From: a virus
IMG/VR virus record: IMGVR_UViG_3300028549_001760
Length of the DNA stretch: 50,401 nt
Reading direction: 5' to 3' (one strand)
Under the pieces are notes generated by a model. That model was not told the DNA's origin. It saw only the letters and a list, made by a program, of their open reading frames with translations, and did not search any database. The position numbers were made by a program, and so were the translations under genes. Positions 1 through 50,401 of the stretch are shown in pieces. Numbering within the stretch: position 1 is the first letter of the stretch; the number at the start of each line of letters is the position of its first letter.

Positions 1-255
1 AACAAGCGCGTATGACCTGGTGGCCAACGCGGTGACTTCCGCTCATATCGTCGACGGGGCCGTGGTGGCGTCAAAGATCTTTGTTGAAAACCTGGCCGCT
101 ATTATTGGGAATCTGTCTGCCATACAGGGCGGCGCTGATGATCCAAACAACTATTGGATGCTTACGGATTTCCCTGGCAAGCCGGTCGACCGGATGGTCG
201 GCGAGTTACGGGCTGGCGGGGCAAAGTCCTTTATCAAGGTTACTCCTGACAGCAC
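1..255. repeat. Terminal overlap copy 1: identical to 50147-50401 (circular or circularly permuted assembly; unique genome length 50146 bp)
   Basis: Read directly: aacaagcgcgtatgacctggtggccaacgcgg... restarts at 50147 and runs unchanged to the last base (50401 = base 255). Confidence 0.95.
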
Positions 256-1471
256 CCCTGGCGCCGATGATGGCGACCTGCAGGTTGAAGGGCTCGACCT
301 GATAATGAAAAACGGCAAGATCCAAACCTACAAGGGCGTTGGCGAGGCCCGGCGCAGGTTTTCCCAGGAAGATACCTCTTTAGTGTGGACCAAGATAGAT
401 GAAAACGGTGATCCAATATTTGATATTGCCAGAATCGACCTTGATCCGGACGACTCTGTAAAGTTTACAAATATTTACTCAATCAATGCGGTGTCTCCTG
501 AATTGACAGAGCTTGAGGTTGTTACAAATTGCCCAGGGGACACAGCGATTTGCCAATATGATGGGAAGATATATATCCCTCACATGCTGGACACTGTTAT
601 GCTGGTTAATGTTTTGGATCCAGCTAATAACTCATATAGCAGCATAAGCTTGGGTGCTGGCGTTAGTGACACAACTAGAGCGGCAATTATAGTAGATGGC
701 ATTTTATACATGGCGCACGACGCGAACCGCGTGTACTGGCAAGACCTTACCACCGTCAACACACACGGTAATGTGTTTTACACAGGAGCAGGCGGAGGTG
801 AAGTGCTAAAAGGCCAAATACCATGCTTAAATGGTCAATTATATTTATATAACGCATGGGGGTATCATGTCTTTGATATTGCTACCAAGGCTTTTGTTGG
901 GCACGTTGCGCGTGCTTCGACAAAAATACTTGCTGCCGCTGATGAAGCATCTGGCTCTGTTTTTGATGTGGGGTATGATTCTAGTGGCGATTACTGGTTT
1001 TATTACGGTAGTGGTGGCATTGGGTTTCCTATGGACCCTGATAACGGTTATGCAAGGCTTACTATAACCATCGCTGGCTCGTGTGGGATTGTTGTCTCTG
1101 ATGGTATTGTCACTATTTTTTCTGGTGGCACTGGGGCGAATGATTATATCGCCCGCTGGGACATCCTTAATGAAGAATGGTTGCCGTTTTCTCACAATAC
1201 CATTAAGGTGGCTTGCGCTGGCCTCCTTGGTCTTTACGGCGGCAAGTATTTCTTTGAGGGGCTTGATGACGATGGCCGGCACGGTATTTATTCTTTCAGC
1301 CCGCTGCTTGATTTGTTTGAATACTACGGCGAAAAACCGAATGGCCTGACCAGCGCTCTTTCCTGTTTTGCGAATGGGTGGTTGTATTCAGAGGACTCTG
1401 ATGGTACAATAAATAGCACAGAGATTATGAGGAAGTATCCAGTGGGCGGCAATGCGCGTTACGCCCCGTAA
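1..1471 (+). CDS. Tail fibre / receptor-binding protein, C-terminal part of the gene that starts at 47193 (wraps through the window junction)
   Basis: No stop from base 2 to TAA 1469-1471. GTG at 20 equals base 50166, which is 991 codons after ATG 47193, so the two parts are in frame. The joined gene is 4425 nt (1474 aa). Repeated strands DGKIYIPH, DGILYMAH, NGQLYLYN, GGKYFFEG, NGWLYSED suggest a Kelch/beta-propeller-like distal domain. Confidence 0.75.
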   Translation, partial: TSAYDLVANAVTSAHIVDGAVVASKIFVENLAAIIGNLSAIQGGADDPNNYWMLTDFPGKPVDRMVGELRAGGAKSFIKVTPDSTPGADDGDLQVEGLDLIMKNGKIQTYKGVGEARRRFSQEDTSLVWTKIDENGDPIFDIARIDLDPDDSVKFTNIYSINAVSPELTELEVVTNCPGDTAICQYDGKIYIPHMLDTVMLVNVLDPANNSYSSISLGAGVSDTTRAAIIVDGILYMAHDANRVYWQDLTTVNTHGNVFYTGAGGGEVLKGQIPCLNGQLYLYNAWGYHVFDIATKAFVGHVARASTKILAAADEASGSVFDVGYDSSGDYWFYYGSGGIGFPMDPDNGYARLTITIAGSCGIVVSDGIVTIFSGGTGANDYIARWDILNEEWLPFSHNTIKVACAGLLGLYGGKYFFEGLDDDGRHGIYSFSPLLDLFEYYGEKPNGLTSALSCFANGWLYSEDSDGTINSTEIMRKYPVGGNARYAP

Positions 1472-1488
1472 ACACGAAAGGGAATAAT

Positions 1489-1761
1489 ATGAGAAAGATC
1501 GTAGGCACCTGCACCAAAGAAGAACTTGATAGCTTTAACCTGATCAGAACGAAAGTAGAGACGGCCAACCAGGCTCTTGCCATGAAGGTCGAGGATCCAA
1601 GCCAGCAAGATCAGTTTGTCAAAACAGTCCTGGATGTCCTGGCCGAATACAAGTGGCTAGAGCGCGACTGGTGGAACGACAAGATGAAACGGTTTGGAAT
1701 AACCAACGGGAAAGATCTTCATATCGACTTTTTCACTGGAGACTTATTCCTGAATGAGTAA
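1489..1761 (+). CDS. Hypothetical 90-aa protein, first gene of the CXXX-repeat/rSAM cassette (possible accessory or chaperone)
   Basis: ORF track. AAAGGGA lies upstream of the ATG. Third codon positions are G/C-rich like neighbouring genes. The stop overlaps the next start by 8 nt (ATGAGTAA, 1754-1761). No family recognised. Confidence 0.55.
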   Translation: MRKIVGTCTKEELDSFNLIRTKVETANQALAMKVEDPSQQDQFVKTVLDVLAEYKWLERDWWNDKMKRFGITNGKDLHIDFFTGDLFLNE

Positions 1762-3055
1762 TGAAAAGACCTACACGCAAATGTACCCATTAGTGGGGAA
1801 AGACATCCGTATTGTCGACGTCAACGAGACGATGGCCGAAGCCAATGTGCAGCGGGCTGTCATCGGAGCTGCGGCGAAAACATGGACTAGCACCCCGCAG
1901 TCTGGCGGCGAGATCCGCGTTTCTCACATGGAGGATTTGCGTTTAGCGGTCACTAACTTAGTTCGTACAGTCAGCTTTTCTGACCCGACGCTAAGTGCTT
2001 ATGGAAATGTTAGGGCTCTTCACATGGAAGAGGTCCGACAGATAATTGACGACCGCAGGAATAACGCCGCGTGTGTGAATTGTTCATCCTCATGCGCCAG
2101 GGCGTGTAGCTCTGCTTGTTATTCCGGATGCGAAGTTGATTGCTCGGCCGATTGTATGGACTGTTGTACGGGGGCTTGCGATACGGCTTGTATCGAAGAA
2201 TGTTCGTCAAATTGCCTTGGCGACTGCACGAGCGTTTGTCGAAATGGTTGCGCGAATGCTTGCAAAACCACTTGTACGGCGGCGTGTTCTGGCGATTGTA
2301 ATGTGGTTTGTTACACAAGCTGCAGCGCAACTTGCTCGACTGTTTGTACTGGCGGCGGCTGTCAGGGCACTTGTTCTGGCACTTGCAGTTATGCTTGTGA
2401 TACTATTTGCATGGCAAGTTGTCAGTTGGGGTGCGGCGGCTATTGTACGACGAATTGTTATACCTCCTGCAATGGGTGCCGAGCCGCTTGTAAAATGGGC
2501 TGTGGATTTGCTTGTATTGGCGTATGTGATACTTCCTGCGCCGGATATTGTTATACAACCTGCTCAACTGGTTGTGCCACTTACTGTACTAGAGTATGTA
2601 CTGGCTCTTGTGGCGAAGCCTGCAATTCCGGTTGTTCACCTAGCTGCACAACCCATTGCTATACTGGATGCAGCGTAACGTGCTACATGAGCTGCAATTC
2701 AAATTGCTATACAGCCTGCACAACTGGTTGCGTCCAAACCTGCGCCGTTAATTGCTCTACTACCTGCACAAATGCTTGCTATGCGAATTGTAGCGGCACC
2801 TGCAATGTCGGCGACTGCAGTTCATCGTGCGATTATTCTTGTGACTTAAATTGTTATTACAATTGTGACTCGACTTGCGATACGCAATGCTACGCTTCTT
2901 GCAGCAATAACTGTTATGGCTCATGCTCGGCGGCCTGCAGCACTAATTGTTCAACTGGGTGCATAGACAGCTGCCGCGCCACCTGTAACCAGTCTTGTTA
3001 TTCTGGTTGCGCTAATTCAAACCGCCACATGGCAGACCAAGGATCTTATGCTTGA
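1754..3055 (+). CDS. Giant CXXX-repeat cysteine-rich protein (433 aa), presumed substrate of the adjacent radical SAM enzyme
   Basis: Residues 1-106 have no Cys. Residues 107-419 carry about 80 consecutive X-X-X-C units by hand count (CSSSCARACSSACYSGCEVDC...NQSCYSGC), followed by a 14-aa Cys-free tail. The gene has 8-nt overlaps with both neighbours. Confidence 0.8.
   Translation: MSNEKTYTQMYPLVGKDIRIVDVNETMAEANVQRAVIGAAAKTWTSTPQSGGEIRVSHMEDLRLAVTNLVRTVSFSDPTLSAYGNVRALHMEEVRQIIDDRRNNAACVNCSSSCARACSSACYSGCEVDCSADCMDCCTGACDTACIEECSSNCLGDCTSVCRNGCANACKTTCTAACSGDCNVVCYTSCSATCSTVCTGGGCQGTCSGTCSYACDTICMASCQLGCGGYCTTNCYTSCNGCRAACKMGCGFACIGVCDTSCAGYCYTTCSTGCATYCTRVCTGSCGEACNSGCSPSCTTHCYTGCSVTCYMSCNSNCYTACTTGCVQTCAVNCSTTCTNACYANCSGTCNVGDCSSSCDYSCDLNCYYNCDSTCDTQCYASCSNNCYGSCSAACSTNCSTGCIDSCRATCNQSCYSGCANSNRHMADQGSYA
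2072..3010 (+). repeat. Coding array of about 80 four-codon units, each ending in TGY (Cys)
   Basis: A TGC/TGT codon recurs every 12 nt with only four register breaks (MDCC, TGGGC, NGC, NVGDC). Spacer codons are diverse, so the period is at protein level rather than a DNA tandem repeat. Confidence 0.85.
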
Positions 3056-4199
3056 TAATATACCGAACTTCCAGGGCTTGAATGTCACGTTCAATACAGG
3101 CGAGGACTGCAATCTCGCCTGTAAGTATTGCTACGAGGTTGATAAACGCAAGTCAGTCTTGTCCCTGGATTATGCAAAAAAGTTTGTTGATATCCTGCTC
3201 GATGATCCAGACCCCATTGGTGTTATGGGGACCGACAACGAGTGGATGCTTAACAGCGGTCTGATTCTGGATTTTATCGGCGGCGATGCGCTAATGCACC
3301 CGGAGCTTGTTGATTCGATCCTTCGGTATTTCGTGCAGAAGGCTGTCATCAAAAAGCACCGCTGGGCGTTCAACTGGCGCGGATCCATTTCCACCAACGG
3401 CACTCTGTTTGAGAATCCGGAAGTACGCAAGTTTATTGAGCGGTGGCACCGGAATCTTTCTATCGGCGTTAGCGTTGACGGATCTCCGGCGCTGCATGAC
3501 TCTAACCGTATCTACCCTGATGGCCGGGGGAGCATGGCTAAGATCAGAGAATGGTGGGACTGGTATCGAAATTTCTATCCTGATGGCAGCACGAAGTCTA
3601 CCCTGTCAGAGGCATCGATCCCCTATATCTATGAATCCCTAGTGTTCATGCGTGAAGAAATGGACATCAAGTACGTCAATCAAAACTTCATCTTCGAGAA
3701 CATGGAGCTTGACCAGGCAGATCTGGACCTGCTCGATGAACAGATGGCGCTCGGAGTGGCCTATGTAAAGGCCCACCCTGATATGTACTGGGGTATGATC
3801 GACAAGCGGTTTGCTGACGCCGTTCCGTACCCGGAGAATGTTGCGGCCAATCCCTGTAAATCCTGGTGCGGATCTGGATCCATGCCGGCTCTTTCTCCAG
3901 ATGGCAAGATCTATCCGTGCTTCCGGTTCCTCCCGCACACCCAGGCGCAGCACGTTGATATGTCGGTCGGCGATATCTGGACCGGATTTGAGCGCAAGGA
4001 TAATTTCGTCTGCATCCGCGGTAAGACACGCGAAGTAATCAGCCCAAAGAAATGCCGGGAATGCGATATAGAATCCGGCTGCGCATGGTGTATCGCTGGA
4101 AGCTATTCTGAAACCGGCGGGGCAACCAGGCAAACATATATCTGCGAAGTGCAGAAGATCCAGACGAAATGGGCTAAGATCTATTGGGGGGGTGTATGA
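3048..4199 (+). CDS. Radical SAM enzyme with C-terminal SPASM-type auxiliary cluster domain (peptide/protein maturase)
   Basis: CNLACKYC (CX3CX2C) at residues 21-28, with TGC at 3108-3110. IGGDALMHP is a GGE-like SAM motif. C-terminal CGSGSMPALSPDGKIYPC and CRECDIESGCAWC...C are SPASM-like. The start overlaps the CXXX gene stop (ATGCTTGA). Confidence 0.9.
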   Translation: MLDNIPNFQGLNVTFNTGEDCNLACKYCYEVDKRKSVLSLDYAKKFVDILLDDPDPIGVMGTDNEWMLNSGLILDFIGGDALMHPELVDSILRYFVQKAVIKKHRWAFNWRGSISTNGTLFENPEVRKFIERWHRNLSIGVSVDGSPALHDSNRIYPDGRGSMAKIREWWDWYRNFYPDGSTKSTLSEASIPYIYESLVFMREEMDIKYVNQNFIFENMELDQADLDLLDEQMALGVAYVKAHPDMYWGMIDKRFADAVPYPENVAANPCKSWCGSGSMPALSPDGKIYPCFRFLPHTQAQHVDMSVGDIWTGFERKDNFVCIRGKTREVISPKKCRECDIESGCAWCIAGSYSETGGATRQTYICEVQKIQTKWAKIYWGGV

Positions 4200-4417
4200 A
4201 AATAATTGGCATGGTCAACAATGATTCCCAGGCGATCGACTTCCTGCCTGGGCTTCCGCCACAGGTAGAAAACGCCTTGGACCATATCATCGAGAAGCAT
4301 GACATCGTAATTCGGGTACCTGGCACTTCTATGGAGTACGTTATCACGGCCAAGAAGCTGGCCGATGGCTCATTCCACCTTTTTTATAAAGGGACTGAAT
4401 TGACAGTGAGTGTCTGA
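4196..4417 (+). CDS. Hypothetical 73-aa protein, last coupled gene of the cassette
   Basis: ATGA overlap with the rSAM stop (4196-4199). The ORF track frame is 4184..4417; I prefer the MKIIGMV start. Third positions are G/C-rich. Confidence 0.5.
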   Translation: MKIIGMVNNDSQAIDFLPGLPPQVENALDHIIEKHDIVIRVPGTSMEYVITAKKLADGSFHLFYKGTELTVSV

Positions 4418-4444
4418 ATCGGCGATGATGCAACCGGGGGCAAT

Positions 4445-4855
4445 ATGGCAAATAAACCGACGCTACTAGACTTGATATGGGGGTTGCCGCAGCATATTGT
4501 TGCCGGCTTTTTGTTTTTGGCGCTATGTATTGGCAAGAAGATTGATTCAATCGAGCGCCTGGATAACGGGGTCTGCGTAATCCGGATCCGTTCGTTCCAT
4601 GGTGGAGTCAGCCTTGGCTGGTTTGTTTTTGTTGGTGTAATGGCTATGCCCGAAGTGATAATGCACGAGTCGGGCCACTCTTGCCAATCTATGACGCTTG
4701 GTCCGCTGTATTTAATCATCATAGGGTTGCCAAGCTTTTTATTTGCCACGATTGCTACAATACAAGGGCAAGCGGCGCGAAGATGGTACTACCGGATGTA
4801 TACCGAGGCATGGGCCGACAAACTGGGCGGCGTTACCAGGGGGATATACCTATGA
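4445..4855 (+). CDS. Small polytopic membrane protein with HExxH motif (putative membrane zinc peptidase)
   Basis: Hydrophobic segments IVAGFLFLALCI, GWFVFVGVMAM and LYLIIIGLPSFLFATIA. HESGH lies between them. A family assignment (DUF3267-like zincin) is from memory only. Confidence 0.55.
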   Translation: MANKPTLLDLIWGLPQHIVAGFLFLALCIGKKIDSIERLDNGVCVIRIRSFHGGVSLGWFVFVGVMAMPEVIMHESGHSCQSMTLGPLYLIIIGLPSFLFATIATIQGQAARRWYYRMYTEAWADKLGGVTRGIYL

Positions 4856-5136
4856 GGGCCACATACTACCTGCTTATTTCCTTCCTGCTCCTTGCCAGGG
4901 CAATCCTTTTCTTTGTCCAGCACCACCAAATTGGCCATAGGAGAAATGATCAAACCCTTGCGGGGATCTTTGTCCTTTTCGCCCTTTCATACGCCATTTA
5001 TGCCATCCGCCCGTTAGAATACGGGCCGGATCATTTCGTCTACTGGCTTGAGATAGGTCTGGACGGGGCCATTGGCATTATCACCGCTATCGAAACGCTG
5101 AAAGCCTACTCGCAGGCAGTAAAGGGTAAGAAATAA
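4852..5136 (+). CDS. 94-aa membrane protein with three hydrophobic segments and a charged C-terminus (holin-like topology)
   Basis: ATGA overlap with the upstream stop (4852-4855), in frame with track ORF 4681..5136. The sequence is MRATYYLLISFLLLARAILFF...AVKGKK. Confidence 0.5.
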   Translation: MRATYYLLISFLLLARAILFFVQHHQIGHRRNDQTLAGIFVLFALSYAIYAIRPLEYGPDHFVYWLEIGLDGAIGIITAIETLKAYSQAVKGKK

Positions 5137-6047
5137 TGTCTGGAATTCCTCTTTGGGAACAAGCCCTTACCATCCTTATGTGGATGGTTGCCGCTACGAT
5201 TGGCGGCCTGGTCCTGGTGATGCTTCTGCGTCTTATTGGGAAGAAACGGTCGGTGACGATCCCTACACCAGCTGGTCCACTTGAGATTGGCAGCGAGGTT
5301 GGCGGCGTTGAGGTTGAAGCGGCCACCCAACAAAACGGGGTTGTGCCGGCGATCCCCCCTTCCGGCAAACAGGGGAATCCTCATATCACCTGCCCTAATC
5401 TCAAGGATGTCATCATCGTTTTCAGGAACCGTGATGACCTTAAGGATCATATAGCCAGGATCAAAGAAGAGTCACGCGCGAAAGTGACAAGGATCGAAAC
5501 GCACGAGCTCCCGAAGGAAATCATGCAGAGCGCCGAGGATACTATCGCCAGGGTAATCGGCATGATGGAATCCGGATACCTTACTTTGCTTAAAGAGCAG
5601 GGAATTGCTAAGAGTGAGGTGGCGGCCACCGAGCAATTCAAATTGTATCGGATAATCGTCAAGGCGATTCAGCCGCACCTTATTCTTGAGTCGCGGCGCA
5701 TGATGAAGGAAAATGGCTGGATCAAGAAAGAAACAGACGGGACATTCAACACCTATGTGTCGCGGAAAACGGAAGATTTTCTTTCGACCGTGACTGACCT
5801 CTTGAATGACTATTATGTTATCGAGGCGCCGACCAGGTCAGAGCTTTACAGCTTCATGATGACCAAGGTAAGGCAGCCAAACGGTATCCTTGAAACCGTA
5901 GCTGAAACCATCCGGGGGTTCTTGGTCATCGCCAAGAACTGGCGCAAAGAGATTGAAAAAATCAACACCGAAACCGATGAACAAGTCGAGATCCTGCAGC
6001 GCCGCATGGAAAAAGAAATGTCAGAGATCCTGGGCGGGGAGTGCTAA
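5136..6047 (+). CDS. 303-aa protein with an N-terminal transmembrane anchor, function unknown
   Basis: ORF track. TAATG overlap with the upstream stop. The TM segment is ILMWMVAATIGGLVLVMLLRLI; the remainder is helical-looking and charged. Confidence 0.6.
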   Translation: MSGIPLWEQALTILMWMVAATIGGLVLVMLLRLIGKKRSVTIPTPAGPLEIGSEVGGVEVEAATQQNGVVPAIPPSGKQGNPHITCPNLKDVIIVFRNRDDLKDHIARIKEESRAKVTRIETHELPKEIMQSAEDTIARVIGMMESGYLTLLKEQGIAKSEVAATEQFKLYRIIVKAIQPHLILESRRMMKENGWIKKETDGTFNTYVSRKTEDFLSTVTDLLNDYYVIEAPTRSELYSFMMTKVRQPNGILETVAETIRGFLVIAKNWRKEIEKINTETDEQVEILQRRMEKEMSEILGGEC

Positions 6048-6206
6048 GTGGATACGGACGAAGCGATCTTGTTCGGCCGCCACTTGGAGAATACAGTGCC
6101 GGCCGCCGCCAGGACCGAACTGATGATGGTCATTGTCGCGCTGTACCAAGAGGTAGAGCGCCTGAAAGGGGAAACCGATGGGATCTCAATTTTGGGATGT
6201 GCCTAA
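6048..6206 (+). CDS. Small 52-aa ORF (GTG start), below the ORF-track size cut-off
   Basis: GTG follows immediately after TAA 6045-6047. About 71% G/C at third positions by hand count, like real genes here. It overlaps the next gene by 29 nt. Confidence 0.4.
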   Translation: MDTDEAILFGRHLENTVPAAARTELMMVIVALYQEVERLKGETDGISILGCA

Positions 6207-6792
6207 TAGCGGGAATGTAGACCAGGACAACAACTCGGTCGAGCGCTTGCTTGGGCTGCTGATTTCGACCTATAGCAAGGGCAAAGACAAGCGCACGATT
6301 TACCGTGAGACTTGCGGCCCTTCTTCTTTCGAGGCTTGCCTTGAGTCTCATGGCATTGACCAGAAAAGCAAGTGTGGGCTGCTCCAGCCGAGCGATTTCT
6401 ACACCATGCTCATGAACGATCGGCGCTACATCAACAATCCAGCCTGGGACCAGCCGGTGAACCGTTTCATCGAAGCCTACCCACTCCTGGCCCGCCTTTT
6501 GTACCCGGAAGCCATAGAGTGCAAGGTTGAGTGGTACCCGAAGGTCGGTGACCTGGCCGCCATAGTCCGCGAGGTTTTGCTGCGGCCGAAAACGAACTGC
6601 ATACTTAATTTGAAGGTGCCTGGGCACTACATCGCGGCGTTCCATATCAGCGACACGGACATCGTTTACTATAACGATTCTTGGAAGGCTGATACCTGGA
6701 ATCCGTCGCCGAATCACAAGCGATCGATCCCCCTCGCGGACCTTGTTAAAAATATCAAGGTTGGCCTGGTGTCGATCAGAAAGTTGGGATGA
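6178..6792 (+). CDS. Papain-fold cysteine peptidase-like protein (C39-like): candidate processing peptidase or cell-wall peptidase
   Basis: RETCGPSSFEACLESHG resembles the Cys motif of C39-like peptidases. A later PGHYIAAFH and YYNDSW supply candidate His and Asp/Asn. AGGGGA lies upstream of the ATG. Confidence 0.5.
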   Translation: MGSQFWDVPNSGNVDQDNNSVERLLGLLISTYSKGKDKRTIYRETCGPSSFEACLESHGIDQKSKCGLLQPSDFYTMLMNDRRYINNPAWDQPVNRFIEAYPLLARLLYPEAIECKVEWYPKVGDLAAIVREVLLRPKTNCILNLKVPGHYIAAFHISDTDIVYYNDSWKADTWNPSPNHKRSIPLADLVKNIKVGLVSIRKLG

Positions 6793-7055
6793 TGACTGGC
6801 AAGAAAATCGGTAAATCGGTCATGTGGGTGGTCGGGTTTCTGGCGTTCCTCGGAGTCGTGCTATTGTGTATATTCAGGGGAGCGTCCGACAACGTGACCA
6901 TGTACGCTATGGGCGCTCTGGTGGTCCACTTTGGCATTGGGATGGGCGTTGACCTTGGCGCCAAGATCCAGCGGTCAATCTGGTACCGTCGTGAGCTTGA
7001 TTCAAACGCTCGACCGAATAATGTGGAAAATTTTCCACAAGGGACATCAAGCTGA
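6789..7055 (+). CDS. 88-aa two-TM membrane protein with a charged tail (holin-like)
   Basis: ATGA overlap at 6789-6792. TM segments VMWVVGFLAFLGVVLLCIF and AMGALVVHFGIGMGV. The C-terminal VENFPQG is encoded by palindrome copy 1. Confidence 0.5.
   Translation: MMTGKKIGKSVMWVVGFLAFLGVVLLCIFRGASDNVTMYAMGALVVHFGIGMGVDLGAKIQRSIWYRRELDSNARPNNVENFPQGTSS
7022..7039. promoter_or_regulatory. 18-bp palindrome TGTGGAAAATTTTCCACA, copy 1 of 10
   Basis: Perfect palindrome. It lies inside the 3' end of 6789..7055 and at the opening of the frame that leads to 7193..7531. Confidence 0.8.
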
Positions 7056-7192
7056 ACAGTGAAAGCGGATTCCTTGAGTCGTTAATTTTCGCACTCAACA
7101 AGCGGGGGTGCGATGTAACGGCCGAGGATCTGCGTCAGCGGGTTTGTGAGGATGATCCCTGCACCCGGTATTACATAGAGAAAAATCCTACC

Positions 7193-7531
7193 ATGTACCG
7201 GGCAGGGACTTCTATTTTCGATTGTCCGAACGTACTACTTGTCTGCGTGAACAGGCTACTGGGGATGCGCCATTGCGCGATGCAGTCTTTTGTCCTGGTT
7301 CAGGACTTCAAAAAGATTCTTGAGAAAGGGATGATCCTGGCGTTTGTCTCTTGGGATAAAGAACCAGCGCATGGGGTGTGTATCCATGCCGTATCGAAAA
7401 ACGAAAAGGGCTTATTGCAGGTAGAGGTGTATGATCCGCTCTATGGCGACAAGATCGTTACCTCTGATGATGTTCGATACAAGTTTAAGCCCGGGCAGAC
7501 ATATCGAAAGGTCGTTTATGTGGTGTCGTAG
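7193..7531 (+). CDS. Hypothetical protein with a second Cys...His...Asp pattern; the true N-terminus may lie upstream
   Basis: ORF track (112 aa): IFDCPNVLL, AHGVCIHAV, VYDPLYG. The same frame is open and coding-like back to 7022 but has no ATG/GTG/TTG (see finding). Confidence 0.5.
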   Translation: MYRAGTSIFDCPNVLLVCVNRLLGMRHCAMQSFVLVQDFKKILEKGMILAFVSWDKEPAHGVCIHAVSKNEKGLLQVEVYDPLYGDKIVTSDDVRYKFKPGQTYRKVVYVVS

Positions 7532-7988
7532 ATGCGTAGCTTTTTTATTGGTCTTGGTGTTGGGATCCTCATTACTGCACTCGGCTTCGCCATCTGGTGT
7601 TTGGCTCCCGGCGGAAAAATACGCGGAACTTTTGAGGCTTTACGCCGAGCTCAAGAATCTGAACTTGAGCTTGCAAGAAACCTTGGACGAGTCAACCGCT
7701 TATACAGCGACCTTGTTGACCGACATCGAGAGAATATCGAGCGAATTGGTGAGCTTCAAAGAGAGGTATCAATCCTTGATTCAACAGCACGAAGCCTTGC
7801 AGCTACTCTTAGCCGAGGCCGAGTCACAGCTAGCGAGTCTGCGGCAGCAATTGAAAGATTTGGAGATATCCTTCGCGGCCTCGATAGTGGAAGCCAGGAC
7901 AGAAGCGCTCCCGTTGATTATCTCCCTTGGAGCCCTGTCAGTGATAGAGTTCGTGGCTATACTGATCCTGATAAGCCCAAAGCAATAG
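7518..7988 (+). CDS. 156-aa protein: N-terminal signal/TM, Leu/Glu/Gln coiled coil, C-terminal TM (last gene of the plus block)
   Basis: In frame with track ORF 7431..7988. GAAAGG lies 6 nt before ATG 7518. G/C at third positions is about 62%, against about 38% for the competing frame 7532..7993 (hand counts). The frame choice is uncertain. Confidence 0.45.
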   Translation: MWCRRCVAFLLVLVLGSSLLHSASPSGVWLPAEKYAELLRLYAELKNLNLSLQETLDESTAYTATLLTDIERISSELVSFKERYQSLIQQHEALQLLLAEAESQLASLRQQLKDLEISFAASIVEARTEALPLIISLGALSVIEFVAILILISPKQ

Positions 7989-7993
7989 AATAA

Positions 7994-8020
7994 AACAGGG
8001 CAGCATTACGCCGCCCTGTT
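7994..8020. terminator. Hairpin between the convergent gene blocks (putative bidirectional intrinsic terminator)
   Basis: aaCAGGGCAGC-attac-GCCGCCCTGtt has an 11-bp stem with one mismatch. T-rich sequence follows on both strands (tttgtc / ttattctat). Confidence 0.6.
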
Positions 8021-8022
8021 TG

Positions 8023-8268
8023 TCATAGATAGGTTTTGACTCTAGGCATTAGCGCTTTGCTTCTGCCCTTTTTCCCTTCCGGCTCTTCCTTTACCCTATC
8101 ACCCACAATAAACGTGTATTGCCTGGCCTTAAAAGTATCCAGCTGCTCAAGGTTAGCCGATGACCTGGCCATGCGGATTGTGGTGTAACTTAGCCCCAAG
8201 GTTTCGGCCGCTTCCTTGAGGGTGGAGAATTCCATCCTTTTGCCGTCCTTTATTACGATCGTTTTCAA
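8023..8268 (-). CDS. Small DNA-binding protein, NUMOD1-like helix-turn-helix (81 aa)
   Basis: TTG start 6 nt after GGAGGA, overlapping the upstream TGA. KDGKRMEFSTLKEAAETLGLSYTTIRMA matches the F-x-S-x-x-EAA-x-x-LG-x-S-x-x-x-I pattern of nuclease-associated DNA-binding modules. Confidence 0.5.
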   Translation of the reverse strand: MKTIVIKDGKRMEFSTLKEAAETLGLSYTTIRMARSSANLEQLDTFKARQYTFIVGDRVKEEPEGKKGRSKALMPRVKTYL

Positions 8269-9011
8269 AACAATTCCTCCTGGGCCGAAGTTTTTCTTGC
8301 ACCCTTGATGGATTCGCGGACCGCTTCTTCCACTTCTGTTTCGGTGTATAGAGGCTGGCCGCTCCTGGCTACAATCCAGGTTTCGGTAAACAGGATACAC
8401 TCAACTAGCACGATCAGTAGGACGAACAGCGTATAGCGGAGCGTCTTACCGTCTTTGATCTTGAGTATCCTCGCAACGTCCTCGAAGATCCCCCCGCGTT
8501 CGACTGCAACGGTGGTGGATTCTAAGATTAGCTGCCTGGTGTTATCGATTTTGATTTGTAGCTCGTCAACCAAGGCTTGGTATTCAAGCGAAGCTGATTT
8601 CCACTCCGCTGGCAGGTCACGGATTCGTTGCTGCCAATCGTCCCGCTGGACAATATACTCCGCCATGCTTGCTTCGAGCTGTGCAGTATTATTGCTGGCC
8701 AATTCAGTCGCCAAGCCCACATCCCGGGTTGCCGACATCGAGGCCATGCCAATTGAGAGGGTCATCATGGCCAAGGCCAAGACACCCATGCTCCATTTCT
8801 TTTCAGAAATTGATTTCCGGAGGATGGAAATCTTGCTGCTTTCAAAAAACAGTGCGATGCCGCGGAAAACCATTTCCTTAACCTTATCGCCTTTTACCAT
8901 TTCGACGAACATATCCATGGTCAAGTAGAATGATATTGAGAAAGCGGCAAGACGCTGGATTTGAGCAACGATTTCAGTCTGCTGGATCCAACGCTTTATT
9001 TTCTCGAACAT
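8265..9011 (-). CDS. 248-aa membrane protein with a central coiled coil, function unknown
   Basis: ORF track. AAGGAG lies 8 nt upstream. There are several hydrophobic segments (LAAFSISFYL, GVLALAMMTLSIGMA, LFVLLIVLVECILF). Confidence 0.6.
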   Translation of the reverse strand: MFEKIKRWIQQTEIVAQIQRLAAFSISFYLTMDMFVEMVKGDKVKEMVFRGIALFFESSKISILRKSISEKKWSMGVLALAMMTLSIGMASMSATRDVGLATELASNNTAQLEASMAEYIVQRDDWQQRIRDLPAEWKSASLEYQALVDELQIKIDNTRQLILESTTVAVERGGIFEDVARILKIKDGKTLRYTLFVLLIVLVECILFTETWIVARSGQPLYTETEVEEAVRESIKGARKTSAQEELF

Positions 9012-9357
9012 CGCTAAGGCTCCTTACTGTGACGACAATCATGTCCTCGTCACCGTCTTTGTCATACCTTGAATAGGTCCCTGAATGATTCAGGTTGTCG
9101 TTCTCGATGATGCCAGCCTCCTGCAGGGCATCGAAAATTGGTTTGAATGGGCCGTCCGTGTCCATCGCCTTTGCCACCAGCATGACAATATCGATATGGA
9201 CCTTGCCTTTAACGGGCTCCAGCTGCTTTTTAAACATGACCGCCAGCGACCGCATGAATTGCCGGTACACTGGCGTCTTGTAAATTATCGCAATCTTCTT
9301 CCGCTTCCCGTTAGGCTTGACGACCCAAGTGTAGGTCACGCCGTGCCATTTGTTCAC
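8974..9357 (-). CDS. rusA: RusA-family Holliday junction resolvase
   Basis: 127 aa with a GTG start. DTDGPFKPIFDALQEAGIIENDNL matches the RusA acidic catalytic core pattern. Confidence 0.7.
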   Translation of the reverse strand: MNKWHGVTYTWVVKPNGKRKKIAIIYKTPVYRQFMRSLAVMFKKQLEPVKGKVHIDIVMLVAKAMDTDGPFKPIFDALQEAGIIENDNLNHSGTYSRYDKDGDEDMIVVTVRSLSDVRENKALDPAD

Positions 9358-9389
9358 GGATACGGCGTGACCTTTCCAGATTGCTGTGT

Positions 9390-9929
9390 TCAGAACGGTA
9401 TATCGTCGTCAGAAGGGTTCCAACCGCCGGCTGCTGGGGCCTGGGGTTGGGCAGGTTGACGATTTGGTGGCTGCCACTCTTTAGGTCCGGCAGCCGGGGC
9501 TTGCTGCTGCTGCGGCCATTGCTGCTGGGCTTGCTGCGGCGGCTGCTGGTGGGCCGACTGCTGCGGTTGCTGGAAGTTCTGCTGCTGGTACTGCGGGGCA
9601 GCGTCCGGGGCTGGAGCGATCTGCTGCAAGTCGAATACGTTGATCGACAGCGCGCGCTTTTCAACGCCAGCCTGGTCGGTCCAGACATCCTCGTTCAGCT
9701 CTCCGGAAACCGACACCATGGCACCCTTGCGGTACCCGCCGGAATTGGCAAAGCTGACATCGTTACCACGGAAAGAGGTGGCCTTGAACCAAATGGTGTT
9801 CTTTTTGTCGCCGAAGCCGCGGCCACAAGCCACCGCCAGGGAAACAAGCGACTTGGTCCCGTCGCCATAAGCCTTGGTTTCAGCATCACGGCCCAACCGG
9901 CCAGTAATGGTTATCGTTCTGGTATCCAT
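9390..9929 (-). CDS. ssb: Single-stranded DNA-binding protein with a Gln/Pro-rich linker and an acidic tip
   Basis: OB-fold N-terminus (ITITGRLGRDAE...WFKATSFRG). The linker is QYQQQNFQQPQQ... and the C-terminus is DDDIPF. AAGGAG lies upstream. Confidence 0.9.
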   Translation of the reverse strand: MDTRTITITGRLGRDAETKAYGDGTKSLVSLAVACGRGFGDKKNTIWFKATSFRGNDVSFANSGGYRKGAMVSVSGELNEDVWTDQAGVEKRALSINVFDLQQIAPAPDAAPQYQQQNFQQPQQSAHQQPPQQAQQQWPQQQQAPAAGPKEWQPPNRQPAQPQAPAAGGWNPSDDDIPF

Positions 9930-9938
9930 CGTGTCTCC

Positions 9939-10667
9939 TTACGCGAGAATGGTCATCTGCGGAAGCTGCTTTTGCAGCATTTCCTTGATCTTATTCATGG
10001 CAAGATTCTGCCAAGATCCGCCGTCAGCCTCGAACAGGGCGAAGCTTGCCTTGTTGTCCTCATTCCTCATGCGGAGCAGGAAGGGGGAACATACCTGGTC
10101 AAGCTCGGGGAAGGTACGATACGGACGCAGGTACACCACGGCTGGAGCGGTTTCCTTGGCTTTTACCGTGCCGGATCCGTTCTTTTTGGTTACGGTAGTC
10201 TGGCCGACGCCGTCATCTTCGGTTTCGACGGTTTCGCCGACGACAACGCGGGAAGCGTAGCTGACGACCTTTTCCATGTCCTCGCCATCTTCGAAGCGGG
10301 AGCGCAGCTGGATAATGAACTGTTCGGTATCCATCCAATTGCCGAAGCGGAATTTCTCCGTCTCTACCGGGGTAGAGGTGGCAACGTACAGGCGCTCCAT
10401 GAACTTGCCCTCCTGGCGGGTAACCAGACTGACGCCCTGGAAGCTTTCGACGATGAGCATAGAATCCTGCATCTTTACTTCGTCCTTATTGGCCTTGATG
10501 TAATCCACCAGGCCGGAGAGGCTATGCAGCTTCAAGGTTGGGAAGCTGGCTTTGACGCGAACCGGGTGTAGCTCGGCCGGTGTAAACATGACGCCATCAA
10601 CTTCCTTGATGTCGCAGTTGTTAATGGCCATGCTTTCGATCTTTTCAATAAAACTCTTGTCGATCAT
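9939..10667 (-). CDS. Hypothetical 242-aa protein
   Basis: ORF track. AAGGAG lies upstream of the ATG. No motif recognised. Confidence 0.65.
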   Translation of the reverse strand: MIDKSFIEKIESMAINNCDIKEVDGVMFTPAELHPVRVKASFPTLKLHSLSGLVDYIKANKDEVKMQDSMLIVESFQGVSLVTRQEGKFMERLYVATSTPVETEKFRFGNWMDTEQFIIQLRSRFEDGEDMEKVVSYASRVVVGETVETEDDGVGQTTVTKKNGSGTVKAKETAPAVVYLRPYRTFPELDQVCSPFLLRMRNEDNKASFALFEADGGSWQNLAMNKIKEMLQKQLPQMTILA

Positions 10668-10676
10668 TGGATCTCC

Positions 10677-11021
10677 TTACGCTCTTGATTTCATCGAGAC
10701 GATGTTGCTGGACTCGTCTAAATCCAATTCTGCCTGGCGAGGATCGTCCGGGTAGGCTACCAGGTCGCCATTTTCGCGCTCCAGGTACAAGGCGCCAATG
10801 CTGGCCGGCATCGGCGGAAGCTTGGTGGTTACCTGGGCTTCGATGGATGCTGACCGGCGGGTCTTGTCCGGCTTGATTTTGATATGGATCGTAAGCTCAC
10901 GCATGGCGTCCGGCTTGACGCTTAGGTCAGCAATGTTGGCCAAGATCTTCTCAATCTCGGCGTCGAAAATGTCATGGACGGCGCCACCGTTCATGTTTCT
11001 CAAGCTCAACGACTTCTTCAT
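10677..11021 (-). CDS. Hypothetical 114-aa protein
   Basis: I moved the start to ATG 11021 (MKKSLSL), directly after AAGGAGG. The 9-codon track extension MENFPQGGF is the palindrome read as protein. Confidence 0.6.
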   Translation of the reverse strand: MKKSLSLRNMNGGAVHDIFDAEIEKILANIADLSVKPDAMRELTIHIKIKPDKTRRSASIEAQVTTKLPPMPASIGALYLERENGDLVAYPDDPRQAELDLDESSNIVSMKSRA

Positions 11022-11031
11022 AAACCCTCCT

Positions 11032-11049
11032 TGTGGAAAATTTTCCACA
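11032..11049. promoter_or_regulatory. 18-bp palindrome TGTGGAAAATTTTCCACA, copy 2
   Basis: Perfect palindrome, 20 bp with flanking T/A. On the minus strand it abuts the SD: CCACAAGGAGGGTTTATG. Confidence 0.8.
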
Positions 11050-11082
11050 ACTCATTATACCATGCAGCTGCAACAAGCGCAA

Positions 11083-11667
11083 CTATATATTGCCGGTAGC
11101 GTTCAAAGAATCTAGTATTTCGTCGTGCCCTTCCATGTAATACTGGATATAAATATAACCAACAGTCGAGGATAGTGCTGCCGCTTCTATTAGCACACAA
11201 TCAAGATCCGCTGGCATGGCTGCCTTGTCTGTCCATATAGCCAATAACTTGCGATCCTTTTGCAGCAAAGACATCATGTAGTACCGCGCGTCCGACCATA
11301 TACTTCCGCGGTTTATGTTATCAATGAAGTTACTGGCTGGCCCATAGTTATTTGTTAATAACTCTTTTAGCCGATTGTATTCTGTTACAAGACCTTCACC
11401 AAAAGCTCCGCAGTTTATATCCTTGCTGATAAGCCGGACTGAAAACAGCCCTATTTCGGGGTGGATATTTACCAGGAATATATCAAAGGCGCTTGTCGCT
11501 TGCGGTGCCTTGGTCATGATCCAGATCGTCTCGCTATTGTCTGCGAGATACATTTCCGGATCGATAGTCTGGAGTTGTTCTAGGGTCATTCCCTTTTCAA
11601 ACCCGAGGGGTCCGGCGAACACGGACATGGCCATAATGAGCATGATGAATACTAAAAGTTGTTTCAC
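11083..11667 (-). CDS. Secreted protein (N-terminal signal peptide), function unknown
   Basis: GTG start 5 nt after AAAGGAG, with a GTGA overlap with the upstream stop. The N-terminus is MKQLLVFIMLIMAMSVFAGP. Confidence 0.6.
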   Translation of the reverse strand: MKQLLVFIMLIMAMSVFAGPLGFEKGMTLEQLQTIDPEMYLADNSETIWIMTKAPQATSAFDIFLVNIHPEIGLFSVRLISKDINCGAFGEGLVTEYNRLKELLTNNYGPASNFIDNINRGSIWSDARYYMMSLLQKDRKLLAIWTDKAAMPADLDCVLIEAAALSSTVGYIYIQYYMEGHDEILDSLNATGNI

Positions 11668-12539
11668 GGTTTCTCCTTTGCCAGGATCTTTTTCCCGACA
11701 GCGGCATTGAATAATGCCGATATATCTACTTGGACTAGATCGTCGCGATTTTCTTGGTCCTCGACGTCCTGGGCGATGCGCTTATCTTTCAAGCGACTTA
11801 GGTAAACGGTACAGTTCGGCTTGTGCTTCCAGGCTCCGCAGCTTTCGCAGGGCTCGTCAGCAATTGTGGCTGGTGACATGCTCAATTTTGGGATCATGCC
11901 ATGGAATACTGCGTATCCATAGCCGGCCTTTTCTTTAACGCGTACAAAGGATTTCACTTCATCAACCGCGTCAGCGAAAAACAATTTGATACATCGCAGT
12001 ATCTCGGTAAGGCCCAGTTGGTTTGAATCGCCCTTGAGTAGCGCAGCTTCTTTGGCGCCCCATGATGGGGATACCCTCTCGCCTCTGATTTCAACAGCCT
12101 TTAGCTCGTAATACTTGACGAATGCGTCCCGTAGTAGCTTCCGTTCCTCCTTCTCCATCGTCTCGCCCTCTGGAGTGGGCATCTTTTCTTTCTTAACAAA
12201 CTCATTGTCGGATACCAGGGCGCAGTAGGTATCCTCGATGAACCGAATGTAAGCCCGAGATCCGTTCCCGCTGCTTAATACTTTCTTCTGGATTACGTTG
12301 GCGCCGGTCAGCTTGTCCATCCTATTGGCCAGTTGTCTTTTCTCTATGCCAAGGATCGGTAGCTCGGCCAGGATATGCGCGTAACATAGCCAGAACCATT
12401 CTCGTTCATCTAATATCACCTTCTGCATTTTACCTGATAGGTAAAAATCTGCAATGAATCTGATCAGCACGGCGTCGATAACATCAAGGCCCATTTCGAT
12501 TAAACGCTTCTGGCTGAACCCTTCGATGTTCCATTTCAT
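11664..12539 (-). CDS. Putative replication organiser / winged-helix DNA-binding protein (function tentative)
   Basis: 291 aa with an ATGA overlap with the helicase gene. The N-terminal third looks like a DNA-binding domain. The function is assigned mainly from its position next to the helicase. Confidence 0.4.
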   Translation of the reverse strand: MKWNIEGFSQKRLIEMGLDVIDAVLIRFIADFYLSGKMQKVILDEREWFWLCYAHILAELPILGIEKRQLANRMDKLTGANVIQKKVLSSGNGSRAYIRFIEDTYCALVSDNEFVKKEKMPTPEGETMEKEERKLLRDAFVKYYELKAVEIRGERVSPSWGAKEAALLKGDSNQLGLTEILRCIKLFFADAVDEVKSFVRVKEKAGYGYAVFHGMIPKLSMSPATIADEPCESCGAWKHKPNCTVYLSRLKDKRIAQDVEDQENRDDLVQVDISALFNAAVGKKILAKEKP

Positions 12540-14125
12540 ATAGCCGACCTCTCTTTCGCTCCTTTCAGTTCGTTGATTAGGAAAGCAGCTTGTCCTTTCA
12601 TCAAGTCGCCTGGTGAAGTGTAGCCTAGCCTGGCCAGTAGCCGTAGCTGGGCCTCTGTAGCGATACCGATCATTGGTGATACGCCACGCTTAAAGAACTC
12701 GGAAATGAGAACTGACGCCTGCGCTTTTGACAGGCTTTCAGAGTTGATACCATAGCGTTTCAGTATCTCCTTTTGCTTTTCGGTGGCGGCGCCTTCGAGC
12801 TTTCGGCCTTCATAGTGAATGTCGAACTCGCCTGACAGGTCGACGTTGATCAGCTTACCTACTTCCAGTGGATCGAATGCTGTGAAGCCCCACTGGGGAA
12901 TTGTCATGCGCCTGACTATCTCGATTGGGTTATATTCTTTTTCATGGGCCTTTTCAAGGTTCTCCATGAAATCTTCTTCTTCGGATCCCTCTGCAGTTTT
13001 TTGCGCACGCTTCTGCACATTGTCACCAAAGCCCATGGTCGAGAATAATTCATAGGCGGTGACGAGGCGCAGCTTGTCCGAGTTGTAGGTGAACTCGACA
13101 AGCAGTAGTTCTTTCTTGCCTGGGTGCAGCCTGGTGCCGCGGCCGATCGCTTGGGCGTATACTGTCCGGCTCCCGGTCGGCCGAAGCATCACAATGGCCG
13201 ATACTTTGGGCTCATCGTATCCTTCCAAGAGTACGTTGCACGAGCAAAGGTGAGTGATGATTCCCTGCTTGAATTCATACAAGGTGTGGCGTCGTAGTTC
13301 CTTGTCTGTGGCGCCAGATATATAGCCAGCCTTGACACCGAGCTTGCACAATTCTTCGGCCATGAGCTTTGACGAGTAGACGTTCGGCAGGAAGCATAAG
13401 GTTTGTTTTCCTTCGGTTTGCTTCCTGACGTTTTCAGCAATCGGGGTGATGTACTCTGCGATCGCGCCGGCCAGTTCATCGTCTTGGAAGTCTCCTGCAG
13501 TAATCTTGAGCTTGCTTAGGTTGATGGTGAAATCGTTACACCTGCGGCCGACTATCTTGACTAGGAATCCATCGTTGATAGCCTTGTGTAGCGGGTACTC
13601 GTAGGCGACTTTGGTGTAGATATTGCCAAGTTGCTTGTCGTCTGCACGGTCGGCGGTGGCCGTTATCCCTAGCAAGCTGCTCTTGTCGAAATGGTTGATG
13701 ATATTCCTGTACGTCGCACTGATCGAGTGATGTGCCTCGTCGATTATCATGTGCTGGAAAGCGTCCTTGCGGAATCGTTCGAGACGCTTGCGCTGCATGG
13801 TGGGGACGGATCCGACAACGACGTTCGCGCCGAGATCCGCCCAGTGCTGCGCCATTTCTTTGTCCGGAGCGTAGCCAGAGTGGCCGGAAAGCTTGTCAAT
13901 CGCCTGGTCTACCAATTCCTCTCGATGCGCCAGCATAAGAGTCTTTTCTTTTCTCAACAGTGTTCGGCGAACCCATTCGGCGGCGATGATAGTTTTCCCT
14001 GTCCCGGTTGCCATGATTACCAGGGGGCGTTCACCTTCTGCAATCGCCTTCTCGATCGCTTCGTTAGCCTCGGTCTGATAATACCTTAGTTCTTTCATGC
14101 GCTGGACAGGCTCGAACAGGTCCAT
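12536..14125 (-). CDS. Superfamily 2 DEAH-box DNA helicase
   Basis: Walker A is MATGTGKT, motif II is IIDEAHH, motif III is ITATADR, motif VI is QAIGRGTR. AAGGAGG lies upstream. Confidence 0.85.
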   Translation of the reverse strand: MDLFEPVQRMKELRYYQTEANEAIEKAIAEGERPLVIMATGTGKTIIAAEWVRRTLLRKEKTLMLAHREELVDQAIDKLSGHSGYAPDKEMAQHWADLGANVVVGSVPTMQRKRLERFRKDAFQHMIIDEAHHSISATYRNIINHFDKSSLLGITATADRADDKQLGNIYTKVAYEYPLHKAINDGFLVKIVGRRCNDFTINLSKLKITAGDFQDDELAGAIAEYITPIAENVRKQTEGKQTLCFLPNVYSSKLMAEELCKLGVKAGYISGATDKELRRHTLYEFKQGIITHLCSCNVLLEGYDEPKVSAIVMLRPTGSRTVYAQAIGRGTRLHPGKKELLLVEFTYNSDKLRLVTAYELFSTMGFGDNVQKRAQKTAEGSEEEDFMENLEKAHEKEYNPIEIVRRMTIPQWGFTAFDPLEVGKLINVDLSGEFDIHYEGRKLEGAATEKQKEILKRYGINSESLSKAQASVLISEFFKRGVSPMIGIATEAQLRLLARLGYTSPGDLMKGQAAFLINELKGAKERSAI

Positions 14126-14341
14126 CTAGTCCTCCTTGAGGAATCGTTTTTCGACTTCGAAGCCGTGGTAAATGGCGTCATGCCACTCAATACTATGGAG
14201 CTTGAAATTGGATTGTGACACCCAATATTTTCCGGAAGCATCCTGCACCACTTCGGCTCCTGCAGGGACGAACACGCTGGCTTCGGCCGGCGGGAGCGCT
14301 GAATAATTGCGCAGAAAGTTAAGCGGCTGGTTTGTTTTCAT
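14126..14341 (-). CDS. Hypothetical 71-aa protein
   Basis: I chose the ATG 14341 start (MKTNQPL), which gives an ATGA overlap with the upstream stop. The track ORF runs to 14377. Confidence 0.5.
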   Translation of the reverse strand: MKTNQPLNFLRNYSALPPAEASVFVPAGAEVVQDASGKYWVSQSNFKLHSIEWHDAIYHGFEVEKRFLKED

Positions 14342-14553
14342 GTTTTCTTCACATTCCACCAGCCGTAGACTTCGCACATTTCGCCGTCTGGTCCGTAAAG
14401 AGTAGTCGCCAGTTCGCCTTCGGTGAATCCTTCTGCCGTCATTTCGTTGACGCGCTCACCTGCATCGCGATCCAGTTGCTCGGCGGCGCCAGGTGGCAAC
14501 CGGCCGGGGATGTTCCAAGAGTAATTGATGGTGATCGTTTTCTTGTACGTCAT
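14338..14553 (-). CDS. Hypothetical 71-aa protein
   Basis: I chose the ATG 14553 start (MTYKKTI) after GAAAGGA. The track ORF extends to 14583, across the upstream gene end. Confidence 0.5.
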   Translation of the reverse strand: MTYKKTITINYSWNIPGRLPPGAAEQLDRDAGERVNEMTAEGFTEGELATTLYGPDGEMCEVYGWWNVKKT

Positions 14554-14564
14554 CTTGATTCCTT

Positions 14565-15134
14565 TCAGTGCTTTCTGAACCAAACACCTTCATTGGCTTT
14601 AAGCGTCCAGCAACGGTGGCAGGTATCGCACTTGCCCGGGCAAACAAAGCTGCTATTGTCAGCCGGCGCAGATTCGTCTTTGGCAAGAACACCAGCCCAG
14701 GGGCGGTCGGTTGGTGTCTTCTTCGATTTCCAGACGGACTGGATGATCGTAAGATTTTCAGCCATGCCGATAGAATCAGTCATGGTGTAGGCCATAAACA
14801 AAGTGGTCGGGAATACAGCGGCCAGGTCGTGCATATAATCCAGGTAAGTTTGATCCGGAATATCTCCACCAACATGGTACCGGAAGTACCGCGGCGGATT
14901 CTTATCCAAGAAATATTCAATGTGCTTGAAGTACTTCTCGGGGTTTGACTTGTAGGCGGCAAGGTTACCATCCCACAACGGCTTAATGATTTTCGACCTA
15001 TACCCGGCGTAGATACGCCAGGCATAGCACTCGCTGGCGCACGGCACACCGGCCGGGCAAGATAGAATAGGTGGCAGCGAGACGCTGGGGATTTTCCCGA
15101 GCTTTGTATTGCCTTCGCTGATATGGACCTTCAT
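14565..15134 (-). CDS. Cys-rich putative metal-binding protein (recalls the mycobacteriophage Gp88-type family)
   Basis: 189 aa. The N-terminus has NTKLGKIPSVSLPPILSCPAGVPCASECYA and the C-terminus has CPGKCDTCHRCW. AGGAGG lies upstream. The family name is from memory only. Confidence 0.45.
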   Translation of the reverse strand: MKVHISEGNTKLGKIPSVSLPPILSCPAGVPCASECYAWRIYAGYRSKIIKPLWDGNLAAYKSNPEKYFKHIEYFLDKNPPRYFRYHVGGDIPDQTYLDYMHDLAAVFPTTLFMAYTMTDSIGMAENLTIIQSVWKSKKTPTDRPWAGVLAKDESAPADNSSFVCPGKCDTCHRCWTLKANEGVWFRKH

Positions 15135-15146
15135 GGCACCTCCTGT

Positions 15147-15329
15147 TTAATTCCTTAAAATCTCGTGCCAGTCATAAGCGCAGCAGCTTATCGGCACGGA
15201 TATGTACATTGCCATGTGAACGGCCCCTGCCGGCCTGGGTTGTTTCCTTCCCAGGGTCGGCGGGCCTTCGATTTCCACAGAGGACATCATCTTCCAGTCC
15301 TTATCGTAGAACTCGACTTTGGTTTTCAC
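15147..15329 (-). CDS. Hypothetical 60-aa protein
   Basis: ORF track. GTG start with a GTGA overlap with the ParB-like gene stop. Confidence 0.4.
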   Translation of the reverse strand: MKTKVEFYDKDWKMMSSVEIEGPPTLGRKQPRPAGAVHMAMYISVPISCCAYDWHEILRN

Positions 15330-16201
15330 TTGTCACTCGGCTTATACAGGCCGCATTTGCCATCGACACACACACCGCACTTGACTACGGTTTCTGCGCC
15401 CTTCTGGTCGGGGGTCCGGATCTGTCCTGTCCCACCGCACGCCTGACAAGTCAGCATCCGTTTCGGGGTCCAAGATAAAAGCCGCTCTTTCATTTCAGAA
15501 ATGTTCCCGATCATGTGGCCGACAGATTCCGGGGTCGTGGAGCCGCGGGCCTTGGCCAGCCTCATGTAGATGGCATCCATGAACGATGTCAGTCGGTAGA
15601 CGTCCTCAAGGTAGAAGTATTTGCGCTTCTCCATGATGTCGGCGACTTCTTCATTCACCGCGGCTTCAATTGGTGGTTCGATGCTTTGCGCTTCCTTGTA
15701 CGCTCCATCAACGCTCTTGTTGAGACGCTGGCGGAGCCTGTCTGCCTGGTCCGGATCCGATTCTTGCATGGCGTCTATGGCTTCAACTACCTTCTCTGCC
15801 TTGCTGAATGTTCGGCCGGACATCCCTATTTCTTTTCCGATAACGTCCCGGGTCCGTTCTCCACGGCGCGCCGAGATCTCCTTGAGTCTGGTCCCTTCTC
15901 TGACCTTTTCCTCGATGGTCTTGGACCGATACTGGTTTGACAGAATGAGGTACTGTAGTTCGTCATCCTGATTATCAAAGCTCTTGAATGATACGGGAAC
16001 TTCGTCCAGGGAAAGTTTGACGGCGGCGCGGTACCGGCGGTGGCCGGATATAATCACGCACTTGTCGTTGACGATTATCGGGTGGAGGATTCCACTTTCT
16101 CTGACGGAATTCTCGAGCTCGAGATCGTCAATTTCCGAGGTGAAGTAAATCTTCCCGTTTGCGGGATGCTCTGATAGAGCATTGAGCGGCATCATTGGCA
16201 T
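15326..16201 (-). CDS. ParB/Srx-fold nuclease-like protein with a C-terminal zinc-finger
   Basis: IIVNDKCVIISGHRRYRAA contains the ParB N-terminal GHRR motif. The C-terminus CQACGGTGQ...KCGVCVDGKCG resembles a DnaJ-type zinc finger. Confidence 0.7.
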   Translation of the reverse strand: MPMMPLNALSEHPANGKIYFTSEIDDLELENSVRESGILHPIIVNDKCVIISGHRRYRAAVKLSLDEVPVSFKSFDNQDDELQYLILSNQYRSKTIEEKVREGTRLKEISARRGERTRDVIGKEIGMSGRTFSKAEKVVEAIDAMQESDPDQADRLRQRLNKSVDGAYKEAQSIEPPIEAAVNEEVADIMEKRKYFYLEDVYRLTSFMDAIYMRLAKARGSTTPESVGHMIGNISEMKERLLSWTPKRMLTCQACGGTGQIRTPDQKGAETVVKCGVCVDGKCGLYKPSDK

Positions 16202-16210
16202 GGCTTTCTC

Positions 16211-17638
16211 CTAGAAAATATCAAAGGCTGAATCGGCGGCGGCTTGTTGGGTAGGCTTCGCTTCAATCACTTTCGGAGCGGGAGCAACCCAGGGAGCGAC
16301 GTCCTGCTCCGGAAGCGCTAATGGCTTGGGAGCATCTTGAATAAGATTGTCTACGCAGATTGCACCTTCCTGAATCATGACGGCGTCAGGTACATCGCCT
16401 GGCTTATCAGACATGATTTCCATGAAGATCTGCAGGTCATTGTCCCTGGCAAACTTCGCCAGTATCTCTTGGCGCTCGGTTCCAATCGATTCGCCACGAT
16501 GGATATACAGGAAGCGGGCACCGCCCTTCGGGATTGAGGCAGCGCAGAACTTGGCTGCGGCAACAAGCTTCGCCGAGGTAGAGCCATTCTGCCAAAGGGA
16601 ATCACCGATCATCACCTGGCCGTCAACGATTTTAACATCCTCGGCCGGTAGGGTAATCGAACTCATGGCTTGCTGGCGTCTGGCCTTGGTATCTTCAAGG
16701 GCTTTCTTGCGCGCCTCAAGATCCTTTTCCAGGGCTTGCTTTTGTTCCCACCACATTTGGTAAGCGCGGTGCGATTCAGTATTCTGCTGGGCCGCTATGG
16801 CACGGTCCATCTTGGCCTTGATGTCATCCAGGCCGGCACGGTCCGGAGCCGGGTTCTTTTCGTACCAGGCAAGGCCGTCTTGTTTAGATTGCATGGCCAT
16901 TGAAAGGCGAGCTTTCTCGGCGGTCAGCTTTTCTTCCAGCTCGGTGATGTGTGCGGTAGATTCCGTGATGATGGTATTTACCTGGGTCATCCGAGCAGCT
17001 GCCTGGGTGTGGCGGGCGACAGCTTCGTTGTAGATCTTCGACGAGGCTTCGTATTCATTGGTGACAGTCTGGAGGTCCAGCGGTTCGCCACCTTCGTATT
17101 CCGGGGGCGGCACTTTGTCACCCAACGCGTTAATAGAGCGGCGTGTGACAGTGACTTCGTCCTGGGCGGAAATGATCTGCTTATCCAGGGAGTCTAGGTC
17201 AAGGCCAATCCAGGTGGACAGCATCTTGAGCATTGCTTCATTGCTGAAATCAAGTAACTCCTGGGGGTCTTTGTAGGCCGCTGACAATTCCTTGAGGAAT
17301 GTAACAGCGCCGCCTTTTACCGGGGCTCCGTTAAAGCGGACTTCGAGGGAAGTCTCCTGCACGCCGCTTTCATTCTTGATGATCATGCGGTTGATTGAGT
17401 ATCCGCCGGAAGTCTCGATCTTCACCGTGCCACGTTCTTGGCCGTGCTTGATGATGTCCTGCGGCATGGACTTCGCTGAATCGAAAGCCAGTTTTAGGCT
17501 ATCGATCAGGGTGGATTTCCCACTTTCGTTAGGGCCGGTGATTTTGACCAGCTTGCCATTCGGATCAAGCTTCAAACTGGCGAACTTGATTTTGCCGATG
17601 TTCTCTACCTGCAGTAGAGTTATTTCTCCGATTTTCAT
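16211..17638 (-). CDS. SMC/SbcC/RecN-like AAA ATPase with a central coiled coil
   Basis: Walker A is GPNESGKST near the N-terminus. A long heptad-like middle section (EEKLTAEKARLSMAM...) follows, then a C-terminal ATPase half. AGGAGG lies upstream. Confidence 0.7.
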   Translation of the reverse strand: MKIGEITLLQVENIGKIKFASLKLDPNGKLVKITGPNESGKSTLIDSLKLAFDSAKSMPQDIIKHGQERGTVKIETSGGYSINRMIIKNESGVQETSLEVRFNGAPVKGGAVTFLKELSAAYKDPQELLDFSNEAMLKMLSTWIGLDLDSLDKQIISAQDEVTVTRRSINALGDKVPPPEYEGGEPLDLQTVTNEYEASSKIYNEAVARHTQAAARMTQVNTIITESTAHITELEEKLTAEKARLSMAMQSKQDGLAWYEKNPAPDRAGLDDIKAKMDRAIAAQQNTESHRAYQMWWEQKQALEKDLEARKKALEDTKARRQQAMSSITLPAEDVKIVDGQVMIGDSLWQNGSTSAKLVAAAKFCAASIPKGGARFLYIHRGESIGTERQEILAKFARDNDLQIFMEIMSDKPGDVPDAVMIQEGAICVDNLIQDAPKPLALPEQDVAPWVAPAPKVIEAKPTQQAAADSAFDIF

Positions 17639-17758
17639 GGGTCCTCCTACTTTACGATTACAGTGATCAACAGCTTGACGGCTGCGATTACTCCGGTGAT
17701 TGCCAGCACGCCGATGATGGTCATCAGCGCGGTGGCAATAAGAGAAACGTAAAAACTA

Positions 17759-18670
17759 TCACGCTTGCTCTTCGGGTTCTGCAATGGGCTCTCCTTTCAG
17801 GAACGGATTGTCGCCAATCGCTCGACAAGCGCCGGCCACTTCGCAGTAGCCCTGGCATTTCCGGCCGTCCCAGTTTTCCTCGTTGGAGCAAAGGGGCGGG
17901 GCAATGTCACCGCTCATTGAGCCGATGATGGCGGCAGAACGTGCCTTGATATAATTCCAAACCTTCTCGTCGTCCGCCAGTGGGATCTCGAAGGTATAGG
18001 TCTTTTGGGTAACGCTGCGCTGGGTAGCCGCTATGGTACCGCCGTCACGGACGATGGCGAAAATGAACAACCGCTTGGCCTCGATGCCTAACACCTTCTT
18101 GGCCAGGACGCGATAGATATTCAACTGCCTGGTAAAATCCTTGATGTCCGCCTTCTTGGGATCCATCTTGGTTACCTTGTGAGTCTTGGGCTGGCCGGCG
18201 CGGGCTCCGGTCTTGAAATAGACTGGCTTCCCATCTTCAAGGATCGGCTCGTCCTCGCTGTAGATGCCGAGGCATTGCTGTACCTTGTAGGATCCTACCA
18301 CTTTGTAGTCGGTGATTGCCATTTCGCCCATCATCGGGCCGAATAAGTCAGAGCGCCCCTGGATTTCATCCGTCTCCAGGGAGATCTCTTTCTCGTCAAG
18401 TTCATGAGCTTTCGTCTCAAGCTTGGCGTGGGCATTGGTACCGATGATTCGGTAGGCAGCATCTTCCGGGTCCACCGAGAAGTCGAACTTTTCTTTGAGC
18501 CACAATTGTCGAATACCGACAAACAGGTCGGTAACGTGCGGCTTGCCGTCCCACTTGCGGGAGTCAGCGGCCACTTGGAGGTAGCCCAAAGGGTAACGAG
18601 TGGGTACCTTGCCTGACAGGACATCGGCAGCGGGGATTAGCACGCCGTCGATCTTGAAATGTGTCATCAT
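17759..18670 (-). CDS. PD-(D/E)XK exonuclease, Cas4/RecB-like, with a C-terminal Cys cluster
   Basis: RSDLF...ITDYKVVGSYK gives the D...D-x-K pattern. The C-terminal CSNEENWDGRKCQGYCEVAGAC is a Cas4-like Fe-S type cysteine pattern. Confidence 0.65.
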   Translation of the reverse strand: MMTHFKIDGVLIPAADVLSGKVPTRYPLGYLQVAADSRKWDGKPHVTDLFVGIRQLWLKEKFDFSVDPEDAAYRIIGTNAHAKLETKAHELDEKEISLETDEIQGRSDLFGPMMGEMAITDYKVVGSYKVQQCLGIYSEDEPILEDGKPVYFKTGARAGQPKTHKVTKMDPKKADIKDFTRQLNIYRVLAKKVLGIEAKRLFIFAIVRDGGTIAATQRSVTQKTYTFEIPLADDEKVWNYIKARSAAIIGSMSGDIAPPLCSNEENWDGRKCQGYCEVAGACRAIGDNPFLKGEPIAEPEEQA

Positions 18671-18879
18671 TCCATGCCTTCTTTCTTCGCCTTCTCGTTG
18701 GCGATAGCAGCTTCAAGCTGCTCCATCTGCGTTTCTACCGGGCCAACGATTTGGAAATCGCGCCGGAGTGTCTTGCTCGGGTCAGATCCAAACGCTCGGC
18801 CGCCTTTCATCTTCATGGTCAGGCGATAGCGCAGGTCAAGGAGTATAGCAAGCCGGGATAATGGCTTCTTAGGATTCAT
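18667..18879 (-). CDS. Hypothetical 70-aa basic protein
   Basis: ORF track. ATGA-type overlap with the downstream gene start. Confidence 0.45.
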   Translation of the reverse strand: MNPKKPLSRLAILLDLRYRLTMKMKGGRAFGSDPSKTLRRDFQIVGPVETQMEQLEAAIANEKAKKEGME

Positions 18880-19738
18880 TCACACCTTTCTTTCCGGCTA
18901 GCACTCTAGCCTTTTCGACTTTGCTTTTTATATGGGGATGCTCGTTGAGTATCTGGTCCCATCCGTTTTGATGCTGCCGACTATGGCAGGATCGGTGAGC
19001 GCGTAGCCAGTTCCAGGGTTCCTCGTAGTCGCGGACGTCAGAGCCGGCCGATACGATGTGCATCCGTTCGAGCGGATCATATTGGCTACCGCCAGTACCG
19101 CATACCTCGCAGACCGGCCTTGATTCGCAGTACCGATCCCAGGTCATCCCCTGCTCATGCTCGAATAGCGGATCATCGTCCTTGTAGCGCCAGGAATACC
19201 AGGCTTGCCACAAGTTCACCATGTCACCACCGATAGCAGCCATAACATCAGGGGAAATATCCATCTGCCCGAGCATCACCATCGCGTATTCTACGCAGAG
19301 CGCAAGCTCCTTGGTGTCCATCATCGAAGTACGCTTGAACATCACATGGCCAGTTACCGGGCTGGTTATCTGCGGGGCTGCTCCTTCAAGCACCGCCTCA
19401 TGGATGAATTCGCACTCACGATCGGTCGGCTTCCTCCGCAGCATCGCCCAGGCTATAAACCGTTCAAGCCCCCGGAGTGTCCTGTTTTGATCTTGCGACC
19501 TGTGCGATCCGCGGTTCTCTAATTCTATGAGCGGGTTCTCAAGAAAAAGAAAATTGACTTTGCCATTGTTGTCTTGAGCGACAACGACTTCCCCTGAAAT
19601 CGTTATGTTCATGGGGTAGCCGTTGCCTTCAAGTTTTGCTGCGTCTGCCTTTTTGAGTAAAGGCCGGATCCTTTCCAGATTTTTCCCAGAGAAAAAGATC
19701 CAGGTATTCGGAATTTCACCGACGCATACTGCGATCAT
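18869..19738 (-). CDS. Protein with a C-terminal HNH-type nuclease motif (NinG/DUF968-like arrangement)
   Basis: CEVCGTGGSQYDPLERMHIVSAGSDVRDYEEPWNWLRAHRSCHSRQHQNGW contains C-x2-C...H...N...H-x3-H. ATGA overlap with the erf stop. Confidence 0.55.
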   Translation of the reverse strand: MIAVCVGEIPNTWIFFSGKNLERIRPLLKKADAAKLEGNGYPMNITISGEVVVAQDNNGKVNFLFLENPLIELENRGSHRSQDQNRTLRGLERFIAWAMLRRKPTDRECEFIHEAVLEGAAPQITSPVTGHVMFKRTSMMDTKELALCVEYAMVMLGQMDISPDVMAAIGGDMVNLWQAWYSWRYKDDDPLFEHEQGMTWDRYCESRPVCEVCGTGGSQYDPLERMHIVSAGSDVRDYEEPWNWLRAHRSCHSRQHQNGWDQILNEHPHIKSKVEKARVLAGKKGVNES

Positions 19739-20337
19739 AGGGTCACAAAGTACGCGGCAGCCGCGCGGATTTGCTCGACATCGGATTCAGGGATAGCCGA
19801 AGCTTTCGTGAACAGAGCGGCGCCCTGCTGCCCGGTTATCTTCCCCTGGCGCTGGAGTAGGCCAAGGTAATCCATCAGTTCTGCCTTGGTGCTGATGCTG
19901 GCGGCGGCCTTCTGCACCTGCTTCTTGTCAGCCTCATTGTTCTGATCTGACGAGGCCAGGTCCGGGTCATCCGTGGTAATCAGGTTAAACGTCTTGAGCA
20001 GTCCATACTTCCCTGCATAGGTCATCGCCTTGCCGGCGTGCTTGTCGCTGGTATCGTGGCCGGCGCCGATCGATCCAATGATTTCGCTTTCCCCGGTTTC
20101 GGAGTCGACAAACTTGTACTTACAGGTGGCTACCGCCACATTGCCGACCAGCTGGACCTGGGCGTCGATCGGGAAATAAAGCAACTTCTCCCGTACCAGG
20201 AGCGGGCGGATCATTTCGAGGACCGCGGCTTCGGTGGTCACGTTATAGCCCTGGCCGCTTTTCATTTCGATTCTTTTGTCCCGCAAGACATGGCTGGTTT
20301 CGTCCATGATGCGTGCGAGCTTTTCATACAAGCCCAT
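19735..20337 (-). CDS. erf: ERF-family single-strand annealing protein
   Basis: I moved the start to ATG 20337 (MGLYEKLARIMDE). DKHAGKAMTYAGKYGLLKTFNLITTDDPD matches the ERF core. The track extension MIVEIFPQGGF is the palindrome read as protein. Confidence 0.8.
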   Translation of the reverse strand: MGLYEKLARIMDETSHVLRDKRIEMKSGQGYNVTTEAAVLEMIRPLLVREKLLYFPIDAQVQLVGNVAVATCKYKFVDSETGESEIIGSIGAGHDTSDKHAGKAMTYAGKYGLLKTFNLITTDDPDLASSDQNNEADKKQVQKAAASISTKAELMDYLGLLQRQGKITGQQGAALFTKASAIPESDVEQIRAAAAYFVTL

Positions 20338-20347
20338 GAAGCCTCCC

Positions 20348-20365
20348 TGTGGAAATATTTCCACA
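20348..20365. promoter_or_regulatory. 18-bp palindrome TGTGGAAATATTTCCACA, copy 3
   Basis: Perfect palindrome. On the minus strand it abuts the SD: CCACAGGGAGGCTTCATG. Confidence 0.8.
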
Positions 20366-20366
20366 A

Positions 20367-20558
20367 TCAAACGGTGAATGGGACAATCAACAATCCTTTC
20401 GTTCCATCATCCAATTCCACCGCGAACATTTCGGCCTTACCATCAAGGCCAGTGATTTTTTGCATAGCCGCCGGGACGATAACGTAGCGGCTATTTCCTC
20501 TGGATTTTTCTCCACTTACCGAAACGATTGCCCGGTCTAGCTTATTCTTGATTGTCAT
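20367..20558 (-). CDS. AbrB/SpoVT-like small DNA-binding protein (tentative)
   Basis: 63 aa. SRYVIVPAAMQKITGLDGKAEMFAVELDDGTKGLLIVP resembles the swapped-hairpin pattern (IPkeirk.lgl..gd.v). AGGAGG lies upstream. Confidence 0.4.
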   Translation of the reverse strand: MTIKNKLDRAIVSVSGEKSRGNSRYVIVPAAMQKITGLDGKAEMFAVELDDGTKGLLIVPFTV

Positions 20559-20632
20559 AGGTCCTCCTGCCCTAGAATAATATCACGAAAACAATCGCAA
20601 GTGCAAGTAGAAAAAGAAATGCAAGGACATTT

Positions 20633-21064
20633 TTAATCCCCATAGGGTTCTCTTTCTCCCTGCAGGTCTTTGTCAGGGTCCCATGACTTGAAGATTACCT
20701 CCGGAAGATCAGGCTGGCAGCAATATGCAGCGGTTACAAAGCCAGGATAGTTCGTCCCGCAAATTGGGCAGGTGAAATACGGGGCTTTGGCGGGGATAGA
20801 ATACGGGGCGAGCTGGACTGATTCGGCATATATCGTTCCGTCAGACAGCAACTCTCCGATAACCTTGAGCCGCGTTGTGGGTGAGGTTCTGATAATGGCG
20901 CGGTTGATGCCAGCTCCGATGAATATCGTTCGCGTGCCTCTCACCCAGCCATTGGGATACTTCTGCCAGGTCCGATATTTTATGGACAGATCGAAAAAGT
21001 TTTGATCATCGGAAATCTCTCCGATAACCACCCCTATTACCTCAACTTTGTTTGCTAGATTCAT
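20633..21064 (-). CDS. Hypothetical 143-aa protein with a C-terminal zinc-ribbon-like CPICG...CC
   Basis: I chose the ATG 21064 start (MNLANKV) after AAGGAGG. The track ORF extends to 21241 without support. Confidence 0.55.
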   Translation of the reverse strand: MNLANKVEVIGVVIGEISDDQNFFDLSIKYRTWQKYPNGWVRGTRTIFIGAGINRAIIRTSPTTRLKVIGELLSDGTIYAESVQLAPYSIPAKAPYFTCPICGTNYPGFVTAAYCCQPDLPEVIFKSWDPDKDLQGEREPYGD

Positions 21065-21186
21065 TGGACCTCCTTGTTGAAAAAACGCTGAGGATTGCGT
21101 ATGACGCACGCAAAACGCTATCGAGGGGAAATTAGACGGCTTTCGCTCCAGACCCCCTGTTTTTGCAATCCTCAAGCAACGCTGCA

Positions 21187-21435
21187 CTACTTTGAGTAGT
21201 CCATACAAAGCTGTTTTGCGCCAGCGGTGTATTTCTTCCACAAGCTGTCAAAATTGTCATCAGCTTGAGCCGTATAGGTCTGCTTTGAGACAAAGGACCT
21301 TTCTCCGTATCCGTCCTCAAAGAAATCCGAAGGGGGACAGCCCTCGGTATCGCGGTCGACAATTATAACGTCGACCGTCCCATCAGAACAAATGTGTTGA
21401 ATGATCCCGCCTTCAACGGTCAGGATGATTTTCAT
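21187..21435 (-). CDS. Hypothetical 82-aa protein
   Basis: ORF track. AAAGGGG lies upstream of the ATG. Confidence 0.5.
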   Translation of the reverse strand: MKIILTVEGGIIQHICSDGTVDVIIVDRDTEGCPPSDFFEDGYGERSFVSKQTYTAQADDNFDSLWKKYTAGAKQLCMDYSK

Positions 21436-21453
21436 GTAACCCCTTTCTGTGGA

Positions 21454-21957
21454 TTAAATCCACGCCGGCTTGACGGTGGTTTCAGGAAGCCCCATCAGCC
21501 AATCCAATACCCACTTGGGCACTTCTTCGTGCAGCCATTTGGTGCCGAACTTGTATCCGCAGATCGGGCAGGGTCGAGACAGCAATCCGCCGTTCTCGAC
21601 TCCGTTCCACATCATCATGTTCTGCTGGATGCGGTTGGCTTCAGGATCGATAAGCCAGTCTGAATTCCAGCCCATCGCCCTTTGATGCTCACACCCGCTG
21701 CGCATATCGTTCAAGTGCCAAGCATCCCAAATAGCATAGAGGTTATGCGCCATGATAGAGTCCCAGCCAGGGTTGAACTCGCGTATATCGAGTAGCGCGT
21801 CAAGGCATTGGCCAGCGCCGCCAACACAATCTCCATTGTGCTTCGGGCCTTCAACGCCAGTAATGGACAGGACGTTCACGCCCCCTTTGTCCTTGATGAT
21901 GACGTTGATATACAGCGACCCATACTTCGTTCGACCTGGGTTCAAAATCCGCTCCAT
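21454..21957 (-). CDS. Hypothetical 167-aa protein
   Basis: ORF track. AAAGGAG lies upstream. The protein is Trp-rich with CPICG near the C-terminus. No family recognised. Confidence 0.6.
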   Translation of the reverse strand: MERILNPGRTKYGSLYINVIIKDKGGVNVLSITGVEGPKHNGDCVGGAGQCLDALLDIREFNPGWDSIMAHNLYAIWDAWHLNDMRSGCEHQRAMGWNSDWLIDPEANRIQQNMMMWNGVENGGLLSRPCPICGYKFGTKWLHEEVPKWVLDWLMGLPETTVKPAWI

Positions 21958-22036
21958 ACAAACTCCTTTCTATGGCTTTTCGCCAATTGCACCCGGGCAG
22001 ATTTGGTCCGCGCTCACGCTTTACCGGGTGCTACTA

Positions 22037-22414
22037 TCACATTATCTTTTTATATTCTTCAACAAGGGCTCTGATTTCCGGACTGCCTTCGGCCGCGCGC
22101 TCAAGGTAGGCTAGCTCGTCCTGAGCTTCGAGGATCTTGTTGATCTTCTCGCGCAAGAGTATCTTGGCCTTTTCGTTATCCTTGGCCACCTTTACCTTGG
22201 AAGTCAGCTCGATGACGCGATCGATGGCAATTTTCTGGACGACGACCTTGGTGGCCGCGGCATTGAAAAAGCCATTGTCGACACGCGCTACTCTGGCAAC
22301 TGCCAAGAACTCGTTGGCCTGAACTACGACGATGTCGTTGACTTCAACATCCTCGTCGCAGAAGTAACTGTAAATCTTGTCACATTCCGCGAAACGTACT
22401 CCTACTGTTTTCAC
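22037..22414 (-). CDS. Hypothetical 125-aa protein with a C-terminal coiled coil
   Basis: GTG 22414 lies 7 nt after AAGGAG (VKTVGVRFAE). The track ORF extends to 22465. Confidence 0.5.
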   Translation of the reverse strand: MKTVGVRFAECDKIYSYFCDEDVEVNDIVVVQANEFLAVARVARVDNGFFNAAATKVVVQKIAIDRVIELTSKVKVAKDNEKAKILLREKINKILEAQDELAYLERAAEGSPEIRALVEEYKKIM

Positions 22415-22625
22415 TGATTTGCTCCTTTGCCTGGATTTCCCATCTGCCTGGGATAATATTATCACCTATGTCGCACCAGAATCGGCCGGATCGATCCCCC
22501 TTTCCAACTCCGACGATAAAATTGTTCCTTGCGACCAATTCAATAATGACTTTTTGTTCATCACTTATTGGCTTGGGCACATACTGATATTCAAACACAA
22601 CAGAAAACTCGGCTCGATAAGTCAT
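22380..22625 (-). CDS. Hypothetical 81-aa protein
   Basis: ORF track. ATGA overlap with the upstream stop at 22622-22625. Confidence 0.45.
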   Translation of the reverse strand: MTYRAEFSVVFEYQYVPKPISDEQKVIIELVARNNFIVGVGKGDRSGRFWCDIGDNIIPGRWEIQAKEQISENSRSTFRGM

Positions 22626-22996
22626 GGCTTGGCCTCTTCAAGGAAGTCATTCCCCTTGCTGATAACGGCATCTTCAAAACCGTTGAAATCAGCAAAGCCG
22701 ATCTCGTCGGGCGTCCAGATAAAAACCGCATACGCTTCGTTGCGCATGGTTTCGTGGAAAGCCGAGACAAGCGGCCCCATTACCGGCTCAAGCCTTAGCT
22801 CTTCTCTGATGGCGGCGCCAAGCACCGCAGGAGTGAGAAGCTGACTACCGATAAGGGTTTCGTATTTCTGGATTAAGGCCATGATAATGGTCACGGTCTT
22901 GATTGATGGCGGCGGCTCGTCGTCGAGTCCGTACTGGGTTAATACCGCCTGGACCAGTTGCTTGGCAAATACCATTTGCTCTTCGGTCGGTACCAC
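22622..22996 (-). CDS. Hypothetical 124-aa protein, first gene after palindrome copy 4
   Basis: GTG start after AAGGAGG: CCACAAGGAGGATTTAAGTG. Confidence 0.55.
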   Translation of the reverse strand: MVPTEEQMVFAKQLVQAVLTQYGLDDEPPPSIKTVTIIMALIQKYETLIGSQLLTPAVLGAAIREELRLEPVMGPLVSAFHETMRNEAYAVFIWTPDEIGFADFNGFEDAVISKGNDFLEEAKP

Positions 22997-23008
22997 TTAA
23001 ATCCTCCT

Positions 23009-23026
23009 TGTGGAAAATTTTCCACA
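23009..23026. promoter_or_regulatory. 18-bp palindrome TGTGGAAAATTTTCCACA, copy 4
   Basis: Perfect palindrome that abuts the SD of gene 22622..22996. Confidence 0.8.
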
Positions 23027-23053
23027 ATAGGACCTGACTGCAAAAAATTGCAC

Positions 23054-23113
23054 CTCGGATATATTATTAAGAGTATTATAATAATATATATATACTCTTA
23101 TAATATATCCGAG
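23054..23113. repeat. AT-rich 60-bp inverted repeat (about 22-bp arms, 15-nt loop) flanked by direct repeats TGCAAAAAATT
   Basis: The left arm is ctcggatatattattaagagtat. The right arm atactcttataatatatccgag matches its complement with one extra T in the left arm. TGCAAAAAATT occurs at 23039-23049 and 23115-23125. Confidence 0.85.
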
Positions 23114-23134
23114 ATGCAAAAAATTACCGTCGGG

Positions 23135-23437
23135 TCACTCTGCAGCACCTAGCCAGCGCACCGTTCCAAGCGCTTCAAGCTCGGAAAGGAAGCGGTCGAC
23201 TAGATCTTCCGTAGGCAAATAGGCCGGCGTCTGGATCACTCCGTTGACCATATAGTCTACTTGCCAGAATCCTTCCTCGTCCCAAATTGCGCCTTGATGT
23301 TCGATCGACAGGATGATGAACTCACGAGGCCCGGTTTCACCTTTAGGCGTGGCCGGAAATAGGATCAACCAAGTGAAGGCAATGGCGATCACCATGGCCA
23401 GGACTGCGAGAAATGCGATCGTGTTATCTTTAACCAC
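23135..23437 (-). CDS. 100-aa membrane-anchored protein
   Basis: GTG start overlapping the radC end. The TM segment is IAFLAVLAMVIAIAFTWLILF. Confidence 0.5.
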   Translation of the reverse strand: MVKDNTIAFLAVLAMVIAIAFTWLILFPATPKGETGPREFIILSIEHQGAIWDEEGFWQVDYMVNGVIQTPAYLPTEDLVDRFLSELEALGTVRWLGAAE

Positions 23438-23891
23438 GCAGCACCGCCGGTTCTTCTTCTCTGATTGAGTAGAAGCCAGACCGGCTAATGATCAAGTGGT
23501 CAAGCAGCTCGATCCCTATGATTTCGCCGGCGTCTCTGATGCGTTTGGTTACTTCCCGATCCTCACCGCTCGGGGCCGTGGACCCGCTAGGATGGTTATG
23601 CGCCATGATAATGCCGGCGGCGTTACGCTTGATTGCTTCCCGAAAGATTTCCCTGGGATGGACTATGGTTCTGTTCATGGTCCCAATCGATACGATTTTT
23701 TTGCCGGTGACAATATGGGCGCCGTTCAGGAATAGGACTACCATGTGTTCTTGGGTTTTGTTCCCGATCATCCTCATGGCGATCTGGTATGCTGACACAG
23801 GGTTCTTGATGACGTTGGCTTCGCGGACCTCACACAGAGCCCGCTCCAAGATCTCGATTGACTTGAGCGAATTGTCGTATTCGAGGATCAT
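23430..23891 (-). CDS. radC: RadC-like JAB/MPN domain protein
   Basis: HNHPSGSTAPSGEDREVTKRI is the JAMM-type motif characteristic of RadC. AAGGAG lies upstream. Confidence 0.9.
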   Translation of the reverse strand: MILEYDNSLKSIEILERALCEVREANVIKNPVSAYQIAMRMIGNKTQEHMVVLFLNGAHIVTGKKIVSIGTMNRTIVHPREIFREAIKRNAAGIIMAHNHPSGSTAPSGEDREVTKRIRDAGEIIGIELLDHLIISRSGFYSIREEEPAVLRG

Positions 23892-24154
23892 TCGACTCTC
23901 CTTGCTATGATTACTCGGTAAGTGAATCGGGCGTCCATCCCTAAGTCGATAATGGCCTGGGAGTTCGGCGGCAAAAGGGTCGCGCAGGGGTAGATCTTTT
24001 TGCCTTTGAAAAAGCTGCGCAGCGGTTCGCTTAGTTCATCTTTGCGGACCGTCTTGAATGCAGCCTGGTTGAGGGGCGTCACCAAGTCGGTGTCGAAAAA
24101 GCTCCCCGCGTTTATCCAGTTAACGTCCCGTAATCGTTCGAGGTGCATCATCAT
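23888..24154 (-). CDS. Hypothetical 88-aa protein
   Basis: I chose ATG 24154 (MMMHLERL), 2 nt after the upstream stop. The track start 24184 is also possible. Confidence 0.45.
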   Translation of the reverse strand: MMMHLERLRDVNWINAGSFFDTDLVTPLNQAAFKTVRKDELSEPLRSFFKGKKIYPCATLLPPNSQAIIDLGMDARFTYRVIIARRVE

Positions 24155-24156
24155 AC

Positions 24157-24417
24157 TTAGCCCCCGATCTTTGCTGATAAGCATTCATCGACCATGCTCA
24201 AGGCTCTTTTGACGCCTTCGATGTCGTTGCGGCCGGCCGCGACTTTGGCCATGATGACCGCGGTGATTATTGTCGTCGAGGCGGCGTAGGCCACCATCGC
24301 GCTTTCTTGAACAGACTGGGGGATCGCGGAATTAAACCGGACCATGGCCACCCATTCGTTTTTGTCGCTCATTAAGCTGTACATTTCAGCGACTTCCGGG
24401 TCCTTGATTGCAGTCAT
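24157..24417 (-). CDS. Hypothetical 86-aa protein
   Basis: ORF track. GGAGGT lies upstream of the ATG. Confidence 0.5.
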   Translation of the reverse strand: MTAIKDPEVAEMYSLMSDKNEWVAMVRFNSAIPQSVQESAMVAYAASTTIITAVIMAKVAAGRNDIEGVKRALSMVDECLSAKIGG

Positions 24418-24419
24418 CG

Positions 24420-24620
24420 TTACCTCCTGCAGAGTTGTTGGATTTGGTAGAGTGCGTTCTCGTCGACAAGGGCTTCGCGTTCAAACCCATTCTCCAGGTA
24501 GGTAACCAGGTAAAAGGGTTCCTCGGCCATATTGTTGACGATAACGACCTGACAGATTTCGTAGCGGGGGCCACAAGCAGCCAAGAGGATGGCCGCCAGG
24601 GCGATAAAGATTTTTCTCAC
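24420..24620 (-). CDS. Small lipoprotein (66 aa)
   Basis: MRKIFIALAAILLAACGP has a signal peptide and an LAAC lipobox. GTG start with a GTGA overlap. Confidence 0.55.
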   Translation of the reverse strand: MRKIFIALAAILLAACGPRYEICQVVIVNNMAEEPFYLVTYLENGFEREALVDENALYQIQQLCRR

Positions 24621-24919
24621 TTGGGGACGTCCGGGGCTACAACGCCGACCGTCGATGGCGCGATCGATTCAGGGCTTAAGCGAAAGCTTCGATCATCACA
24701 CAAGCTCCACTTGCCATAGATATCAACCATGCCGTTGTTCATCCTAATGTAAGACGGGATCTCCCGCTCTTCTATTTTGACCATGATCGAAAGGCCGTCT
24801 GTATTGAATCGACCGGGAGTAACCGCGGCAGACATCCAGACAGTTCCGGTTTCGTCTGGCGAAAACTTCACCCGCTTCAAGTAGCCTTTTAGGATGATAG
24901 GGTTTTCTATTTCGGCCAT
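24617..24919 (-). CDS. Hypothetical 100-aa protein
   Basis: I chose ATG 24919 (MAEIENPIIL), 1 nt after the upstream TGA. The longer track ORF (to 25087) overlaps the preceding gene in another frame. Confidence 0.5.
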   Translation of the reverse strand: MAEIENPIILKGYLKRVKFSPDETGTVWMSAAVTPGRFNTDGLSIMVKIEEREIPSYIRMNNGMVDIYGKWSLCDDRSFRLSPESIAPSTVGVVAPDVPK

Positions 24920-24920
24920 A

Positions 24921-25100
24921 TCAGTTCCCATGCCCGAGAAGGGCGTGGCGGTAGGCCGTCTCGACAGTGCTTTTCGCATTGTCGCATTCCATGTCCATGC
25001 CCATCGCCTGGCCGGCGTCATAGGCAGCTGCGAGTGCCGATTTGCCCTGTTCGAGGGCGGTTTCAACGGCGGCGTAGATCTTTTCATAGACTGCTTTCAT
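24921..25100 (-). CDS. Hypothetical 59-aa helical protein
   Basis: ATG 25100 (MKAVYEKIYAAVE) lies 40 nt downstream of palindrome copy 5. The track extension includes VENFPQ from the palindrome. Confidence 0.45.
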   Translation of the reverse strand: MKAVYEKIYAAVETALEQGKSALAAAYDAGQAMGMDMECDNAKSTVETAYRHALLGHGN

Positions 25101-25140
25101 ACAAGATCCTTTCCCCTGCTTTGCAGGTGTTAAAATTGCT

Positions 25141-25158
25141 TGTGGAAAATTTTCCACA
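25141..25158. promoter_or_regulatory. 18-bp palindrome TGTGGAAAATTTTCCACA, copy 5
   Basis: Perfect palindrome, 3 nt from the 3' end of the tRNA-like element and 40 nt upstream of ATG 25100 (minus strand). Confidence 0.8.
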
Positions 25159-25161
25159 ATA

Positions 25162-25228
25162 TGGGGACGGCAGGACTTGAACCTGCGACTGCCACTAAAG
25201 GCTAACCTACCAACTGGTCCACATCCCC
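25162..25228 (-). ncRNA. tRNA-like element (67 nt): acceptor, D and T arms fold, the anticodon arm does not
   Basis: The minus-strand reading is GGGGATG-TG-GACC-AGTTGGTA-GGTT-A-GCC-TTTAGT-GGC-AGTC-GCAGG-TTCAAGT-CCTGC-CGTCCCC-A. The anticodon region has only a 3-bp stem and a 6-nt loop, and the element is about 6 nt too short for a standard tRNA. Confidence 0.4.
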
Positions 25229-25233
25229 ATGTC

Positions 25234-25264
25234 ACGCTGCGCTATTGTATTAACAGCGCAGCGT
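25234..25264. terminator. 10-bp GC-rich hairpin downstream of the second ssb gene
   Basis: ACGCTGCGCT-attgtattaac-AGCGCAGCGT. A T-run (TTTTC) follows on the plus strand only, so its role for minus-strand transcripts is uncertain. Confidence 0.45.
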
Positions 25265-25270
25265 TTTCAA

Positions 25271-25717
25271 TTACTCGTGACAGGTCTGAATAGCTTCATC
25301 GACGCCGGACTCGCCAGCTTCGATAGCGTCGGCCGCTTCAACGCGGGCCTCAAGATCGGTGTCGGCTGAATCGTTGGTGGCCTTGCGCGGTACCGGCTTG
25401 AACTCAACGTGTTCAGCTACTACCTTCACGCGGGCCTGCATCTTGCCTTCGGCATCGGTCCAGCGATCCTGCTTGATGCGTCCTACGATACGGACGCCGC
25501 GGCCTTTGACCAGATGATTCGCGCAGGTTTCGGCCAGCTTCGACCAGCACTCGATGGAGATAAAGCTGACTTCCTTTTCAGTGACGTCGCCGTTCTTGTA
25601 GAAGCGGTTGGTCCCAACGGTGAATTCGCAGACCGAGTGGCCGTTAGGCGTGGTCTTGAGGATCGGGTCGCGGGTGAGGTTGCCTTCGATGATGATACTG
25701 TTCAAATTGCTCAACAT
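25271..25717 (-). CDS. Second SSB-family protein (OB fold), lacking the canonical acidic-tip motif
   Basis: IIIEGNLTRDPILKTTPNGHSVCEFTVGTNRFY...ISIECWSKLAE fits the SSB OB-fold pattern. The C-terminus is acidic but ends ...AIQTCHE. Confidence 0.8.
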   Translation of the reverse strand: MLSNLNSIIIEGNLTRDPILKTTPNGHSVCEFTVGTNRFYKNGDVTEKEVSFISIECWSKLAETCANHLVKGRGVRIVGRIKQDRWTDAEGKMQARVKVVAEHVEFKPVPRKATNDSADTDLEARVEAADAIEAGESGVDEAIQTCHE

Positions 25718-25764
25718 ATTGAGCCTCCTAGCATAGATTTCGGCCCGCCCATACGGGCAGGTTA

Positions 25765-25819
25765 TGGCGGAGCCGGGAGTCGAACCCGGCCGTTCTACTT
25801 TTCAGTAGCCGTATCCGCA
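25765..25819 (-). ncRNA. tRNA-like fragment: canonical T arm and acceptor end, no D arm, GAAA-loop hairpin in place of the anticodon arm
   Basis: The minus-strand reading is (T)GCGGA(T)-ACGG-CTACT-GAAA-AGTAG-AACGG-CCGGG-TTCGACT-CCCGG-CTCCGCC-A. It overlaps the stop codon of ORF 25802..26020. Confidence 0.3.
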
Positions 25820-26020
25820 ACGGGCTGCTTCACGCTGCGCCGTATAGATCGCGTTCTTCATGGTGACCATGTCCTTCCAGTGGACCAAGGCGCCGTTCAT
25901 TACCTTGAACACTCCATACACGATATGCTGGAGACGGCCGATCACGACCGTGGTTTCTTTTACGACACAAACTGTTGCATCGAAAACGATGCTTCCATCA
26001 CTGTAGATTGGATGACTCAT
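25802..26020 (-). CDS. Hypothetical 72-aa protein
   Basis: ORF track. Its last codons and TGA lie inside the hairpin of the tRNA-like fragment. Confidence 0.45.
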   Translation of the reverse strand: MSHPIYSDGSIVFDATVCVVKETTVVIGRLQHIVYGVFKVMNGALVHWKDMVTMKNAIYTAQREAARCGYGY

Positions 26021-26042
26021 TTTTAAGTCCTTTCAGAATGAT

Positions 26043-26294
26043 TCACATTCTTTGGTTCCAGGCTTCGGTCACCTTCTCTGCGGCGGCTCTTGAAGCGCTG
26101 TTATCGTCAAGGTGATTCGCCAGGCATTCTTCCCTGGCGATTGATAGGCCACATATCTTGCAAACAACTTTCGCTGGCAGATATGTTGTTTCTTCTTCAG
26201 TCGCCCAAGATTGGCACAACTGCCTAAACTTATGGCCGAATGTTCTTAGGGCCATGCCCCCGCAACAAGGGCAGAGAAGCAATTTGGCGATCAT
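26043..26294 (-). CDS. Lar-family-like restriction alleviation protein (83 aa)
   Basis: The N-terminus has LLLCPCCGG and there is a second CKICG pair. It ends AAEKVTEAWNQRM, matching the Lar-type A-x-x-x-WN-x-R ending. Confidence 0.5.
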   Translation of the reverse strand: MIAKLLLCPCCGGMALRTFGHKFRQLCQSWATEEETTYLPAKVVCKICGLSIAREECLANHLDDNSASRAAAEKVTEAWNQRM

Positions 26295-26464
26295 GTTAAT
26301 ACGTTCCGCTGGGATATCTGGACTTCTTCGATCGCAGATTCCGGAGCCTCGGGGTGGGCCTTTAGCGCCGCTGCCATAGCTTCCGAGGCATTGTGCGCTA
26401 AAGTCTGGAAGTACACGCGAGTCCTGTCATCGCTAGGTGCGAACACGACATGGTAAAAGTGCAT
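26291..26464 (-). CDS. Hypothetical 57-aa protein (below the ORF-track cut-off)
   Basis: ATG follows immediately after the upstream TGA (TGAATG). Its own stop forms an ATGA overlap with the next start (26291-26294). Confidence 0.45.
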   Translation of the reverse strand: MHFYHVVFAPSDDRTRVYFQTLAHNASEAMAAALKAHPEAPESAIEEVQISQRNVLT

Positions 26465-26647
26465 TCAAACCTCCGTATAGCAGACAGACGAAAACTCGCC
26501 GAACCTTGCTTTGGCAAAGGCTTCGGCTTCATTGTGTCCGCGGGCCATGACGTAGCTGATTTCTAACCCAAGCTCGTTATAGACGATATACCATTTGTAA
26601 CCGCGAATGAGCCTGGAGTTGTCCGGGGTAGTGGTGAAGGTTGCCAT
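26465..26647 (-). CDS. Hypothetical 60-aa protein
   Basis: ORF track. Tightly packed between neighbours. Confidence 0.5.
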   Translation of the reverse strand: MATFTTTPDNSRLIRGYKWYIVYNELGLEISYVMARGHNEAEAFAKARFGEFSSVCYTEV

Positions 26648-26928
26648 CAGTACCCCTCCGCTAGGTCAGAATACTTCGACTGCTCAAGAAGGTTGAGCGC
26701 GCGTTGAGCAGCATCGGCTTCGGCGTGCTCTAATTCTTGTTGAGCATTCCAAACCGGCATCATGCGCAGCGCCATATCAGCCGTCACCTTCTCGAAGTTC
26801 CTGACTATCGCTTTCGCCTGCAGGTAATTCTTGAAGGATTCGTCGACGACGATAATGCCAGGGCCAAGACGCTTATTGACCGGGGAGCAGGAATACTCCC
26901 AAGGATCCGGATAGACGTACAGTATCAT
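26647..26928 (-). CDS. Hypothetical 93-aa protein
   Basis: ORF track. AAGGAG lies upstream of the ATG. Confidence 0.55.
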   Translation of the reverse strand: MILYVYPDPWEYSCSPVNKRLGPGIIVVDESFKNYLQAKAIVRNFEKVTADMALRMMPVWNAQQELEHAEADAAQRALNLLEQSKYSDLAEGY

Positions 26929-26940
26929 GTGATACTCCTT

Positions 26941-27111
26941 TTAGAATGGTTCAATGCCGCGGTTCCACTGTTGCCCGCACGCGTCTCCTTCTTCGTTGCT
27001 TTCAAGCCGGCAACCGCACTCTTGGCATACAACTATGCAAGACTGTTTCCTGTCGCCGATTCTTTCAAACTCTGCCGGACCATTGCAGAAGGGGCAAGGT
27101 TGTAATTTCAT
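26941..27111 (-). CDS. Second Lar-family-like zinc-ribbon protein (56 aa, below the ORF-track cut-off)
   Basis: The sequence is MKLQPCPFCNGPAEFERIGDRKQSCIVVCQECGCRLESNEEGDACGQQWNRGIEPF. It has CPFCG-type and CQECG pairs and an A-x-x-x-WN-R ending. AAAGGAG lies upstream. Confidence 0.55.
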   Translation of the reverse strand: MKLQPCPFCNGPAEFERIGDRKQSCIVVCQECGCRLESNEEGDACGQQWNRGIEPF

Positions 27112-27123
27112 GGTAGCTCCTTT

Positions 27124-27330
27124 CTAGTCCAAGATTGTTTTGACCAACGCCTTAGCGCGGTCCAGTGTAGCCGTTTGGATCAGGGTGCAGCCTTCCTGAA
27201 AGATACAAGCGCAGTTCTCTAACTCGAGAACTATCGCTGTACCCGAGCCGCCGTGGCAGCAGGTCACAGACTTCGGTTCGTACTCCATCAAACTCTGCAG
27301 CATTTCGCCGCTCACCTTAATGCTGACCAT
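27124..27330 (-). CDS. Hypothetical 68-aa protein
   Basis: ATG 27330 (MVSIKVSG) follows AAGGAGG. It is preceded by a degenerate palindrome TGTGGATTCTACCAC at 27343-27357. Confidence 0.5.
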   Translation of the reverse strand: MVSIKVSGEMLQSLMEYEPKSVTCCHGGSGTAIVLELENCACIFQEGCTLIQTATLDRAKALVKTILD

Positions 27331-27453
27331 GCCATTCCTCCTTGTGGATTCTACCACTGGGTTTCACCTAGATTTTCGTACAGGATTTTCGTACTAGAGA
27401 AGCACACCCCTCGATTTTCGTGATGGTTTTTGGCTTCTAGCGGCTCCCAGCAA

Positions 27454-27699
27454 TCACCAGGTTGTAGTCCCAAGCCGCTTACTTATCTCTGCAGCCAGGC
27501 CCACCAGATTATCTTGCTGTATACGTTCAATTTCCAAAGCCGTTAAGCCGCGCCGCCACATCCCGTAAGAGGCTCTCCTCCTATATCCACCTATACTGAC
27601 TATCTCACTATTCCTGATGTAGTAGTACATCGTCTTTGTCTCTTGTTCCCTTGTCTGCTTGACCATTTTTACCTCTTTTCTATGCCACTTCTCTGTCAT
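27454..27699 (-). CDS. Hypothetical 81-aa basic protein
   Basis: ORF track. Its start codon lies inside the first copy of a 20-bp tandem repeat. Confidence 0.5.
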   Translation of the reverse strand: MTEKWHRKEVKMVKQTREQETKTMYYYIRNSEIVSIGGYRRRASYGMWRRGLTALEIERIQQDNLVGLAAEISKRLGTTTW

Positions 27700-27730
27700 T
27701 TGTGGACATCATCTGTCATTTGTGGACATC
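27691..27730. repeat. Two tandem 20-bp direct repeats (c/a)TCTGTCATTTGTGGACATC
   Basis: 27691-27710 and 27711-27730 differ only at the first base. Each contains TTTGTGGACA, which is related to the palindrome half-site. Confidence 0.9.
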
Positions 27731-27734
27731 CCTA

Positions 27735-27899
27735 CTATCGTAGGTTAAGTAGGTTTATCGCTTTTTCTGTTGCTTGAACCATGGTTTTGACGAAATATGA
27801 GTCCAAGTACTCGTTATTCTGAAACACCAAGACCTCAAAACTAGCCTCAATATGGTCTACTAAGGCACTATGTATATCTCTAATTATAGTTACGAACAT
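27735..27899 (-). CDS. Hypothetical 54-aa protein, first gene of the minus-strand block
   Basis: ATG 27899 (MFVTIIRD) follows AAAGGAG. The track ORF to 27977 runs into the palindrome. Confidence 0.45.
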   Translation of the reverse strand: MFVTIIRDIHSALVDHIEASFEVLVFQNNEYLDSYFVKTMVQATEKAINLLNLR

Positions 27900-27944
27900 G
27901 ATACACTCCTTTACCACTATACCGTGGTATCCTACCGGATAAAA

Positions 27945-27962
27945 TGTGGAAATATTTCCACA
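27945..27962. promoter_or_regulatory. 18-bp palindrome TGTGGAAATATTTCCACA, copy 6
   Basis: Perfect palindrome. It shares an extended 29-bp context ATAAAATGTGGAAAWWTTTCCACAATTTG with copy 7. Confidence 0.8.
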
Positions 27963-28002
27963 ATTTGCTGTGAACATCGAACTGCATCAACCAGATATAA
28001 AA

Positions 28003-28020
28003 TGTGGAAAATTTTCCACA
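28003..28020. promoter_or_regulatory. 18-bp palindrome TGTGGAAAATTTTCCACA, copy 7
   Basis: Perfect palindrome, 58 bp from copy 6, at the edge of the AT-rich stretch. Confidence 0.8.
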
Positions 28021-28155
28021 ATTTGAGATCAAACTACATGATGAAAACACCTATATACATCACTATTATTTTGAACAAAACCATATCAAATATCATTAAA
28101 ACTATATGTATATTGAATAATTCATATAACATTTTGTACAAAACCTTTTACATTT
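28021..28155. other. AT-rich gene-free stretch bracketed by palindrome copies 7 and 8 (candidate DNA-unwinding element / replication origin)
   Basis: I counted 26 G+C in the 120 bp from 28021 to 28140 (about 78% A+T). The palindrome halves fit the relaxed DnaA-box pattern TTWTNCACA. Confidence 0.4.
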
Positions 28156-28173
28156 GGTGGAAATATTTCCACA
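28156..28173. promoter_or_regulatory. Palindrome copy 8, GGTGGAAATATTTCCACA (16-bp core perfect, outer base mismatched)
   Basis: The core GTGGAAATATTTCCAC at 28157-28172 is a perfect palindrome. Confidence 0.7.
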
Positions 28174-28228
28174 ATATGGTCAAAAACACCGGGGTTATAT
28201 AAAACAGAGTGGTCTTTTACCATACAAA

Positions 28229-28398
28229 CCACATGGCGGTAGCCATTTGGTGGATGATATTCATGATGGGAGTACAATAGAATGGAGTCCCAACGCATTT
28301 TCATTCGGTGCGGTAGCACCGGTTTTCCTTCCTTACACGACTAACCATCCCAACATACCTGGCGGTAGCCGGGACATTTATATTGGACGACTAACCAT
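28229..28398. repeat. Three related stem-loops with identical GGTA loops, plus a duplicated 12-mer ACGACTAACCAT, in a gene-free region
   Basis: The hairpins are at 28229-28253 (CCAC-ATGGC-GGTA-GCCAT-ttg-GTGG), 28306-28321 (CGGTGC-GGTA-GCACCG) and 28358-28373 (CCTGGC-GGTA-GCCGGG). The 12-mers are at 28337-28348 and 28387-28398. Confidence 0.8.
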
Positions 28399-28429
28399 TT
28401 TAAGAATGATCTACCCAAGGGGGACCTAT

Positions 28430-28477
28430 TCAAAAAAAAATAAAAAGCAAAAAAAAAGAGGCCAGCCTTTCGGCCAG
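28430..28477 (-). terminator. Minus-strand intrinsic terminator
   Basis: The minus strand reads CTGGCC-GAAA-GGCTGG, where the stem needs G-U pairs and so forms only in this orientation. It is followed by CCTCTTTTTTTTTGCTTTTTATTTTTTTTT. Confidence 0.6.
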
Positions 28478-28486
28478 CCGCTTGGT

Positions 28487-28663
28487 TTAGTATTTGTATG
28501 TATCGCCAGTCACCTGGCGCCATACTAGCATGACCGCTTCCATAGTGGCGGCTTGTACTTGCTTTATTCCGTCAATAAACAAAATGAAGTACCCTTGACT
28601 GCAATACACTCGACCTATATGGGCCTTGTGTCTCATTGTGTCTACTGCTACTTGCTTTTGCAT
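28487..28663 (-). CDS. Possible 58-aa ORF forming its own small transcription unit (below the ORF-track cut-off)
   Basis: AAGAGGA lies 5 nt before ATG 28663 (MQKQVAVDTMRHKAH...). The stop lies about 10 nt before the terminator stem. Third-position G/C is only about 48%, so coding status is uncertain. Confidence 0.35.
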   Translation of the reverse strand: MQKQVAVDTMRHKAHIGRVYCSQGYFILFIDGIKQVQAATMEAVMLVWRQVTGDTYKY

Positions 28664-28737
28664 AGTGTCCTCTTTTTGTCCATCTTAGGACAATAAAACG
28701 TGCACGCATAGTCAAGGCGCGCTTTTCGGTAATAAAT

Positions 28738-28757
28738 GGCGGCTTGTTACAGCCGCC
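28738..28757. terminator. Hairpin GGCGGCT-tgttac-AGCCGCC with A/T-rich flanks on both sides (putative bidirectional terminator)
   Basis: It lies 6 nt downstream of the stop of 28763..29053. ATTTATT follows on the minus strand and CTTTATTATTT on the plus strand. Confidence 0.55.
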
Positions 28758-28762
28758 CTTTA

Positions 28763-29053
28763 TTATTTGTGCCATCTCTTTTCTATCCAGCCAGCTTTTC
28801 TACGCTCGCGCTGTGCCGATACATAAGGCTGGCTGTCTGACTGTCCGTGGTATCCTCTGTCTAATTCGGCAGCATAGATACTGTCAAATCTGTACTTCCA
28901 GAATCCATAGTCAGGATCTTGTTGTAGTGGGGTGTATGCCCCATACAGACATGACTCATCACTTGGCTTGCCAGCTAGCAACAATTGGCCATCATTGGTC
29001 ATTGTCACAGGCCAAGCAAAGCCGGCCAAAAAGACTGGCCGGCAACGCATCAA
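28763..29053 (-). CDS. Hypothetical 96-aa protein in the leftward two-gene island
   Basis: ORF track. TGATG overlap with the upstream stop. Confidence 0.5.
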   Translation of the reverse strand: MMRCRPVFLAGFAWPVTMTNDGQLLLAGKPSDESCLYGAYTPLQQDPDYGFWKYRFDSIYAAELDRGYHGQSDSQPYVSAQRERRKAGWIEKRWHK

Positions 29054-29400
29054 AATCCTCCATTGTCTTGACTGGCAAGGTAGCTATCTACCATACCTTG
29101 AAGTATCCACAATGGAAGCTTAGGACGTTCGCAGAATTCAGCCCATGTCGGGATTGTGTACTCAATGGTATCGCCATCATCATTCGCAAACTCTTTATTT
29201 TCACCGCCATGCGTTGAATAATACATGAAGAGCTTGTTTGCCCAGTACCGGCTCGATGATACAATGTCGTCGGCCTTGCAAGCCCTTGCGTCTCGTATCA
29301 GTCCCCGGCCAAACTCTGTCAAGTTTTCGGCCCGATCGGTAGTAGCCAACAAGTCAATAGCAATGTCATGGAGAATCTTAGAATCAAAAGCTGATTTCAT
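29050..29400 (-). CDS. Hypothetical 116-aa protein in the leftward two-gene island
   Basis: ORF track. Third-position G/C is visibly lower than in the rest of the genome. Confidence 0.55.
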   Translation of the reverse strand: MKSAFDSKILHDIAIDLLATTDRAENLTEFGRGLIRDARACKADDIVSSSRYWANKLFMYYSTHGGENKEFANDDGDTIEYTIPTWAEFCERPKLPLWILQGMVDSYLASQDNGGF

Positions 29401-29705
29401 CTTGAAACCTCTTGCTTAAAAGCTTGCCTATCACTATGTGATACTTTACTAACAATTCAAGTATGGGGCTTGTGTACCATACCTTGCTAGTGGCCTATAC
29501 TGCGTGCCTTGTCTGTTGCCAAGTCTACGCTATCCTATGTTAAAGACTGTTGCAATCAAGTGTTGTCCTTGCTGTTGCAACCATGTAATGAATATACAGT
29601 ATTCAAATAAATAATGCAAGCGAAAAACGGCTTTTTAGGTATATATACCAGTGACCCCTCCGAGAAAATTTTGGTTCTCCAAAACACCTTGAACTGCTGC
29701 CACCG

Positions 29706-30266
29706 ATGTCATATACTGCAACCATGCGTAGAGGAATTAAAGAACTGATCAGTAAGGTACTCGACGAAGAGACGAGCATTGAGACGTATGATGGGAAGCT
29801 GGACAAGGCGACGGTTGAGGAAGCCTTGATAAGGGTGACTGTCAAACGAGCGATGGACCCCAGGGCAAGATTGGGGATGGAGGCGCATCGTTTCCTGACG
29901 GAGTATCTATATGGGAAACCTGTCCAGCCTACGGCGTTAATGGTCAAGAACTTTTCGGAGCTTGATGATATGAGCGAAGAAGAGTTGTTGAAAAAACAGA
30001 GTGAGATTATGAGAGGAGCGTTGAATGGGGATTTTACAGACTCACCGGAAGATCCATCAAGAGTACTTGAGCCAGGGGAAAGAACCGAGATCATACACGG
30101 TTTACTTGAGGCCCGGGGAGACGTCCGATCGAAAGGCGGACAAGCAACGGCGGCGCGAAGAGAAGAAGCGGAAAGAGTTGCAGAGGAAATTGAGCAGGCA
30201 GCTATCGAAAGTTATGTAGCACCGGAGGGTACCGATGACTTGTTATCAGGGATATGGGATTTGTGA
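29706..30266 (+). CDS. Putative terminase small subunit (assigned mainly by position)
   Basis: It is the first plus-strand gene, two small ORFs upstream of terL. It has a helical N-terminal half and an acidic/basic C-terminal tail. No diagnostic motif. Confidence 0.35.
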   Translation: MSYTATMRRGIKELISKVLDEETSIETYDGKLDKATVEEALIRVTVKRAMDPRARLGMEAHRFLTEYLYGKPVQPTALMVKNFSELDDMSEEELLKKQSEIMRGALNGDFTDSPEDPSRVLEPGERTEIIHGLLEARGDVRSKGGQATAARREEAERVAEEIEQAAIESYVAPEGTDDLLSGIWDL

Positions 30267-30501
30267 TTCCTACTTGGGGACACTCCCTACTCCAAGGATG
30301 CTGGCTTGCTTAGAGGACATGAGGGATTTGGCGGGGCTTATGCCTCATGCCCCGCAGGAAGTCTACTTGAAATATCAAAAACGATTTCAGGAGATCTTAA
30401 CAGATTTTTATCTTGAGGCTGCGCCTTTCTTAGAAACGCATGGCGACCTTGTTGAAGAGCGGAGGGCTAAGTGGCTGTCAGATTCACATACCAGGGGATG
30501 A
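30235..30501 (+). CDS. Hypothetical 88-aa protein
   Basis: ORF track. It overlaps the upstream gene by 32 nt, so the start is uncertain. Confidence 0.4.
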   Translation: MTCYQGYGICDSYLGTLPTPRMLACLEDMRDLAGLMPHAPQEVYLKYQKRFQEILTDFYLEAAPFLETHGDLVEERRAKWLSDSHTRG

Positions 30502-30671
30502 AGAAATCCGGCGAGATTGTTGCCACTATCCCGCCGAACACTTTTCCGGGTGAAGTGTTGAGTACACCGATCACCCAAAGGATGTACAAACCAGAGCCCC
30601 GGAACTACGAGTCATTCCTTATTGAGTCCGGCGGAAAGTTCTACTGGCCCCGTATCGAGGAAATGCTGTGA
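30471..30671 (+). CDS. Hypothetical 66-aa protein
   Basis: GTG start 4 nt after GGAGGG. The stop overlaps the terL start. Confidence 0.4.
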   Translation: MAVRFTYQGMKKSGEIVATIPPNTFPGEVLSTPITQRMYKPEPRNYESFLIESGGKFYWPRIEEML

Positions 30672-32119
30672 GTGTCGCCCTGCAGCGGGATAAGCTGAAA
30701 GAGTTTATCCAGATCCGCATCGCATTAGCAAGAAAGTCCTTCTGGCAGTACTGTATGGCTGCGGACCCGATCTTCTACCTTCCGGAGCGGAAGCATCTAA
30801 AAATCCTGTGCAACACCCTTCAAGCCCTCTTCGAGTCCAAGATTGTGCGAAAGCCTGGCGAAGAGTGGCGCATGATCCTACCGGATGAACCCCTCTCCGA
30901 TCTTGAGGTTTGCCGGAATCTAATTATCAATATGCCGCCGCGCCACGGCAAGACGCGCACCTTAGTCCTCTTCGAGGCTTGGATCCTCGGCCGCAACAAA
31001 TTGGCCAAGTTCGTGACGGCCAGTTATAATGACGACGCAGCTGCCGATATTTCCCGGTACGTCCGCGACACCCTGGCCGAAGTGAAGCAGGGACCCACCC
31101 ATATTGTCTATGCGGACATTTTTGACACAACTATCAAAAAGTCGGACGCATCGATTCAACGCTGGGCTGTCGATGGATCATACTTCTCTTATATTGGAAC
31201 GGGCCCGGGTGGTACCGTCACCGGCAAGGGCGCTGACTGGCTGATTGTTGATGACCCGGTCAAGAACGCGGAAACCGCCTTTAACGCCCTGGCCATGAAG
31301 AAAATCAATTCCTGGGTGATGAACACCCTATTGTCCAGAACCGAATCGGGCGCGCGCAAAATCATCGTGCATACTCGCTGGCCGAACGGCGATATCACCC
31401 ATGCCTTCATGTCCAGCCCCGAAGCCCATACCTTCTATCACCTGGTCATGGAAGCATACGACGGCACCGATATGCTGTGCGACGAAATCATGTCCAAGGC
31501 AGATTACGACTCAAAGCGCAATTTGATGGACATGACCATCTTCGAGGCGAACTACAATCAGCATATCATCCGGCCGGAGGGCGCGCTGTACCGTGACCTC
31601 AAGACCTATACAATCCTGCCTGAAAGCCCCGAGCGCGAGATCTGCTTTATCGATACGGCTGACAAGGGCGAGGACTTTCTTTGCGCCGTGTTCGGTGTGG
31701 TGGCCGGATCCTACGCTTACGTCACCGATGTGGTGTACACCCAGGAACCTGTCGAAGCCTCCCAGCCTCTTGTTGTGGAAGCCCTGATCTCGAACGGTAC
31801 CAAGGAACTATGCGTCGAATCAAACTCGGGCGGCGCCGGGTTTGCCAAGGATGTAGAGGAAATGTTGATCAAGCGGGGATATAATCTGTCAGTGGAAACA
31901 CCGATGCAGCTATCAAACAAGGAAACCAGACTGATTACGAATTCCGCCGCTGTCCAGCAACGTATTCTTTTCCCCCTTGACTGGAATGATAGATTCCCGC
32001 AATACTATGAAGCAATGACCCAGCACTTGCGTATCGGTCGCAATTTACACGATGATGCTCCGGATGCCACAACGGGGTTCTACGAGTTTGCTTTCGATGG
32101 AGGTGTGATATTAGCCTGA
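30668..32119 (+). CDS. terL: Terminase large subunit
   Basis: Walker A-like PPRHGKTRT, Walker B DWLIVDDP and IIVHTRW. The C-terminal nuclease half has IDTADKGEDF. Confidence 0.85.
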   Translation: MSVALQRDKLKEFIQIRIALARKSFWQYCMAADPIFYLPERKHLKILCNTLQALFESKIVRKPGEEWRMILPDEPLSDLEVCRNLIINMPPRHGKTRTLVLFEAWILGRNKLAKFVTASYNDDAAADISRYVRDTLAEVKQGPTHIVYADIFDTTIKKSDASIQRWAVDGSYFSYIGTGPGGTVTGKGADWLIVDDPVKNAETAFNALAMKKINSWVMNTLLSRTESGARKIIVHTRWPNGDITHAFMSSPEAHTFYHLVMEAYDGTDMLCDEIMSKADYDSKRNLMDMTIFEANYNQHIIRPEGALYRDLKTYTILPESPEREICFIDTADKGEDFLCAVFGVVAGSYAYVTDVVYTQEPVEASQPLVVEALISNGTKELCVESNSGGAGFAKDVEEMLIKRGYNLSVETPMQLSNKETRLITNSAAVQQRILFPLDWNDRFPQYYEAMTQHLRIGRNLHDDAPDATTGFYEFAFDGGVILA

Positions 32120-32139
32120 AAGAACGATTCCAACTTGCC

Positions 32140-33483
32140 ATGCTTTCGATGGCAGGTGTTCGTGATCAGCGCGTTCAACGATCCATCCTGTCTACGCTCG
32201 GCGCAAAACTCACCGAGGGCTTTACCGACTTCGACATCAAGGACCCTAGGGCAACGAAGATCACTGACCCCATGTTGCAGAACAAGTGGGTTAATATCTC
32301 TGTTTCCATTCGCGCGCGAAACTTATCCCGTCCAGCCCTGAAAGTCTACAAGGGCTACAAAGAATCCACCTCCGGCCCGCTCTTCTCGCTCTTCCAGTCT
32401 CCCAACGCCAATATGTCGATGAAGGCCATGATCTGGCTGTCGTCCATGTGGTGGGACATTGAGGGTGAGTTCTTCTGGTGGTTTGGTGGCAAGGCCGGCT
32501 TCCCGAAGGAAATCTACGTCCTGTCGCCGCGCCGCATGGAGTATGAAACCTACTCCAAGAAGTGGTTCTTTACCAATGACGAGGGCGAACGGATCCCGAT
32601 GGCCCCCGAGGAATTCTTCCACTGTTACGAGCCGAACATTTGGAACCCGATCCGCGGCGTGCCGCCAATGGCCGCCCTGGCTATGGAGCTTGAGCAGGAT
32701 TGGTCGGTCAACAAGGAACTGATCAAAGCGCTCAACGCCTCTGCAATCCCCCAAGGTATCTTAAAGACCGAGCAGCGCATCACGCCGGCCCAGGCCGATG
32801 ACATCCAGCTGCGATGGGACCAGAAGTACGGGCGGTCCAAGGGCGACAAACGTATCGCCGTTCTCGGCCAGGGTACTTCCTTCCAAGCCCTGAACGAGGA
32901 TCTGTTAAAGTACACGACCATTTCCGAGGATAACCGCACGGCGATCCTGACCAAGTATGGTATCCCGCTCAAAGTGGCCAACGCCACTTCTGAAAAGACC
33001 GCTCTGTCTGGAAAAGATTCCGACGAGCAGTACCGGGCGCTCTGGTCCCAAACCCTGATCCCTGTCCAGAAGTTTTGGGCCGGCGAGATCAAGACCAAGT
33101 TTCTCAACCGCTTTGGCCTCAACACCTATTCGGTGGATTTTGACAATACCGATATACCAGAACTGCAAGAGCAGGAAGCCGACCTGCACAAGCGCTTGCG
33201 CGAAGATATCGCGGCCGGGCTCTTAACGCCCAACGAAGCGCGCGAGATCATCCACTACGACGCGGTAGAAAATGGCGATACTTTGCGCGGCGGGCAGGCG
33301 CCCGAAAAACCAGCGGATCAAGGAGTTAGCGATGCTGATACGGAAACAGGGGAACCTGCTAAATCTGGCGGGCGAAGAGCTCGTTCAGTTTTTCAAGGAC
33401 AATTCGACAAACAAAGGAGCGCTGAAAGAAGAGATAACGCTCTTCAAGGGCTTTTCGACTATTTTCAAGGAAGCGGAGGGTAG
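32140..33483 (+). CDS. Portal protein (HK97-type)
   Basis: 447 aa, directly after terL and before the prohead protease. The size and conserved central region are typical of portals. Confidence 0.75.
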   Translation: MLSMAGVRDQRVQRSILSTLGAKLTEGFTDFDIKDPRATKITDPMLQNKWVNISVSIRARNLSRPALKVYKGYKESTSGPLFSLFQSPNANMSMKAMIWLSSMWWDIEGEFFWWFGGKAGFPKEIYVLSPRRMEYETYSKKWFFTNDEGERIPMAPEEFFHCYEPNIWNPIRGVPPMAALAMELEQDWSVNKELIKALNASAIPQGILKTEQRITPAQADDIQLRWDQKYGRSKGDKRIAVLGQGTSFQALNEDLLKYTTISEDNRTAILTKYGIPLKVANATSEKTALSGKDSDEQYRALWSQTLIPVQKFWAGEIKTKFLNRFGLNTYSVDFDNTDIPELQEQEADLHKRLREDIAAGLLTPNEAREIIHYDAVENGDTLRGGQAPEKPADQGVSDADTETGEPAKSGGRRARSVFQGQFDKQRSAERRDNALQGLFDYFQGSGG

Positions 33484-33988
33484 TGACGGCCTGGTCCACT
33501 TCACCTTCTCGACCGACGACGTCGATTCCTACGGCGACGTTGTAGAGCAGGACGGATGGGACCTGTCTCGGTACCAGAAGAACCCTGTTATCTTGTGGGG
33601 CCATGACCACAAGATTCCGCTCATTGGTATCGCCAGGAATGTGGCCAAAGCCCCGACCCTGGCCGGCGACATTATGTTCGTCCCCAAGGAGATCCACCCG
33701 TTCGCTGGGATGGTAGCAGACATGGTCAAGACCGGCTTCATCAAGGCCGGCTCTGTCGGCTTCAACCCGATGGAGTGGGAACTGATCGAAGAGAAGAGCG
33801 GCAACCAAACGTACATCGTTGGGTATCGCTTCAAGAAACAAGAGCTGATGGAATTCTCCATCTGTAACGTACCTGCCAACCCCTTTGCACTGACCGACCC
33901 CAAACAGGCCGAGCAGGGCGAGGAAAAGACTCTGTCTCAAAAGCCCCCGTTCGGCGGCTTTAGTATATTCATTCAAGGAGCGCAATGA
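33332..33988 (+). CDS. Prohead maturation protease (HK97 family, S78-like)
   Basis: AAGGAG lies 6 nt before ATG 33332. FSTDDVDSYGDVV...NPVILWGHD is the family pattern. With this start the gene overlaps the portal 3' end by about 150 nt. Confidence 0.75.
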   Translation: MLIRKQGNLLNLAGEELVQFFKDNSTNKGALKEEITLFKGFSTIFKEAEGSDGLVHFTFSTDDVDSYGDVVEQDGWDLSRYQKNPVILWGHDHKIPLIGIARNVAKAPTLAGDIMFVPKEIHPFAGMVADMVKTGFIKAGSVGFNPMEWELIEEKSGNQTYIVGYRFKKQELMEFSICNVPANPFALTDPKQAEQGEEKTLSQKPPFGGFSIFIQGAQ

Positions 33989-35325
33989 TGGACGAACTCA
34001 AGCTGCTTCTTGAGGCCCTCAAGACCGCGAAGAAGGTTGAAGCCGCTGGCTTCTCGACTCCAGACGAAGTGAAAACTTATCTGGCCGAGAAGGAAGCGCT
34101 GATGGATTCCGTCGCCAAGGCGATGGACGCTATCAACGAAACCCAGTCCGCCGAAATCGGGGCACTCAAGGCACAGGTAGAAGGCTTAAAGGCCAGCATT
34201 ACCACCAATCAGGAGCCGAAGATCCTAAGCCAGGAAACCATCCTGGCCGACATCGGCAAAATGGTCACGGCTATCTGCCGCCGCGACACCGTCACCATCG
34301 GCGAGAACAAGTACGCCACCCCGAACCTCAAGTCGGGCGTCGATATGGATTGGACCCGCGAGCGGGCCGTATCCTTCGACAAGAACGGCGGGCGTTTCGT
34401 TAATCGCGACCCCACCGGCACCCCGTTCGGCCAAGGCACCGATGGCCAGTACGTTATCAACACCATCTACGAGCGCGAGCTTTTGCGCTACGCCAACAAG
34501 CAGTCGGCGATGATGGGCCAGGTACGCACTGTCCCGATGATTGGCAACACCCTGTCGTGGCCCACCCTCGACAAGGTTTCCGGCAATCTGACCTGGCATA
34601 ACAACCCGCAGGGTGACAATCACCCCTACCGCGAGGTTGGCCGCCCGTCGTTCGGCGCTCGTGTCGAATTGACCTGTCAGACCCTCGCCGGCTGGATTCC
34701 TTGGTACGATATGTTCCAAGACGACATCCAGGTCAACGTCCAGATCGGCCAGCTTTTCATGGAAATGTTCGCCGAGATCTATGGCCAGGAATTCGACTAC
34801 CAGGTATTGTTCGCCAGCTCCGATCCGTTCACCGGGTTGTTCAAGGCTGCCGGTACCCTGGAGTATACCATTTCTGGCTCGACCCCGATGGCCACCGTCC
34901 TCGACGACCTGGTCAACGCTCCGCTCCGCGTCCGCTTCGAGGACCGCAGCAAGGGCTTGTGGATCGTGTCCGAAGATTTCGTCACCTGGTTAGCCGCCAA
35001 CCGTAACGCCCTTGGTGATTACGTCTGGCAGTCCCCGATCGAAGGTCAGCGCCCCGGACAGATCGCCGGCCGCCCCTACATCGAGGTCCACAACCAGATG
35101 AAGTCCATTCACGAGGTTGGCGCCGGCGAAGCTTTCGCCTGGTACGGCGACCCGAAACAAGTCATGTGGCACGGCGACCGCATGGGCATTGAAATCCGCT
35201 CTTACCGTGAGACGACAGAAAATATGCTCTACGGCGAAGAGTTCATCAGGTTCCGCAAGCGCGATGGCTTCAAGGCCGTTCAGACCGACAAAGCTGTCTT
35301 GCTCAAGACCGCGGCGAGGGGGTAA
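33985..35325 (+). CDS. Major capsid protein, HK97 fold, with an N-terminal coiled-coil delta domain
   Basis: 446 aa, directly after the protease (ATGA overlap). The N-terminal roughly 100 aa are coiled-coil (LKLLLEALKTAKK...QVEGLKASI). Confidence 0.8.
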   Translation: MMDELKLLLEALKTAKKVEAAGFSTPDEVKTYLAEKEALMDSVAKAMDAINETQSAEIGALKAQVEGLKASITTNQEPKILSQETILADIGKMVTAICRRDTVTIGENKYATPNLKSGVDMDWTRERAVSFDKNGGRFVNRDPTGTPFGQGTDGQYVINTIYERELLRYANKQSAMMGQVRTVPMIGNTLSWPTLDKVSGNLTWHNNPQGDNHPYREVGRPSFGARVELTCQTLAGWIPWYDMFQDDIQVNVQIGQLFMEMFAEIYGQEFDYQVLFASSDPFTGLFKAAGTLEYTISGSTPMATVLDDLVNAPLRVRFEDRSKGLWIVSEDFVTWLAANRNALGDYVWQSPIEGQRPGQIAGRPYIEVHNQMKSIHEVGAGEAFAWYGDPKQVMWHGDRMGIEIRSYRETTENMLYGEEFIRFRKRDGFKAVQTDKAVLLKTAARG

Positions 35326-35328
35326 TCC

Positions 35329-35886
35329 ATGTTGAACATTCTTAAGTGGAAGCGCGTTGGCCCGGTAACTGCCGTGGCCGACACCGCCTACACCAAACTG
35401 ATCGATCCGAATCCCATCCGGGGCCGGTCGATCATCACCCGCCTGGCTATCACCTGCGGTGCGACTGCGCACACGCTGTCCGTGATGCAGGTCGCCCTCA
35501 AGACCTTCCTGACCGCGATTGCCGCGGCCGGCCAGGCCGTAATCAATGTGGACGACGCCACTGGCTTCACCGCCAACGATTTCGTCGCTGTCATGCTGCC
35601 TAACGGCCGCTATGAAGCGCACAAAATCGCGTCCGTCGCCACCAAGGCTATCACCCTGACCGCCAACTTAGGCACCGCCCTGGCCCTGAACGCCCCGGTG
35701 TGTCTGTTCGGTGCTCCGAGTGAGAACGAGCAGATTACCATCCCGACCAGTGCCACCACAGTCTACGAAAGCGAAGAAGGTTACTTCGGCGCCAACGAGA
35801 TGGGTGAGCCGATGCTGCTCCATGTGAACAACATCACGGCCGCGTCGAAAATCGACTCGGTCAACTGCCCGATCATTTCAGTATGA
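35329..35886 (+). CDS. Hypothetical head-associated protein (185 aa)
   Basis: ORF track. It lies between the capsid and connector genes. Confidence 0.5.
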   Translation: MLNILKWKRVGPVTAVADTAYTKLIDPNPIRGRSIITRLAITCGATAHTLSVMQVALKTFLTAIAAAGQAVINVDDATGFTANDFVAVMLPNGRYEAHKIASVATKAITLTANLGTALALNAPVCLFGAPSENEQITIPTSATTVYESEEGYFGANEMGEPMLLHVNNITAASKIDSVNCPIISV

Positions 35887-35940
35887 TCGGTGTGGCTCCC
35901 TGGAAACGGGGGGCCACTTAACTAACCAATTGGAGGGGGC

Positions 35941-36480
35941 ATGAGAAAACAATCCCAGGAGCGGCTGCCGTACAGTGCGCTGTTGCCGGAATACGTTCCC
36001 ACGCCGATCGCTACAGAGCTTGTTCTTCACCCAACCCCCTCTTCCCAGGCAGATTCAACCCTTCCGCTTGAGGTATCGGCGGTTGCGCCGAACGGATGGC
36101 AAGAAGGGACTGGCGCATACGTTTTAGCGCTGGTTGATTTTTCAAGCCCGTGTCCCAATGATGTCACCAGCGTAGCGACGATTAGCCTTGTCGCCACGGT
36201 CCATGACCAGTTCGATGCGTTTGCGAGTTCGGCGGCATACGATACCGATGTCCTGCCGGAGGAATACCGTGTTGGTGGAGATCCCACCGCCGAATTCCAC
36301 AAAAACGTGCCGATAATTATTGGACCGCTTGATTTAACCGGGTTCTCGATCCTTTCCAGAATTGACCTGGAGATATCGAGGAATGATGACTGGCCAGGCG
36401 AGATCCTGATCAAGCATCTAATCCTGCTTACGCCGCAGGATTCCATCGGATCTAATTACCCAAGAGCAAGGAGCGTGTAA
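35941..36480 (+). CDS. Hypothetical structural-module protein (179 aa)
   Basis: ORF track. GGAGGGGG lies upstream of the ATG. Confidence 0.5.
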   Translation: MRKQSQERLPYSALLPEYVPTPIATELVLHPTPSSQADSTLPLEVSAVAPNGWQEGTGAYVLALVDFSSPCPNDVTSVATISLVATVHDQFDAFASSAAYDTDVLPEEYRVGGDPTAEFHKNVPIIIGPLDLTGFSILSRIDLEISRNDDWPGEILIKHLILLTPQDSIGSNYPRARSV

Positions 36481-36605
36481 TGCCTATCAGAATATATAAG
36501 CACGAAGAGCAGCCCGAAGCGGCTGCTGATCTGGACAAGAAGCCAGATCCAGCCGACAAGAAGAAGAAGAAGGAGGATCCCGATGCCGACCGGCAGACCC
36601 AATAA
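36480..36605 (+). CDS. Possible 41-aa highly charged ORF (below the track cut-off)
   Basis: AAGGAG lies 7 nt before the ATG, with a TAATG overlap with the upstream stop. The sequence is MPIRIYKHEEQPEAAADLDKKPDPADKKKKKEDPDADRQTQ. Confidence 0.4.
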   Translation: MPIRIYKHEEQPEAAADLDKKPDPADKKKKKEDPDADRQTQ

Positions 36606-36741
36606 ATATCGAGACGAGGCTGACGCTCGGAAGATGGCGTATCGGAACGACATCACCACCATGCGTCGGGAACCTGTTGTCAAAGTAGCGCGGAAGAAGC
36701 AGCGCTCTGATAAATCCGAACAGACCACCGAGGAAAATTAA
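36583..36741 (+). CDS. Possible 52-aa basic ORF (below the track cut-off)
   Basis: AGGAGG lies 6 nt before the ATG. The sequence is MPTGRPNKYRDEADARKMAYRND... and it ends 1 nt before the next gene start. Confidence 0.4.
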   Translation: MPTGRPNKYRDEADARKMAYRNDITTMRREPVVKVARKKQRSDKSEQTTEEN

Positions 36742-36742
36742 C

Positions 36743-37435
36743 ATGGACCTAGCCCCTGGCGCACTGATTACGCTTGCTCGATGCCTTGGCTACTTTGATT
36801 CACAAGAAGAGCCAGAAAAAATCATCCCGCTGATCAATTATGCGTCCGGGGCGATCTCTGCCCACTGTCATAGGGAGTTCATTCGGTCAACCATAATTCG
36901 GTTGGCCAGCTCCTATGCAGACAAGACGATTGCCCTGGATGGCAAGCCCATTCTGGACATTATCTCGTTGCGCTACGATACGACCCGGGTGTTCGAGGTG
37001 GAAACCGAGATTGACCCCACCCTGTATACGTTCAGCGCAGAAAAGGGCATTATCCGCCTGACCACCGAATACGACTACGGCGACGACGTATTCAGGGTGG
37101 AAACCATCGAAGGGTACGACCGCGTTGCCTACACCCAGGTAGAAGAGCCGGCCGCTCCAATCGAGAACGATGTCTGGCAGAAAACTGACGGTACCTTGTT
37201 GCAGTTCAAGGCCGGAGTATGGACGCCGTTTTTTGGCTTTGTGGTCCCGCCGGACCTGGAAGGCGCTTGTGCCGAATACGTCTCCTACCTGAAAGTGAGA
37301 ATGAGGACCGGCGGCGCTGGTACCATTAGTCGCAAGCGCGGTTACTCCTTTGAGGGCGGCCAGGTGGATTACGAGCTTGATATGCCGATCCACATCAAAA
37401 ACCTTCTCGCCCCTTACGTTATCGGAGCATTCTGA
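36743..37435 (+). CDS. Head-tail connector (gp6-like adaptor)
   Basis: The N-terminal LITLARCLGYFDSQEEPEKIIPLINYASGAISAHC fits the connector pattern. The position also fits. Confidence 0.55.
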   Translation: MDLAPGALITLARCLGYFDSQEEPEKIIPLINYASGAISAHCHREFIRSTIIRLASSYADKTIALDGKPILDIISLRYDTTRVFEVETEIDPTLYTFSAEKGIIRLTTEYDYGDDVFRVETIEGYDRVAYTQVEEPAAPIENDVWQKTDGTLLQFKAGVWTPFFGFVVPPDLEGACAEYVSYLKVRMRTGGAGTISRKRGYSFEGGQVDYELDMPIHIKNLLAPYVIGAF

Positions 37436-38202
37436 TGGACAGAGATAGAGTCGAGTTCAGGATTTCTACCAGGGAGAAAGCCGTTGCACCAACCGGCGAG
37501 TTCCTGAAAAATCTCGCCATAATCAACGAGAATGAAGTCCTGCTCGGCCGCGGCCGTGGCGGTTTAGGCAAGGATGCAATTGGCCGGCAGGTACGCGATG
37601 CTATCGCCAAGAGCCTGTATGAAAGCACCCCAGGGTACAGGGAAGCGGACAGGAAGGCGATGGCTGACAGCGTCCGCGTGGCCATGTCTGCCAGTAGCAC
37701 CGGCGTCACCGCGACGATCAGTTCTGACAACGACTTTTTGTATATGAGGGAAACTGGGAAGAATCCGGCCGGCCAGGTATCTTTCACCAAAGGGACGGGA
37801 AACGCCCGGCGCGATATCGTCAGCGACAAGTATATCATCCCGACCAAGGCGAAAGCCCTGGCCATCCCATTCCGGAAGTTTGCCGGTGCCCCGCAGTTCG
37901 CAGACGCGCTCAAGGAAATGCAGCTTATGGTTGGCACTATCCTGCGCCAGCCGTTCGGTGGCCAGTCTTTCACCGAGCAGACGTCGTACTACTATGATAG
38001 CCCGTTCGACCCTGTCAGTAATGATATTACTGACGGTGGCGGCAAGCCAGTGAAGGAAGCCGTCAAGTTCACGCAGTACGCCAAGATCGCCAGGCGGCCA
38101 TGGATTGAGGCCGGAGCCAATTTCGCCGCGGGTGTGATCGCCGATAATGTCGTCGAGAGCTTACTCGCCAGGATGAATGTCATACAGGGGAATTTCGCAT
38201 GA
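37435..38202 (+). CDS. Neck / head-closure protein (tentative)
   Basis: ORF track. 1-nt overlap with the upstream stop. Assigned by position only. Confidence 0.45.
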   Translation: MDRDRVEFRISTREKAVAPTGEFLKNLAIINENEVLLGRGRGGLGKDAIGRQVRDAIAKSLYESTPGYREADRKAMADSVRVAMSASSTGVTATISSDNDFLYMRETGKNPAGQVSFTKGTGNARRDIVSDKYIIPTKAKALAIPFRKFAGAPQFADALKEMQLMVGTILRQPFGGQSFTEQTSYYYDSPFDPVSNDITDGGGKPVKEAVKFTQYAKIARRPWIEAGANFAAGVIADNVVESLLARMNVIQGNFA

Positions 38203-38678
38203 TCCAGGTATTACTCGTCGAGGAAAACGCGCTCTTGGCGCTGTCCACCTATCTCATGGCCAAGCTGCCTGACTATCTCCAGGCGGTAGAGACGGTGCAG
38301 CTGACTACCAAGCTGGACCTGCCAATGTTCCAAAAAATCGAGATCGAGTATGTCGACCCCGAGGATATTTTCACTTTCCCATTCGCTATGGCCTTTGTGG
38401 CCGACTCGGAAGATGATGTGCAGGACCGGGCTCTTGACAAGAACACTTGCATAGTGCGGTTGATGACCGCTATAGTAGGTAAGCGGTCTACGTTGAAATC
38501 GTATCGATACCACTCCGCGATCCGAGAAGCGATTCAGAATGACCGGACCCTTGGAAGGCGCGGCTGCCGGGCGCGCGTTATGCGCAGGGTTTATTATTCG
38601 CCGGTATCAAAGGGTGATCAAGAGGTTCGCGTTGCCGAATCTTACATAGAAATTACAATGGAGGTCCAGCGAAGATGA
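38199..38678 (+). CDS. Tail completion / tail terminator protein (tentative)
   Basis: ORF track. ATGA overlaps on both sides. Assigned by position only. Confidence 0.45.
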   Translation: MIQVLLVEENALLALSTYLMAKLPDYLQAVETVQLTTKLDLPMFQKIEIEYVDPEDIFTFPFAMAFVADSEDDVQDRALDKNTCIVRLMTAIVGKRSTLKSYRYHSAIREAIQNDRTLGRRGCRARVMRRVYYSPVSKGDQEVRVAESYIEITMEVQRR

Positions 38679-40393
38679 GTATCGTTTCCGGACAAGATTC
38701 AAGACTACAGATCGGCCTCGCGAACACCTGGCGCGTCCCGACCCGTACCAAGCAGCGCGTTCCTTTTACCCAAGAAGGTTTCAAAGGCACGCCCAACTAC
38801 AAGGAGTCCGACGCCCTAGTCGGAGCTTCCGGCATCACCGGCATGAGTATCATGTCGTACAAAGCCGATGGCTCGTTGACGAGCTATCTTCCAATCGACC
38901 TGGCCAAGCTTTTGCTGGCCGCAGCCCTTGGTTTCGAGACTGCCCCGGCCGCCGTCCCTGGCAACGCCGGTCAGTATGTCCACAAGTTTGAGCCGGTGCC
39001 GTCTGGCGCTTGTTCCAACCTGCCGTCCTTGACGGTCGAAATCGATCGCTTGCTTGAGCGCGCCCTGTACATGAATTTCAAGATCGGCACCTGGAAGATC
39101 TCCGGTAAGGCCGAGGACTACGTCATGTTCGAGTGCGACGGCCCGGCTTTCAAAGAATCCATCCAGAACGTCTTGGCCAAGTTCGTTGTCGCTGGAGCCG
39201 CTGCGGTCACCCCTGACGGCACCACCGGCGAGATCACCCTGGCTGTCCATGACCGGATCGTGCTTGACAACAACGGTACCACCGACGAGTTGGTAGGCAA
39301 GATCCTGCGCATACAGGACAAGGTTTCTTGCGGCCAGGTGTTCTATTTCGTCGTGACCGAAGTGGACGACACCACCCCGGGTTCTTACACCCTCACCGCC
39401 GCTACCATGCGGCAGGCTGCCACCGGCCTCCCGGCGGCCATGTTGGTTGCCGGTGCCCGACCGCTTACTCCCTGGTGGGAGAGCAATACCATTCTGGATC
39501 TCCGTGGCCTGACCGCAGAGATCGTGGACTGGGAAATGGCTCCGAGCGTTCCGCTGTCCACCAAAGAGTACCTACGGTTCGTGCATGGTTACCTATACAT
39601 GGACGACGCCGTGGCCGACTACGCGATCCTGCATACCAAGACTGGTATCGCTGGTGACGTAGTCATCGACTGCCCCGCTTCCGTTACCTCCGGCTTCGAA
39701 GTCGAAGGCCGCGACTTGCAGGGCGTCCCCCGTATCTTCAAGTACATCGGCGCTGCGGTTACCCCGGCCGCCGGTGTGATCACCTTCTCTGACACCCCGA
39801 TCCTGACCGATGGTACCATCCAGTCTGTCTACGATGGTGGCATTTTGGCCGCCGCCGCCTGGGAAATCGGTGAGGATCTGTACGACGAAGTCACCGATTT
39901 CACGATTGGTGGCGACAACAAGATGGCGGACGGCAAGTTTGGCCTGAATGGTTCCATGTACCAGTCAGAAGTCAACCCCACCTCCCGCGACTTCACCCTG
40001 GACCTGACCGCCCGGTTTACCGAGCGTCTGTCCAAGCTGCGCAAGCAGCGCATGATGACCGGCCGCCCGATGTCTGTACGTCTCGAGTTCGAGACTACGA
40101 TCGGCGACGGTCCTGAAGGTTACGACGCTGCGAGTTCCGTTGACTCACAGGGCCGCCCATATCGCCTGGTTCTGGAAGCCAAGAAGTGTTATTACACCGA
40201 TGGTATCCCGAACATCGGTGGCGCGGACGAGCCGACTGTCAGCCCGAAACTGCGTTGCGCCGAGACTCCGACCGTTCACAAGGCGATCACCGCCTACGTC
40301 TACGATGACAAAAACGAAGCCGTACTTGGCACCAGCGATGCCCTGGCCGCCGAGTGGAAAGTATCCACCCGCGAGGATGCTTTCTTAGGTTAA
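38675..40393 (+). CDS. Major tail (tube) protein with a large C-terminal extension
   Basis: 572 aa, immediately upstream of the chaperone pair and the tape measure. Followed by a GC hairpin. Confidence 0.55.
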   Translation: MSIVSGQDSRLQIGLANTWRVPTRTKQRVPFTQEGFKGTPNYKESDALVGASGITGMSIMSYKADGSLTSYLPIDLAKLLLAAALGFETAPAAVPGNAGQYVHKFEPVPSGACSNLPSLTVEIDRLLERALYMNFKIGTWKISGKAEDYVMFECDGPAFKESIQNVLAKFVVAGAAAVTPDGTTGEITLAVHDRIVLDNNGTTDELVGKILRIQDKVSCGQVFYFVVTEVDDTTPGSYTLTAATMRQAATGLPAAMLVAGARPLTPWWESNTILDLRGLTAEIVDWEMAPSVPLSTKEYLRFVHGYLYMDDAVADYAILHTKTGIAGDVVIDCPASVTSGFEVEGRDLQGVPRIFKYIGAAVTPAAGVITFSDTPILTDGTIQSVYDGGILAAAAWEIGEDLYDEVTDFTIGGDNKMADGKFGLNGSMYQSEVNPTSRDFTLDLTARFTERLSKLRKQRMMTGRPMSVRLEFETTIGDGPEGYDAASSVDSQGRPYRLVLEAKKCYYTDGIPNIGGADEPTVSPKLRCAETPTVHKAITAYVYDDKNEAVLGTSDALAAEWKVSTREDAFLG

Positions 40394-40399
40394 CTTCTT

Positions 40400-40415
40400 G
40401 GGGGCTTCGGCCCCC
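40400..40415 (+). terminator. GGGGGC-TTCG-GCCCCC hairpin after the major tail gene (attenuator/terminator-like)
   Basis: Perfect 6-bp GC stem with a TTCG loop. Only TT follows, so it is a weak intrinsic terminator at best. Confidence 0.45.
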
Positions 40416-40424
40416 TTGAAGAGT

Positions 40425-40442
40425 TGTGGAAATATTTCCACA
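40425..40442. promoter_or_regulatory. 18-bp palindrome TGTGGAAATATTTCCACA, copy 9
   Basis: Perfect palindrome, 60 nt upstream of ATG 40503. Two further small hairpins (CCTGGC-cta-GCCAGG, CTGCC...GGCAG) lie in between. Confidence 0.8.
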
Positions 40443-40502
40443 ATTTGCCTGGCCTAGCCAGGATATCAACTGCCACGGCAACGGCAGTATAAGGGGCACT
40501 GT

Positions 40503-40976
40503 ATGGATCTTAAGGTTTTGAAAAGCAGAAGCATCGGTATTTTTGCTAAGAAGATTTACATCGGCCGGTTCTTCTCCGATCTTAGCAAGGAAGATTTCGC
40601 CACCGAGCAGGAGTATTTCGCTCACCTCGACTCGATCGACAAAGACGAGTACGTCTACATGAGGGAGCCGACCACCGAAGAGGCCAAGCAGCTGGGTTCC
40701 CCGGCCCTGGATGACGCAATCGTCGCCCGCCTCCCGCCCGAAAAACAGATTGACTATTACGAGAAGAAGAACAAAGAGAACATGGGCAGTTCTGACGCGG
40801 TGATGGCCCTGGCCCGGAAATGTATCGTTTCCTCTAGCATCAAGAACGGCGAGCAGCCGGCCGACGTCAAAGAAGTCCAAGAGCTCGTGTTCAGCTCCCA
40901 AAACCTGGCCGGCTACATCATGCGTGAGTGGATGGCCGGCAGCGCAGTTTTTCCGAAGAAGAGCGACGAAGCCTAG
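40503..40976 (+). CDS. Tail assembly chaperone (G-like)
   Basis: 157 aa, directly upstream of the tape measure. It overlaps a -1 frame ORF that runs to the tape measure start. Confidence 0.65.
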   Translation: MDLKVLKSRSIGIFAKKIYIGRFFSDLSKEDFATEQEYFAHLDSIDKDEYVYMREPTTEEAKQLGSPALDDAIVARLPPEKQIDYYEKKNKENMGSSDAVMALARKCIVSSSIKNGEQPADVKEVQELVFSSQNLAGYIMREWMAGSAVFPKKSDEA

Positions 40977-41230
40977 AGGCTTTTGCAAAGATCGTCTTTG
41001 CCGGGGGGAAACCTCCGGCGAGGATGCGCGACAAGTTCGCGGCCTGGGCTTATCCATTGTCTAGGTTCTTGACGGCAGTAAACAGAGAGAATGGATCAAT
41101 GTCGCTCGATCCGTTCGAGGACTACCCTAATAAGTCCTATCTCGTGTTTGAAGCATTGCAAAATCACTTTTTATCGCATATAAAGAAGAAGAACGAGGAA
41201 GCAGCAGCCAAGAGCAAGCGAGGTAAGTGA
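40928..41230 (+). CDS. -1 frame extension of the tail assembly chaperone (GT-like frameshift product, expressed as 40503..~40952 fused to ~40952..41230)
   Basis: Its frame is -1 relative to 40503..40976. The 49-nt overlap contains GTTTTTC (40947-40953). The ORF ends in an overlap with the tape measure start. Confidence 0.55.
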   Translation: MDGRQRSFSEEERRSLEAFAKIVFAGGKPPARMRDKFAAWAYPLSRFLTAVNRENGSMSLDPFEDYPNKSYLVFEALQNHFLSHIKKKNEEAAAKSKRGK

Positions 41231-44200
41231 TGGCACGAAGCGGTAAACTATCCCAGGTTATTTCGCTGAATATTGAAACTGCCCAGGCTATCAAGGCTGT
41301 TGCAGACCTAACCGGCAGTATGACCAAAGGGTTTACTGCCGCGTTCAGTTCCCTTAGTTCAAACATGAACGGGATGCTCAAGACGATCGAGCAGATTTCC
41401 AAGAAGCTTGAGGATGCGTCCACCCGGTTCGTCACCAAACCTACCGAAATGAATGCGGAGTTGTCCAAAAACATCCTCCGCAACAAGACCAGCACCCAGC
41501 AACAGAACATGGCGGGCATGGCTACAGGATCCGTCGCGCAGAACAATATCGTGCGCGGCGTTGACGCCATGACCGCTTACACCCAAAACATGAACGCCTT
41601 CTGGACCTCGATCTACACCAAGGTAAAGGGTGGCGGTATTTATAAAGACTCTTCCCTAGCCTCTTCGGCGCTGCGCTCACTGAATAGCGTCGAGAAGTTT
41701 ATGGCCAACACCGGCCAGGCTGACCAGGCCGCGATGTTCAAGCAGCTCAATGGGAAAAACGGCGCGGTGCAAAGAGCCAGTGACGCTTTCCGCGTAATGC
41801 TGGAAAGCCAGAATAAAGTCGCCACCGGAGAGAACGCCAAGAAGCTACTTGGCTTTTACCTGACCGGCGACTACATGGCCCCGGACGAGTTAAACAAAAG
41901 GCTCAAGACCGCTGGCGCCGCGGTGTTCAAGGACCGTGGAGCGAAACCAGCCTGGGACGCTTATGCCAAAGAGAAATTTGTCGACCCGAGCATCGATTCG
42001 AGCGCCTATGTCTCCCGACTGTACAAGCAGGTCCAGGCAGTAATCAAAGACTCCAACCGCCCGATAGAAGAACGTATCGACTTCTTGAAGTCCAGGCTGG
42101 GGAAGGATGCCAACGTAGGCGTTACCTCCGAGAATAACGAAGATGGATCGATCAAGCAGACTATCACCTACGCGCGCAAGGCGTTGCATGAATTCATCCG
42201 GAAAGAAGCGCAGAACGCCCAGGCGCAGGTTAACCGGAGCATCGCCGAAGTCAGCGCCCAGGGCACCTTGAGCTGGCAAAACAACTCCGGCAAGATCTCT
42301 GGCCATGATAGTTCTTCCGTGGCCGCATTCCAGGCCAGGTACATCACCCCCACCGACGCACAGCCCATCGGTATTTCGTGGTTCGAGACGATGCGCATGA
42401 AGATGCTTAATTTTATGAAAATCGACCCTGGTGTTGACGCCAAAATAAGCAAAGCAAAGCATGACGCCAACGAGAATGTTATCAACGCGATCGATGCCCT
42501 TGGATACCGCTTGATTACCATTTCGTATATGTTCCAGAAAATGAACATGATGATTGACAACGCAATGCAGGTTATGGAAACCGCGACCACAACCAGACAA
42601 ACGGCGATGGGTAGGATCCAGCCTATCTTGCGTAACGATACTGGCAAGTTTGGATATGAAGGTAGTATGGCGGAAACGCAACGCTACCAGGCTGGCCTTG
42701 AAGCTATCGCCAGACGAACCGGCCAGTCTTTTGAGACTCTATCAAGAGCTCTGTACGACGCTTCTTCCGCCTTCCCATACGCGGCCGATAAACTAGCCGT
42801 CCTGAATGTATCCTCACGGCTTTCTGCCGTTGGGTTTGCGAACACCGAACGAGCTATGGAATCCATGATCGCCGTCATGAAAACTTTCTACGCTGATGTG
42901 GAAGGTAGCCCCGAGCAGTTTGACGCCGCACTACGGCGTGTGGCCAATATGGCCATGACCGCAACCGATCTTGGTGTGCTTGAAATCAACGAATTATCTG
43001 TGTCAATGCAGAACATGGCCCCATCAGCTTCGATGCTGGGTTTATCTATGGACGAAATGTATGCCTCGCTGGCCGCTACGTCCGGCGTTGTAGGTAGCGC
43101 CTCTCGGGCTGCCACTAAGCTAAACCAGCTATTCATGGCCCTGGCGATGCCTCCGACCTCAACGCTCCGTGATTACTACGCGCAGATGGGTGTTACCGGC
43201 CGTCAGTTTATCGAACAGTCTGGTGGTTTGATCCAGGCTTTAACAAAAATCAACGAAGCGGCTGGCGGTAGTGGTGTAGGCGCCAACTTCGAAGCTGGCC
43301 CTCAACTGCGCCAGTATCTCGGCCGCGCCCAGGCTACACAGGCCACCAATGCTCTAATGAGCAGCGTTGAGTCGTTCAACGATACGACTTACGCTATCCA
43401 GAATAATTTCTTGGCTCTGAACAATGCTTTTTACCAGGCGAGGTTTGGTGTTGCCGAGTACACGAACGAACTCAATATCGCAAAGCAAGAGACTGAACGG
43501 ATCAATGCCAGGTTTGGAGAGGCGATGCTCCCGGCCAGGATATGGCTCAACAAGCTGACCAATTCATTCAGGGAAGCATTCATGGGCTTGGCCGGTGGGA
43601 TAGTCCCTTACATGATGGTCGCTGGCGCTAATGTAGCGAAAGTTGCTGCCGGCTTGATGGCTTTTGTTGGCGGTTTGTTCTTGGCTCTGCGGGCTTTGTC
43701 CCAATTCTCTTATGAGACGACAAAGGCGATGCTGATTACTAAAATGAAATCAGCCACCGGGGCTGACCCGCTTAACATCACAGAGCAATTACTTGGCGGA
43801 AGGAACCAGCTGGTCGCCAGGGGTGTGAACGGATCGACCATGGCAGCCTACGCTTTAACATCGACTGGTATGCTGGTTACCCTTGGGGTAATCGCCGGGG
43901 CTGTCCTTCTCATATCAGCTGCCACCGCTTACATCATGAAATATTATGAAGATGAAAAAAAGAAAAGAGTCAGGGAATCGCGCCGCGTTTTGAGCATGAA
44001 CATGGGCGGCGAACTAGGGCAGATCCAGCGGCAAATAGTTGTAGCGAACCAATCAATCCAAACGGGGACCACGCAGGTCCAGCGCGATGCCAGCCGTGGC
44101 GCGCTTGATTTTATTGGCGACCAACTTGATACGAAGATACAGACCGTAGAGCGCTGGAATGAAATCGCAGAGCAATATGCCGGCCCGGACCTGAAAGTAT

Positions 44201-47148
44201 TGGCGAGCTTAGTAACCACCGAAGCCTCTAGGGCTGGCAATATTTTAACTGACCGCAGCACTGGCCCGCTCGACACTCAAAGCACTTACGCTAGAGCAGT
44301 CGGATTGATAACCGATTATAGTGAAGCTACGACCAATGCACTTGCAAACTTTGCCAGGAACGCTACAAGGCCAGATCGTACAGATAGCGCTTCCAGCCTG
44401 ATGGGAGAGTTCAGCCTTGCTAATACTCCTAATAGGAGCCAACGGACTTATCAGGCAAACGCTCAAGTAGGGCCAGACGGGACAATTGTGTCGCTACGAG
44501 GCACGGCCTATAACACGGCGCACGCTGGAGCGGACGTAGTCCTTTCCCCTGAATCGATAGCTGCATTCGCACAAGCCATGCTCGATGTTGGGAACACAGA
44601 CAATACGCTTGGTGAAATACTGGACCAATTTAGGGCTGGCAGGATTGATGAAACCGAAATGCAATCGCAGATCGATTTTTATTTGCAGGGCTTAAAGGAC
44701 TTGCAGGCGCAGACGGTCGAGTTCGCTACTGGGACAACGTCAGCCGAAGATTTCTCGGACGCGATAGATGATCTCGACACTTCATTCAGGACAAACGTCC
44801 AGAACTTGATGGTGCGATATAACGCAGCAAGGCAAGACAATAACGCAGAGCAAATGTTCAACATTAACTCTGAATTAAATAGTGCTATAGCTGGGTACCT
44901 GGATGACGTCACCACCAAGGGGCTTGAGGCTGGGTTAGGCAAAGTCGCGATTGAAGCATTAAGAGCCAGGAAACTTGGCTCGTCCACCGGGACAATCCGT
45001 GCGGCAAAAACATCGTACCTTAATCCTGAATTCCAAGAAGAAGTGACCACTGTTCTTGATACTATGTCGGTGATCCAGAACGATCTTGTTGGGTATCGTG
45101 TCAATATTCAGAACGCGTCCGAGTCGTCCGGTGTTTATTCGGAGTTGCTGATGGACTCAAATGTCCACCAAAACCAATTAAACTCACTTGAGGGCGGCGT
45201 ACTTCTCGCGGCGCTTACTCAATATGCTAACACGACCACAGAAACTACCGCAGCGTTTGATGCAGTAAAAAAGAGCATTGCTAAAATTAGACTTGATGCT
45301 TTCCAAGAGTCAGTGGGTAACGCCTCGCTTGCTTTACGCAGGGCGGCCGAGACAGCGATGCTTGCACTAGGTGACCCAGGGACGTCCATGGCTGGCCGTA
45401 TTTCTGCGCGAGGGACGATTACGTCTGCGTTTACTAATGGGGCCGTTGCGGATCTCCCGGCTGCGGAAGTGTTCAAAATGCTTTCGGAGCTTGTTGAAGA
45501 AGAAACAGCGCTTGTTTCCGCCTGGACAACTAGCCGGCCGGCTGACGAAACGATGGTAGCCTTTAGTCCACAAGCGATAAAGCTTTTAGCCCCACTTACT
45601 CAAAACTGGCAGGACATGGTTGACTACGCGACCCAAGCCAATAGTGGCCAGGGTGGGACCATAGCCGGTATGCGCGCTAGTGGAGCAGCGCTTACCTATT
45701 CAAGCGGCGGGAAAACCCCACAAACAGAAGCGCAGTTAAATGAAATGCTGGCCGGCTTGAACATGAATCTGTCTGGCGACCGTGAAGTTGCGCAGTCCAT
45801 GAAGGACTCTTTCTATGTATTCCGCCAGGCCACAAAGCAACTGCAGGACTCGACCCGCGACATGACCAATAGCTTCCGGAATTCAAACACCACCCAGGCC
45901 GAAGCGTATGAGCGGCAGATAGAAGAATTGCGGACCAAGATCGCCGAAGATTCCCTGTACGCTGCGGAGGATGATATCGGCCGCGAGGCGATTGCCCTGG
46001 CCGAAGAACAGATCCGAATACTTGAAGGCATGGCCCGATACGAGAGGGCTGCCGCACTCACCAACCCGAACTACAACGCCTTTGAGCAATGGCTCCGGAA
46101 GGGCGCCCCTGGCTTAACTCCCACAGAGCAGGCTGGGCCTCGTCAGCCGTTTACCTGGGAATCGATTGGCGTTGGCCTTAAATCCTTTATTGATGGAATC
46201 AGGGGGATCCCTGCCGACCTCATAAAGGGCTTGGAAGATTGGGAGAAGGGGCTTAGGGAGGGCGTTGCTGATTTCTATACCAAAAACGGTATCCCTGGTA
46301 ACAAGCTCGACGCAGAAGGAAACCCGACTGGCGAATTCCAGCAAGTCCCTCTCGGTGATATGGCAGAAGGCTTAGGCAACGCGGCCGAGGGCGGCATAGA
46401 CGAGTTGTTAAAAGGGCTGGCCGATGGCTTGAGCGCTGCCGGCGGTGTGCTGATGGCATTCCTCATGGCCCTGCAGAAAGTCCGATCCTTGATGATCTTG
46501 CTTGGCGGCCCGGTCCAATGGCTTGCCGTAATCTTCGAGGTGGCCGTGGCCTGGCTTAAGCCGGCGATAGATAGTGTGTTGGCCCCGTTCGTTGGTATCC
46601 TGGTTGTCCTTGGCCAGGTACTCGGCGCGGTCCTACTCCCGTTGGTGATGGCCTTCATGCCGGTGTTCCTTGCCCTGGCCCAGTTGTTCGTCATGGTCTA
46701 CAACCTCTTGCTTCCGGTGTTCAATGTCTTGGTAACGATCTTCACGGTTATTGGCAATGTGGTGTTCAACGTGATGCTTGCCTTTATGCAGGTCTTGGCC
46801 TGGGTGGCCACCCTGCCGTTCATGGCAGATACCATGACCGAAGCGGATAGAGCTAGGTGGAATAACACCCAGGCCAAACGGTGGGACGCAGGTGTGAAGG
46901 ATGCCCAGCTGCAGCCTATCGTGCTTGGACAGGTCACCGAGGCCGGAGCCACATACCTGGCTAACGAAGGCGGCGCTGGATCCACTGGGGGTAGCGCAGA
47001 GGCTACCAGGATGCCAGACCAGTACTTCAATTTCTATATTGGCGCCGATGCGATCACCGATATTGACGGTGGAAAAATAGTCTCGGTTGATTATATACTA
47101 GACGTATTCGAGGCCAGGATGGCGGAACAGGCCCGGGCCATGGGGTAA
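41227..47148 (+). CDS. Tape measure protein (1973 aa)
   Basis: The longest gene, helical and Ala/Gln-rich. It has hydrophobic blocks at about residues 790-880 and 1740-1850 (…LAVIFEVAVAWLKP…VLLPLVMAFMPVFLALAQLFVMVY…). The start is GTG 41227 or ATG 41230. Confidence 0.9.
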   Translation: MMARSGKLSQVISLNIETAQAIKAVADLTGSMTKGFTAAFSSLSSNMNGMLKTIEQISKKLEDASTRFVTKPTEMNAELSKNILRNKTSTQQQNMAGMATGSVAQNNIVRGVDAMTAYTQNMNAFWTSIYTKVKGGGIYKDSSLASSALRSLNSVEKFMANTGQADQAAMFKQLNGKNGAVQRASDAFRVMLESQNKVATGENAKKLLGFYLTGDYMAPDELNKRLKTAGAAVFKDRGAKPAWDAYAKEKFVDPSIDSSAYVSRLYKQVQAVIKDSNRPIEERIDFLKSRLGKDANVGVTSENNEDGSIKQTITYARKALHEFIRKEAQNAQAQVNRSIAEVSAQGTLSWQNNSGKISGHDSSSVAAFQARYITPTDAQPIGISWFETMRMKMLNFMKIDPGVDAKISKAKHDANENVINAIDALGYRLITISYMFQKMNMMIDNAMQVMETATTTRQTAMGRIQPILRNDTGKFGYEGSMAETQRYQAGLEAIARRTGQSFETLSRALYDASSAFPYAADKLAVLNVSSRLSAVGFANTERAMESMIAVMKTFYADVEGSPEQFDAALRRVANMAMTATDLGVLEINELSVSMQNMAPSASMLGLSMDEMYASLAATSGVVGSASRAATKLNQLFMALAMPPTSTLRDYYAQMGVTGRQFIEQSGGLIQALTKINEAAGGSGVGANFEAGPQLRQYLGRAQATQATNALMSSVESFNDTTYAIQNNFLALNNAFYQARFGVAEYTNELNIAKQETERINARFGEAMLPARIWLNKLTNSFREAFMGLAGGIVPYMMVAGANVAKVAAGLMAFVGGLFLALRALSQFSYETTKAMLITKMKSATGADPLNITEQLLGGRNQLVARGVNGSTMAAYALTSTGMLVTLGVIAGAVLLISAATAYIMKYYEDEKKKRVRESRRVLSMNMGGELGQIQRQIVVANQSIQTGTTQVQRDASRGALDFIGDQLDTKIQTVERWNEIAEQYAGPDLKVLASLVTTEASRAGNILTDRSTGPLDTQSTYARAVGLITDYSEATTNALANFARNATRPDRTDSASSLMGEFSLANTPNRSQRTYQANAQVGPDGTIVSLRGTAYNTAHAGADVVLSPESIAAFAQAMLDVGNTDNTLGEILDQFRAGRIDETEMQSQIDFYLQGLKDLQAQTVEFATGTTSAEDFSDAIDDLDTSFRTNVQNLMVRYNAARQDNNAEQMFNINSELNSAIAGYLDDVTTKGLEAGLGKVAIEALRARKLGSSTGTIRAAKTSYLNPEFQEEVTTVLDTMSVIQNDLVGYRVNIQNASESSGVYSELLMDSNVHQNQLNSLEGGVLLAALTQYANTTTETTAAFDAVKKSIAKIRLDAFQESVGNASLALRRAAETAMLALGDPGTSMAGRISARGTITSAFTNGAVADLPAAEVFKMLSELVEEETALVSAWTTSRPADETMVAFSPQAIKLLAPLTQNWQDMVDYATQANSGQGGTIAGMRASGAALTYSSGGKTPQTEAQLNEMLAGLNMNLSGDREVAQSMKDSFYVFRQATKQLQDSTRDMTNSFRNSNTTQAEAYERQIEELRTKIAEDSLYAAEDDIGREAIALAEEQIRILEGMARYERAAALTNPNYNAFEQWLRKGAPGLTPTEQAGPRQPFTWESIGVGLKSFIDGIRGIPADLIKGLEDWEKGLREGVADFYTKNGIPGNKLDAEGNPTGEFQQVPLGDMAEGLGNAAEGGIDELLKGLADGLSAAGGVLMAFLMALQKVRSLMILLGGPVQWLAVIFEVAVAWLKPAIDSVLAPFVGILVVLGQVLGAVLLPLVMAFMPVFLALAQLFVMVYNLLLPVFNVLVTIFTVIGNVVFNVMLAFMQVLAWVATLPFMADTMTEADRARWNNTQAKRWDAGVKDAQLQPIVLGQVTEAGATYLANEGGAGSTGGSAEATRMPDQYFNFYIGADAITDIDGGKIVSVDYILDVFEARMAEQARAMG

Positions 47149-47166
47149 TGTGGAAAATTTTCCACA
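47149..47166. promoter_or_regulatory. 18-bp palindrome TGTGGAAAATTTTCCACA, copy 10
   Basis: Perfect palindrome that starts 1 nt after the tape measure stop. It lies 26 nt upstream of ATG 47193, with AAGGAG in between. Confidence 0.8.
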
Positions 47167-47192
47167 AAACCAACACGACATAAGGAGCCAAA

Positions 47193-50100
47193 ATGTTATT
47201 TGCCAGCAAAGATAAAAACGGCGATGCGCTACCCGCGGAGCTTATTGCGGCCCTTTGGGACCCCGCAACCAAGATCACGGCTCATGTAGCGATTGACTTT
47301 GCTGGCGATGGCACCTTTGTCGAAGTGCCGTCAGACGATGTCCTGTCAATAGATTTCTCCGATGAAGTGGAAGGACAGAACGGCCGCGCTTGCTCAAATA
47401 AGTGTTCTGTTGAGTTAAGTAATTATAACCATCGCTACTCCCCACACAAGTTTACCGACGACTACACGCCGTCGATCATGCACTTCAACGGGCCTGATCA
47501 GGGCGATGGCCGCGGTAACTTGCGACCAGAGCGCCGGATCAGTATCGACCTGCAGGTAGATGGCTTCTCGTCTGTCGTTCCGGGCCGATACTATGTCCCT
47601 ATTTTTGAAGGGTTGATTACGGGTGACGGCTTTGTTGAGGACGTAGGCCATGGAAATATCAACAAGGTAAAGCTGGCCGCCAACGACTATGCTATCCTCT
47701 TGAAGAAAAAGGATCCCAAGGGAGTGAAGAAAGTAATCGCCGGCCAGTGGGTGGAAGAAACCCTGGCCTGGCGCGACTGTAAGGTTTCGGACCCGGCTGA
47801 CCAGGCTAACTCCATTATCCACAAGCTGGTGGCTATGGGTGACCCTGACGGATGGATCACTGTTGACGCCGAGACGTTTAATGTCCCGATCGAGTACATT
47901 CCGATCGATACCAATATGTGGTCAGAAATCGCCGAGCTTGCCGATTTCATGCACTGTACCGCCTCGTTCTTTGGCAAGACACTTTTCTTTGGCGACTCGG
48001 AATTCAACACAGTGACCGCCTCGCCGATCGAGTTTACCAATTCTCATTACGAGGGAATCAACCACCGCGACAACGCAGACAAAATATACAACAAGCTTTC
48101 GATCGAGTTTGGCCAGTACATCAAGCTGCCCAAGACTGCGCTATGGATGCACCCGAATTCCGCCGAGTCCGGAATCATACAGGATGGCGGCTGCGTGTAT
48201 GACCTGTCTGACGCTGAAAAGATTCCTGACCTGTTCAACGAAATGGTTATCTACAAGGCACCGTACACCGCCGAGGTAAACACGCCGACCACCCGCCCCG
48301 GCTATGGCGGTACTGGTATCGTGGACACCAAGGCCAACGCAGCGAACTACGAAGTTGTCACCGCAGAGAATATTTCATACCACTATTACGAAAACGGCCT
48401 GGATACCGAATTGCTTATTTTCGACACCACCACCTACCGTGACGCTGCCATTATCCGCGCAGCGATTGGCGGCCGGACATCGGTGCGTGTCACCAAGCTT
48501 GTCGTGTTCGGTGAGCCGGTTATCCAAGAGAAGGCGATCACTTCCTTTATCGACAACGCTGATTCGATCGCCCTGTATGGTACCAAGATCAAAGAATATA
48601 AAAACAAGTACATGAACCAGGAGATCATCACCTTCCGCAGCCAACAGTGGACCAGGGATCGGGCTTGGCTGCAGATCGCTATCGAGCAAAACGCCGTGCC
48701 GCGCCGCGACTACACCTTCTCGCTTTCCATGCCCTTGATCATTGCCCGCTCTGGCACGCGCGTGCGCCTGCAGGAGACATACCAGGGATCAGAGATCAAT
48801 GTGATGGTGAACCTGCAGAGCATTGGAATAAAATACAATGGCCAAAAGGCCGAGTGGACCACGACTTTCAAGGCCGTGGAATACAAGACAGAATCCGGAG
48901 CGACGACGACCTGGTCTGATACTTCTCCGCGGCCGGATATCGCCAAGCCGGTGAAACAAATCCTTATCGCGCTTGGCCAGAGCGTCGACCAGGCATTGCC
49001 CTACAACAAGGGCGATCTGATGTCGTACCGCTATGAGAAAGAATCCATTGTCCTGAACGATTATTATATCGCCGTTGTCAGCAAAGGCCCGGATGATGCT
49101 TTCTCGTGGGATGACTGGGAGCTTGTTGACGCCGAAAATCAGTTGTTCAAGCAGACGTTGTTTATCAGGTCCGCTTCTACTCCCGACACTCCTACCGGGG
49201 TAGCTCCGGAGGGATGGACAGATATTGTTCCGGACGGTACTGACCCGGTCTGGCAGTCAACCGCAACGCTACGCAAGATCAACTCAACGGTGACCGTGGT
49301 ATTCATCGACTGGTCGACGCCGCTTTCCATGGCCTCAATCTCTGGTGGCACCCCGGTACCAGGCACGGTCACCAACTTGAGCGCCGTAGCCTACCAGGAT
49401 TATATCAAGATGAACATGACGATCCCTGCCGGCGCCGTGTCCTACATTTTCCAGCGTTCCAAGGACGAGGGGGCCAGCTGGGAGGATATAACTGGCACGG
49501 CTGATGGTGAGGCTGCCTGTTCAGAGTCAGGATATATGTGGCCGTTTAACCGGGCCACCGACAAGTACCCTGAAAAAACACTTGAGCTTTCTGGCGTGGC
49601 CCCGCTATCCAAGTATCGATTCAGGGCAAAGGCGTCGAACGTACTCGGGCAGACATCGGCCTCATGGTCCTCGACTGTCCCGGTTGATGATACCGCCTAC
49701 AAAACCTGGAAGCCGGTGGCCCCGACTGGCGCCGCTTCTCAAACCGCTATGCGCGCAGCCTCAATCTCCTGGGTGAAGCCTGATGTTTATAATATTGCCC
49801 GCCATGAGGTTCAGATCAGCAAGGACAACACCACCTGGTTTGAGCCGGCTGTAGGGCTGAATGTCTATCCGGAGACGGTAGAAGAAGTCCTTGTGTCCAA
49901 TGAGGGCAACTGGCGGCAAAGCAATACGGCCAATCTTTTCAAGACGACGCCGATCGAACAGTGGAATCAAGAGCTTCCGCTTGAAGGCCAGGGCGCCGGT
50001 TTGGCCGTGAACACGGTTTATTATTACCGGATGCGCACCGTTGTCGATGTCCCGCAAGCCGCCGACGATGCACCGAATGGAGTCTATGCGTCAAGTGGCA

Positions 50101-50401
50101 AGCGCGCAGGGCCGTGGTGTACTGGTATCCTGGCTATGGCCAAAGCAACAAGCGCGTATGACCTGGTGGCCAACGCGGTGACTTCCGCTCATATCGTCGA
50201 CGGGGCCGTGGTGGCGTCAAAGATCTTTGTTGAAAACCTGGCCGCTATTATTGGGAATCTGTCTGCCATACAGGGCGGCGCTGATGATCCAAACAACTAT
50301 TGGATGCTTACGGATTTCCCTGGCAAGCCGGTCGACCGGATGGTCGGCGAGTTACGGGCTGGCGGGGCAAAGTCCTTTATCAAGGTTACTCCTGACAGCA
50401 C
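47193..50401 (+). CDS. Tail fibre / tail tip protein, N-terminal part (open to the window end; continues at base 256 after the overlap and ends at 1471)
   Basis: AAGGAG lies upstream of ATG 47193 and there is no stop to base 50401. This ORF is missing from the track, presumably because it has no stop in the window. Two fibronectin-III-like segments lie near 49370-50050 (…YRFRAKASN…, …YYYRMRTV…). Confidence 0.75.
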   Translation, partial: MLFASKDKNGDALPAELIAALWDPATKITAHVAIDFAGDGTFVEVPSDDVLSIDFSDEVEGQNGRACSNKCSVELSNYNHRYSPHKFTDDYTPSIMHFNGPDQGDGRGNLRPERRISIDLQVDGFSSVVPGRYYVPIFEGLITGDGFVEDVGHGNINKVKLAANDYAILLKKKDPKGVKKVIAGQWVEETLAWRDCKVSDPADQANSIIHKLVAMGDPDGWITVDAETFNVPIEYIPIDTNMWSEIAELADFMHCTASFFGKTLFFGDSEFNTVTASPIEFTNSHYEGINHRDNADKIYNKLSIEFGQYIKLPKTALWMHPNSAESGIIQDGGCVYDLSDAEKIPDLFNEMVIYKAPYTAEVNTPTTRPGYGGTGIVDTKANAANYEVVTAENISYHYYENGLDTELLIFDTTTYRDAAIIRAAIGGRTSVRVTKLVVFGEPVIQEKAITSFIDNADSIALYGTKIKEYKNKYMNQEIITFRSQQWTRDRAWLQIAIEQNAVPRRDYTFSLSMPLIIARSGTRVRLQETYQGSEINVMVNLQSIGIKYNGQKAEWTTTFKAVEYKTESGATTTWSDTSPRPDIAKPVKQILIALGQSVDQALPYNKGDLMSYRYEKESIVLNDYYIAVVSKGPDDAFSWDDWELVDAENQLFKQTLFIRSASTPDTPTGVAPEGWTDIVPDGTDPVWQSTATLRKINSTVTVVFIDWSTPLSMASISGGTPVPGTVTNLSAVAYQDYIKMNMTIPAGAVSYIFQRSKDEGASWEDITGTADGEAACSESGYMWPFNRATDKYPEKTLELSGVAPLSKYRFRAKASNVLGQTSASWSSTVPVDDTAYKTWKPVAPTGAASQTAMRAASISWVKPDVYNIARHEVQISKDNTTWFEPAVGLNVYPETVEEVLVSNEGNWRQSNTANLFKTTPIEQWNQELPLEGQGAGLAVNTVYYYRMRTVVDVPQAADDAPNGVYASSGKRAGPWCTGILAMAKATSAYDLVANAVTSAHIVDGAVVASKIFVENLAAIIGNLSAIQGGADDPNNYWMLTDFPGKPVDRMVGELRAGGAKSFIKVTPDS
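50147..50401. repeat. Terminal overlap copy 2 (identical to 1-255)
   Basis: Direct comparison of the two ends, base by base over the printed lines. Confidence 0.95.

Follow-up and report, generated by a model that had tools for sequence, protein, structure and literature searches.

The window analyzed here is the whole 50,401-nucleotide stretch of viral DNA in IMG/VR record IMGVR_UViG_3300028549_001760. Its last 255 bp (50147..50401) form a direct terminal repeat that matches positions 1-255 exactly, and the window therefore represents a complete phage genome of 50,146 bp. Reconstruction on the circularized genome joins positions 47193..50401 (N-terminal part) and 1..1471 (C-terminal part), both on the + strand, into a single 1474-aa ORF that spans the terminal repeat; the same gene is called on a sister contig. 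The tape-measure gene (41227-47148) is followed by this ORF and then, where the tail genes of this 50.1-kb tailed phage end, by a cassette of three genes. The sequence-only reading had inferred that the second cassette gene is next to a tail fiber; the upstream neighbor is the 1474-aa ORF, which stands directly after the tape measure and has no match to a PHROG or other family. No integrase was found among ten further ORFs of the window, and comparison of positions 1-8000 with 50,697 GenBank phages revealed no DNA similarity.

All three cassette genes lie on the + strand. The first, which has a GGGA ribosome-binding site ahead of its ATG, encodes a 90-aa TIGR04116-like protein (the partner, 1489..1761); the second, also starting with ATG, encodes a 433-aa CXXX-repeat protein (the target, 1754..3055 including the stop codon), in exact agreement with the extent and length first read from the letters; and the third encodes a 383-aa radical-SAM (rSAM)/SPASM maturase (3048..4199). 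The target start overlaps the partner stop by 8 nt (ATGAGTAA), and the target stop overlaps the rSAM start by 8 nt (ATGCTTGA). Partner, target and rSAM enzyme thus constitute a translationally coupled three-gene cassette with the target in the middle. The six genes downstream of the rSAM gene (77, 136, 94, 303, 204 and 88 aa) have no Pfam, NCBIfam or PHROG match, and these genes, including the 136-aa HExxH protein, were rejected as cassette members because they are without homologues in other cassettes.

Period-4 Cys frames can arise as shadows of other repeats, as is evident from Tweety-like mycobacteriophages, in which tblastn matches are opposite in strand to an annotated tetrapeptide-repeat gene, and gene callers often skip or mis-frame CXXX ORFs. 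That the target is likewise a chance or antisense frame over some other repeat is nevertheless scarcely credible. Its non-repetitive N- and C-terminal parts are conserved as protein in dozens of loci, and homologues that are 41-50% identical share with it the MSNEK start as well as the N-terminal domain, the register of the cysteines and 'CxSGCANSxR' at the C-terminus. The array can be aligned among these homologues over ~6 units at its start and ~7 at its end, with a middle that varies in length. Furthermore, both ends of the ORF overlap same-strand flanking genes, its synteny with partner and rSAM gene is tight, its Cys codons are mixed (TGC 41, TGT 39) in the absence of a DNA repeat, and the model of its N-terminal domain is confident. 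The same 433-aa gene, with one substitution, is present on a near-identical contig. ORF 1754-3055 is a real gene. The Tweety-type matches were themselves rejected as homologues, being antisense to an annotated gene with no rSAM gene nearby.

The target protein and its cysteine period

The target contains 80 cysteines, from C107 to C419, and residues 1-106 and 420-433 are Cys-free, as the sequence-only reading had stated. Within the array (residues 107-419; 2072..3010, +), successive cysteines are four residues apart in 73 of 79 gaps, which bears out the earlier hand count of about 80 Cys at almost every fourth residue. When residues 107-419 were shuffled 10,000 times, gaps equal to 4 averaged only 8.4 (sd 2.7), with a maximum of 22. 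The six remaining gaps fall at five places, CVNC (107-110), CMDC together with CC, CTGGGC, CNGC and CNVGDC, giving 73 CxxxC, three CxxC and one CC gap among the 79 and in-register runs of 1, 7, 1, 16, 10, 28 and 17 Cys. The four slips of register reported previously are all among these, but CVNC had been missed. The spacers consist mostly of S (43), T (40), G (29), A (27), N (20), Y (18), D (14) and V (12), the same eight residues that had been named before; D and E together contribute 18 of the 233 spacer residues, and a conserved Asp/Glu partner is absent.

No tandem repeat was detected in 1700-3100 by Tandem Repeats Finder even at a score of 30, and the best direct-repeat families in the target DNA are only 60-78% alike. 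The Cys period is therefore kept at the protein level, as had been proposed. The target array has no super-period, with an identity of 0.10-0.16 at every lag; an 8-residue super-period is present in the arrays of Margulisbacteria. AF2 yields no confident fold for the array, which is nominally helical at a pLDDT of 30-60, and a Foldseek search of the full-length model against the PDB and BFVD gave no match (best E about 1), a result that was probably hampered by the low-confidence array.

A composition of 26% Cys and small polar spacers is like that of metal-binding proteins. The target might accordingly be a thiol-rich metal- or cluster-binding or redox-buffering protein, in which Cys thiolates chelate Fe, Zn, Cu or Fe-S units and the rSAM enzyme carries out some other reaction, such as conversion of Cys to formylglycine or dehydroalanine, epimerization, or cluster insertion. 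However, metallothioneins and Fe-S motifs typically have CxC and CxxC patterns, which the strict i/i+4 period does not resemble, and this explanation appears distinctly improbable.

The Cys-free N-terminal domain (residues 1-106; 1754..2071, +; alignment A4) consists of three copies of a ~33-aa motif, [FW]TDPxLxxGxx[IV][KR]AxH[ILV]xELRxA, ending in HMEEVRQIIDDRRNNA. AF2 modeled residues 1-105 with a pLDDT of 81-94 and helices at 20-36, 56-66 and 88-102; the domain is thus confidently predicted to be a folded triple repeat, in keeping with the earlier impression of a folded-looking N-terminus. No match to it was found in Pfam, nor in the PDB by sequence or profile search. While a word-indexed search with the N-domain returned nothing, the exhaustive HMMER search that was used instead gave 52 matches among 1.84 billion representatives, many of them at the extreme C-terminus of proteins of 1000-3000 aa, and the N-domain is homologous to the C-terminal module of giant FG-GAP/Ig-domain proteins.

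These properties bear on a further explanation, namely that the target is a giant RiPP-like precursor in which the N-domain is a leader or handle and the array a modified core that is released or exported to act as a bioactive product or to modify surfaces, serving as phage cargo (a 'moron') or in host takeover rather than as a part of the virion. The N-domain, however, is a repeat module found elsewhere at the end of giant proteins and not a known type of leader, and neither the target nor its close relatives have a signal peptide. The RiPP-like reading is considered unlikely, although the relatives described below also provide points in its favor.

At the other end of the protein, the Cys-free tail ANSNRHMADQGSYA (3011..3052, +) is conserved: N421, S422 and R424 are invariant, and D428 nearly so, in the phage-type homologues (alignment A2), and the pattern 'S/T-S/T-R-x-G-x-D-x-G' is found in the Margulisbacteria versions as well. 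The only PHROG matched by the target is phrog_6085 (function not assigned; E 1.3e-11), and no Pfam match was obtained for the target, the partner, the larger relatives or the stand-alone N-domain proteins. The target itself is without homology to any named tail protein in Pfam or PHROG, an observation that counts against a role in the tail.

The maturase, its partner and related cassettes

The rSAM enzyme carries the cluster motif C21-x3-C25-x2-C28 and seven SPASM cysteines, arranged as C274-x11-G-x4-C291, C336-x2-C339-x5-C345-x2-C348 and C366. The rSAM sequence on its own retrieved nothing from IMG/VR, and an alignment of homologues was used instead; the radical-SAM and all seven SPASM cysteines are invariant in 25 homologues. 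The Pfam scores for Radical_SAM (22, cut-off 29.5) and SPASM (20.6, cut-off 21.5) both fall just under the gathering score, and the enzyme matches phrog_1802 with an E of 1e-46. Its closest solved structure is CteB (5WGG, E 2e-18), with which it aligns over CteB residues 102-440 only.

In NCBIfam, the best matches of all three cassette genes are the three models of the CXXX-repeat system, the existence of which the sequence-only reading had suggested correctly. The maturase scores 274.1 bits (E 2e-81, aligned over 3-354 of 359) against TIGR04115, 'radical SAM peptide maturase, CXXX-repeat target family', which is 145 bits above the next family yet below the curated cut-off of 350. The partner scores 21.2 bits (E 2e-4, aligned over 2-89 of 90) against TIGR04116, 'CXXX repeat peptide modification system protein', and the target 16 bits (E 0.009) against TIGR04117 (Syntroph_Cxxx), a 'paralog'-type model of 98 positions built on Syntrophobacter sequences; the cut-off is 50 bits in both cases. 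Since all three genes are under the curated cut-offs, they represent a divergent sister clade or relative of the system, and NCBI's rule would not admit them as members. The Margulisbacteria homologues behave alike in these searches (maturase 274.8 bits, partner paralogue 24.6 bits). Taken together, the three genes very probably constitute a CXXX-type rSAM cassette. The CXXX-repeat radical-SAM system is said to have been defined in silico by Haft and Basu in 2011; it has a database name, but no chemistry or function established for it is known to us. No modification of any CXXX-repeat system was reported in the literature searched, and no paper on CXXX chemistry or on phage versions was found in it, most subscription journals being outside the search. 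The earlier statement that no such phage protein is known to be described stands within the same scope.

The families that follow TIGR04115 are PapB (129 bits), a QhpD-type family (TIGR03906, 79 bits) and the SCIFF maturase (77 bits), all of which are thioether formers, and this ranking favors thioether formation by the cassette enzyme. SPASM enzymes also include the anaerobic sulfatase maturases, and some related cassettes are accompanied by a second rSAM gene, YydG-like or short, which would suit the metal-binding explanation; yet the sulfatase maturases reach 40 bits, and the thioether-forming families score far above them.

In the AF2 model of the partner (pLDDT 90.8), a small sheet of three strands closes a long helical hairpin. 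Comparison of this fold with the PDB gave nothing significant (best E 0.6, all helical hairpins), and a PDB profile search gave no match. The possibility that the partner is a PqqD-like RRE, a winged helix, was rejected on the basis of the predicted hairpin-plus-sheet fold. Nearly all related loci encode homologues of the partner, frequently as a pair within one cassette.

Related cassettes are found in uncultured phages, jumbo phages and termite-gut Margulisbacteria, and they form a clade that is large and, in the literature as searched, undescribed. Upstream DNA of sufficient length was available for 36 independent rSAM-homologue loci, and 34 of them have a same-strand CXXX ORF within 2.6 kb of the rSAM gene, upstream of it in 33; in the reverse test, an rSAM gene was present in 6 of 6 N-domain-CXXX loci with downstream DNA. 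That 34 of 36 loci pair the target with a dedicated enzyme and partner is a reason to expect covalent maturation of the array, and it speaks against the metal-binding explanation. The outcomes among homologues that the sequence-only reading had named as refuting its claim are not observed: the Cys period is conserved, and an rSAM gene is almost always adjacent. The number of Cys per target has a median of 75 and ranges from 21 to 138, so that the 80 found here are not exceptional for the clade, and the longest arrays (138 Cys) occur in ORFs of 750 codons. Across the family, 2084 of 2417 spacers are three residues long, and the Cys spacing is the only conserved feature of the array, no spacer position keeping a particular residue. 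The sources (termite gut, rumen, human feces and Enterobacterales hosts) are all anoxic or facultatively anaerobic.

In one relative (L004), the gene order is that of the window, with tape measure, giant tail ORF, partner, target and rSAM gene in succession; in another (L014), the preceding 849-aa ORF has sub-threshold matches to the PHROG 'tail protein and host specificity' and to Pfam Phage_Tail_Tip; and a third cassette (L010) adjoins gp25-like and P2-I-like baseplate genes. At the N-terminus of four larger homologues (P0125, P0129, P0160 and L036), ~330 residues resemble the C-terminal portions of PHROGs 3285, 3639, 5339 and 19691 (E 1e-9 to 1e-17), whose annotation is 'minor tail protein' or 'virion structural protein'. 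Cultured relatives exist among jumbo phages of Erwinia, Cronobacter and Salmonella, and the CXXX ORFs of the cultured jumbo phages CR5 and Phobos have annotated virion structural proteins on one side and a tail assembly chaperone on the other. In these cultured phages the CXXX ORFs are unannotated, and published proteome searches could therefore not have found their products. Several phage loci have glycan genes, and no recognizable tail genes, next to the cassette, and PHROG and Pfam searches revealed no recognizable tail genes among the neighbors of L016, L018, L019 and L020.

Several of these contexts would be compatible with the RiPP-like precursor. Cargo genes classically occupy the position behind the last tail gene, where a tail module ends, and glycosyltransferase, Stealth and KDO genes stand beside some phage cassettes. 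Furthermore, the enzyme falls in the SPASM peptide-maturase radiation, whose characterized members make RiPPs. The Ca. Termititenax genome has eight cassettes, and those of Margulisbacteria lie amid housekeeping genes, outside prophages, while a human gut relative (L002) has a Tat-like RREFF N-terminus in place of the N-domain. Conversely, no leader peptidase, exporter or other transporter is conserved with the cassette across related loci, and arrays of up to 138 Cys are far past any known RiPP core. The fusion of some relatives to tail-protein modules likewise speaks against a released or exported peptide, as do the jumbo Erwinia-type phages, which are strictly lytic and keep these genes between virion structural genes.

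Proposed product of the cassette

The reading that we prefer regards the target as the substrate of the cassette, the array as a thioether-stapled rod, and the intact protein as a tail accessory; as a complete chain, it has nearly an even chance of being correct. In an infected anoxic cell, the partner would hold or present the target, and the SPASM enzyme, by way of a 5'-deoxyadenosyl radical, would join many of the 80 Cys sulfurs to nearby carbons as thioethers. This choice of chemistry derives from the nearest characterized relatives, PapB, CteB and QhpD, which make thioethers, and we judge cross-linking of the array by the rSAM enzyme to be evenly balanced between right and wrong. Because only the Cys spacing is conserved, with no fixed residue at any spacer position, a particular side chain would be a less likely acceptor than the next Cys or a generic carbon such as one of the backbone. 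Covalent stapling would turn the array into a rod whose length varies and which, unlike a rod stabilized by disulfides, would survive in the reducing, protease-rich gut-type habitats that are home to these phages. The protein would stay whole, with the N-domain as a docking or oligomerization module, and might be used as a tail accessory, either fiber or adhesin.

That the product is a whole protein, and not a leader plus peptide, is suggested by the N-domain fold and its homology to giant proteins, by the lack of a conserved peptidase or exporter, and by conserved ends around a variable middle, as in collagen-like fiber proteins. A virion- or tail-associated structural role for the target is proposed tentatively, at somewhat less than even confidence. 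The Margulisbacteria copies outside prophages imply that the system does not need a virion. Also counting against the preferred reading are the NCBIfam scores of all three genes below the cut-offs, the low-confidence model of the array, a partner fold unlike an RRE, the 1474-aa ORF without a family match and the glycan genes beside several phage cassettes. Finally, it is conceivable, though rather doubtful, that in phages and some bacteria of anoxic habitats the cassettes make a new kind of structural protein, a variable-length rod with dozens to more than 100 Cys, one at every fourth residue, in a continuous, rSAM-made thioether ladder, borne as a fiber or adhesin on phage tails and perhaps on ectosymbiont surfaces.

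Should the array prove to be thioether-stapled and tail-borne, we would know of no earlier example of a virion component matured by a radical-SAM enzyme. It would then illustrate a way to stabilize extracellular assemblies where disulfides cannot exist, that is, an anaerobe's redox-proof substitute for disulfide cross-linking, with RiPP chemistry at whole-protein scale in a virion. For enzymology, the clade is unusually tractable: it pairs one enzyme and one small partner with a substrate that offers 80 potential sites, and the cultured jumbo-phage relatives make genetics and virion proteomics feasible. With regard to annotation, CXXX genes are systematically missed or called in the wrong strand or frame, including in RefSeq phages and Ca. 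Termititenax.

Comparison with known systems

The cassette shares with the NCBIfam CXXX system a SPASM rSAM enzyme, a ~90-aa partner and a target with Cys at every fourth residue, and its maturase and partner align with the respective models over their full length. It differs in that its target has 433 aa, with a folded 106-aa N-domain and a conserved C-terminal tail, and in that it is phage-borne, in the tail region. A classical RiPP pathway starts from a short precursor whose leader is bound by an RRE; here the substrate has 433 aa and its N-domain is predicted to be a folded triple repeat, and an RRE (PqqD-like winged helix) was not found in either enzyme or partner. The metallothioneins, with their clustered CxC, CxxC and CC motifs, are likewise unlike an array in which 73 of 79 gaps are CxxxC.

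Among thioether-forming systems, PapB/PapA (freyrasin) offers the second-best enzyme family and the same i/i+4 spacing. PapB forms six Cys-S to Asp-C-beta thioethers, i to i+4, in repeated CX3D motifs, tolerates many spacings and can act without a leader (PMC9413430; PMC12715619). The window enzyme nevertheless scores far under the PapB cut-off of 340, its array has no conserved Asp/Glu partner, and its substrate is a 433-aa protein with 80 Cys, whereas PapA is a short peptide. CteB, the SCIFF maturase, is the sole solved structure found by sequence, and its rSAM and SPASM domains align with those of the window enzyme, which is, however, without a counterpart of the first ~100 CteB residues, a region that serves CteB as its RiPP-recognition element. 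SCIFF peptides also differ from the target, having six Cys in about 45 residues.

QhpD is also a SPASM rSAM enzyme, and it introduces several thioethers from Cys to Asp/Glu into a polypeptide that is retained in a larger assembly. It thereby offers the strongest precedent for thioether stapling, by an rSAM enzyme, of a structural polypeptide as opposed to a cleaved peptide, although the homology is remote and its substrate QhpC, of about 80 aa, is periplasmic and cofactor-bearing, with few cross-links and no repeat array. In overall design, the target is comparable to the repeat-rod fibers of phages. There is no sequence relationship to these, and the period of 4, its basis in Cys and the dedicated rSAM enzyme set the target apart; yet, like the collagen-like Gly-X-Y phage fibers, it combines conserved terminal domains with a short-period repeat of variable copy number (21-138 Cys here), its gene lies in the tail region, and some of its relatives are fused to tail-protein modules.

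Cysteine period and reality of the target gene

The ORF at 1754-3055 (+ strand; the target) begins with ATG and encodes 433 residues, 80 of which are cysteines; these run from position 107 to position 419, leaving residues 1-106 and 420-433 Cys-free. Successive cysteines lie exactly four residues apart in 73 of the 79 pairs, compared with 8.4 ± 2.7 (maximum 22) when residues 107-419 were shuffled 10,000 times, and the earlier observation of a cysteine at every fourth residue is thus borne out. Six exceptions to the register occur at five places, namely CVNC, CMDC-C, CTGGGC, CNGC and CNVGDC; the slips listed in the sequence-only reading are all present, and CVNC had been overlooked. The spacers consist mostly of S, T, G, A, N, Y, D and V, which matches the composition given in that reading, and the cysteine codons are TGC in 41 cases and TGT in 39. 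Tandem Repeats Finder detected no tandem array at 1700-3100 at score thresholds down to 30, and the families of direct repeats are just 60-78% alike. As had been proposed from the sequence alone, the period thus resides in the protein and not in recently duplicated DNA. In the alignment of phage-type homologues (A2), the short proteins possess a single 'GGY-x4' break near the array centre, unlike the window target with its several small register slips; this break could be a hairpin turn joining two half-arrays.

The overlaps of the target with the adjoining genes exclude an artefactual ORF, as does its conservation, and the chance of such an artefact is negligible. A GGGA ribosome-binding site lies ahead of the partner ORF (90 aa, 1489-1761, +), 17 nt past the stop of the large ORF upstream; the partner's own stop overlaps the target ATG at 1754 (ATGAGTAA), and the target stop at 3053-3055 overlaps the ATG at 3048 (ATGCTTGA) of the 383-aa radical-SAM/SPASM enzyme (rSAM, 3048-4199, +). 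Target homologues of 41-50% identity retain the MSNEK start, the Cys-free N-domain terminating in H[LM]EE[VA]RQV[IV]DDxxNxARC, and the tail CxSGCANSxRxGxDxG. Of the array, they keep the ~6 opening and ~7 closing CXXX units, and the stretch between these varies in length. The same 433-aa gene, with one A-to-V change, is present on a sister contig (JGI 3300033512).

The same partner protein is recorded on six contigs (JGI, Logan, ENA). CXXX ORFs have elsewhere been missed or mis-framed by gene callers: a 667-codon ORF of Ca. Termititenax (L008, 5686-7686) is recorded as two genes of 174 and 201 aa in other frames, and the CXXX ORF of L005 (7216-8001) as small fragments. In GenBank/RefSeq, those of jumbo phages are unannotated or replaced by an opposite-strand 'hypothetical protein' (CR5_157, Phobos gp167/gp168). 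Array matches by tblastn in cluster-F-type mycobacteriophages (Tweety 54, DeadP 60, Che8 57) were rejected as homologues, being shadows on the strand opposite to annotated repeat genes; the gene 54 region of Mycobacterium phage Tweety is 3001-3576 of L052.

The target, partner and rSAM as a conserved triad

The rSAM carries CxxxCxxC at C21, C25 and C28 together with a complete seven-Cys SPASM motif, and its radical-SAM and SPASM cysteines are invariant in 25 homologues. Its top NCBIfam match is TIGR04115, 'radical SAM peptide maturase, CXXX-repeat target family', at 274 bits (curated cut-off 350; aligned over 3-354 of 359), followed by PapB (129 bits), the QhpD type (79), the SCIFF maturase (77) and CcpM (73). 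The partner matches TIGR04116, 'CXXX repeat peptide modification system protein', from end to end at 21 bits, and the target scores 16 bits against TIGR04117, the curated cut-off being 50 bits for both; the target also matches phrog_6085, of unknown function (E 1e-11). Since the Margulisbacteria homologues give the same score picture on these models, the cassette belongs to a coherent sister clade and is not one deviant. Judged by these profile matches, the cassette is very probably related to the CXXX-repeat system defined in silico, while scoring below all three curated thresholds, and the matches to TIGR04115, TIGR04116 and TIGR04117, sub-cut-off as they are, support the sequence-only interpretation of a CXXX-repeat system with an rSAM.

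By sequence, the sole solved relative of the rSAM is CteB (5WGG, E 2e-18). Because the alignment begins at CteB residue 102, the N-terminal region of CteB, which is its RiPP-recognition element, is without counterpart in the window enzyme. In the AF2 model of the partner (pLDDT 90.8), a three-stranded sheet closes a long helical hairpin. Nothing significant was found for this fold in the PDB, and since the best matches (E ≥ 0.6) are unrelated helical hairpins, the partner, by its predicted fold, is not a PqqD-like recognition element.

In the metagenome protein collection, 460 rSAM relatives were found at E < 1e-10, the best 120 being 48-67% identical. Loci were examined from contigs carrying such relatives, IMG/VR, GTDB genomes and GenBank phages, and co-occurrence was scored in independent loci with at least 1.5 kb 5' of the rSAM, as an ORF on the rSAM strand, no more than 2.6 kb away, in which 10 or more Cys gaps have the period of 4. 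Such an ORF lies beside the rSAM in 34 of 36 loci, upstream in 33. The reverse search, with the N-domain/CXXX alignment, returned the same three IMG/VR contigs and three new metagenome contigs with downstream DNA, and an rSAM is present in all. The sequence-only reading had suggested a search for the same gene pair in other phages and prophages, and this pairing is found in both directions. It had also named loss of the Cys period in homologues as a ground for refutation; across the family, 2084 of the 2417 Cys-Cys spacers are three residues long. No CXXX ORF lies near the rSAM homologues of two loci, L017 and L051 (41-42% identical), and in L017 no Cys-rich ORF was found in the 8 kb that flank the rSAM on each side.

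Partner homologues are present in almost all loci, often two per Margulisbacteria cassette, and the clade's CXXX ORFs hold 21 to 138 Cys, with a median of 75, such that the 80 of the window target are typical, not extreme. No conserved residue was found at any array spacer position across the family. The target, the partner and a SPASM rSAM form a conserved triad, in which the spacing of the cysteines is the sole constraint on the array. Margulisbacteria arrays have, in addition, a super-period of 8 residues in which every second Cys is followed by Gly, whereas the window array has none.

Genomic settings and the N-domain

The cassette is carried by uncultured siphovirus-like phages and by jumbo-phage contigs of 195-388 kb, and cultured jumbo phages of Erwinia, Cronobacter and Salmonella have an rSAM of ~25% identity with two short tandem CXXX ORFs. 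In Cronobacter phage CR5 (L003, 1142-1540 and 1501-1953) and Erwinia phage Phobos (L053, 4593-4985 and 4989-5396), each of these ORFs has a ~50-aa head and 21 Cys; they are bordered by annotated virion structural proteins on one side and by two rSAM genes on the other, and a tail assembly chaperone follows at a greater distance. A tblastn search with a CR5 CXXX ORF matched 38 GenBank records. Cellular carriers are Ca. Termititenax, other termite-gut Margulisiibacteriota (4-5 rSAM/CXXX loci per MAG), Treponema and other Spirochaetales, a rumen Oscillospiraceae MAG and Elusimicrobiota. Among the genome contigs L021-L050, Ca. Termititenax aidoneus possesses 8 such loci on 7 contigs, one of them with a 752-codon ORF of 138 Cys; in the one Ca. 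Termititenax cassette checked, housekeeping genes lie on either side, along with a further YydG-like rSAM.

In the window, bases 1-255 and 50147-50401 form an exact direct terminal repeat of 255 bp, and the sequence is therefore a complete 50,146-bp phage genome. It encodes a terminase (30668-32119), portal, major head protein, minor tail protein and a 1973-aa tape measure (41227-47148), and, on the opposite strand, a replication/recombination block of helicase, ParB-like protein, exonuclease, Erf and SSB; no DNA similarity to 50,697 GenBank phage records was found with bases 1-8000. A 1474-aa ORF without PHROG match starts at 47193, directly after the tape measure, and spans the terminal repeat; the ORF listed at 20-1471 is its final part. 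The gene order is consequently tape measure, giant tail ORF, 90-aa partner, CXXX target, rSAM and small unconserved genes. None of the window genes 3' of the rSAM is conserved in other cassettes. This includes a 136-aa ORF (4445-4855, +) without family match, which, with HESGH (HExxH) between hydrophobic stretches, may encode a small membrane metallopeptidase.

As in the window, the cassette of L004 comes after a tape measure and one giant tail ORF. That of L014 is preceded by an 849-aa ORF with sub-threshold matches to the PHROG 'tail protein and host specificity' and Pfam Phage_Tail_Tip, and gp25-like and P2-I-like baseplate genes lie a few kb from the cassettes of the jumbo contigs L010 and L015. 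In L001, a human-faeces phage, a 193-aa homologue lies amid large ORFs without family assignment. Judged by gene position, the tail-gene association is recurrent across unrelated phage lineages, not universal. Sugar genes are also found as neighbours: L016 (3660-5707) and L020 (5731-6858) have glycosyltransferase and Stealth-type transferase genes, including two beta-1,4-glycosyltransferases and a Stealth CR2/CR4 protein, and next to the cassette of L010 lie KDO-pathway genes (11511-13574), with KdsA/KdsB-like and transaldolase-like members. Given these neighbours, the Ser/Thr-rich array may in addition be glycosylated. In a human-faeces phage-bin contig (L002, 2219-2743), a 32-Cys CXXX protein has a Tat-like N-terminus (SRREFFKNAAK...) in place of the triple-repeat domain, its gene lying directly 5' of an rSAM of 30% identity.

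Cellular cassettes outside prophages, the Tat-like N-terminus and the glycan-gene neighbours would suit a giant RiPP-like precursor with a released product, or a cargo function; however, processing and export genes are absent and the jumbo-phage copies sit among structural genes, and we consider this explanation unlikely.

The N-domain is composed of three copies of a ~33-residue motif, [FW]TDPxLxxGxx[IV][KR]AxH[ILV]xELRxA. With a 16-sequence alignment, AF2 modelled residues 1-105 at pLDDT 81-94, with helices at 20-36, 56-66 and 88-102; the array (pLDDT 30-60) is nominally helical, with no usable fold. Foldseek with the target model returned nothing significant from the PDB and BFVD. An exhaustive HMMER search with residues 1-126 recovered 52 proteins, 16 of which combine N-domain and array. 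Elsewhere, the module occurs as stand-alone ~106-aa proteins and, mostly, as the very C-terminal end of proteins of 1000-3000 aa, one of which has FG-GAP and bacterial Ig-like domains. It is present in the window (1754-2071) and in the proteins P0141, P0143, P0148, P0155, P0170, P0145 and P0167, and neither a Pfam model nor a solved relative was found for it. In P0125, P0129, P0160 and L036, ~330 extra N-terminal residues match the C-terminal portions of families that PHROG labels 'minor tail protein' and 'virion structural protein' (E 1e-9 to 1e-17), and an insert in P0130 matches a different virion structural PHROG.

Proposed chemistry and comparison with known systems

Thioether formation is the chemistry of both CteB and QhpD. 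PapB likewise joins a Cys sulfur to the Asp C-beta across CX3D, accepts many spacings and can act independently of a leader (PMC9413430; PMC12715619). By analogy with these nearest characterised enzymes, there is about an even chance that the chemistry on the array is of this kind, in which case the rSAM would install many Cys-derived thioether bonds along it. Since no spacer residue is conserved, a specific side chain is a less likely acceptor than a backbone or otherwise generic carbon, or than the next Cys. Such a ladder of thioethers would remain stable in settings where disulfides do not, in keeping with the anoxic sources. A thiolate metal-binding protein, with the rSAM performing another reaction, would sit poorly with the strict CxxxC pattern and with the enzyme's family affinities, and is distinctly improbable.

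The target is read as a mature structural protein, rather than as leader plus core, because its folded N-terminal module elsewhere ends giant proteins, conserved ends flank a length-variable repeat, the cassette has no conserved peptidase or exporter, and relatives are sometimes fused to tail-protein modules. The protein would thus remain whole, as a covalently stapled rod on the phage tail; this virion role is put forward tentatively, at somewhat below an even chance. Specialists in radical-SAM/RiPP enzymology or phage structure would be surprised by a tail-linked protein that has 80 potential sites for an rSAM, and the cultured jumbo-phage relatives make the function of CXXX repeats directly testable.

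A literature search, thin on subscription journals, found no publications on this clade or on the features that set it apart. The TIGR04115-04117 system works like the window cassette and is related to it, yet the latter scores below NCBI's membership thresholds. Unlike in that system, the target is protein-sized and has a triple-repeat N-domain and a conserved C-terminal tail, and the cassette is carried by phages in their tail regions and is expanded to multiple copies in Margulisbacteria. The CXXX-repeat kind is thus already named, though functionally uncharacterised, and the window clade is a new form of it.

Follow-up and report, generated by a model that had tools for sequence, protein, structure and literature searches.

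The closest known system to the locus described here is the CXXX-repeat system, which was defined in silico in bacteria and comprises the radical SAM (rSAM) maturase TIGR04115, titled "radical SAM peptide maturase, CXXX-repeat target family", an accessory protein, TIGR04116, the targets TIGR04114, TIGR04117 and PF27846, and a second maturase, TIGR04119. No experimental characterisation of any TIGR04115 member, or of the clade described below, was found in the literature searched. QhpD, a SPASM enzyme, forms several Cys thioethers (to Asp/Glu) in the QhpC subunit, which is retained in a larger assembly and is not turned into a free peptide, and the links it makes are few. It has been shown that a single SPASM enzyme, PapB, introduces six Cys-X3-Asp thioethers into freyrasin, whose repeat has i to i+4 spacing, with a preference for Asp or Glu as the acceptor (PMC9413430). 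The thioether-forming enzyme CteB is reported to link Cys to the side chain of Thr at C-gamma, and its auxiliary clusters are ligated by C344, C362 and C413 (AC1) and by C400, C403, C409 and C432 (AC2), a three-Cys and four-Cys coordination that is also predicted for PapB (PMC10177961). In both PapB and Tte1186, the cross-linking substrate residue binds an auxiliary cluster, which was assigned as AC1 in Tte1186 (PMC10177961).

We analysed a 50,401-nt stretch of viral DNA (the window), which carries, directly 3' of tail genes and all on the + strand, genes for a 90-aa accessory protein (1489-1761), a 433-aa CXXX protein (1754-3055) and a 383-aa rSAM/SPASM protein (3048-4199), in this order. Taken jointly with the explanation that the target becomes a stapled tail appendage, we consider it probable that region 1489-4199 is a three-gene protein-maturation cassette within a structural-gene (presumably late) operon of a tailed phage of ~50 kb. 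Reading of the sequence confirmed the gene overlaps reported in the preliminary description: the accessory stop codon is overlapped by the CXXX start at 1754-1761 (ATGAGTAA), the CXXX stop codon is overlapped over 8 nt by the rSAM start at 3048-3055 (ATGCTTGA), and the rSAM stop codon is overlapped by the start of a 73-aa ORF (4196-4417, + strand) through ATGA at 4196-4199. The 8-nt overlap suggests translational coupling. The coupled four-gene unit that had been proposed on this basis (1489-4417) holds for its overlaps and for three conserved genes, but its fourth member is without a homologue at other loci. Indeed, the 73-aa ORF had no family matches in Pfam, PHROG or NCBIfam, and a jackhmmer search over all ORFs of the examined loci recovered only the ORF itself and its copy in the near-identical contig L001. 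As judged from gene content across loci, the conserved unit is the accessory, the target and the rSAM enzyme, with the 73-aa gene outside it.

No promoter or terminator of the cassette's own was found; the cassette lies inside a long + strand run of structural genes that ends at a strong terminator-like hairpin (7993-8021). Immediately upstream, 20-1471 (+ strand) encodes the C-terminal 483 residues of a 1474-aa protein whose gene runs round the window ends, as seen from the window gene map and the gene order of L001. This protein, encoded 3' of the tape-measure gene, presumably forms the tail tip or a fibre; neither it nor the ORFs downstream of the cassette had a family match in Pfam, PHROG or NCBIfam, and a megablast of window positions 1-8000 against deposited phages gave no match. 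Small membrane proteins encoded downstream of the cassette resemble a lysis region.

The 383-aa product is a complete radical SAM/SPASM protein, and all of the motifs listed for it previously were found where they had been placed. It contains the CX3CX2C radical SAM cluster motif CNLACKYC at residues 21-28 (C21, C25 and C28; 3108-3131, + strand), the GGD form of the 'GGE-like' SAM-binding motif, IGGDALMHP (3276-3302, + strand; FIGGDALMHP spans residues 76-85), and a SPASM domain (3867-4145, + strand) with seven Cys (C274, C291, C336, C339, C345, C348 and C366), in which residues 274-291 read CGSGSMPALSPDGKIYPC, residues 336-348 read CRECDIESGCAWC, and a further Cys follows at 366. Across 26 homologues, none of these ten Fe-S Cys varies, and neither do G78, G79 and D80. 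The nearest solved structure is CteB (5wgg, E 7e-32), and in this alignment the GGD motif, preceded by a short insertion, falls on DFFGGEPMM of CteB, while the ten invariant Cys correspond to those of the radical SAM cluster and of a putative AC1 with three Cys and AC2 with four. The alignment begins at CteB residue 100, and because the first ~100 residues of CteB constitute its substrate-recognition (RRE) domain, the window enzyme is without an N-terminal RRE domain. The spacing of the seven SPASM Cys also matches the published AC1 and AC2 residue lists of CteB (PMC10177961).

Profile searches place this enzyme next to the CXXX-repeat maturases. TIGR04115 is its top HMM (E 2.2e-81, 274.1 bits), matching end-to-end, with residues 12-374 aligned to profile positions 3-354 of 359, at a score short of the curated cut-off of 350 bits. 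The runner-up families are PapB (NF047865; 129 bits), QhpD (79 bits) and then the SCIFF maturase, all of them thioether formers; a PHROG 1802 match was also obtained (E 1e-46), and the Pfam SPASM match (E 5.5e-4) is slightly under threshold. From these matches the protein is assigned as a peptide- or protein-modifying rSAM/SPASM enzyme and not a housekeeping one, in agreement with the earlier proposal that it modifies a peptide. The pairing of such an enzyme with a CXXX protein had been taken as unrecognised, which has to be corrected, since TIGR04114/04117, TIGR04115, TIGR04116 and TIGR04119 already form a curated, in-silico system.

The 90-aa accessory protein matches TIGR04116 over its full length (E 2.3e-4), scoring 21.2 bits against a cut-off of 50 bits; three relatives (L002, L010 and L098) score 24-28 bits and canonical proteins 59-105 bits. 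Its homology to TIGR04116 proteins is supported by jackhmmer, which ties it to counterparts at 20 of the 23 loci examined for the clade, as well as to canonical loci that pass TIGR04116. A single-sequence AlphaFold2 (AF2) model (pLDDT 82.5) shows a strand, two long helices and a β-hairpin. With this single-sequence model, no match better than E 1.5 was obtained in the PDB and no PqqD/RRE fold was found, and nothing significant was detected in BFVD, where the best viral match is an unnamed 94-aa protein (TM 0.71, E 0.22). A Pfam search of the accessory up to E 5 gave no match, and a homologous-protein search returned nothing beyond the query. We infer that the accessory stands in for an RRE.

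The CXXX protein consists of an N-terminal 'leader' domain (residues 1-106; 1754-2071), a Cys array (residues 107-419; 2072-3010) and a C-terminal cap, ANSNRHMADQGSYA, which together with the stop codon occupies 3011-3055 (all + strand). All 80 Cys of the array lie within residues 107-419, and the Cys-to-Cys gap is exactly four in 73 of 79 cases. The intervening X positions are mainly S, T, G, A, N and Y, with no Trp. Cys is the sole invariant residue, and the array has no other conserved acceptor. Tandem Repeats Finder detected no DNA-level repeat in the gene, implying that the array is old and diverged and therefore not a slippage artefact; a recent DNA-slippage repeat was accordingly rejected as its origin. 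An AF2 model of the whole protein from its single sequence (pLDDT 40.7) is uninformative, with low-confidence helices.

The leader domain is common to CXXX proteins from 14 sources, window included. By eye, it contains three repeats of ~35 residues of the type FTDP..G..I[KR]A.H..ELR. In a representative search with the leader, the six best matches (five of them listed in full) bear Cys arrays, and weaker matches are C-termini of large secreted bacterial proteins. The domain gave no match in Pfam, NCBIfam or the PDB, none by tblastn against phages, and none in a homologous-protein search. Close to the end of the leader lies a helix-like junction motif, H-M-E-E-V-R-Q-I-I-D-D (residues 90-100; 2021-2053, + strand), which is separated from the first array Cys by six residues and occurs as H[LMV][EK]E[VIA]RQV[IVA][DQ]D at the same position in phage and Margulisbacteria homologues, suggesting a putative recognition helix. 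The cap motif C.SGC[AV]NS.R.G.D is C-terminal across the phage homologues, and a close variant is present in those of Margulisbacteria. The window CXXX protein itself matches TIGR04117 only at E 0.009 and has no PHROG match; weak precomputed matches to PF27846 (tSAM_targ_Cxxx_rpt) were seen on homologous targets.

Thioether cross-links are the most likely product of the enzyme on the Cys array, because its seven SPASM Cys are arranged as in CteB and PapB. The freyrasin Cys-X3-Asp bridge offered as an analogy in the preliminary description does not carry over as literal chemistry: the array holds only 14 Asp and 4 Glu (18 in 313 residues), and PapB-type Cys-Asp chemistry (PMC9413430) was rejected on this count. 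A link to a backbone C-alpha (sactionine type) or to a neighbouring Cys is more likely than one to Asp C-beta as in freyrasin, because Cys is the only conserved acceptor residue. In the mechanism that we propose, the accessory would replace an RRE by binding the junction helix of the target and presenting the target to the enzyme. The enzyme would cleave SAM to yield a 5'-deoxyadenosyl radical, which would remove a hydrogen atom from carbon in a residue close to each Cys. The Cys thiolate would be bound, in the manner of CteB, PapB and Tte1186, at the open iron site of auxiliary cluster 1 and capture the carbon radical to give a thioether. Repeated along the array, this reaction would produce a ladder of small thioether rings, which is a reasonable inference.

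Homologues of the window genes were found in both phages and bacteria. The clade comprises more than 120 protein clusters at 48-67% identity, nearly all unnamed. TIGR04115 is by a wide margin the top HMM throughout the clade, and its enzymes score 210-301 bits against TIGR04115, compared to 382-630 bits for canonical bacterial-type loci. Since enzyme and accessory fall below the curated cut-offs whereas those of the bacterial loci lie above, the window system is, by sequence, a divergent, phage-borne sister clade of the CXXX-repeat system. Of the 23 clade loci examined, 21 have a CXXX ORF next to the rSAM gene, and the pair is also present in the bacterial loci. Both points that would have counted against the earlier proposal, a housekeeping best HMM and a gene pair not conserved together, therefore fail. 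The two loci lacking this ORF are L006 and L097, the latter being short, with the rSAM start 122 bases from its end. Targets of the clade are 239-771 aa long, as opposed to about 50-90 aa for most of the bacterial loci examined, carry up to 125 Cys, and share a structured N-terminal domain of ~106 residues as well as conserved motifs at the junction and the C-terminus. The second maturase TIGR04119 was detected in the bacterial-type locus L091 (235 bits) and, by jackhmmer, fused within ~720-aa enzymes of L013 and L015-L019; in the window no such maturase was found, the sole match being the SPASM domain of the rSAM enzyme itself.

The genomic setting is taken in favour of a virion role. In the near-identical contig L001, a PhageMin_Tail tape measure (1972 aa) is followed by the 1474-aa protein and then by the 90-aa, CXXX and rSAM genes. 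Tail-gene synteny of the cassette extends to more than eight phage lineages: in other phage loci the cassette follows Phage_tube_2 and, further on, a 1261-aa protein; TMP_2 and a 1539-aa protein; Baseplate_J, wedge and an S74 fibre; an 1837-aa S74 fibre; or, at some remove, a sheath gene. With less certainty than for the mechanism, we propose that the modified target would be a tail appendage, or a protein associated with the tail fibre, that is intact, covalently stapled and proof against reduction. It would stay intact because the cassette is without a protease or exporter. The specific picture of a virion tail appendage whose 80-Cys array is converted in the cytoplasm into a continuous thioether-ring ladder by one phage rSAM enzyme, giving a non-reducible stapled rod, is put forward tentatively, as a possibility. 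Two observations count against a virion role: the site after tail fibre genes also houses cargo genes unrelated to the virion, and the Margulisbacteria homologues occur in a non-phage setting, so that such a role would not be universal.

The same enzyme-substrate pair might instead make a non-virion cargo ('moron') product, such as a giant RiPP-like toxin or bacteriocin, a metal or redox sponge, or a host-surface factor, either released at lysis or intracellular, which we regard as rather unlikely. The position of the cassette between tail genes and lysis-like small membrane proteins, a frequent cargo-gene site, is consistent with this possibility, as is the view of the canonical family as a peptide (RiPP-like) system. 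Margulisbacteria hold the system chromosomally, with their close homologues adjoining XRE-like regulators and, by eye, purF and lepA homologues, and with no phage genes in the flanks examined. Also, the CXXX protein of L091 carries a twin-arginine-type signal and has TatA-like and TatC-like neighbours (by eye), implying an exported product. However, family searches detected no protease, transporter/exporter or immunity gene within the cassette, the clade targets retain their structured N-terminal domain at 239-771 aa, and the cassette adjoins genes for tail, baseplate or fibre proteins across siphovirus-like, myovirus-like and jumbo phages, a spread wider than is usual for a moron. Furthermore, the target P0126 is fused to a minor-tail-protein domain: PHROG 'minor tail protein' (9e-10) and 'virion structural protein' both match at its N-terminus. 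L103 and L098 also have extra N-terminal domains, for which Pfam, PHROG and NCBIfam gave no family match.

As for the chemistry, SPASM enzymes also catalyse conversion of Cys to formylglycine or dehydroalanine (anSME-like), epimerisation, and C-C bond formation at Tyr (cyclophane), and anSME and cyclophane-forming families are among the weaker matches of the window enzyme. Tyr is frequent at X1 of the window array (12 of 73 units), and a ranthionine link would be without a conserved acceptor. We nevertheless consider a reaction other than thioether formation improbable: the CteB-like SPASM domain has seven Cys, and with three Cys ligands at AC1 as in CteB an open site is expected (PMC10177961); the top families are all thioether formers, with anSME far behind at 40-42 bits compared to 129 bits for PapB; Cys is what the array conserves; and Tyr is rare in the arrays of Margulisbacteria, L008 and jumbo phages. 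It is very improbable that the array works through free thiols (metal or Fe-S binding, or disulfide zippers after release) while the rSAM enzyme acts elsewhere. In favour of this reading, the array is as rich in Cys as metal-binding proteins are, disulfide-linked helical hairpins are made by CX3C pairs in other proteins, and AF2 predicts helices at low confidence. Against it, linkage of the rSAM, array and accessory genes is seen at more than 25 loci, ranging from Bacillota to jumbo phages, the gene overlap suggests coupled translation of enzyme and array, and no alternative substrate is conserved nearby.

The clade offers RiPP and rSAM chemistry a three-gene minimal system, substrates with 30-125 predicted modification sites and an accessory that, according to the fold search with its single-sequence model, is not an RRE; it is a clean test case for a processive SPASM enzyme. 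If the product is a tail part, phages would build covalently cross-linked structural parts by radical chemistry, and these cross-links could replace disulfides, which do not form in the cytoplasm and, we speculate, would not be stable where the habitat is reducing and anoxic. A stapled tail appendage of this kind would be the first case of a virus structural protein with RiPP-type cross-links, and no known peptide substrate of a radical SAM enzyme would come near it in size.

Compared to known systems, the window resembles the CXXX-repeat system in having TIGR04115 as its best HMM, a TIGR04116-like accessory, Cys at every fourth residue, adjacent genes and no RRE. It differs in the sub-cut-off scores of its enzyme and accessory, in an identity of at most 33% to bacterial members, in its phage-borne position beside tail genes, and in lacking TIGR04119, so that its product may differ from that of canonical systems. 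Its target, at 433 aa with 80 Cys and a ~106-aa leader, is also unlike most bacterial CXXX targets (about 50-90 aa). With the substrate of PapB, along which that single enzyme forms multiple thioethers, the array shares its i to i+4 repeat spacing, but the match of the window enzyme to the PapB family (129 bits) is far from its cut-off of 340, the radical SAM Cys motif starts at residue 21 rather than 119, the array is almost without Asp/Glu, and up to about 80 links would be made here, compared to six by PapB. The seven-Cys SPASM layout is that of CteB, a SCIFF maturase (thermocellin), whereas the ~100-residue N-terminal stretch of CteB has no counterpart in the window enzyme. QhpD and QhpC, the latter being the gamma subunit of quinohemoprotein amine dehydrogenase, belong to a periplasmic enzyme context, unlike the phage setting here.

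SPN3US-like jumbo phages (phiEaH2, CR5 and SPN3US; PHROG 1802) encode an enzyme of ~26% identity to that of the window, with PapB and not TIGR04115 as its best HMM, together with mixed Cys spacing (two or three residues between Cys) and two rSAM genes. No TIGR04116-like accessory was detected in these jumbo-phage loci, and the SPN3US paper and a jumbo-phage review make no mention of the rSAM genes. As in the window, the genes are phage-encoded, and Cys-rich repeat ORFs with an N-terminal helix-like leader are followed by rSAM/SPASM genes; in the jumbo phages their neighbours are virion-structural, DUF4376 and tail-assembly-chaperone genes. If the tail-appendage reading is true, distant equivalents of the stapled appendage would exist in these phages. 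The idea is directly testable there because amber mutants and virion mass spectrometry are available (PMC5105663).

The 383-aa enzyme, a radical SAM (rSAM)/SPASM protein, is encoded on the + strand at 3048–4199, and the open reading frame, its motifs and the three gene overlaps named in the preliminary description were confirmed directly in the sequence. CNLACKYC lies at residues 21–28, IGGDALMHP at residues 77–85, CGSGSMPALSPDGKIYPC at residues 274–291, CRECDIESGCAWC at residues 336–348 and an additional Cys at residue 366, while the overlaps read ATGAGTAA (1754–1761), ATGCTTGA (3048–3055) and ATGA (4196–4199). Neither the GGD motif nor any of the ten Cys (three radical SAM, seven SPASM) varies across 26 aligned homologues; Pfam Radical_SAM and SPASM each scored slightly below threshold on the window enzyme.

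The best NCBIfam match of this enzyme is TIGR04115, "radical SAM peptide maturase, CXXX-repeat target family", aligned end-to-end with an E-value of 2e-81 and 274 bits (cut-off 350 bits). The runners-up were PapB (129 bits), QhpD (79), SCIFF maturase (77) and CcpM (73), with anSME reaching only 40–42 bits. The 90-aa protein encoded at the start of the cassette matches the accessory family of the same system, TIGR04116, along its full length (E 2e-4, 21 bits; cut-off 50 bits). Hence, the proposal of a peptide- or protein-modifying SPASM enzyme acting on the adjacent CXXX array was right in its core, and the pairing itself is already catalogued: judged by these matches, it is a known, curated system, defined in silico only. 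Our literature search found no paper on the chemistry of the CXXX-repeat maturase family. Canonical bacterial-type loci score above both cut-offs (382–630 bits for TIGR04115, 59–105 bits for TIGR04116), and all members of the window clade score below them (enzyme 210–301 bits, accessory 21–28 bits), placing the window in a divergent sister clade missed by the NCBI models.

A protein search at E<=1e-10 returned 460 homologues of the enzyme, of which the best 120 clusters share 48–67% identity and nearly all lack names. Among GTDB genomes, sampled at one per species, close relatives (53–54% identity) are restricted to Candidatus Margulisbacteria/Termititenax; the next matches, at <=33%, belong to Bacillota and represent the canonical family. 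The nearest match in deposited phage genomes is 32% identical. We compared 23 clade loci (L001–L012 and L093–L103, leaving aside L100, the SPN3US locus). The rSAM gene adjoins a CXXX-rich ORF of 239–771 aa in 21 of these, showing that the gene pair is kept together, and a TIGR04116-like accessory gene in 20. Apart from the near-identical copy in L001, no homologue of the 73-aa gene that had been counted as the fourth member of a coupled unit was found among the loci compared, so the conserved unit comprises three genes. Canonical systems also include a second SPASM maturase, TIGR04119. In the bacterial-type locus L091 it has a gene of its own, and in L013 and L015–L019 jackhmmer placed it as a fusion within enzymes of ~720 aa; there is none in the window.

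In L006, a jumbo-phage-sized contig, the rSAM version (7497–9542) has 681 aa and may be a fusion resembling the canonical TIGR04115+TIGR04119 enzymes; no CXXX ORF was found within the stretch of this contig examined. Some phage cassettes hold a second, different radical SAM gene (L095, 10333–11454; L004, 6759–7712), which in L095 scores about equally with PapB and anSME and reaches only 63 bits on TIGR04115. In L101 (9142–17185), a 55.8-kb contig, Glyco_transf_34 matches (three confident, three faint) come after the cassette, along with a Peptidase_C1, a PIG-L deacetylase and two additional radical SAM genes; this may indicate that the same phage protein, or a different one, is modified further by glycosylation.

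The target of the window enzyme is a 433-aa protein with 80 Cys within residues 107–419, where 73 of the 79 Cys-to-Cys gaps are exactly four residues. Tandem Repeats Finder detected no DNA repeat in the array, indicating that the periodicity is kept at the protein level and that the array is old and diverged. Cys is the sole invariant residue of the arrays; the X positions are chiefly small or polar (S, T, G, A, N) or Tyr, and Asp and Glu account for only 18 of the 313 residues of the window array. Among relatives, arrays range from 30 to 125 Cys, some with a super-repeat of 8 or 16 residues. A conserved junction motif, H[LM]EEVRQ[VI][IV]DD, stands directly ahead of the first Cys, and a C-terminal cap, C.SGC[AV]NS.R.G.D, closes the array; both are common to the phage and Margulisbacteria proteins. 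The related phages L002 and L003 share roughly 90% nucleotide identity along the bulk of the cassette (72–82% in some stretches), which falls to 48–67% in a 174-nt mid-array patch (L002, 7681–7854) that largely retains the Cys spacing, which may reflect diversifying selection or recombination.

Ahead of the array, residues 1–106 (1754–2071) form a leader domain in which three ~35-aa repeats, FTDP..G..I[KR]A.H..ELR, are visible by eye. It has no match in Pfam, NCBIfam or the PDB. Exhaustive searching with HMMER yielded 45 relatives; the best six bear Cys arrays (five of the six listed in full). The repeat, in the form FTDP.L..G.T.IKA.H..ELR.A, was noted in the window leader and in P0130, P0134, P0136, P0137, P0143, P0148 and P0150. 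In the weaker matches examined, two or three copies of it make up the C-terminus of large secreted bacterial proteins, including an FG-GAP/Big_3_5 (Ig) protein and an M4 peptidase. Other targets bear extra N-terminal domains of at least 200 aa. Extra globular domains are seen in the 771-aa target of L103 (5664–7979), which combines 125 Cys with a ~220-aa N-terminal domain, and in a 479-aa target of L094 (P0125, 249–1688), which has a ~200-aa insertion within the leader.

The window is a whole, circularly permuted tailed-phage genome, as judged from its gene map and from a 1474-aa tail gene that is split over its ends (47190–50401 joined to 1–1471), downstream of the tape measure gene (41227–47148). 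The tape measure, as well as the apparent terminase, portal and head genes, was assigned by length and gene order; the 1474-aa protein matches nothing in Pfam or PHROG. Neither a sheath nor a baseplate gene could be identified in the gene map, which suggests a siphovirus type. In a near-identical metagenome contig of 50,287 bp (L001), the order is tape measure (PhageMin_Tail, 1972 aa), 1474-aa protein, 90-aa, CXXX, rSAM and 73-aa genes and small ORFs, with SSB and a DEAD-box helicase on the opposite strand. The window shows no promoter or terminator proper to the cassette, which lies within a + strand run of structural genes ending at a strong hairpin with a 13-bp stem and T runs (7993–8021), a probable bidirectional terminator between this operon and the converging − strand replication genes. 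In the syntenic phage L093, a Peptidase_C39_2 protein is encoded at the relative position taken in the window by a 204-aa ORF (6178–6792). This ORF may be the endolysin gene; it has no family match, and jackhmmer gave no link to the L093 protein.

Tail genes also precede the cassette in other phages. A tape measure and a ~1500-aa protein are found in this position in both the window phage and L093, a series running from a tail tube gene to a 1261-aa protein in L002, Baseplate_J, wedge and Peptidase_S74 fibre genes in L095, an 1837-aa S74 fibre in L098, and a tail sheath with further genes in L102. The flanking ORFs of L090 appear tail-fibre-like by eye, the sole family match, to one ORF, being a PHROG of unknown function. 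In P0126, a 633-aa protein of L093 (8001–9902), the N-terminal domain matches the PHROGs 'minor tail protein' (9e-10) and 'virion structural protein' (2e-7). Together with the extra N-terminal domains of other targets, and since no protease, exporter or immunity gene lies alongside the cassette, these observations lead us to favour a tail-associated structural protein that is left intact.

A rival reading, which we regard as unlikely though deserving of consideration, is that the target is a cargo product of the phage and not part of the virion, as cargo genes also occupy the slot behind tail fibres. Consistent with this, the Margulisbacteria copies of the system (L010, L011 and L012) are chromosomal: they encode CXXX proteins of 661–667 aa with 112–122 Cys and an 8/16-residue super-repeat (CG..C...), two accessory paralogues each and an rSAM enzyme 53–54% identical to that of the window, and adjoin XRE-like regulators, as well as purF and lepA in L011 (by eye), with no phage genes seen in their flanks. 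Likewise, L091 (MT837480, 'Bacteriophage sp.', human faeces), a contig of bacterial rather than viral appearance, encodes a 174-aa target with a twin-arginine-type signal (SRREFF) at its start, and TatA-like and TatC-like genes follow the cassette (by eye). This locus (2222–6270) is a canonical CXXX system, with an rSAM enzyme scoring 630 bits on TIGR04115 and with TIGR04119 and TIGR04116 genes.

A distant relative of the system occurs in cultured phages, the SPN3US-like jumbo phages (SPN3US, phiEaH2, CR5; about 60 records). Their rSAM genes form an adjacent pair, of which one encodes an enzyme ~26% identical to that of the window, with PapB and then TIGR04115 as best HMMs; Cys-rich repeat ORFs, two or three in number, precede the pair. 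The set sits among virion structural protein, DUF4376, tail assembly chaperone and endolysin genes. The Cys-rich ORFs (2097–2489 and 2500–2904 of L100 in Salmonella phage SPN3US, at about 142.4–144.2 kb of NC_027402; 2084–3128 of L092 in phiEaH2) contain 20–21 Cys with mixed CXXC/CXXXC spacing and lie in the tail-fibre region, upstream of a 295-aa ORF and the two rSAM genes. RefSeq annotation of SPN3US omits the first and gives the second different ends, and neither the SPN3US paper nor a 2026 jumbo-phage review discusses the rSAM or Cys-rich genes.

The nearest solved structure to the window enzyme is CteB (5wgg, E 7e-32), in which three Cys hold auxiliary cluster 1 (AC1) and four hold cluster 2; the seven SPASM Cys of the window enzyme follow in identical order and spacing. 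Because the alignment covers CteB only from residue 100 onwards, the N-terminal ~100 residues of CteB, where its substrate-recognition element (RRE) lies, have no counterpart in the window enzyme. We propose that the accessory would stand in for this missing element by binding the junction helix of the target, on the basis of its strict co-occurrence with the enzyme and target. A usable single-sequence AF2 model (pLDDT 82.5) shows the accessory as a strand, two long helices and a β-hairpin; in fold searches the model matched nothing significantly in the PDB or among viral proteins, and it does not show a PqqD-like fold.

The CteB-like SPASM layout and the HMM ranking make thioether formation the most likely chemistry. 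In PapB and Tte1186, Sec at the position of the substrate cross-linking Cys touches an auxiliary cluster, assigned to AC1 in Tte1186 (PMC10177961), and PapB links Cys to Asp/Glu, its preferred acceptors, in CX3D/E motifs (PMC9413430). Literal freyrasin-type Cys-Asp links, which the preliminary description listed among established SPASM chemistries, are excluded by the scarcity of Asp and Glu in the array, which calls for another acceptor; a Cα (sactionine-type) or Cys-to-neighbouring-Cys link would fit the sequence better. The earlier reading is thus corrected in three respects: the catalogued system, the three-gene unit and this chemistry. Relative to the known system, what is new in the window-clade version is that it is phage-borne and minimal, that its targets are very large with a structured leader, and that the cassette occupies tail modules in phages of many types.

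Follow-up and report, generated by a model that had tools for sequence, protein, structure and literature searches.

The window, the 50,401-nt stretch of DNA that was analysed, is a complete phage genome of 50,146 bp, and a pattern search located an 18-bp palindrome, TGTGGAAAWWTTTCCACA, in nine exact copies and one copy with a single mismatch. Since the palindrome recurs inside the genes of homologues of one of the phage's own proteins, a ParB/Noc/KorB-like protein encoded on the minus strand at 15326-16201, it is read here, with moderate confidence and on comparative grounds, as the recognition site of that protein, in the sense of parS, NBS or OB.

The exact copies start at 7022, 11032, 20348, 23009, 25141, 27945, 28003, 40425 and 47149 and the mismatched copy at 28156, as had been counted in an earlier sequence-only reading of this DNA. 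The accompanying claim that none would arise by chance also held: dinucleotide shuffles gave a mean of 0.00 matches to the exact pattern and 0.02 when up to three mismatches were allowed. The centre of the palindrome is AT in six of the ten copies, TA in four, and never AA or TT. A further, degenerate copy had been listed at 27343..27360. This site, TGTGGATTCTACCACTGG on the plus strand, keeps the GTGG and CCAC arms, is fused to AGGAGG (ATG at 27330) and is preceded by three iteron-like repeats, but the rest of the palindrome is lost and it is a relic at best.

Every copy had been described as lying just upstream of a start codon. This is mostly so, but the copies at 28156 and 28003 lie 100-250 nt before the first early gene, in a non-coding region of 590 nt. 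Fusion of the palindrome to the Shine-Dalgarno (SD) sequence is real, and involves four copies rather than the three first reported. In the minus-strand early block, the copy at 11032..11049 (AT centre) merges with AGGAGG ahead of an ATG at 11021, and an extended -10-like sequence, TGGTATAAT, ends 4 nt upstream of the palindrome. The copy at 20348..20365 (TA) begins 1 nt past the stop codon of an AbrB-like gene; the SD fused to it is GGGAGG and precedes the ERF recombinase gene, which starts with ATG at 20337. That at 23009..23026 (AT), at the end of an AT-rich gap of 138 nt, is fused to AGGAGG ahead of a GTG start at 22996. The fourth, at 7022..7039 (AT), overlaps the end of a holin-like ORF (6789-7055), falling within its final 11 codons; AAGGGA-N7-CTG comes next, and the CTG at 7052 is the sole start candidate.

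Stop codons, hairpins or a tRNA-like gene precede the copies; for several copies this had been noted of hairpins and stop codons. The copy at 47149..47166 (AT) lies between the tape-measure gene, whose stop codon is 1 nt away, and a 1474-aa tail gene, whose ATG follows after 27 nt; that at 40425..40442 (TA), in the late block between a 572-aa tail gene and a 157-aa gene, is one of four successive hairpin-forming sequences and comes after a GC-rich hairpin; and that at 25141..25158 (AT) is 3 nt past the 3' end of a minus-strand tRNA-like gene (25162-25228). Three copies fall in the AT-rich non-coding early control region (27900..28459, minus strand), downstream of a minus-strand intrinsic terminator at 28460-28479. 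The one nearest to a gene, at 27945..27962 (TA), precedes the ATG at 27899 by 45 nt and lies 58 bp, start to start, from the copy at 28003..28020 (AT). The mismatched copy at 28156..28173 reads GGTGGAAATATTTCCACA, and its variant half is of the GGTGG type seen in the relatives R1 and L156. The palindrome is absent from several intergenic gaps of 74-120 nt (after 22037, 21187, 20633 and 25802).

Palindromes of the same kind occur in four to five related phage lineages (terminase identity ~63%), with 4-15 copies each, and in ~22 of the 52 copies across the clade a start codon lies 12-21 nt past the core. Most lineages keep the 14-bp core TGGAAAATTTTCCA unchanged. The flanks go by lineage: the window and L389 have GTGG, R1 and L156 have AAAGGTGG, and L155 and L393 have ATTATGG. 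A check of equivalent junctions in relatives found some copies to be shared; the R1 copy at 29680 corresponds to 40425, and the R1 junction equivalent to 47149 holds two copies (36446 and 36508). In the most distant relative, L391, a diverged palindrome, GGGMAAATTTKCCC, takes up the same positions between stop codon and SD, and the ParB-like protein is 46% identical, with a predicted recognition helix RTFENGAKVV as against RTF(S/D/A)K(A/G)E(K/A)V(V/I). Judged from these comparisons, the motif diverges along with the phage. Within one genome all copies carry that genome's flanks, even at junctions common to several genomes, suggesting that the reader of the site co-evolves with the phage. Imperfect copies (R1 17298, L156 9230, L391 2990 and 13893, and others in L395 and L041) share the same uncompensated A/C change, 4 bases from the centre, in either orientation, and half-site tolerance of a DNA-binding dimer fits this better than an RNA hairpin does. 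In L389 and L393 a copy stands directly upstream of the SD of the ParB-like gene itself.

The protein encoded at 15326-16201 has a ParB N-domain (GHRRYRAA) and a helix-turn-helix, MSGRTFSKAEKVVEAID, and ends in a zinc-ribbon-like CxxC...CxxC tail that replaces the usual ParB dimerisation domain. It was matched to Spo0J, ParB and Noc by phmmer. Foldseek searches with its AF2 model (pLDDT 82) returned Noc (7nfu), ParB (6t1f) and KorB (8qa9) over ~200 columns, with the KorB structures 8qa9 and 8qa8 among the top structural matches; the likeness to these proteins spans both the N-domain and the helix-turn-helix. The canonical ParB catalytic Gln and Glu positions are occupied by Asn and His, the score is below the TIGR00180 cut-off, and no ParA/IncC or KorA-like partner was found in the phage genome. 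The replaced Gln and Glu, the tail, the low score and the lack of ParA make clamp behaviour uncertain.

The same palindrome recurs within the coding sequence of ParB-like homologues themselves, in phages that are not related to this one, in plasmids of cyanobacteria and in other bacteria. Searching by DNA pattern alone placed it inside a gene homologous to the ParB-like gene at at least 15 loci in phages, cyanobacteria and Magnetococcus. Searching by protein similarity alone retrieved homologues with a palindrome of 16-30 bp in the same linker from L395, L397 and plasmids of Gloeocapsa, Brasilonema and Oscillatoria, and ParB-like homologues without that linker had no palindrome. In the Gloeocapsa plasmid it is translated in another frame, as EWKNFST and not VENFPQ, so it is conserved at the DNA level. 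The palindromes of the bacterial and plasmid homologues are 5-7 bp longer, with flanks that vary by genome yet remain complementary. These longer flanks, which a 16-bp ParB-type site would not need, look like selection for a hairpin or cruciform, or may have arisen neutrally, as quasi-palindromes were 'perfected' by template switching. Clusters of the same palindrome were also seen in two MAGs, one from Pirellulaceae (L041) and one from Planctomycetota, yet there no ParB-like gene lies closer than 8 kb.

An operator for a dimeric regulator had been suggested previously. A DNA-binding dimer, probably phage-encoded, is indeed favoured here, but the candidates named then are not the best, the protein at 15326-16201 being a better one. 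From its fold and its association with the palindrome, we infer that it would bind the palindrome and also nucleotide. On double-stranded DNA, a dimer would read the pair of half-sites (T)GTGGAAA(W). The ancestral state may have been a single site within the protein's gene, an arrangement that plasmids, bacteria and other phages still show; within the present clade, the gene would have lost the site-bearing stretch and the site would have multiplied to 10-15 copies, placed at the 5' boundaries of transcription/translation units and clustered in the early control region. The bound protein, possibly loaded as a nucleotide-gated clamp, would control the downstream units genome-wide, as KorB does. 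The expected outcome would be control of transcription, not the organisation or protection of the genome, and such KorB-like global regulation is probably the purpose of multiplying the site at the heads of transcription units.

Plasmid RK2 carries 12 OB operators for KorB (PMC11790492). There, as would be the case here, about a dozen short palindromes, at or near promoters over a replicon of ~50-60 kb, form one global regulon for a member of the ParB family that combines an N-terminal CTPase fold with a helix-turn-helix. The present replicon, however, is a phage and not a plasmid, its sites abut ribosome-binding sites, and its protein differs in the tail, the catalytic residues and the partners described above. 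The site is also unrelated in sequence to OB, TTTAGCSGCTAAA. Like parS, it is a palindrome (16 bp in the case of parS) with ~10 copies per replicon, and it would likewise be read by the helix-turn-helix of a ParB dimer. The B. subtilis spo0J gene holds a parS site inside itself, as the homologues found here hold their putative cognate site. The differences from ParB/Spo0J-parS lie in the sub-cut-off TIGR00180 score, the lack of ParA and of origin-proximal clustering, the site sequence, and the 16-30 bp length of the intragenic copies. Among phages, the stoperators of cluster A mycobacteriophages are asymmetric, orientation-tied sites bound by the immunity repressor of a temperate phage, and cluster O mycobacteriophages carry a repeated 17-bp palindrome. 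Both share with the present phage many copies of a short site in small intergenic gaps throughout the genome, with a single phage protein as their known or presumed reader; unlike a stoperator, the present site is a perfect palindrome with a ParB-like candidate reader, and no repressor or integrase was found in this phage. In Noc-NBS, BisD (PMC12409273) and VirB (PMC10653881) the ParB fold has been repurposed from segregation, without ParA and with palindromic or specific loading sites, and BisD and VirB regulate transcription at a distance; none of them is phage-encoded with a site at each operon head, and their sites and partners are unrelated. The phage ParB-like activators of thymine dioxygenases, again a phage-encoded ParB fold with a role other than segregation, have no DNA-binding domain and adjoin a 5mYOX gene (PMC13229309), whereas the present protein contains a helix-turn-helix, and a dioxygenase gene was not detected in this phage. 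Dispersed sites of the ParB/KorB type are known from a plasmid; a phage case was not found in the literature searched.

The arguments for reading at the DNA level serve equally for the operator of another dimeric protein, be it AbrB/MazE-like, another small early protein or a host regulator, with the palindrome acting as a repressor or activator site over the transcription start. At 11032 it would cover +1, given the -10-like sequence. The 63-aa protein encoded at 20367..20558 (minus strand), earlier put forward as the regulator, is of genuine AbrB/MazE type and conserved: its gene adjoins copy 20348, every clade member has it next to the ERF gene, on the upstream side, and the L391 homologue has a weak PF04014 match on record. 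It is nevertheless the weaker candidate, and this explanation as a whole is unlikely. In plasmid, cyanobacterial and other-phage contexts no AbrB-like gene stands beside the palindrome and the ParB-like gene is the only common gene, AbrB-type proteins usually have loose sequence specificity, and a host factor of fixed specificity would leave unexplained why the flanks change together per lineage. The other regulator proposed, a NUMOD-like ORF (8023-8268), had a weak Pfam match alone and no homologue in relatives. It is similarly improbable that the palindrome acts as RNA, a 7-8 bp hairpin at the ribosome-binding site serving as 5' stabiliser, processing site or translational operator bound by a phage protein. 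The tight SD fusion in ~22 of 52 clade copies is as expected of an RNA-level element, the folding energy is ~-8 to -9 kcal/mol in every context, and sites behind terminators or stops are where a new 5' end or processing would be expected. In addition, the flanks of intragenic copies in homologues covary and the R1 arms are lengthened to AAAAGG...CCTTTT. RNA pairing, however, requires neither the identity of 14-18 nt in every copy of the main lineages nor a would-be loop that is always self-complementary. In the imperfect copies the middle of the stem holds an A.G or C.U mismatch, and this occurs in both orientations with respect to transcription. Copies 28003 and 28156 have no start codon nearby, Rfam gave no match there, and RNase III would need a longer stem.

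The earlier likening of the half-sites to DnaA boxes holds for this phage, where TTTTCCACA, the DnaA box of cyanobacteria (PMC4674748), agrees with TTWTNCACA, and the Pirellulaceae palindromes lie beside GGTGGATAA, which is also DnaA-box-like. An inverted pair of boxes through which host DnaA is used as a regulator, or soaked up, is nonetheless very unlikely: the critical CACA becomes CACC, CATA, CACT or CGGA in relatives and homologues while GGAAA/TTTCC is invariant, copies with a TA centre read ATTTCCACA, and the extended complementary flanks and the link to the ParB-like gene would be left unexplained. The resemblance to Rex and CRP sites proved superficial, as arm lengths and spacing differ. 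An intrinsic, possibly bidirectional, terminator or attenuator at unit ends would agree with a scan in which minus-strand terminator-like signals were flagged at 27945 and 28003 (TTTTAT follows each), with the AAAAGG-core-CCTTTT form of many R1 copies, and with unrelated Clostridia genomes in which the same 18-mer is the apex of clear terminators. This is highly improbable here, as eight of the ten window copies lack a T-run and have the SD directly after, the L155 type (…CCATAAT) also lacks one, and the palindrome often comes shortly after a real GC-rich terminator (L155 2682, L156 212, window 28460-28479), which would make a second one redundant. The DnaA, Rex/CRP and terminator readings drew no support from relatives. 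A module-boundary or mobile regulatory cassette of the T4-type promoter-stem-loop kind, spread by recombination with gene shuffling as its main effect, would account for copies at gene junctions, for gene content between copies that varies among relatives (the genes at 11083-11667 and 9939-11021, which flank copy 11032, have no match in R1), and for flanks common to one genome, as from copying or gene conversion. It too has very little probability: no transposase or homing enzyme is associated with the copies, and the junctions shared by diverged genomes, with the intragenic copies in plasmid and bacterial ParB-like genes, point to a trans-acting reader rather than to mobility.

A pattern search of the window for TGTGGAAAWWTTTCCACA returned nine exact copies, and one further copy, at 28156 (GGTGG...), once mismatches were allowed. 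The sequence-only reading had held that such a multi-copy palindrome was beyond chance, and this was borne out: none was found in dinucleotide-preserving shuffles. The arms are TGTGGAAA around a 2-bp centre. Six copies have AT there and four TA; AA and TT do not occur, so that the symmetry is perfect right through the centre. A supposed degenerate copy at 27343 keeps the outer GTGG/CCAC arms but nothing else of the motif.

The copy at 11032 lies 4 nt behind an extended -10-like sequence, TGGTATAAT, and is followed by AGGAGG and an ATG. That at 20348 lies 1 nt behind the stop of the AbrB-like gene (20367-20558, encoding 63 aa) and ahead of GGGAGG and the ATG of the ERF gene, and that at 23009 stands between a 138-nt AT-rich gap and AGGAGG with a GTG. 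The copy at 25141 is 3 nt from a tRNA-like gene, with a start codon after 42 nt; that at 47149 is 1 nt from the tape-measure stop, with an ATG after 27 nt. Copy 40425 follows a GC-rich hairpin behind the gene for a 572-aa tail protein and precedes further hairpins and an ATG, while copy 7022 falls within the last 11 codons of a holin-like ORF and is followed by AAGGGA-N7-CTG. The three copies at 28156, 28003 and 27945 have a strong minus-strand terminator (28460-28479) and a 590-nt AT-rich leader upstream, and the first early gene (ATG at 27899) downstream. Several gaps of 74-120 nt in the window hold no copy, and the palindrome is therefore not a generic gap filler.

Bases 1-255 of the window are identical to 50147-50401, showing that the genome is complete and circularly assembled (or terminally redundant), with a length of 50,146 bp. 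It is that of a tailed phage, encoding a large terminase (30668-32119; 42% identical to that of Geobacillus phage GBK2), portal, prohead protease, major head protein, a 1973-aa tape-measure-like ORF and a 1474-aa tail ORF (47193 to 1471) that spans the window-end junction and is missed by ORF lists. The late genes run on the plus strand from 29706 through the junction to 7993, the early/replication genes on the minus strand from 29400 to 8023, and the two blocks meet at a bidirectional terminator (7993-8021). The early block encodes two SSBs (25271-25717 and 9390-9929), a RadC-like protein, an ERF recombinase, nuclease-like proteins, an SMC/Rad50-like ATPase, a ResIII/DEAD helicase, a RusA-like protein and a 291-aa ParB/Noc/KorB-like protein (15326-16201, minus strand), hereafter the ParB-like protein. 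The window proteins yielded no integrase, repressor, sigma factor, RNA polymerase or ParA, and on the small early proteins Pfam, PHROGs and NCBIfam matched neither a helix-turn-helix repressor nor a sigma factor, integrase or RNA polymerase. ENA assembly ERZ27248456 contains a near-identical strain; cultured phages gave no near-identical DNA match.

A terminase search gave three IMG/VR relatives (~63% terminase identity) and further relatives were reached via the ParB-like protein. The motif was sought in these phages, and the same kind of repeat was present in every relative of the clade. In R1 (IMGVR_UViG_3300000236_000001; 37.8 kb, assembled from L179, L158 and L171) there are 15 copies of AAAGG-TGGAAAATTTTCCA-CCTTT. 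The form ATTA-core-TAAT, the core being the central 14 bp that is invariant in most lineages, occurs eight times in 17.7 kb of L155 and five times in 16.8 kb of L393; L156 has six copies of GG/TG-core in 10.4 kb and L389 four of TG-core-CA in 17.9 kb. The common core is missing from L391 (ParB 46% identical), which has four copies of GGG(C/A)AAATTT(G/T)CCC in 17.4 kb, the diverged palindrome again standing in the order stop-palindrome-ACAAGGAGG-start. Gene order is equal in the window and R1, both have copies behind the tape-measure gene and behind the 572-aa tail gene, and in both the copies are clustered in the divergent control region. About 22 of the 52 clade copies have a start codon 12-21 nt past the core, and several sit behind clear intrinsic terminators. 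On this comparison the palindrome is old within the clade and conserved in position, its sequence drifting with phage divergence while the copies of a genome change together.

Terminase relatives at ≤46% identity have no such repeat. Among GTDB genomes and metagenome contigs nothing exceeded ~46% terminase identity and the motif was absent from the loci found, and terminase searches of these two sets and of IMG/VR gave no prophage relative. Searches based on the ParB-like protein returned almost nothing from IMG/VR (single protein) or GTDB (4-sequence profile). About half of the R1 copies (11052, 12923, 12981, 19820, 19860 and 36446) carry an oriented extension, CC(A/T)CTC(C/T)AA(A/T)ATCTC(C/T)A, next in the direction of transcription; nothing similar was seen in the window.

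As RNA, the palindrome would be a hairpin of 7-8 bp (about -8 to -9 kcal/mol) next to the ribosome-binding site, a placement in keeping with a 5' stabiliser or translational operator. All copies of the main lineages agree in 14-18 bases, those of the would-be loop included, and in the window phage this loop is always self-complementary. Hybrid sites, whose halves are of different lineage types, occur at 18026, 18069 and 29680 in R1, at 212 and 793 in L156 and at 28156 in the window. Imperfect copies show a recurrent, single and uncompensated change of A to C four bases from the centre, which affects one arm or the other and is not tied to the direction of transcription (R1 17298, L156 9230, L391 2990 and 13893) and also in the bacterial loci L395 and L041. 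In RNA this change would give an A.G or C.U mismatch in mid-stem; for a dimeric protein it would be one tolerated half-site variant. These comparisons argue for recognition of the palindrome as double-stranded DNA by a dimer. An RNase III site or a structured RNA family was also considered and rejected, the stem being 7-8 bp against a duplex of ~20 bp; the only Rfam match in the window was a tRNA.

Several known DNA elements were compared with the palindrome. The half-site TTTTCCACA is a cyanobacterial DnaA box (PMC4674748), and the proposed fit to the relaxed pattern TTWTNCACA holds for the AT-centre halves of the window but breaks down elsewhere: the CACA end becomes CACC, CATA, CACT or CGGA in relatives and homologues, across which it is GGAAA/TTTCC that is invariant, and DnaA boxes were rejected for this reason. 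A resemblance to Rex (TTGTGAA-N4-TTCACAA) and CRP/FNR (TGTGA-N6-TCACA) operators had also been suggested. It did not survive, as arms of TGTGGAAA with a 2-bp centre do not have the right geometry and the invariant bases in the relatives are not TGTGA. Intrinsic terminators, which need a GC-rich stem and then a T-run along the direction of transcription, were rejected as well: only 27945 and 28003 were flagged, the other eight copies having no T-run. A built-in promoter (TRTG-extended -10) would fire both ways and does not fit R1; in a sigma-70 scan, promoter-like sites were no commoner than in shuffles and none was consistently at the copies. A literature search for the core sequence or TTTTCCACA found no relevant paper.

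A candidate reader emerged from genes in which the palindrome is internal. Loci fetched only for containing a 16-18-mer of the motif were searched by tblastn with the ParB-like protein, and in eight viral contigs, six cyanobacterial genomes and one Magnetococcus MAG the motif lies within the gene of a homologue. There it encodes V-E-N-F-P-(Q/H/P) as part of the linker that joins the N-domain to the helix-turn-helix, a stretch of ~30 aa that is missing from the ParB-like protein of the phage clade. Because this sample had been selected by DNA, a second was taken of homologues found by protein similarity alone. Linker palindromes were found on a 332-kb bacterial contig (L395, P0014; CCAGCTTGTGGAAAATTTGCCACAAGCTGG, with a core 17/18 identical to the window motif), an ENA contig (L397, P0018; AAAAGGTCCGGAAAacTTTCCGGACCTTTT) and plasmids of Gloeocapsa (L400; CAGAGTGGAAAAATTTTTCCACTCTG), Brasilonema (L401; AACATTCCGGAAActTTTCCGGAATGTT) and Oscillatoria (L403; ATGGAAAATTTTCCAT), and three linkerless homologues had no palindrome at that place. 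By chance, a 900-bp gene would contain such perfect arms, 13-15 bp long, about 4e-5 times. In the Gloeocapsa gene the palindrome is in another reading frame (EWKNFSTL), so it is the DNA and not the peptide that is conserved. Outside the clade there is nearly always a single palindrome and it is intragenic; multiplication into intergenic copies is confined to the window's clade. The only gene common to all these contexts is the ParB-like gene. The AbrB-like protein, a rival candidate reader, is conserved in the clade but is absent from the other palindrome contexts. A precedent for a DNA-binding protein with its cognate site in or beside the gene that encodes it is parS in spo0J.

In the bacterial and plasmid genes the palindrome reaches 5-7 bp past the conserved core, and these extended flanks differ by genome yet are complementary (TGACCTT/AAGGTCA, CCCGTT/AACGGG, GACGCTT/AAGCGTC and others). 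This goes beyond the needs of a ParB-type site. A hairpin or cruciform could matter, or, neutrally, quasi-palindromes could have been 'perfected' by template switching in a linker under weak constraint. On cyanobacterial plasmids and contigs (L132/L398, L400 and L401) the ParB-like gene with its internal palindrome is part of a conserved gene set that resembles a module for plasmid replication or maintenance and also comprises a small HTH regulator in divergent orientation, an XRE-family protein of 480-520 aa and a large DUF3987 or primase-helicase-like protein. The window helicase has a weak match to the cyanobacterial plasmid Rep family CyRepA1.

The ParB-like protein of the window matches Pfam ParB_N (PF02195; E=1.8e-10), and in phmmer its residues 4-146 align to Spo0J (1vz0), ParB and Noc across the GERRYRAA box (GHRRYRAA here) and the helix-turn-helix. 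Its AlphaFold model (pLDDT 82) matches Noc, ParB, KorB and Spo0J in Foldseek with E about 1e-6, and ~200 structural columns align to the ParB-parS and Noc-NBS complexes. The protein has an N-terminal ParB-CTPase fold with a helix-turn-helix after this N-domain. Where the family has its nucleotide-binding boxes (GxxRxxA arginine patch and ENxxR-type box III), GHRRYRAA and N89..R92 are conserved; the catalytic Gln/Glu positions are Asn/His (Asn in some relatives). The C-terminus, CxxCxGxG...CxxCxxGK, is a zinc-ribbon-like tail with short strands in the model, and no match to the ParB C-terminal dimerisation domain was found. A canonical partition ParB was rejected on its TIGR00180 score (42.8 bits, cut-off 58.45) and the lack of a ParA and of a canonical C-terminal domain; no ParA/CbiA-type (Walker-type ATPase) match was found among ~70 scanned proteins. 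PADLOC did not place the gene in any known defence system. In L389 and L393 one palindrome copy lies directly ahead of the ParB-like gene.

The replicon that encodes the ParB-like protein also has a palindrome of the size (13-18 bp) and copy number fitting a candidate cognate site of ParB/Noc/KorB type. Among known systems the nearest is KorB on RK2, with 12 OB sites. It differs from the present case in that the replicon here is a phage with no ParA or KorA partner found, the protein has a zinc-ribbon tail and altered catalytic residues, and the palindromes are unrelated to OB in sequence and fused to ribosome-binding sites. The absence of a detected ParA and the score below the TIGR00180 cut-off also set the window apart from ParABS. 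Mycobacteriophage stoperators are asymmetric, are oriented with transcription and belong to temperate phages, whose immunity repressor binds them, whereas the site in the window is a perfect palindrome and no integrase or repressor family was found.

The proposed mechanism starts from what is shown, namely the fold of the protein, the anatomy of the sites and the co-occurrence of palindrome and gene family across phyla. A dimer of the ParB-like protein would bind the palindromes at the 5' edge of early units, in the triple cluster of the early control region and at three late-operon junctions, and occupancy may modulate transcription entering or starting at each unit. The bound protein might act directly, as an operator or roadblock. 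In KorB, BisD and ParB the N-domain closes on nucleotide to form a sliding clamp (PMC11790492, PMC12409273); were the N-domain here to do the same, a clamp could be loaded at the sites. Genome organisation, packaging and protection are other conceivable outputs of the same binding. Tentatively, an undescribed ParB-CTPase/helix-turn-helix branch, found on cyanobacterial plasmids, in other bacteria and in several phages, may keep its own putative binding palindrome (GGAAA-N2-4-TTTCC core, often GTGGAAAATTTTCCAC) in its linker-coding part; one phage clade would have lost this stretch while the site spread to 10-15 gene heads, giving a phage-wide KorB-like regulon with a clamp-type protein.

ParB-fold proteins are very common in phages, and a DNA target or role is known for hardly any of them; a survey of the ParB-CTPase fold describes its phage members as largely uncharacterised (PMC12704722). 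Here sequence alone supplies a candidate site together with a candidate reader, so the pair is directly testable, and the main value of the proposal is that an anonymous phage ParB-like protein, and with it a whole subfamily, becomes a testable protein-site pair. If true, this would be the first example of a phage with a dispersed parS/OB-like regulon and would provide a rule for finding the subfamily's cognate site, which is to search the gene's own linker; the conserved peptide VENFPQ, moreover, may then exist owing to a binding site in the underlying DNA.

In IMG/VR and GTDB the exact 18-mer was found only as singletons and in unrelated hairpins and REP-like arrays, with no locus akin to the window. 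The Planctomycetota MAG OY970367.1 has it at least seven times, in arrays of ~50-130-bp repeat units (CGTTTTCCCACGATTTTCTCG...), and a Pirellulaceae MAG (L041, 4832-4990) three times in 170 bp, each behind GGTGGATAA(A/C)CC. At these loci the 8 kb examined contains no ParB-like gene, and the Planctomycetota arrays have no genes in common with the phage. Several Planctomycetota MAGs have terminase relatives at 28-38% identity. At seven loci, which come from unrelated Clostridia and Oscillospiraceae genomes and one viral contig, the 18-mer is the apex of longer hairpins with A-run/T-run flanks, which look like ordinary bidirectional terminators.

Some other features of the window were observed. 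The tRNA-like gene (25162-25228, minus strand) has an Rfam match of 46.8 bits; it is missed by ARAGORN at default settings and given as a cloverleaf with an abnormal anticodon loop ('tRNA-?') at relaxed ones. Within 6789-7531, the holin-like ORF (6789-7055), with two predicted membrane helices, overlaps via CTGA a 159-aa frame open from 7022. In this frame, which has no Pfam or NCBIfam match, CTG 7052 is the only SD-preceded start ahead of ATG 7193. The frame is possibly a lysis gene with initiation at CTG. Two Lar-like zinc-ribbon (restriction-alleviation) proteins are encoded in the early block (26941-27111 and 26043-26294) and a radical-SAM protein among the late/tail genes (3048-4199). Behind the 572-aa tail gene, the gap up to the next gene (40393-40503) folds into a row of four hairpins (-50.7 kcal/mol, z = -4.4), the second of which is palindrome 40425.

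Further non-coding elements were also seen. Three iteron-like repeats, GATTTTCGT(A/G), at 27371-27423 adjoin the degenerate palindrome and a tandem pair of CTGTCATTTGTGGACAT at 27693-27729 stands ahead of the second early gene; these may be an origin or the sites of a second regulator. At the equivalent place in relatives, TGGAGC is repeated every ~10 nt before a palindrome copy (R1 17298, L155 3123, L156 793). The element ACCCCTCCGARAAAATTTTSG, with a GAAAATTTT core resembling the palindrome centre, is conserved in all four phages ahead of the terS-like gene (window 29654-29674, L155 ~5120-5140, L156 ~2850-2870, R1 ~19750-19800) and may be a late promoter or packaging signal; a palindrome copy lies downstream of it in the relatives and not in the window. 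Between the early terminator and the palindrome cluster (28229-28398) there are three small hairpins with a common GCGGTAGC apex (~28229-28250, 28304-28322 and 28358-28373) and two copies of ACGACTAACCAT (28337-28348 and 28387-28398). This region has no Rfam match, and it may specify a small structured RNA or hold a further set of protein sites.
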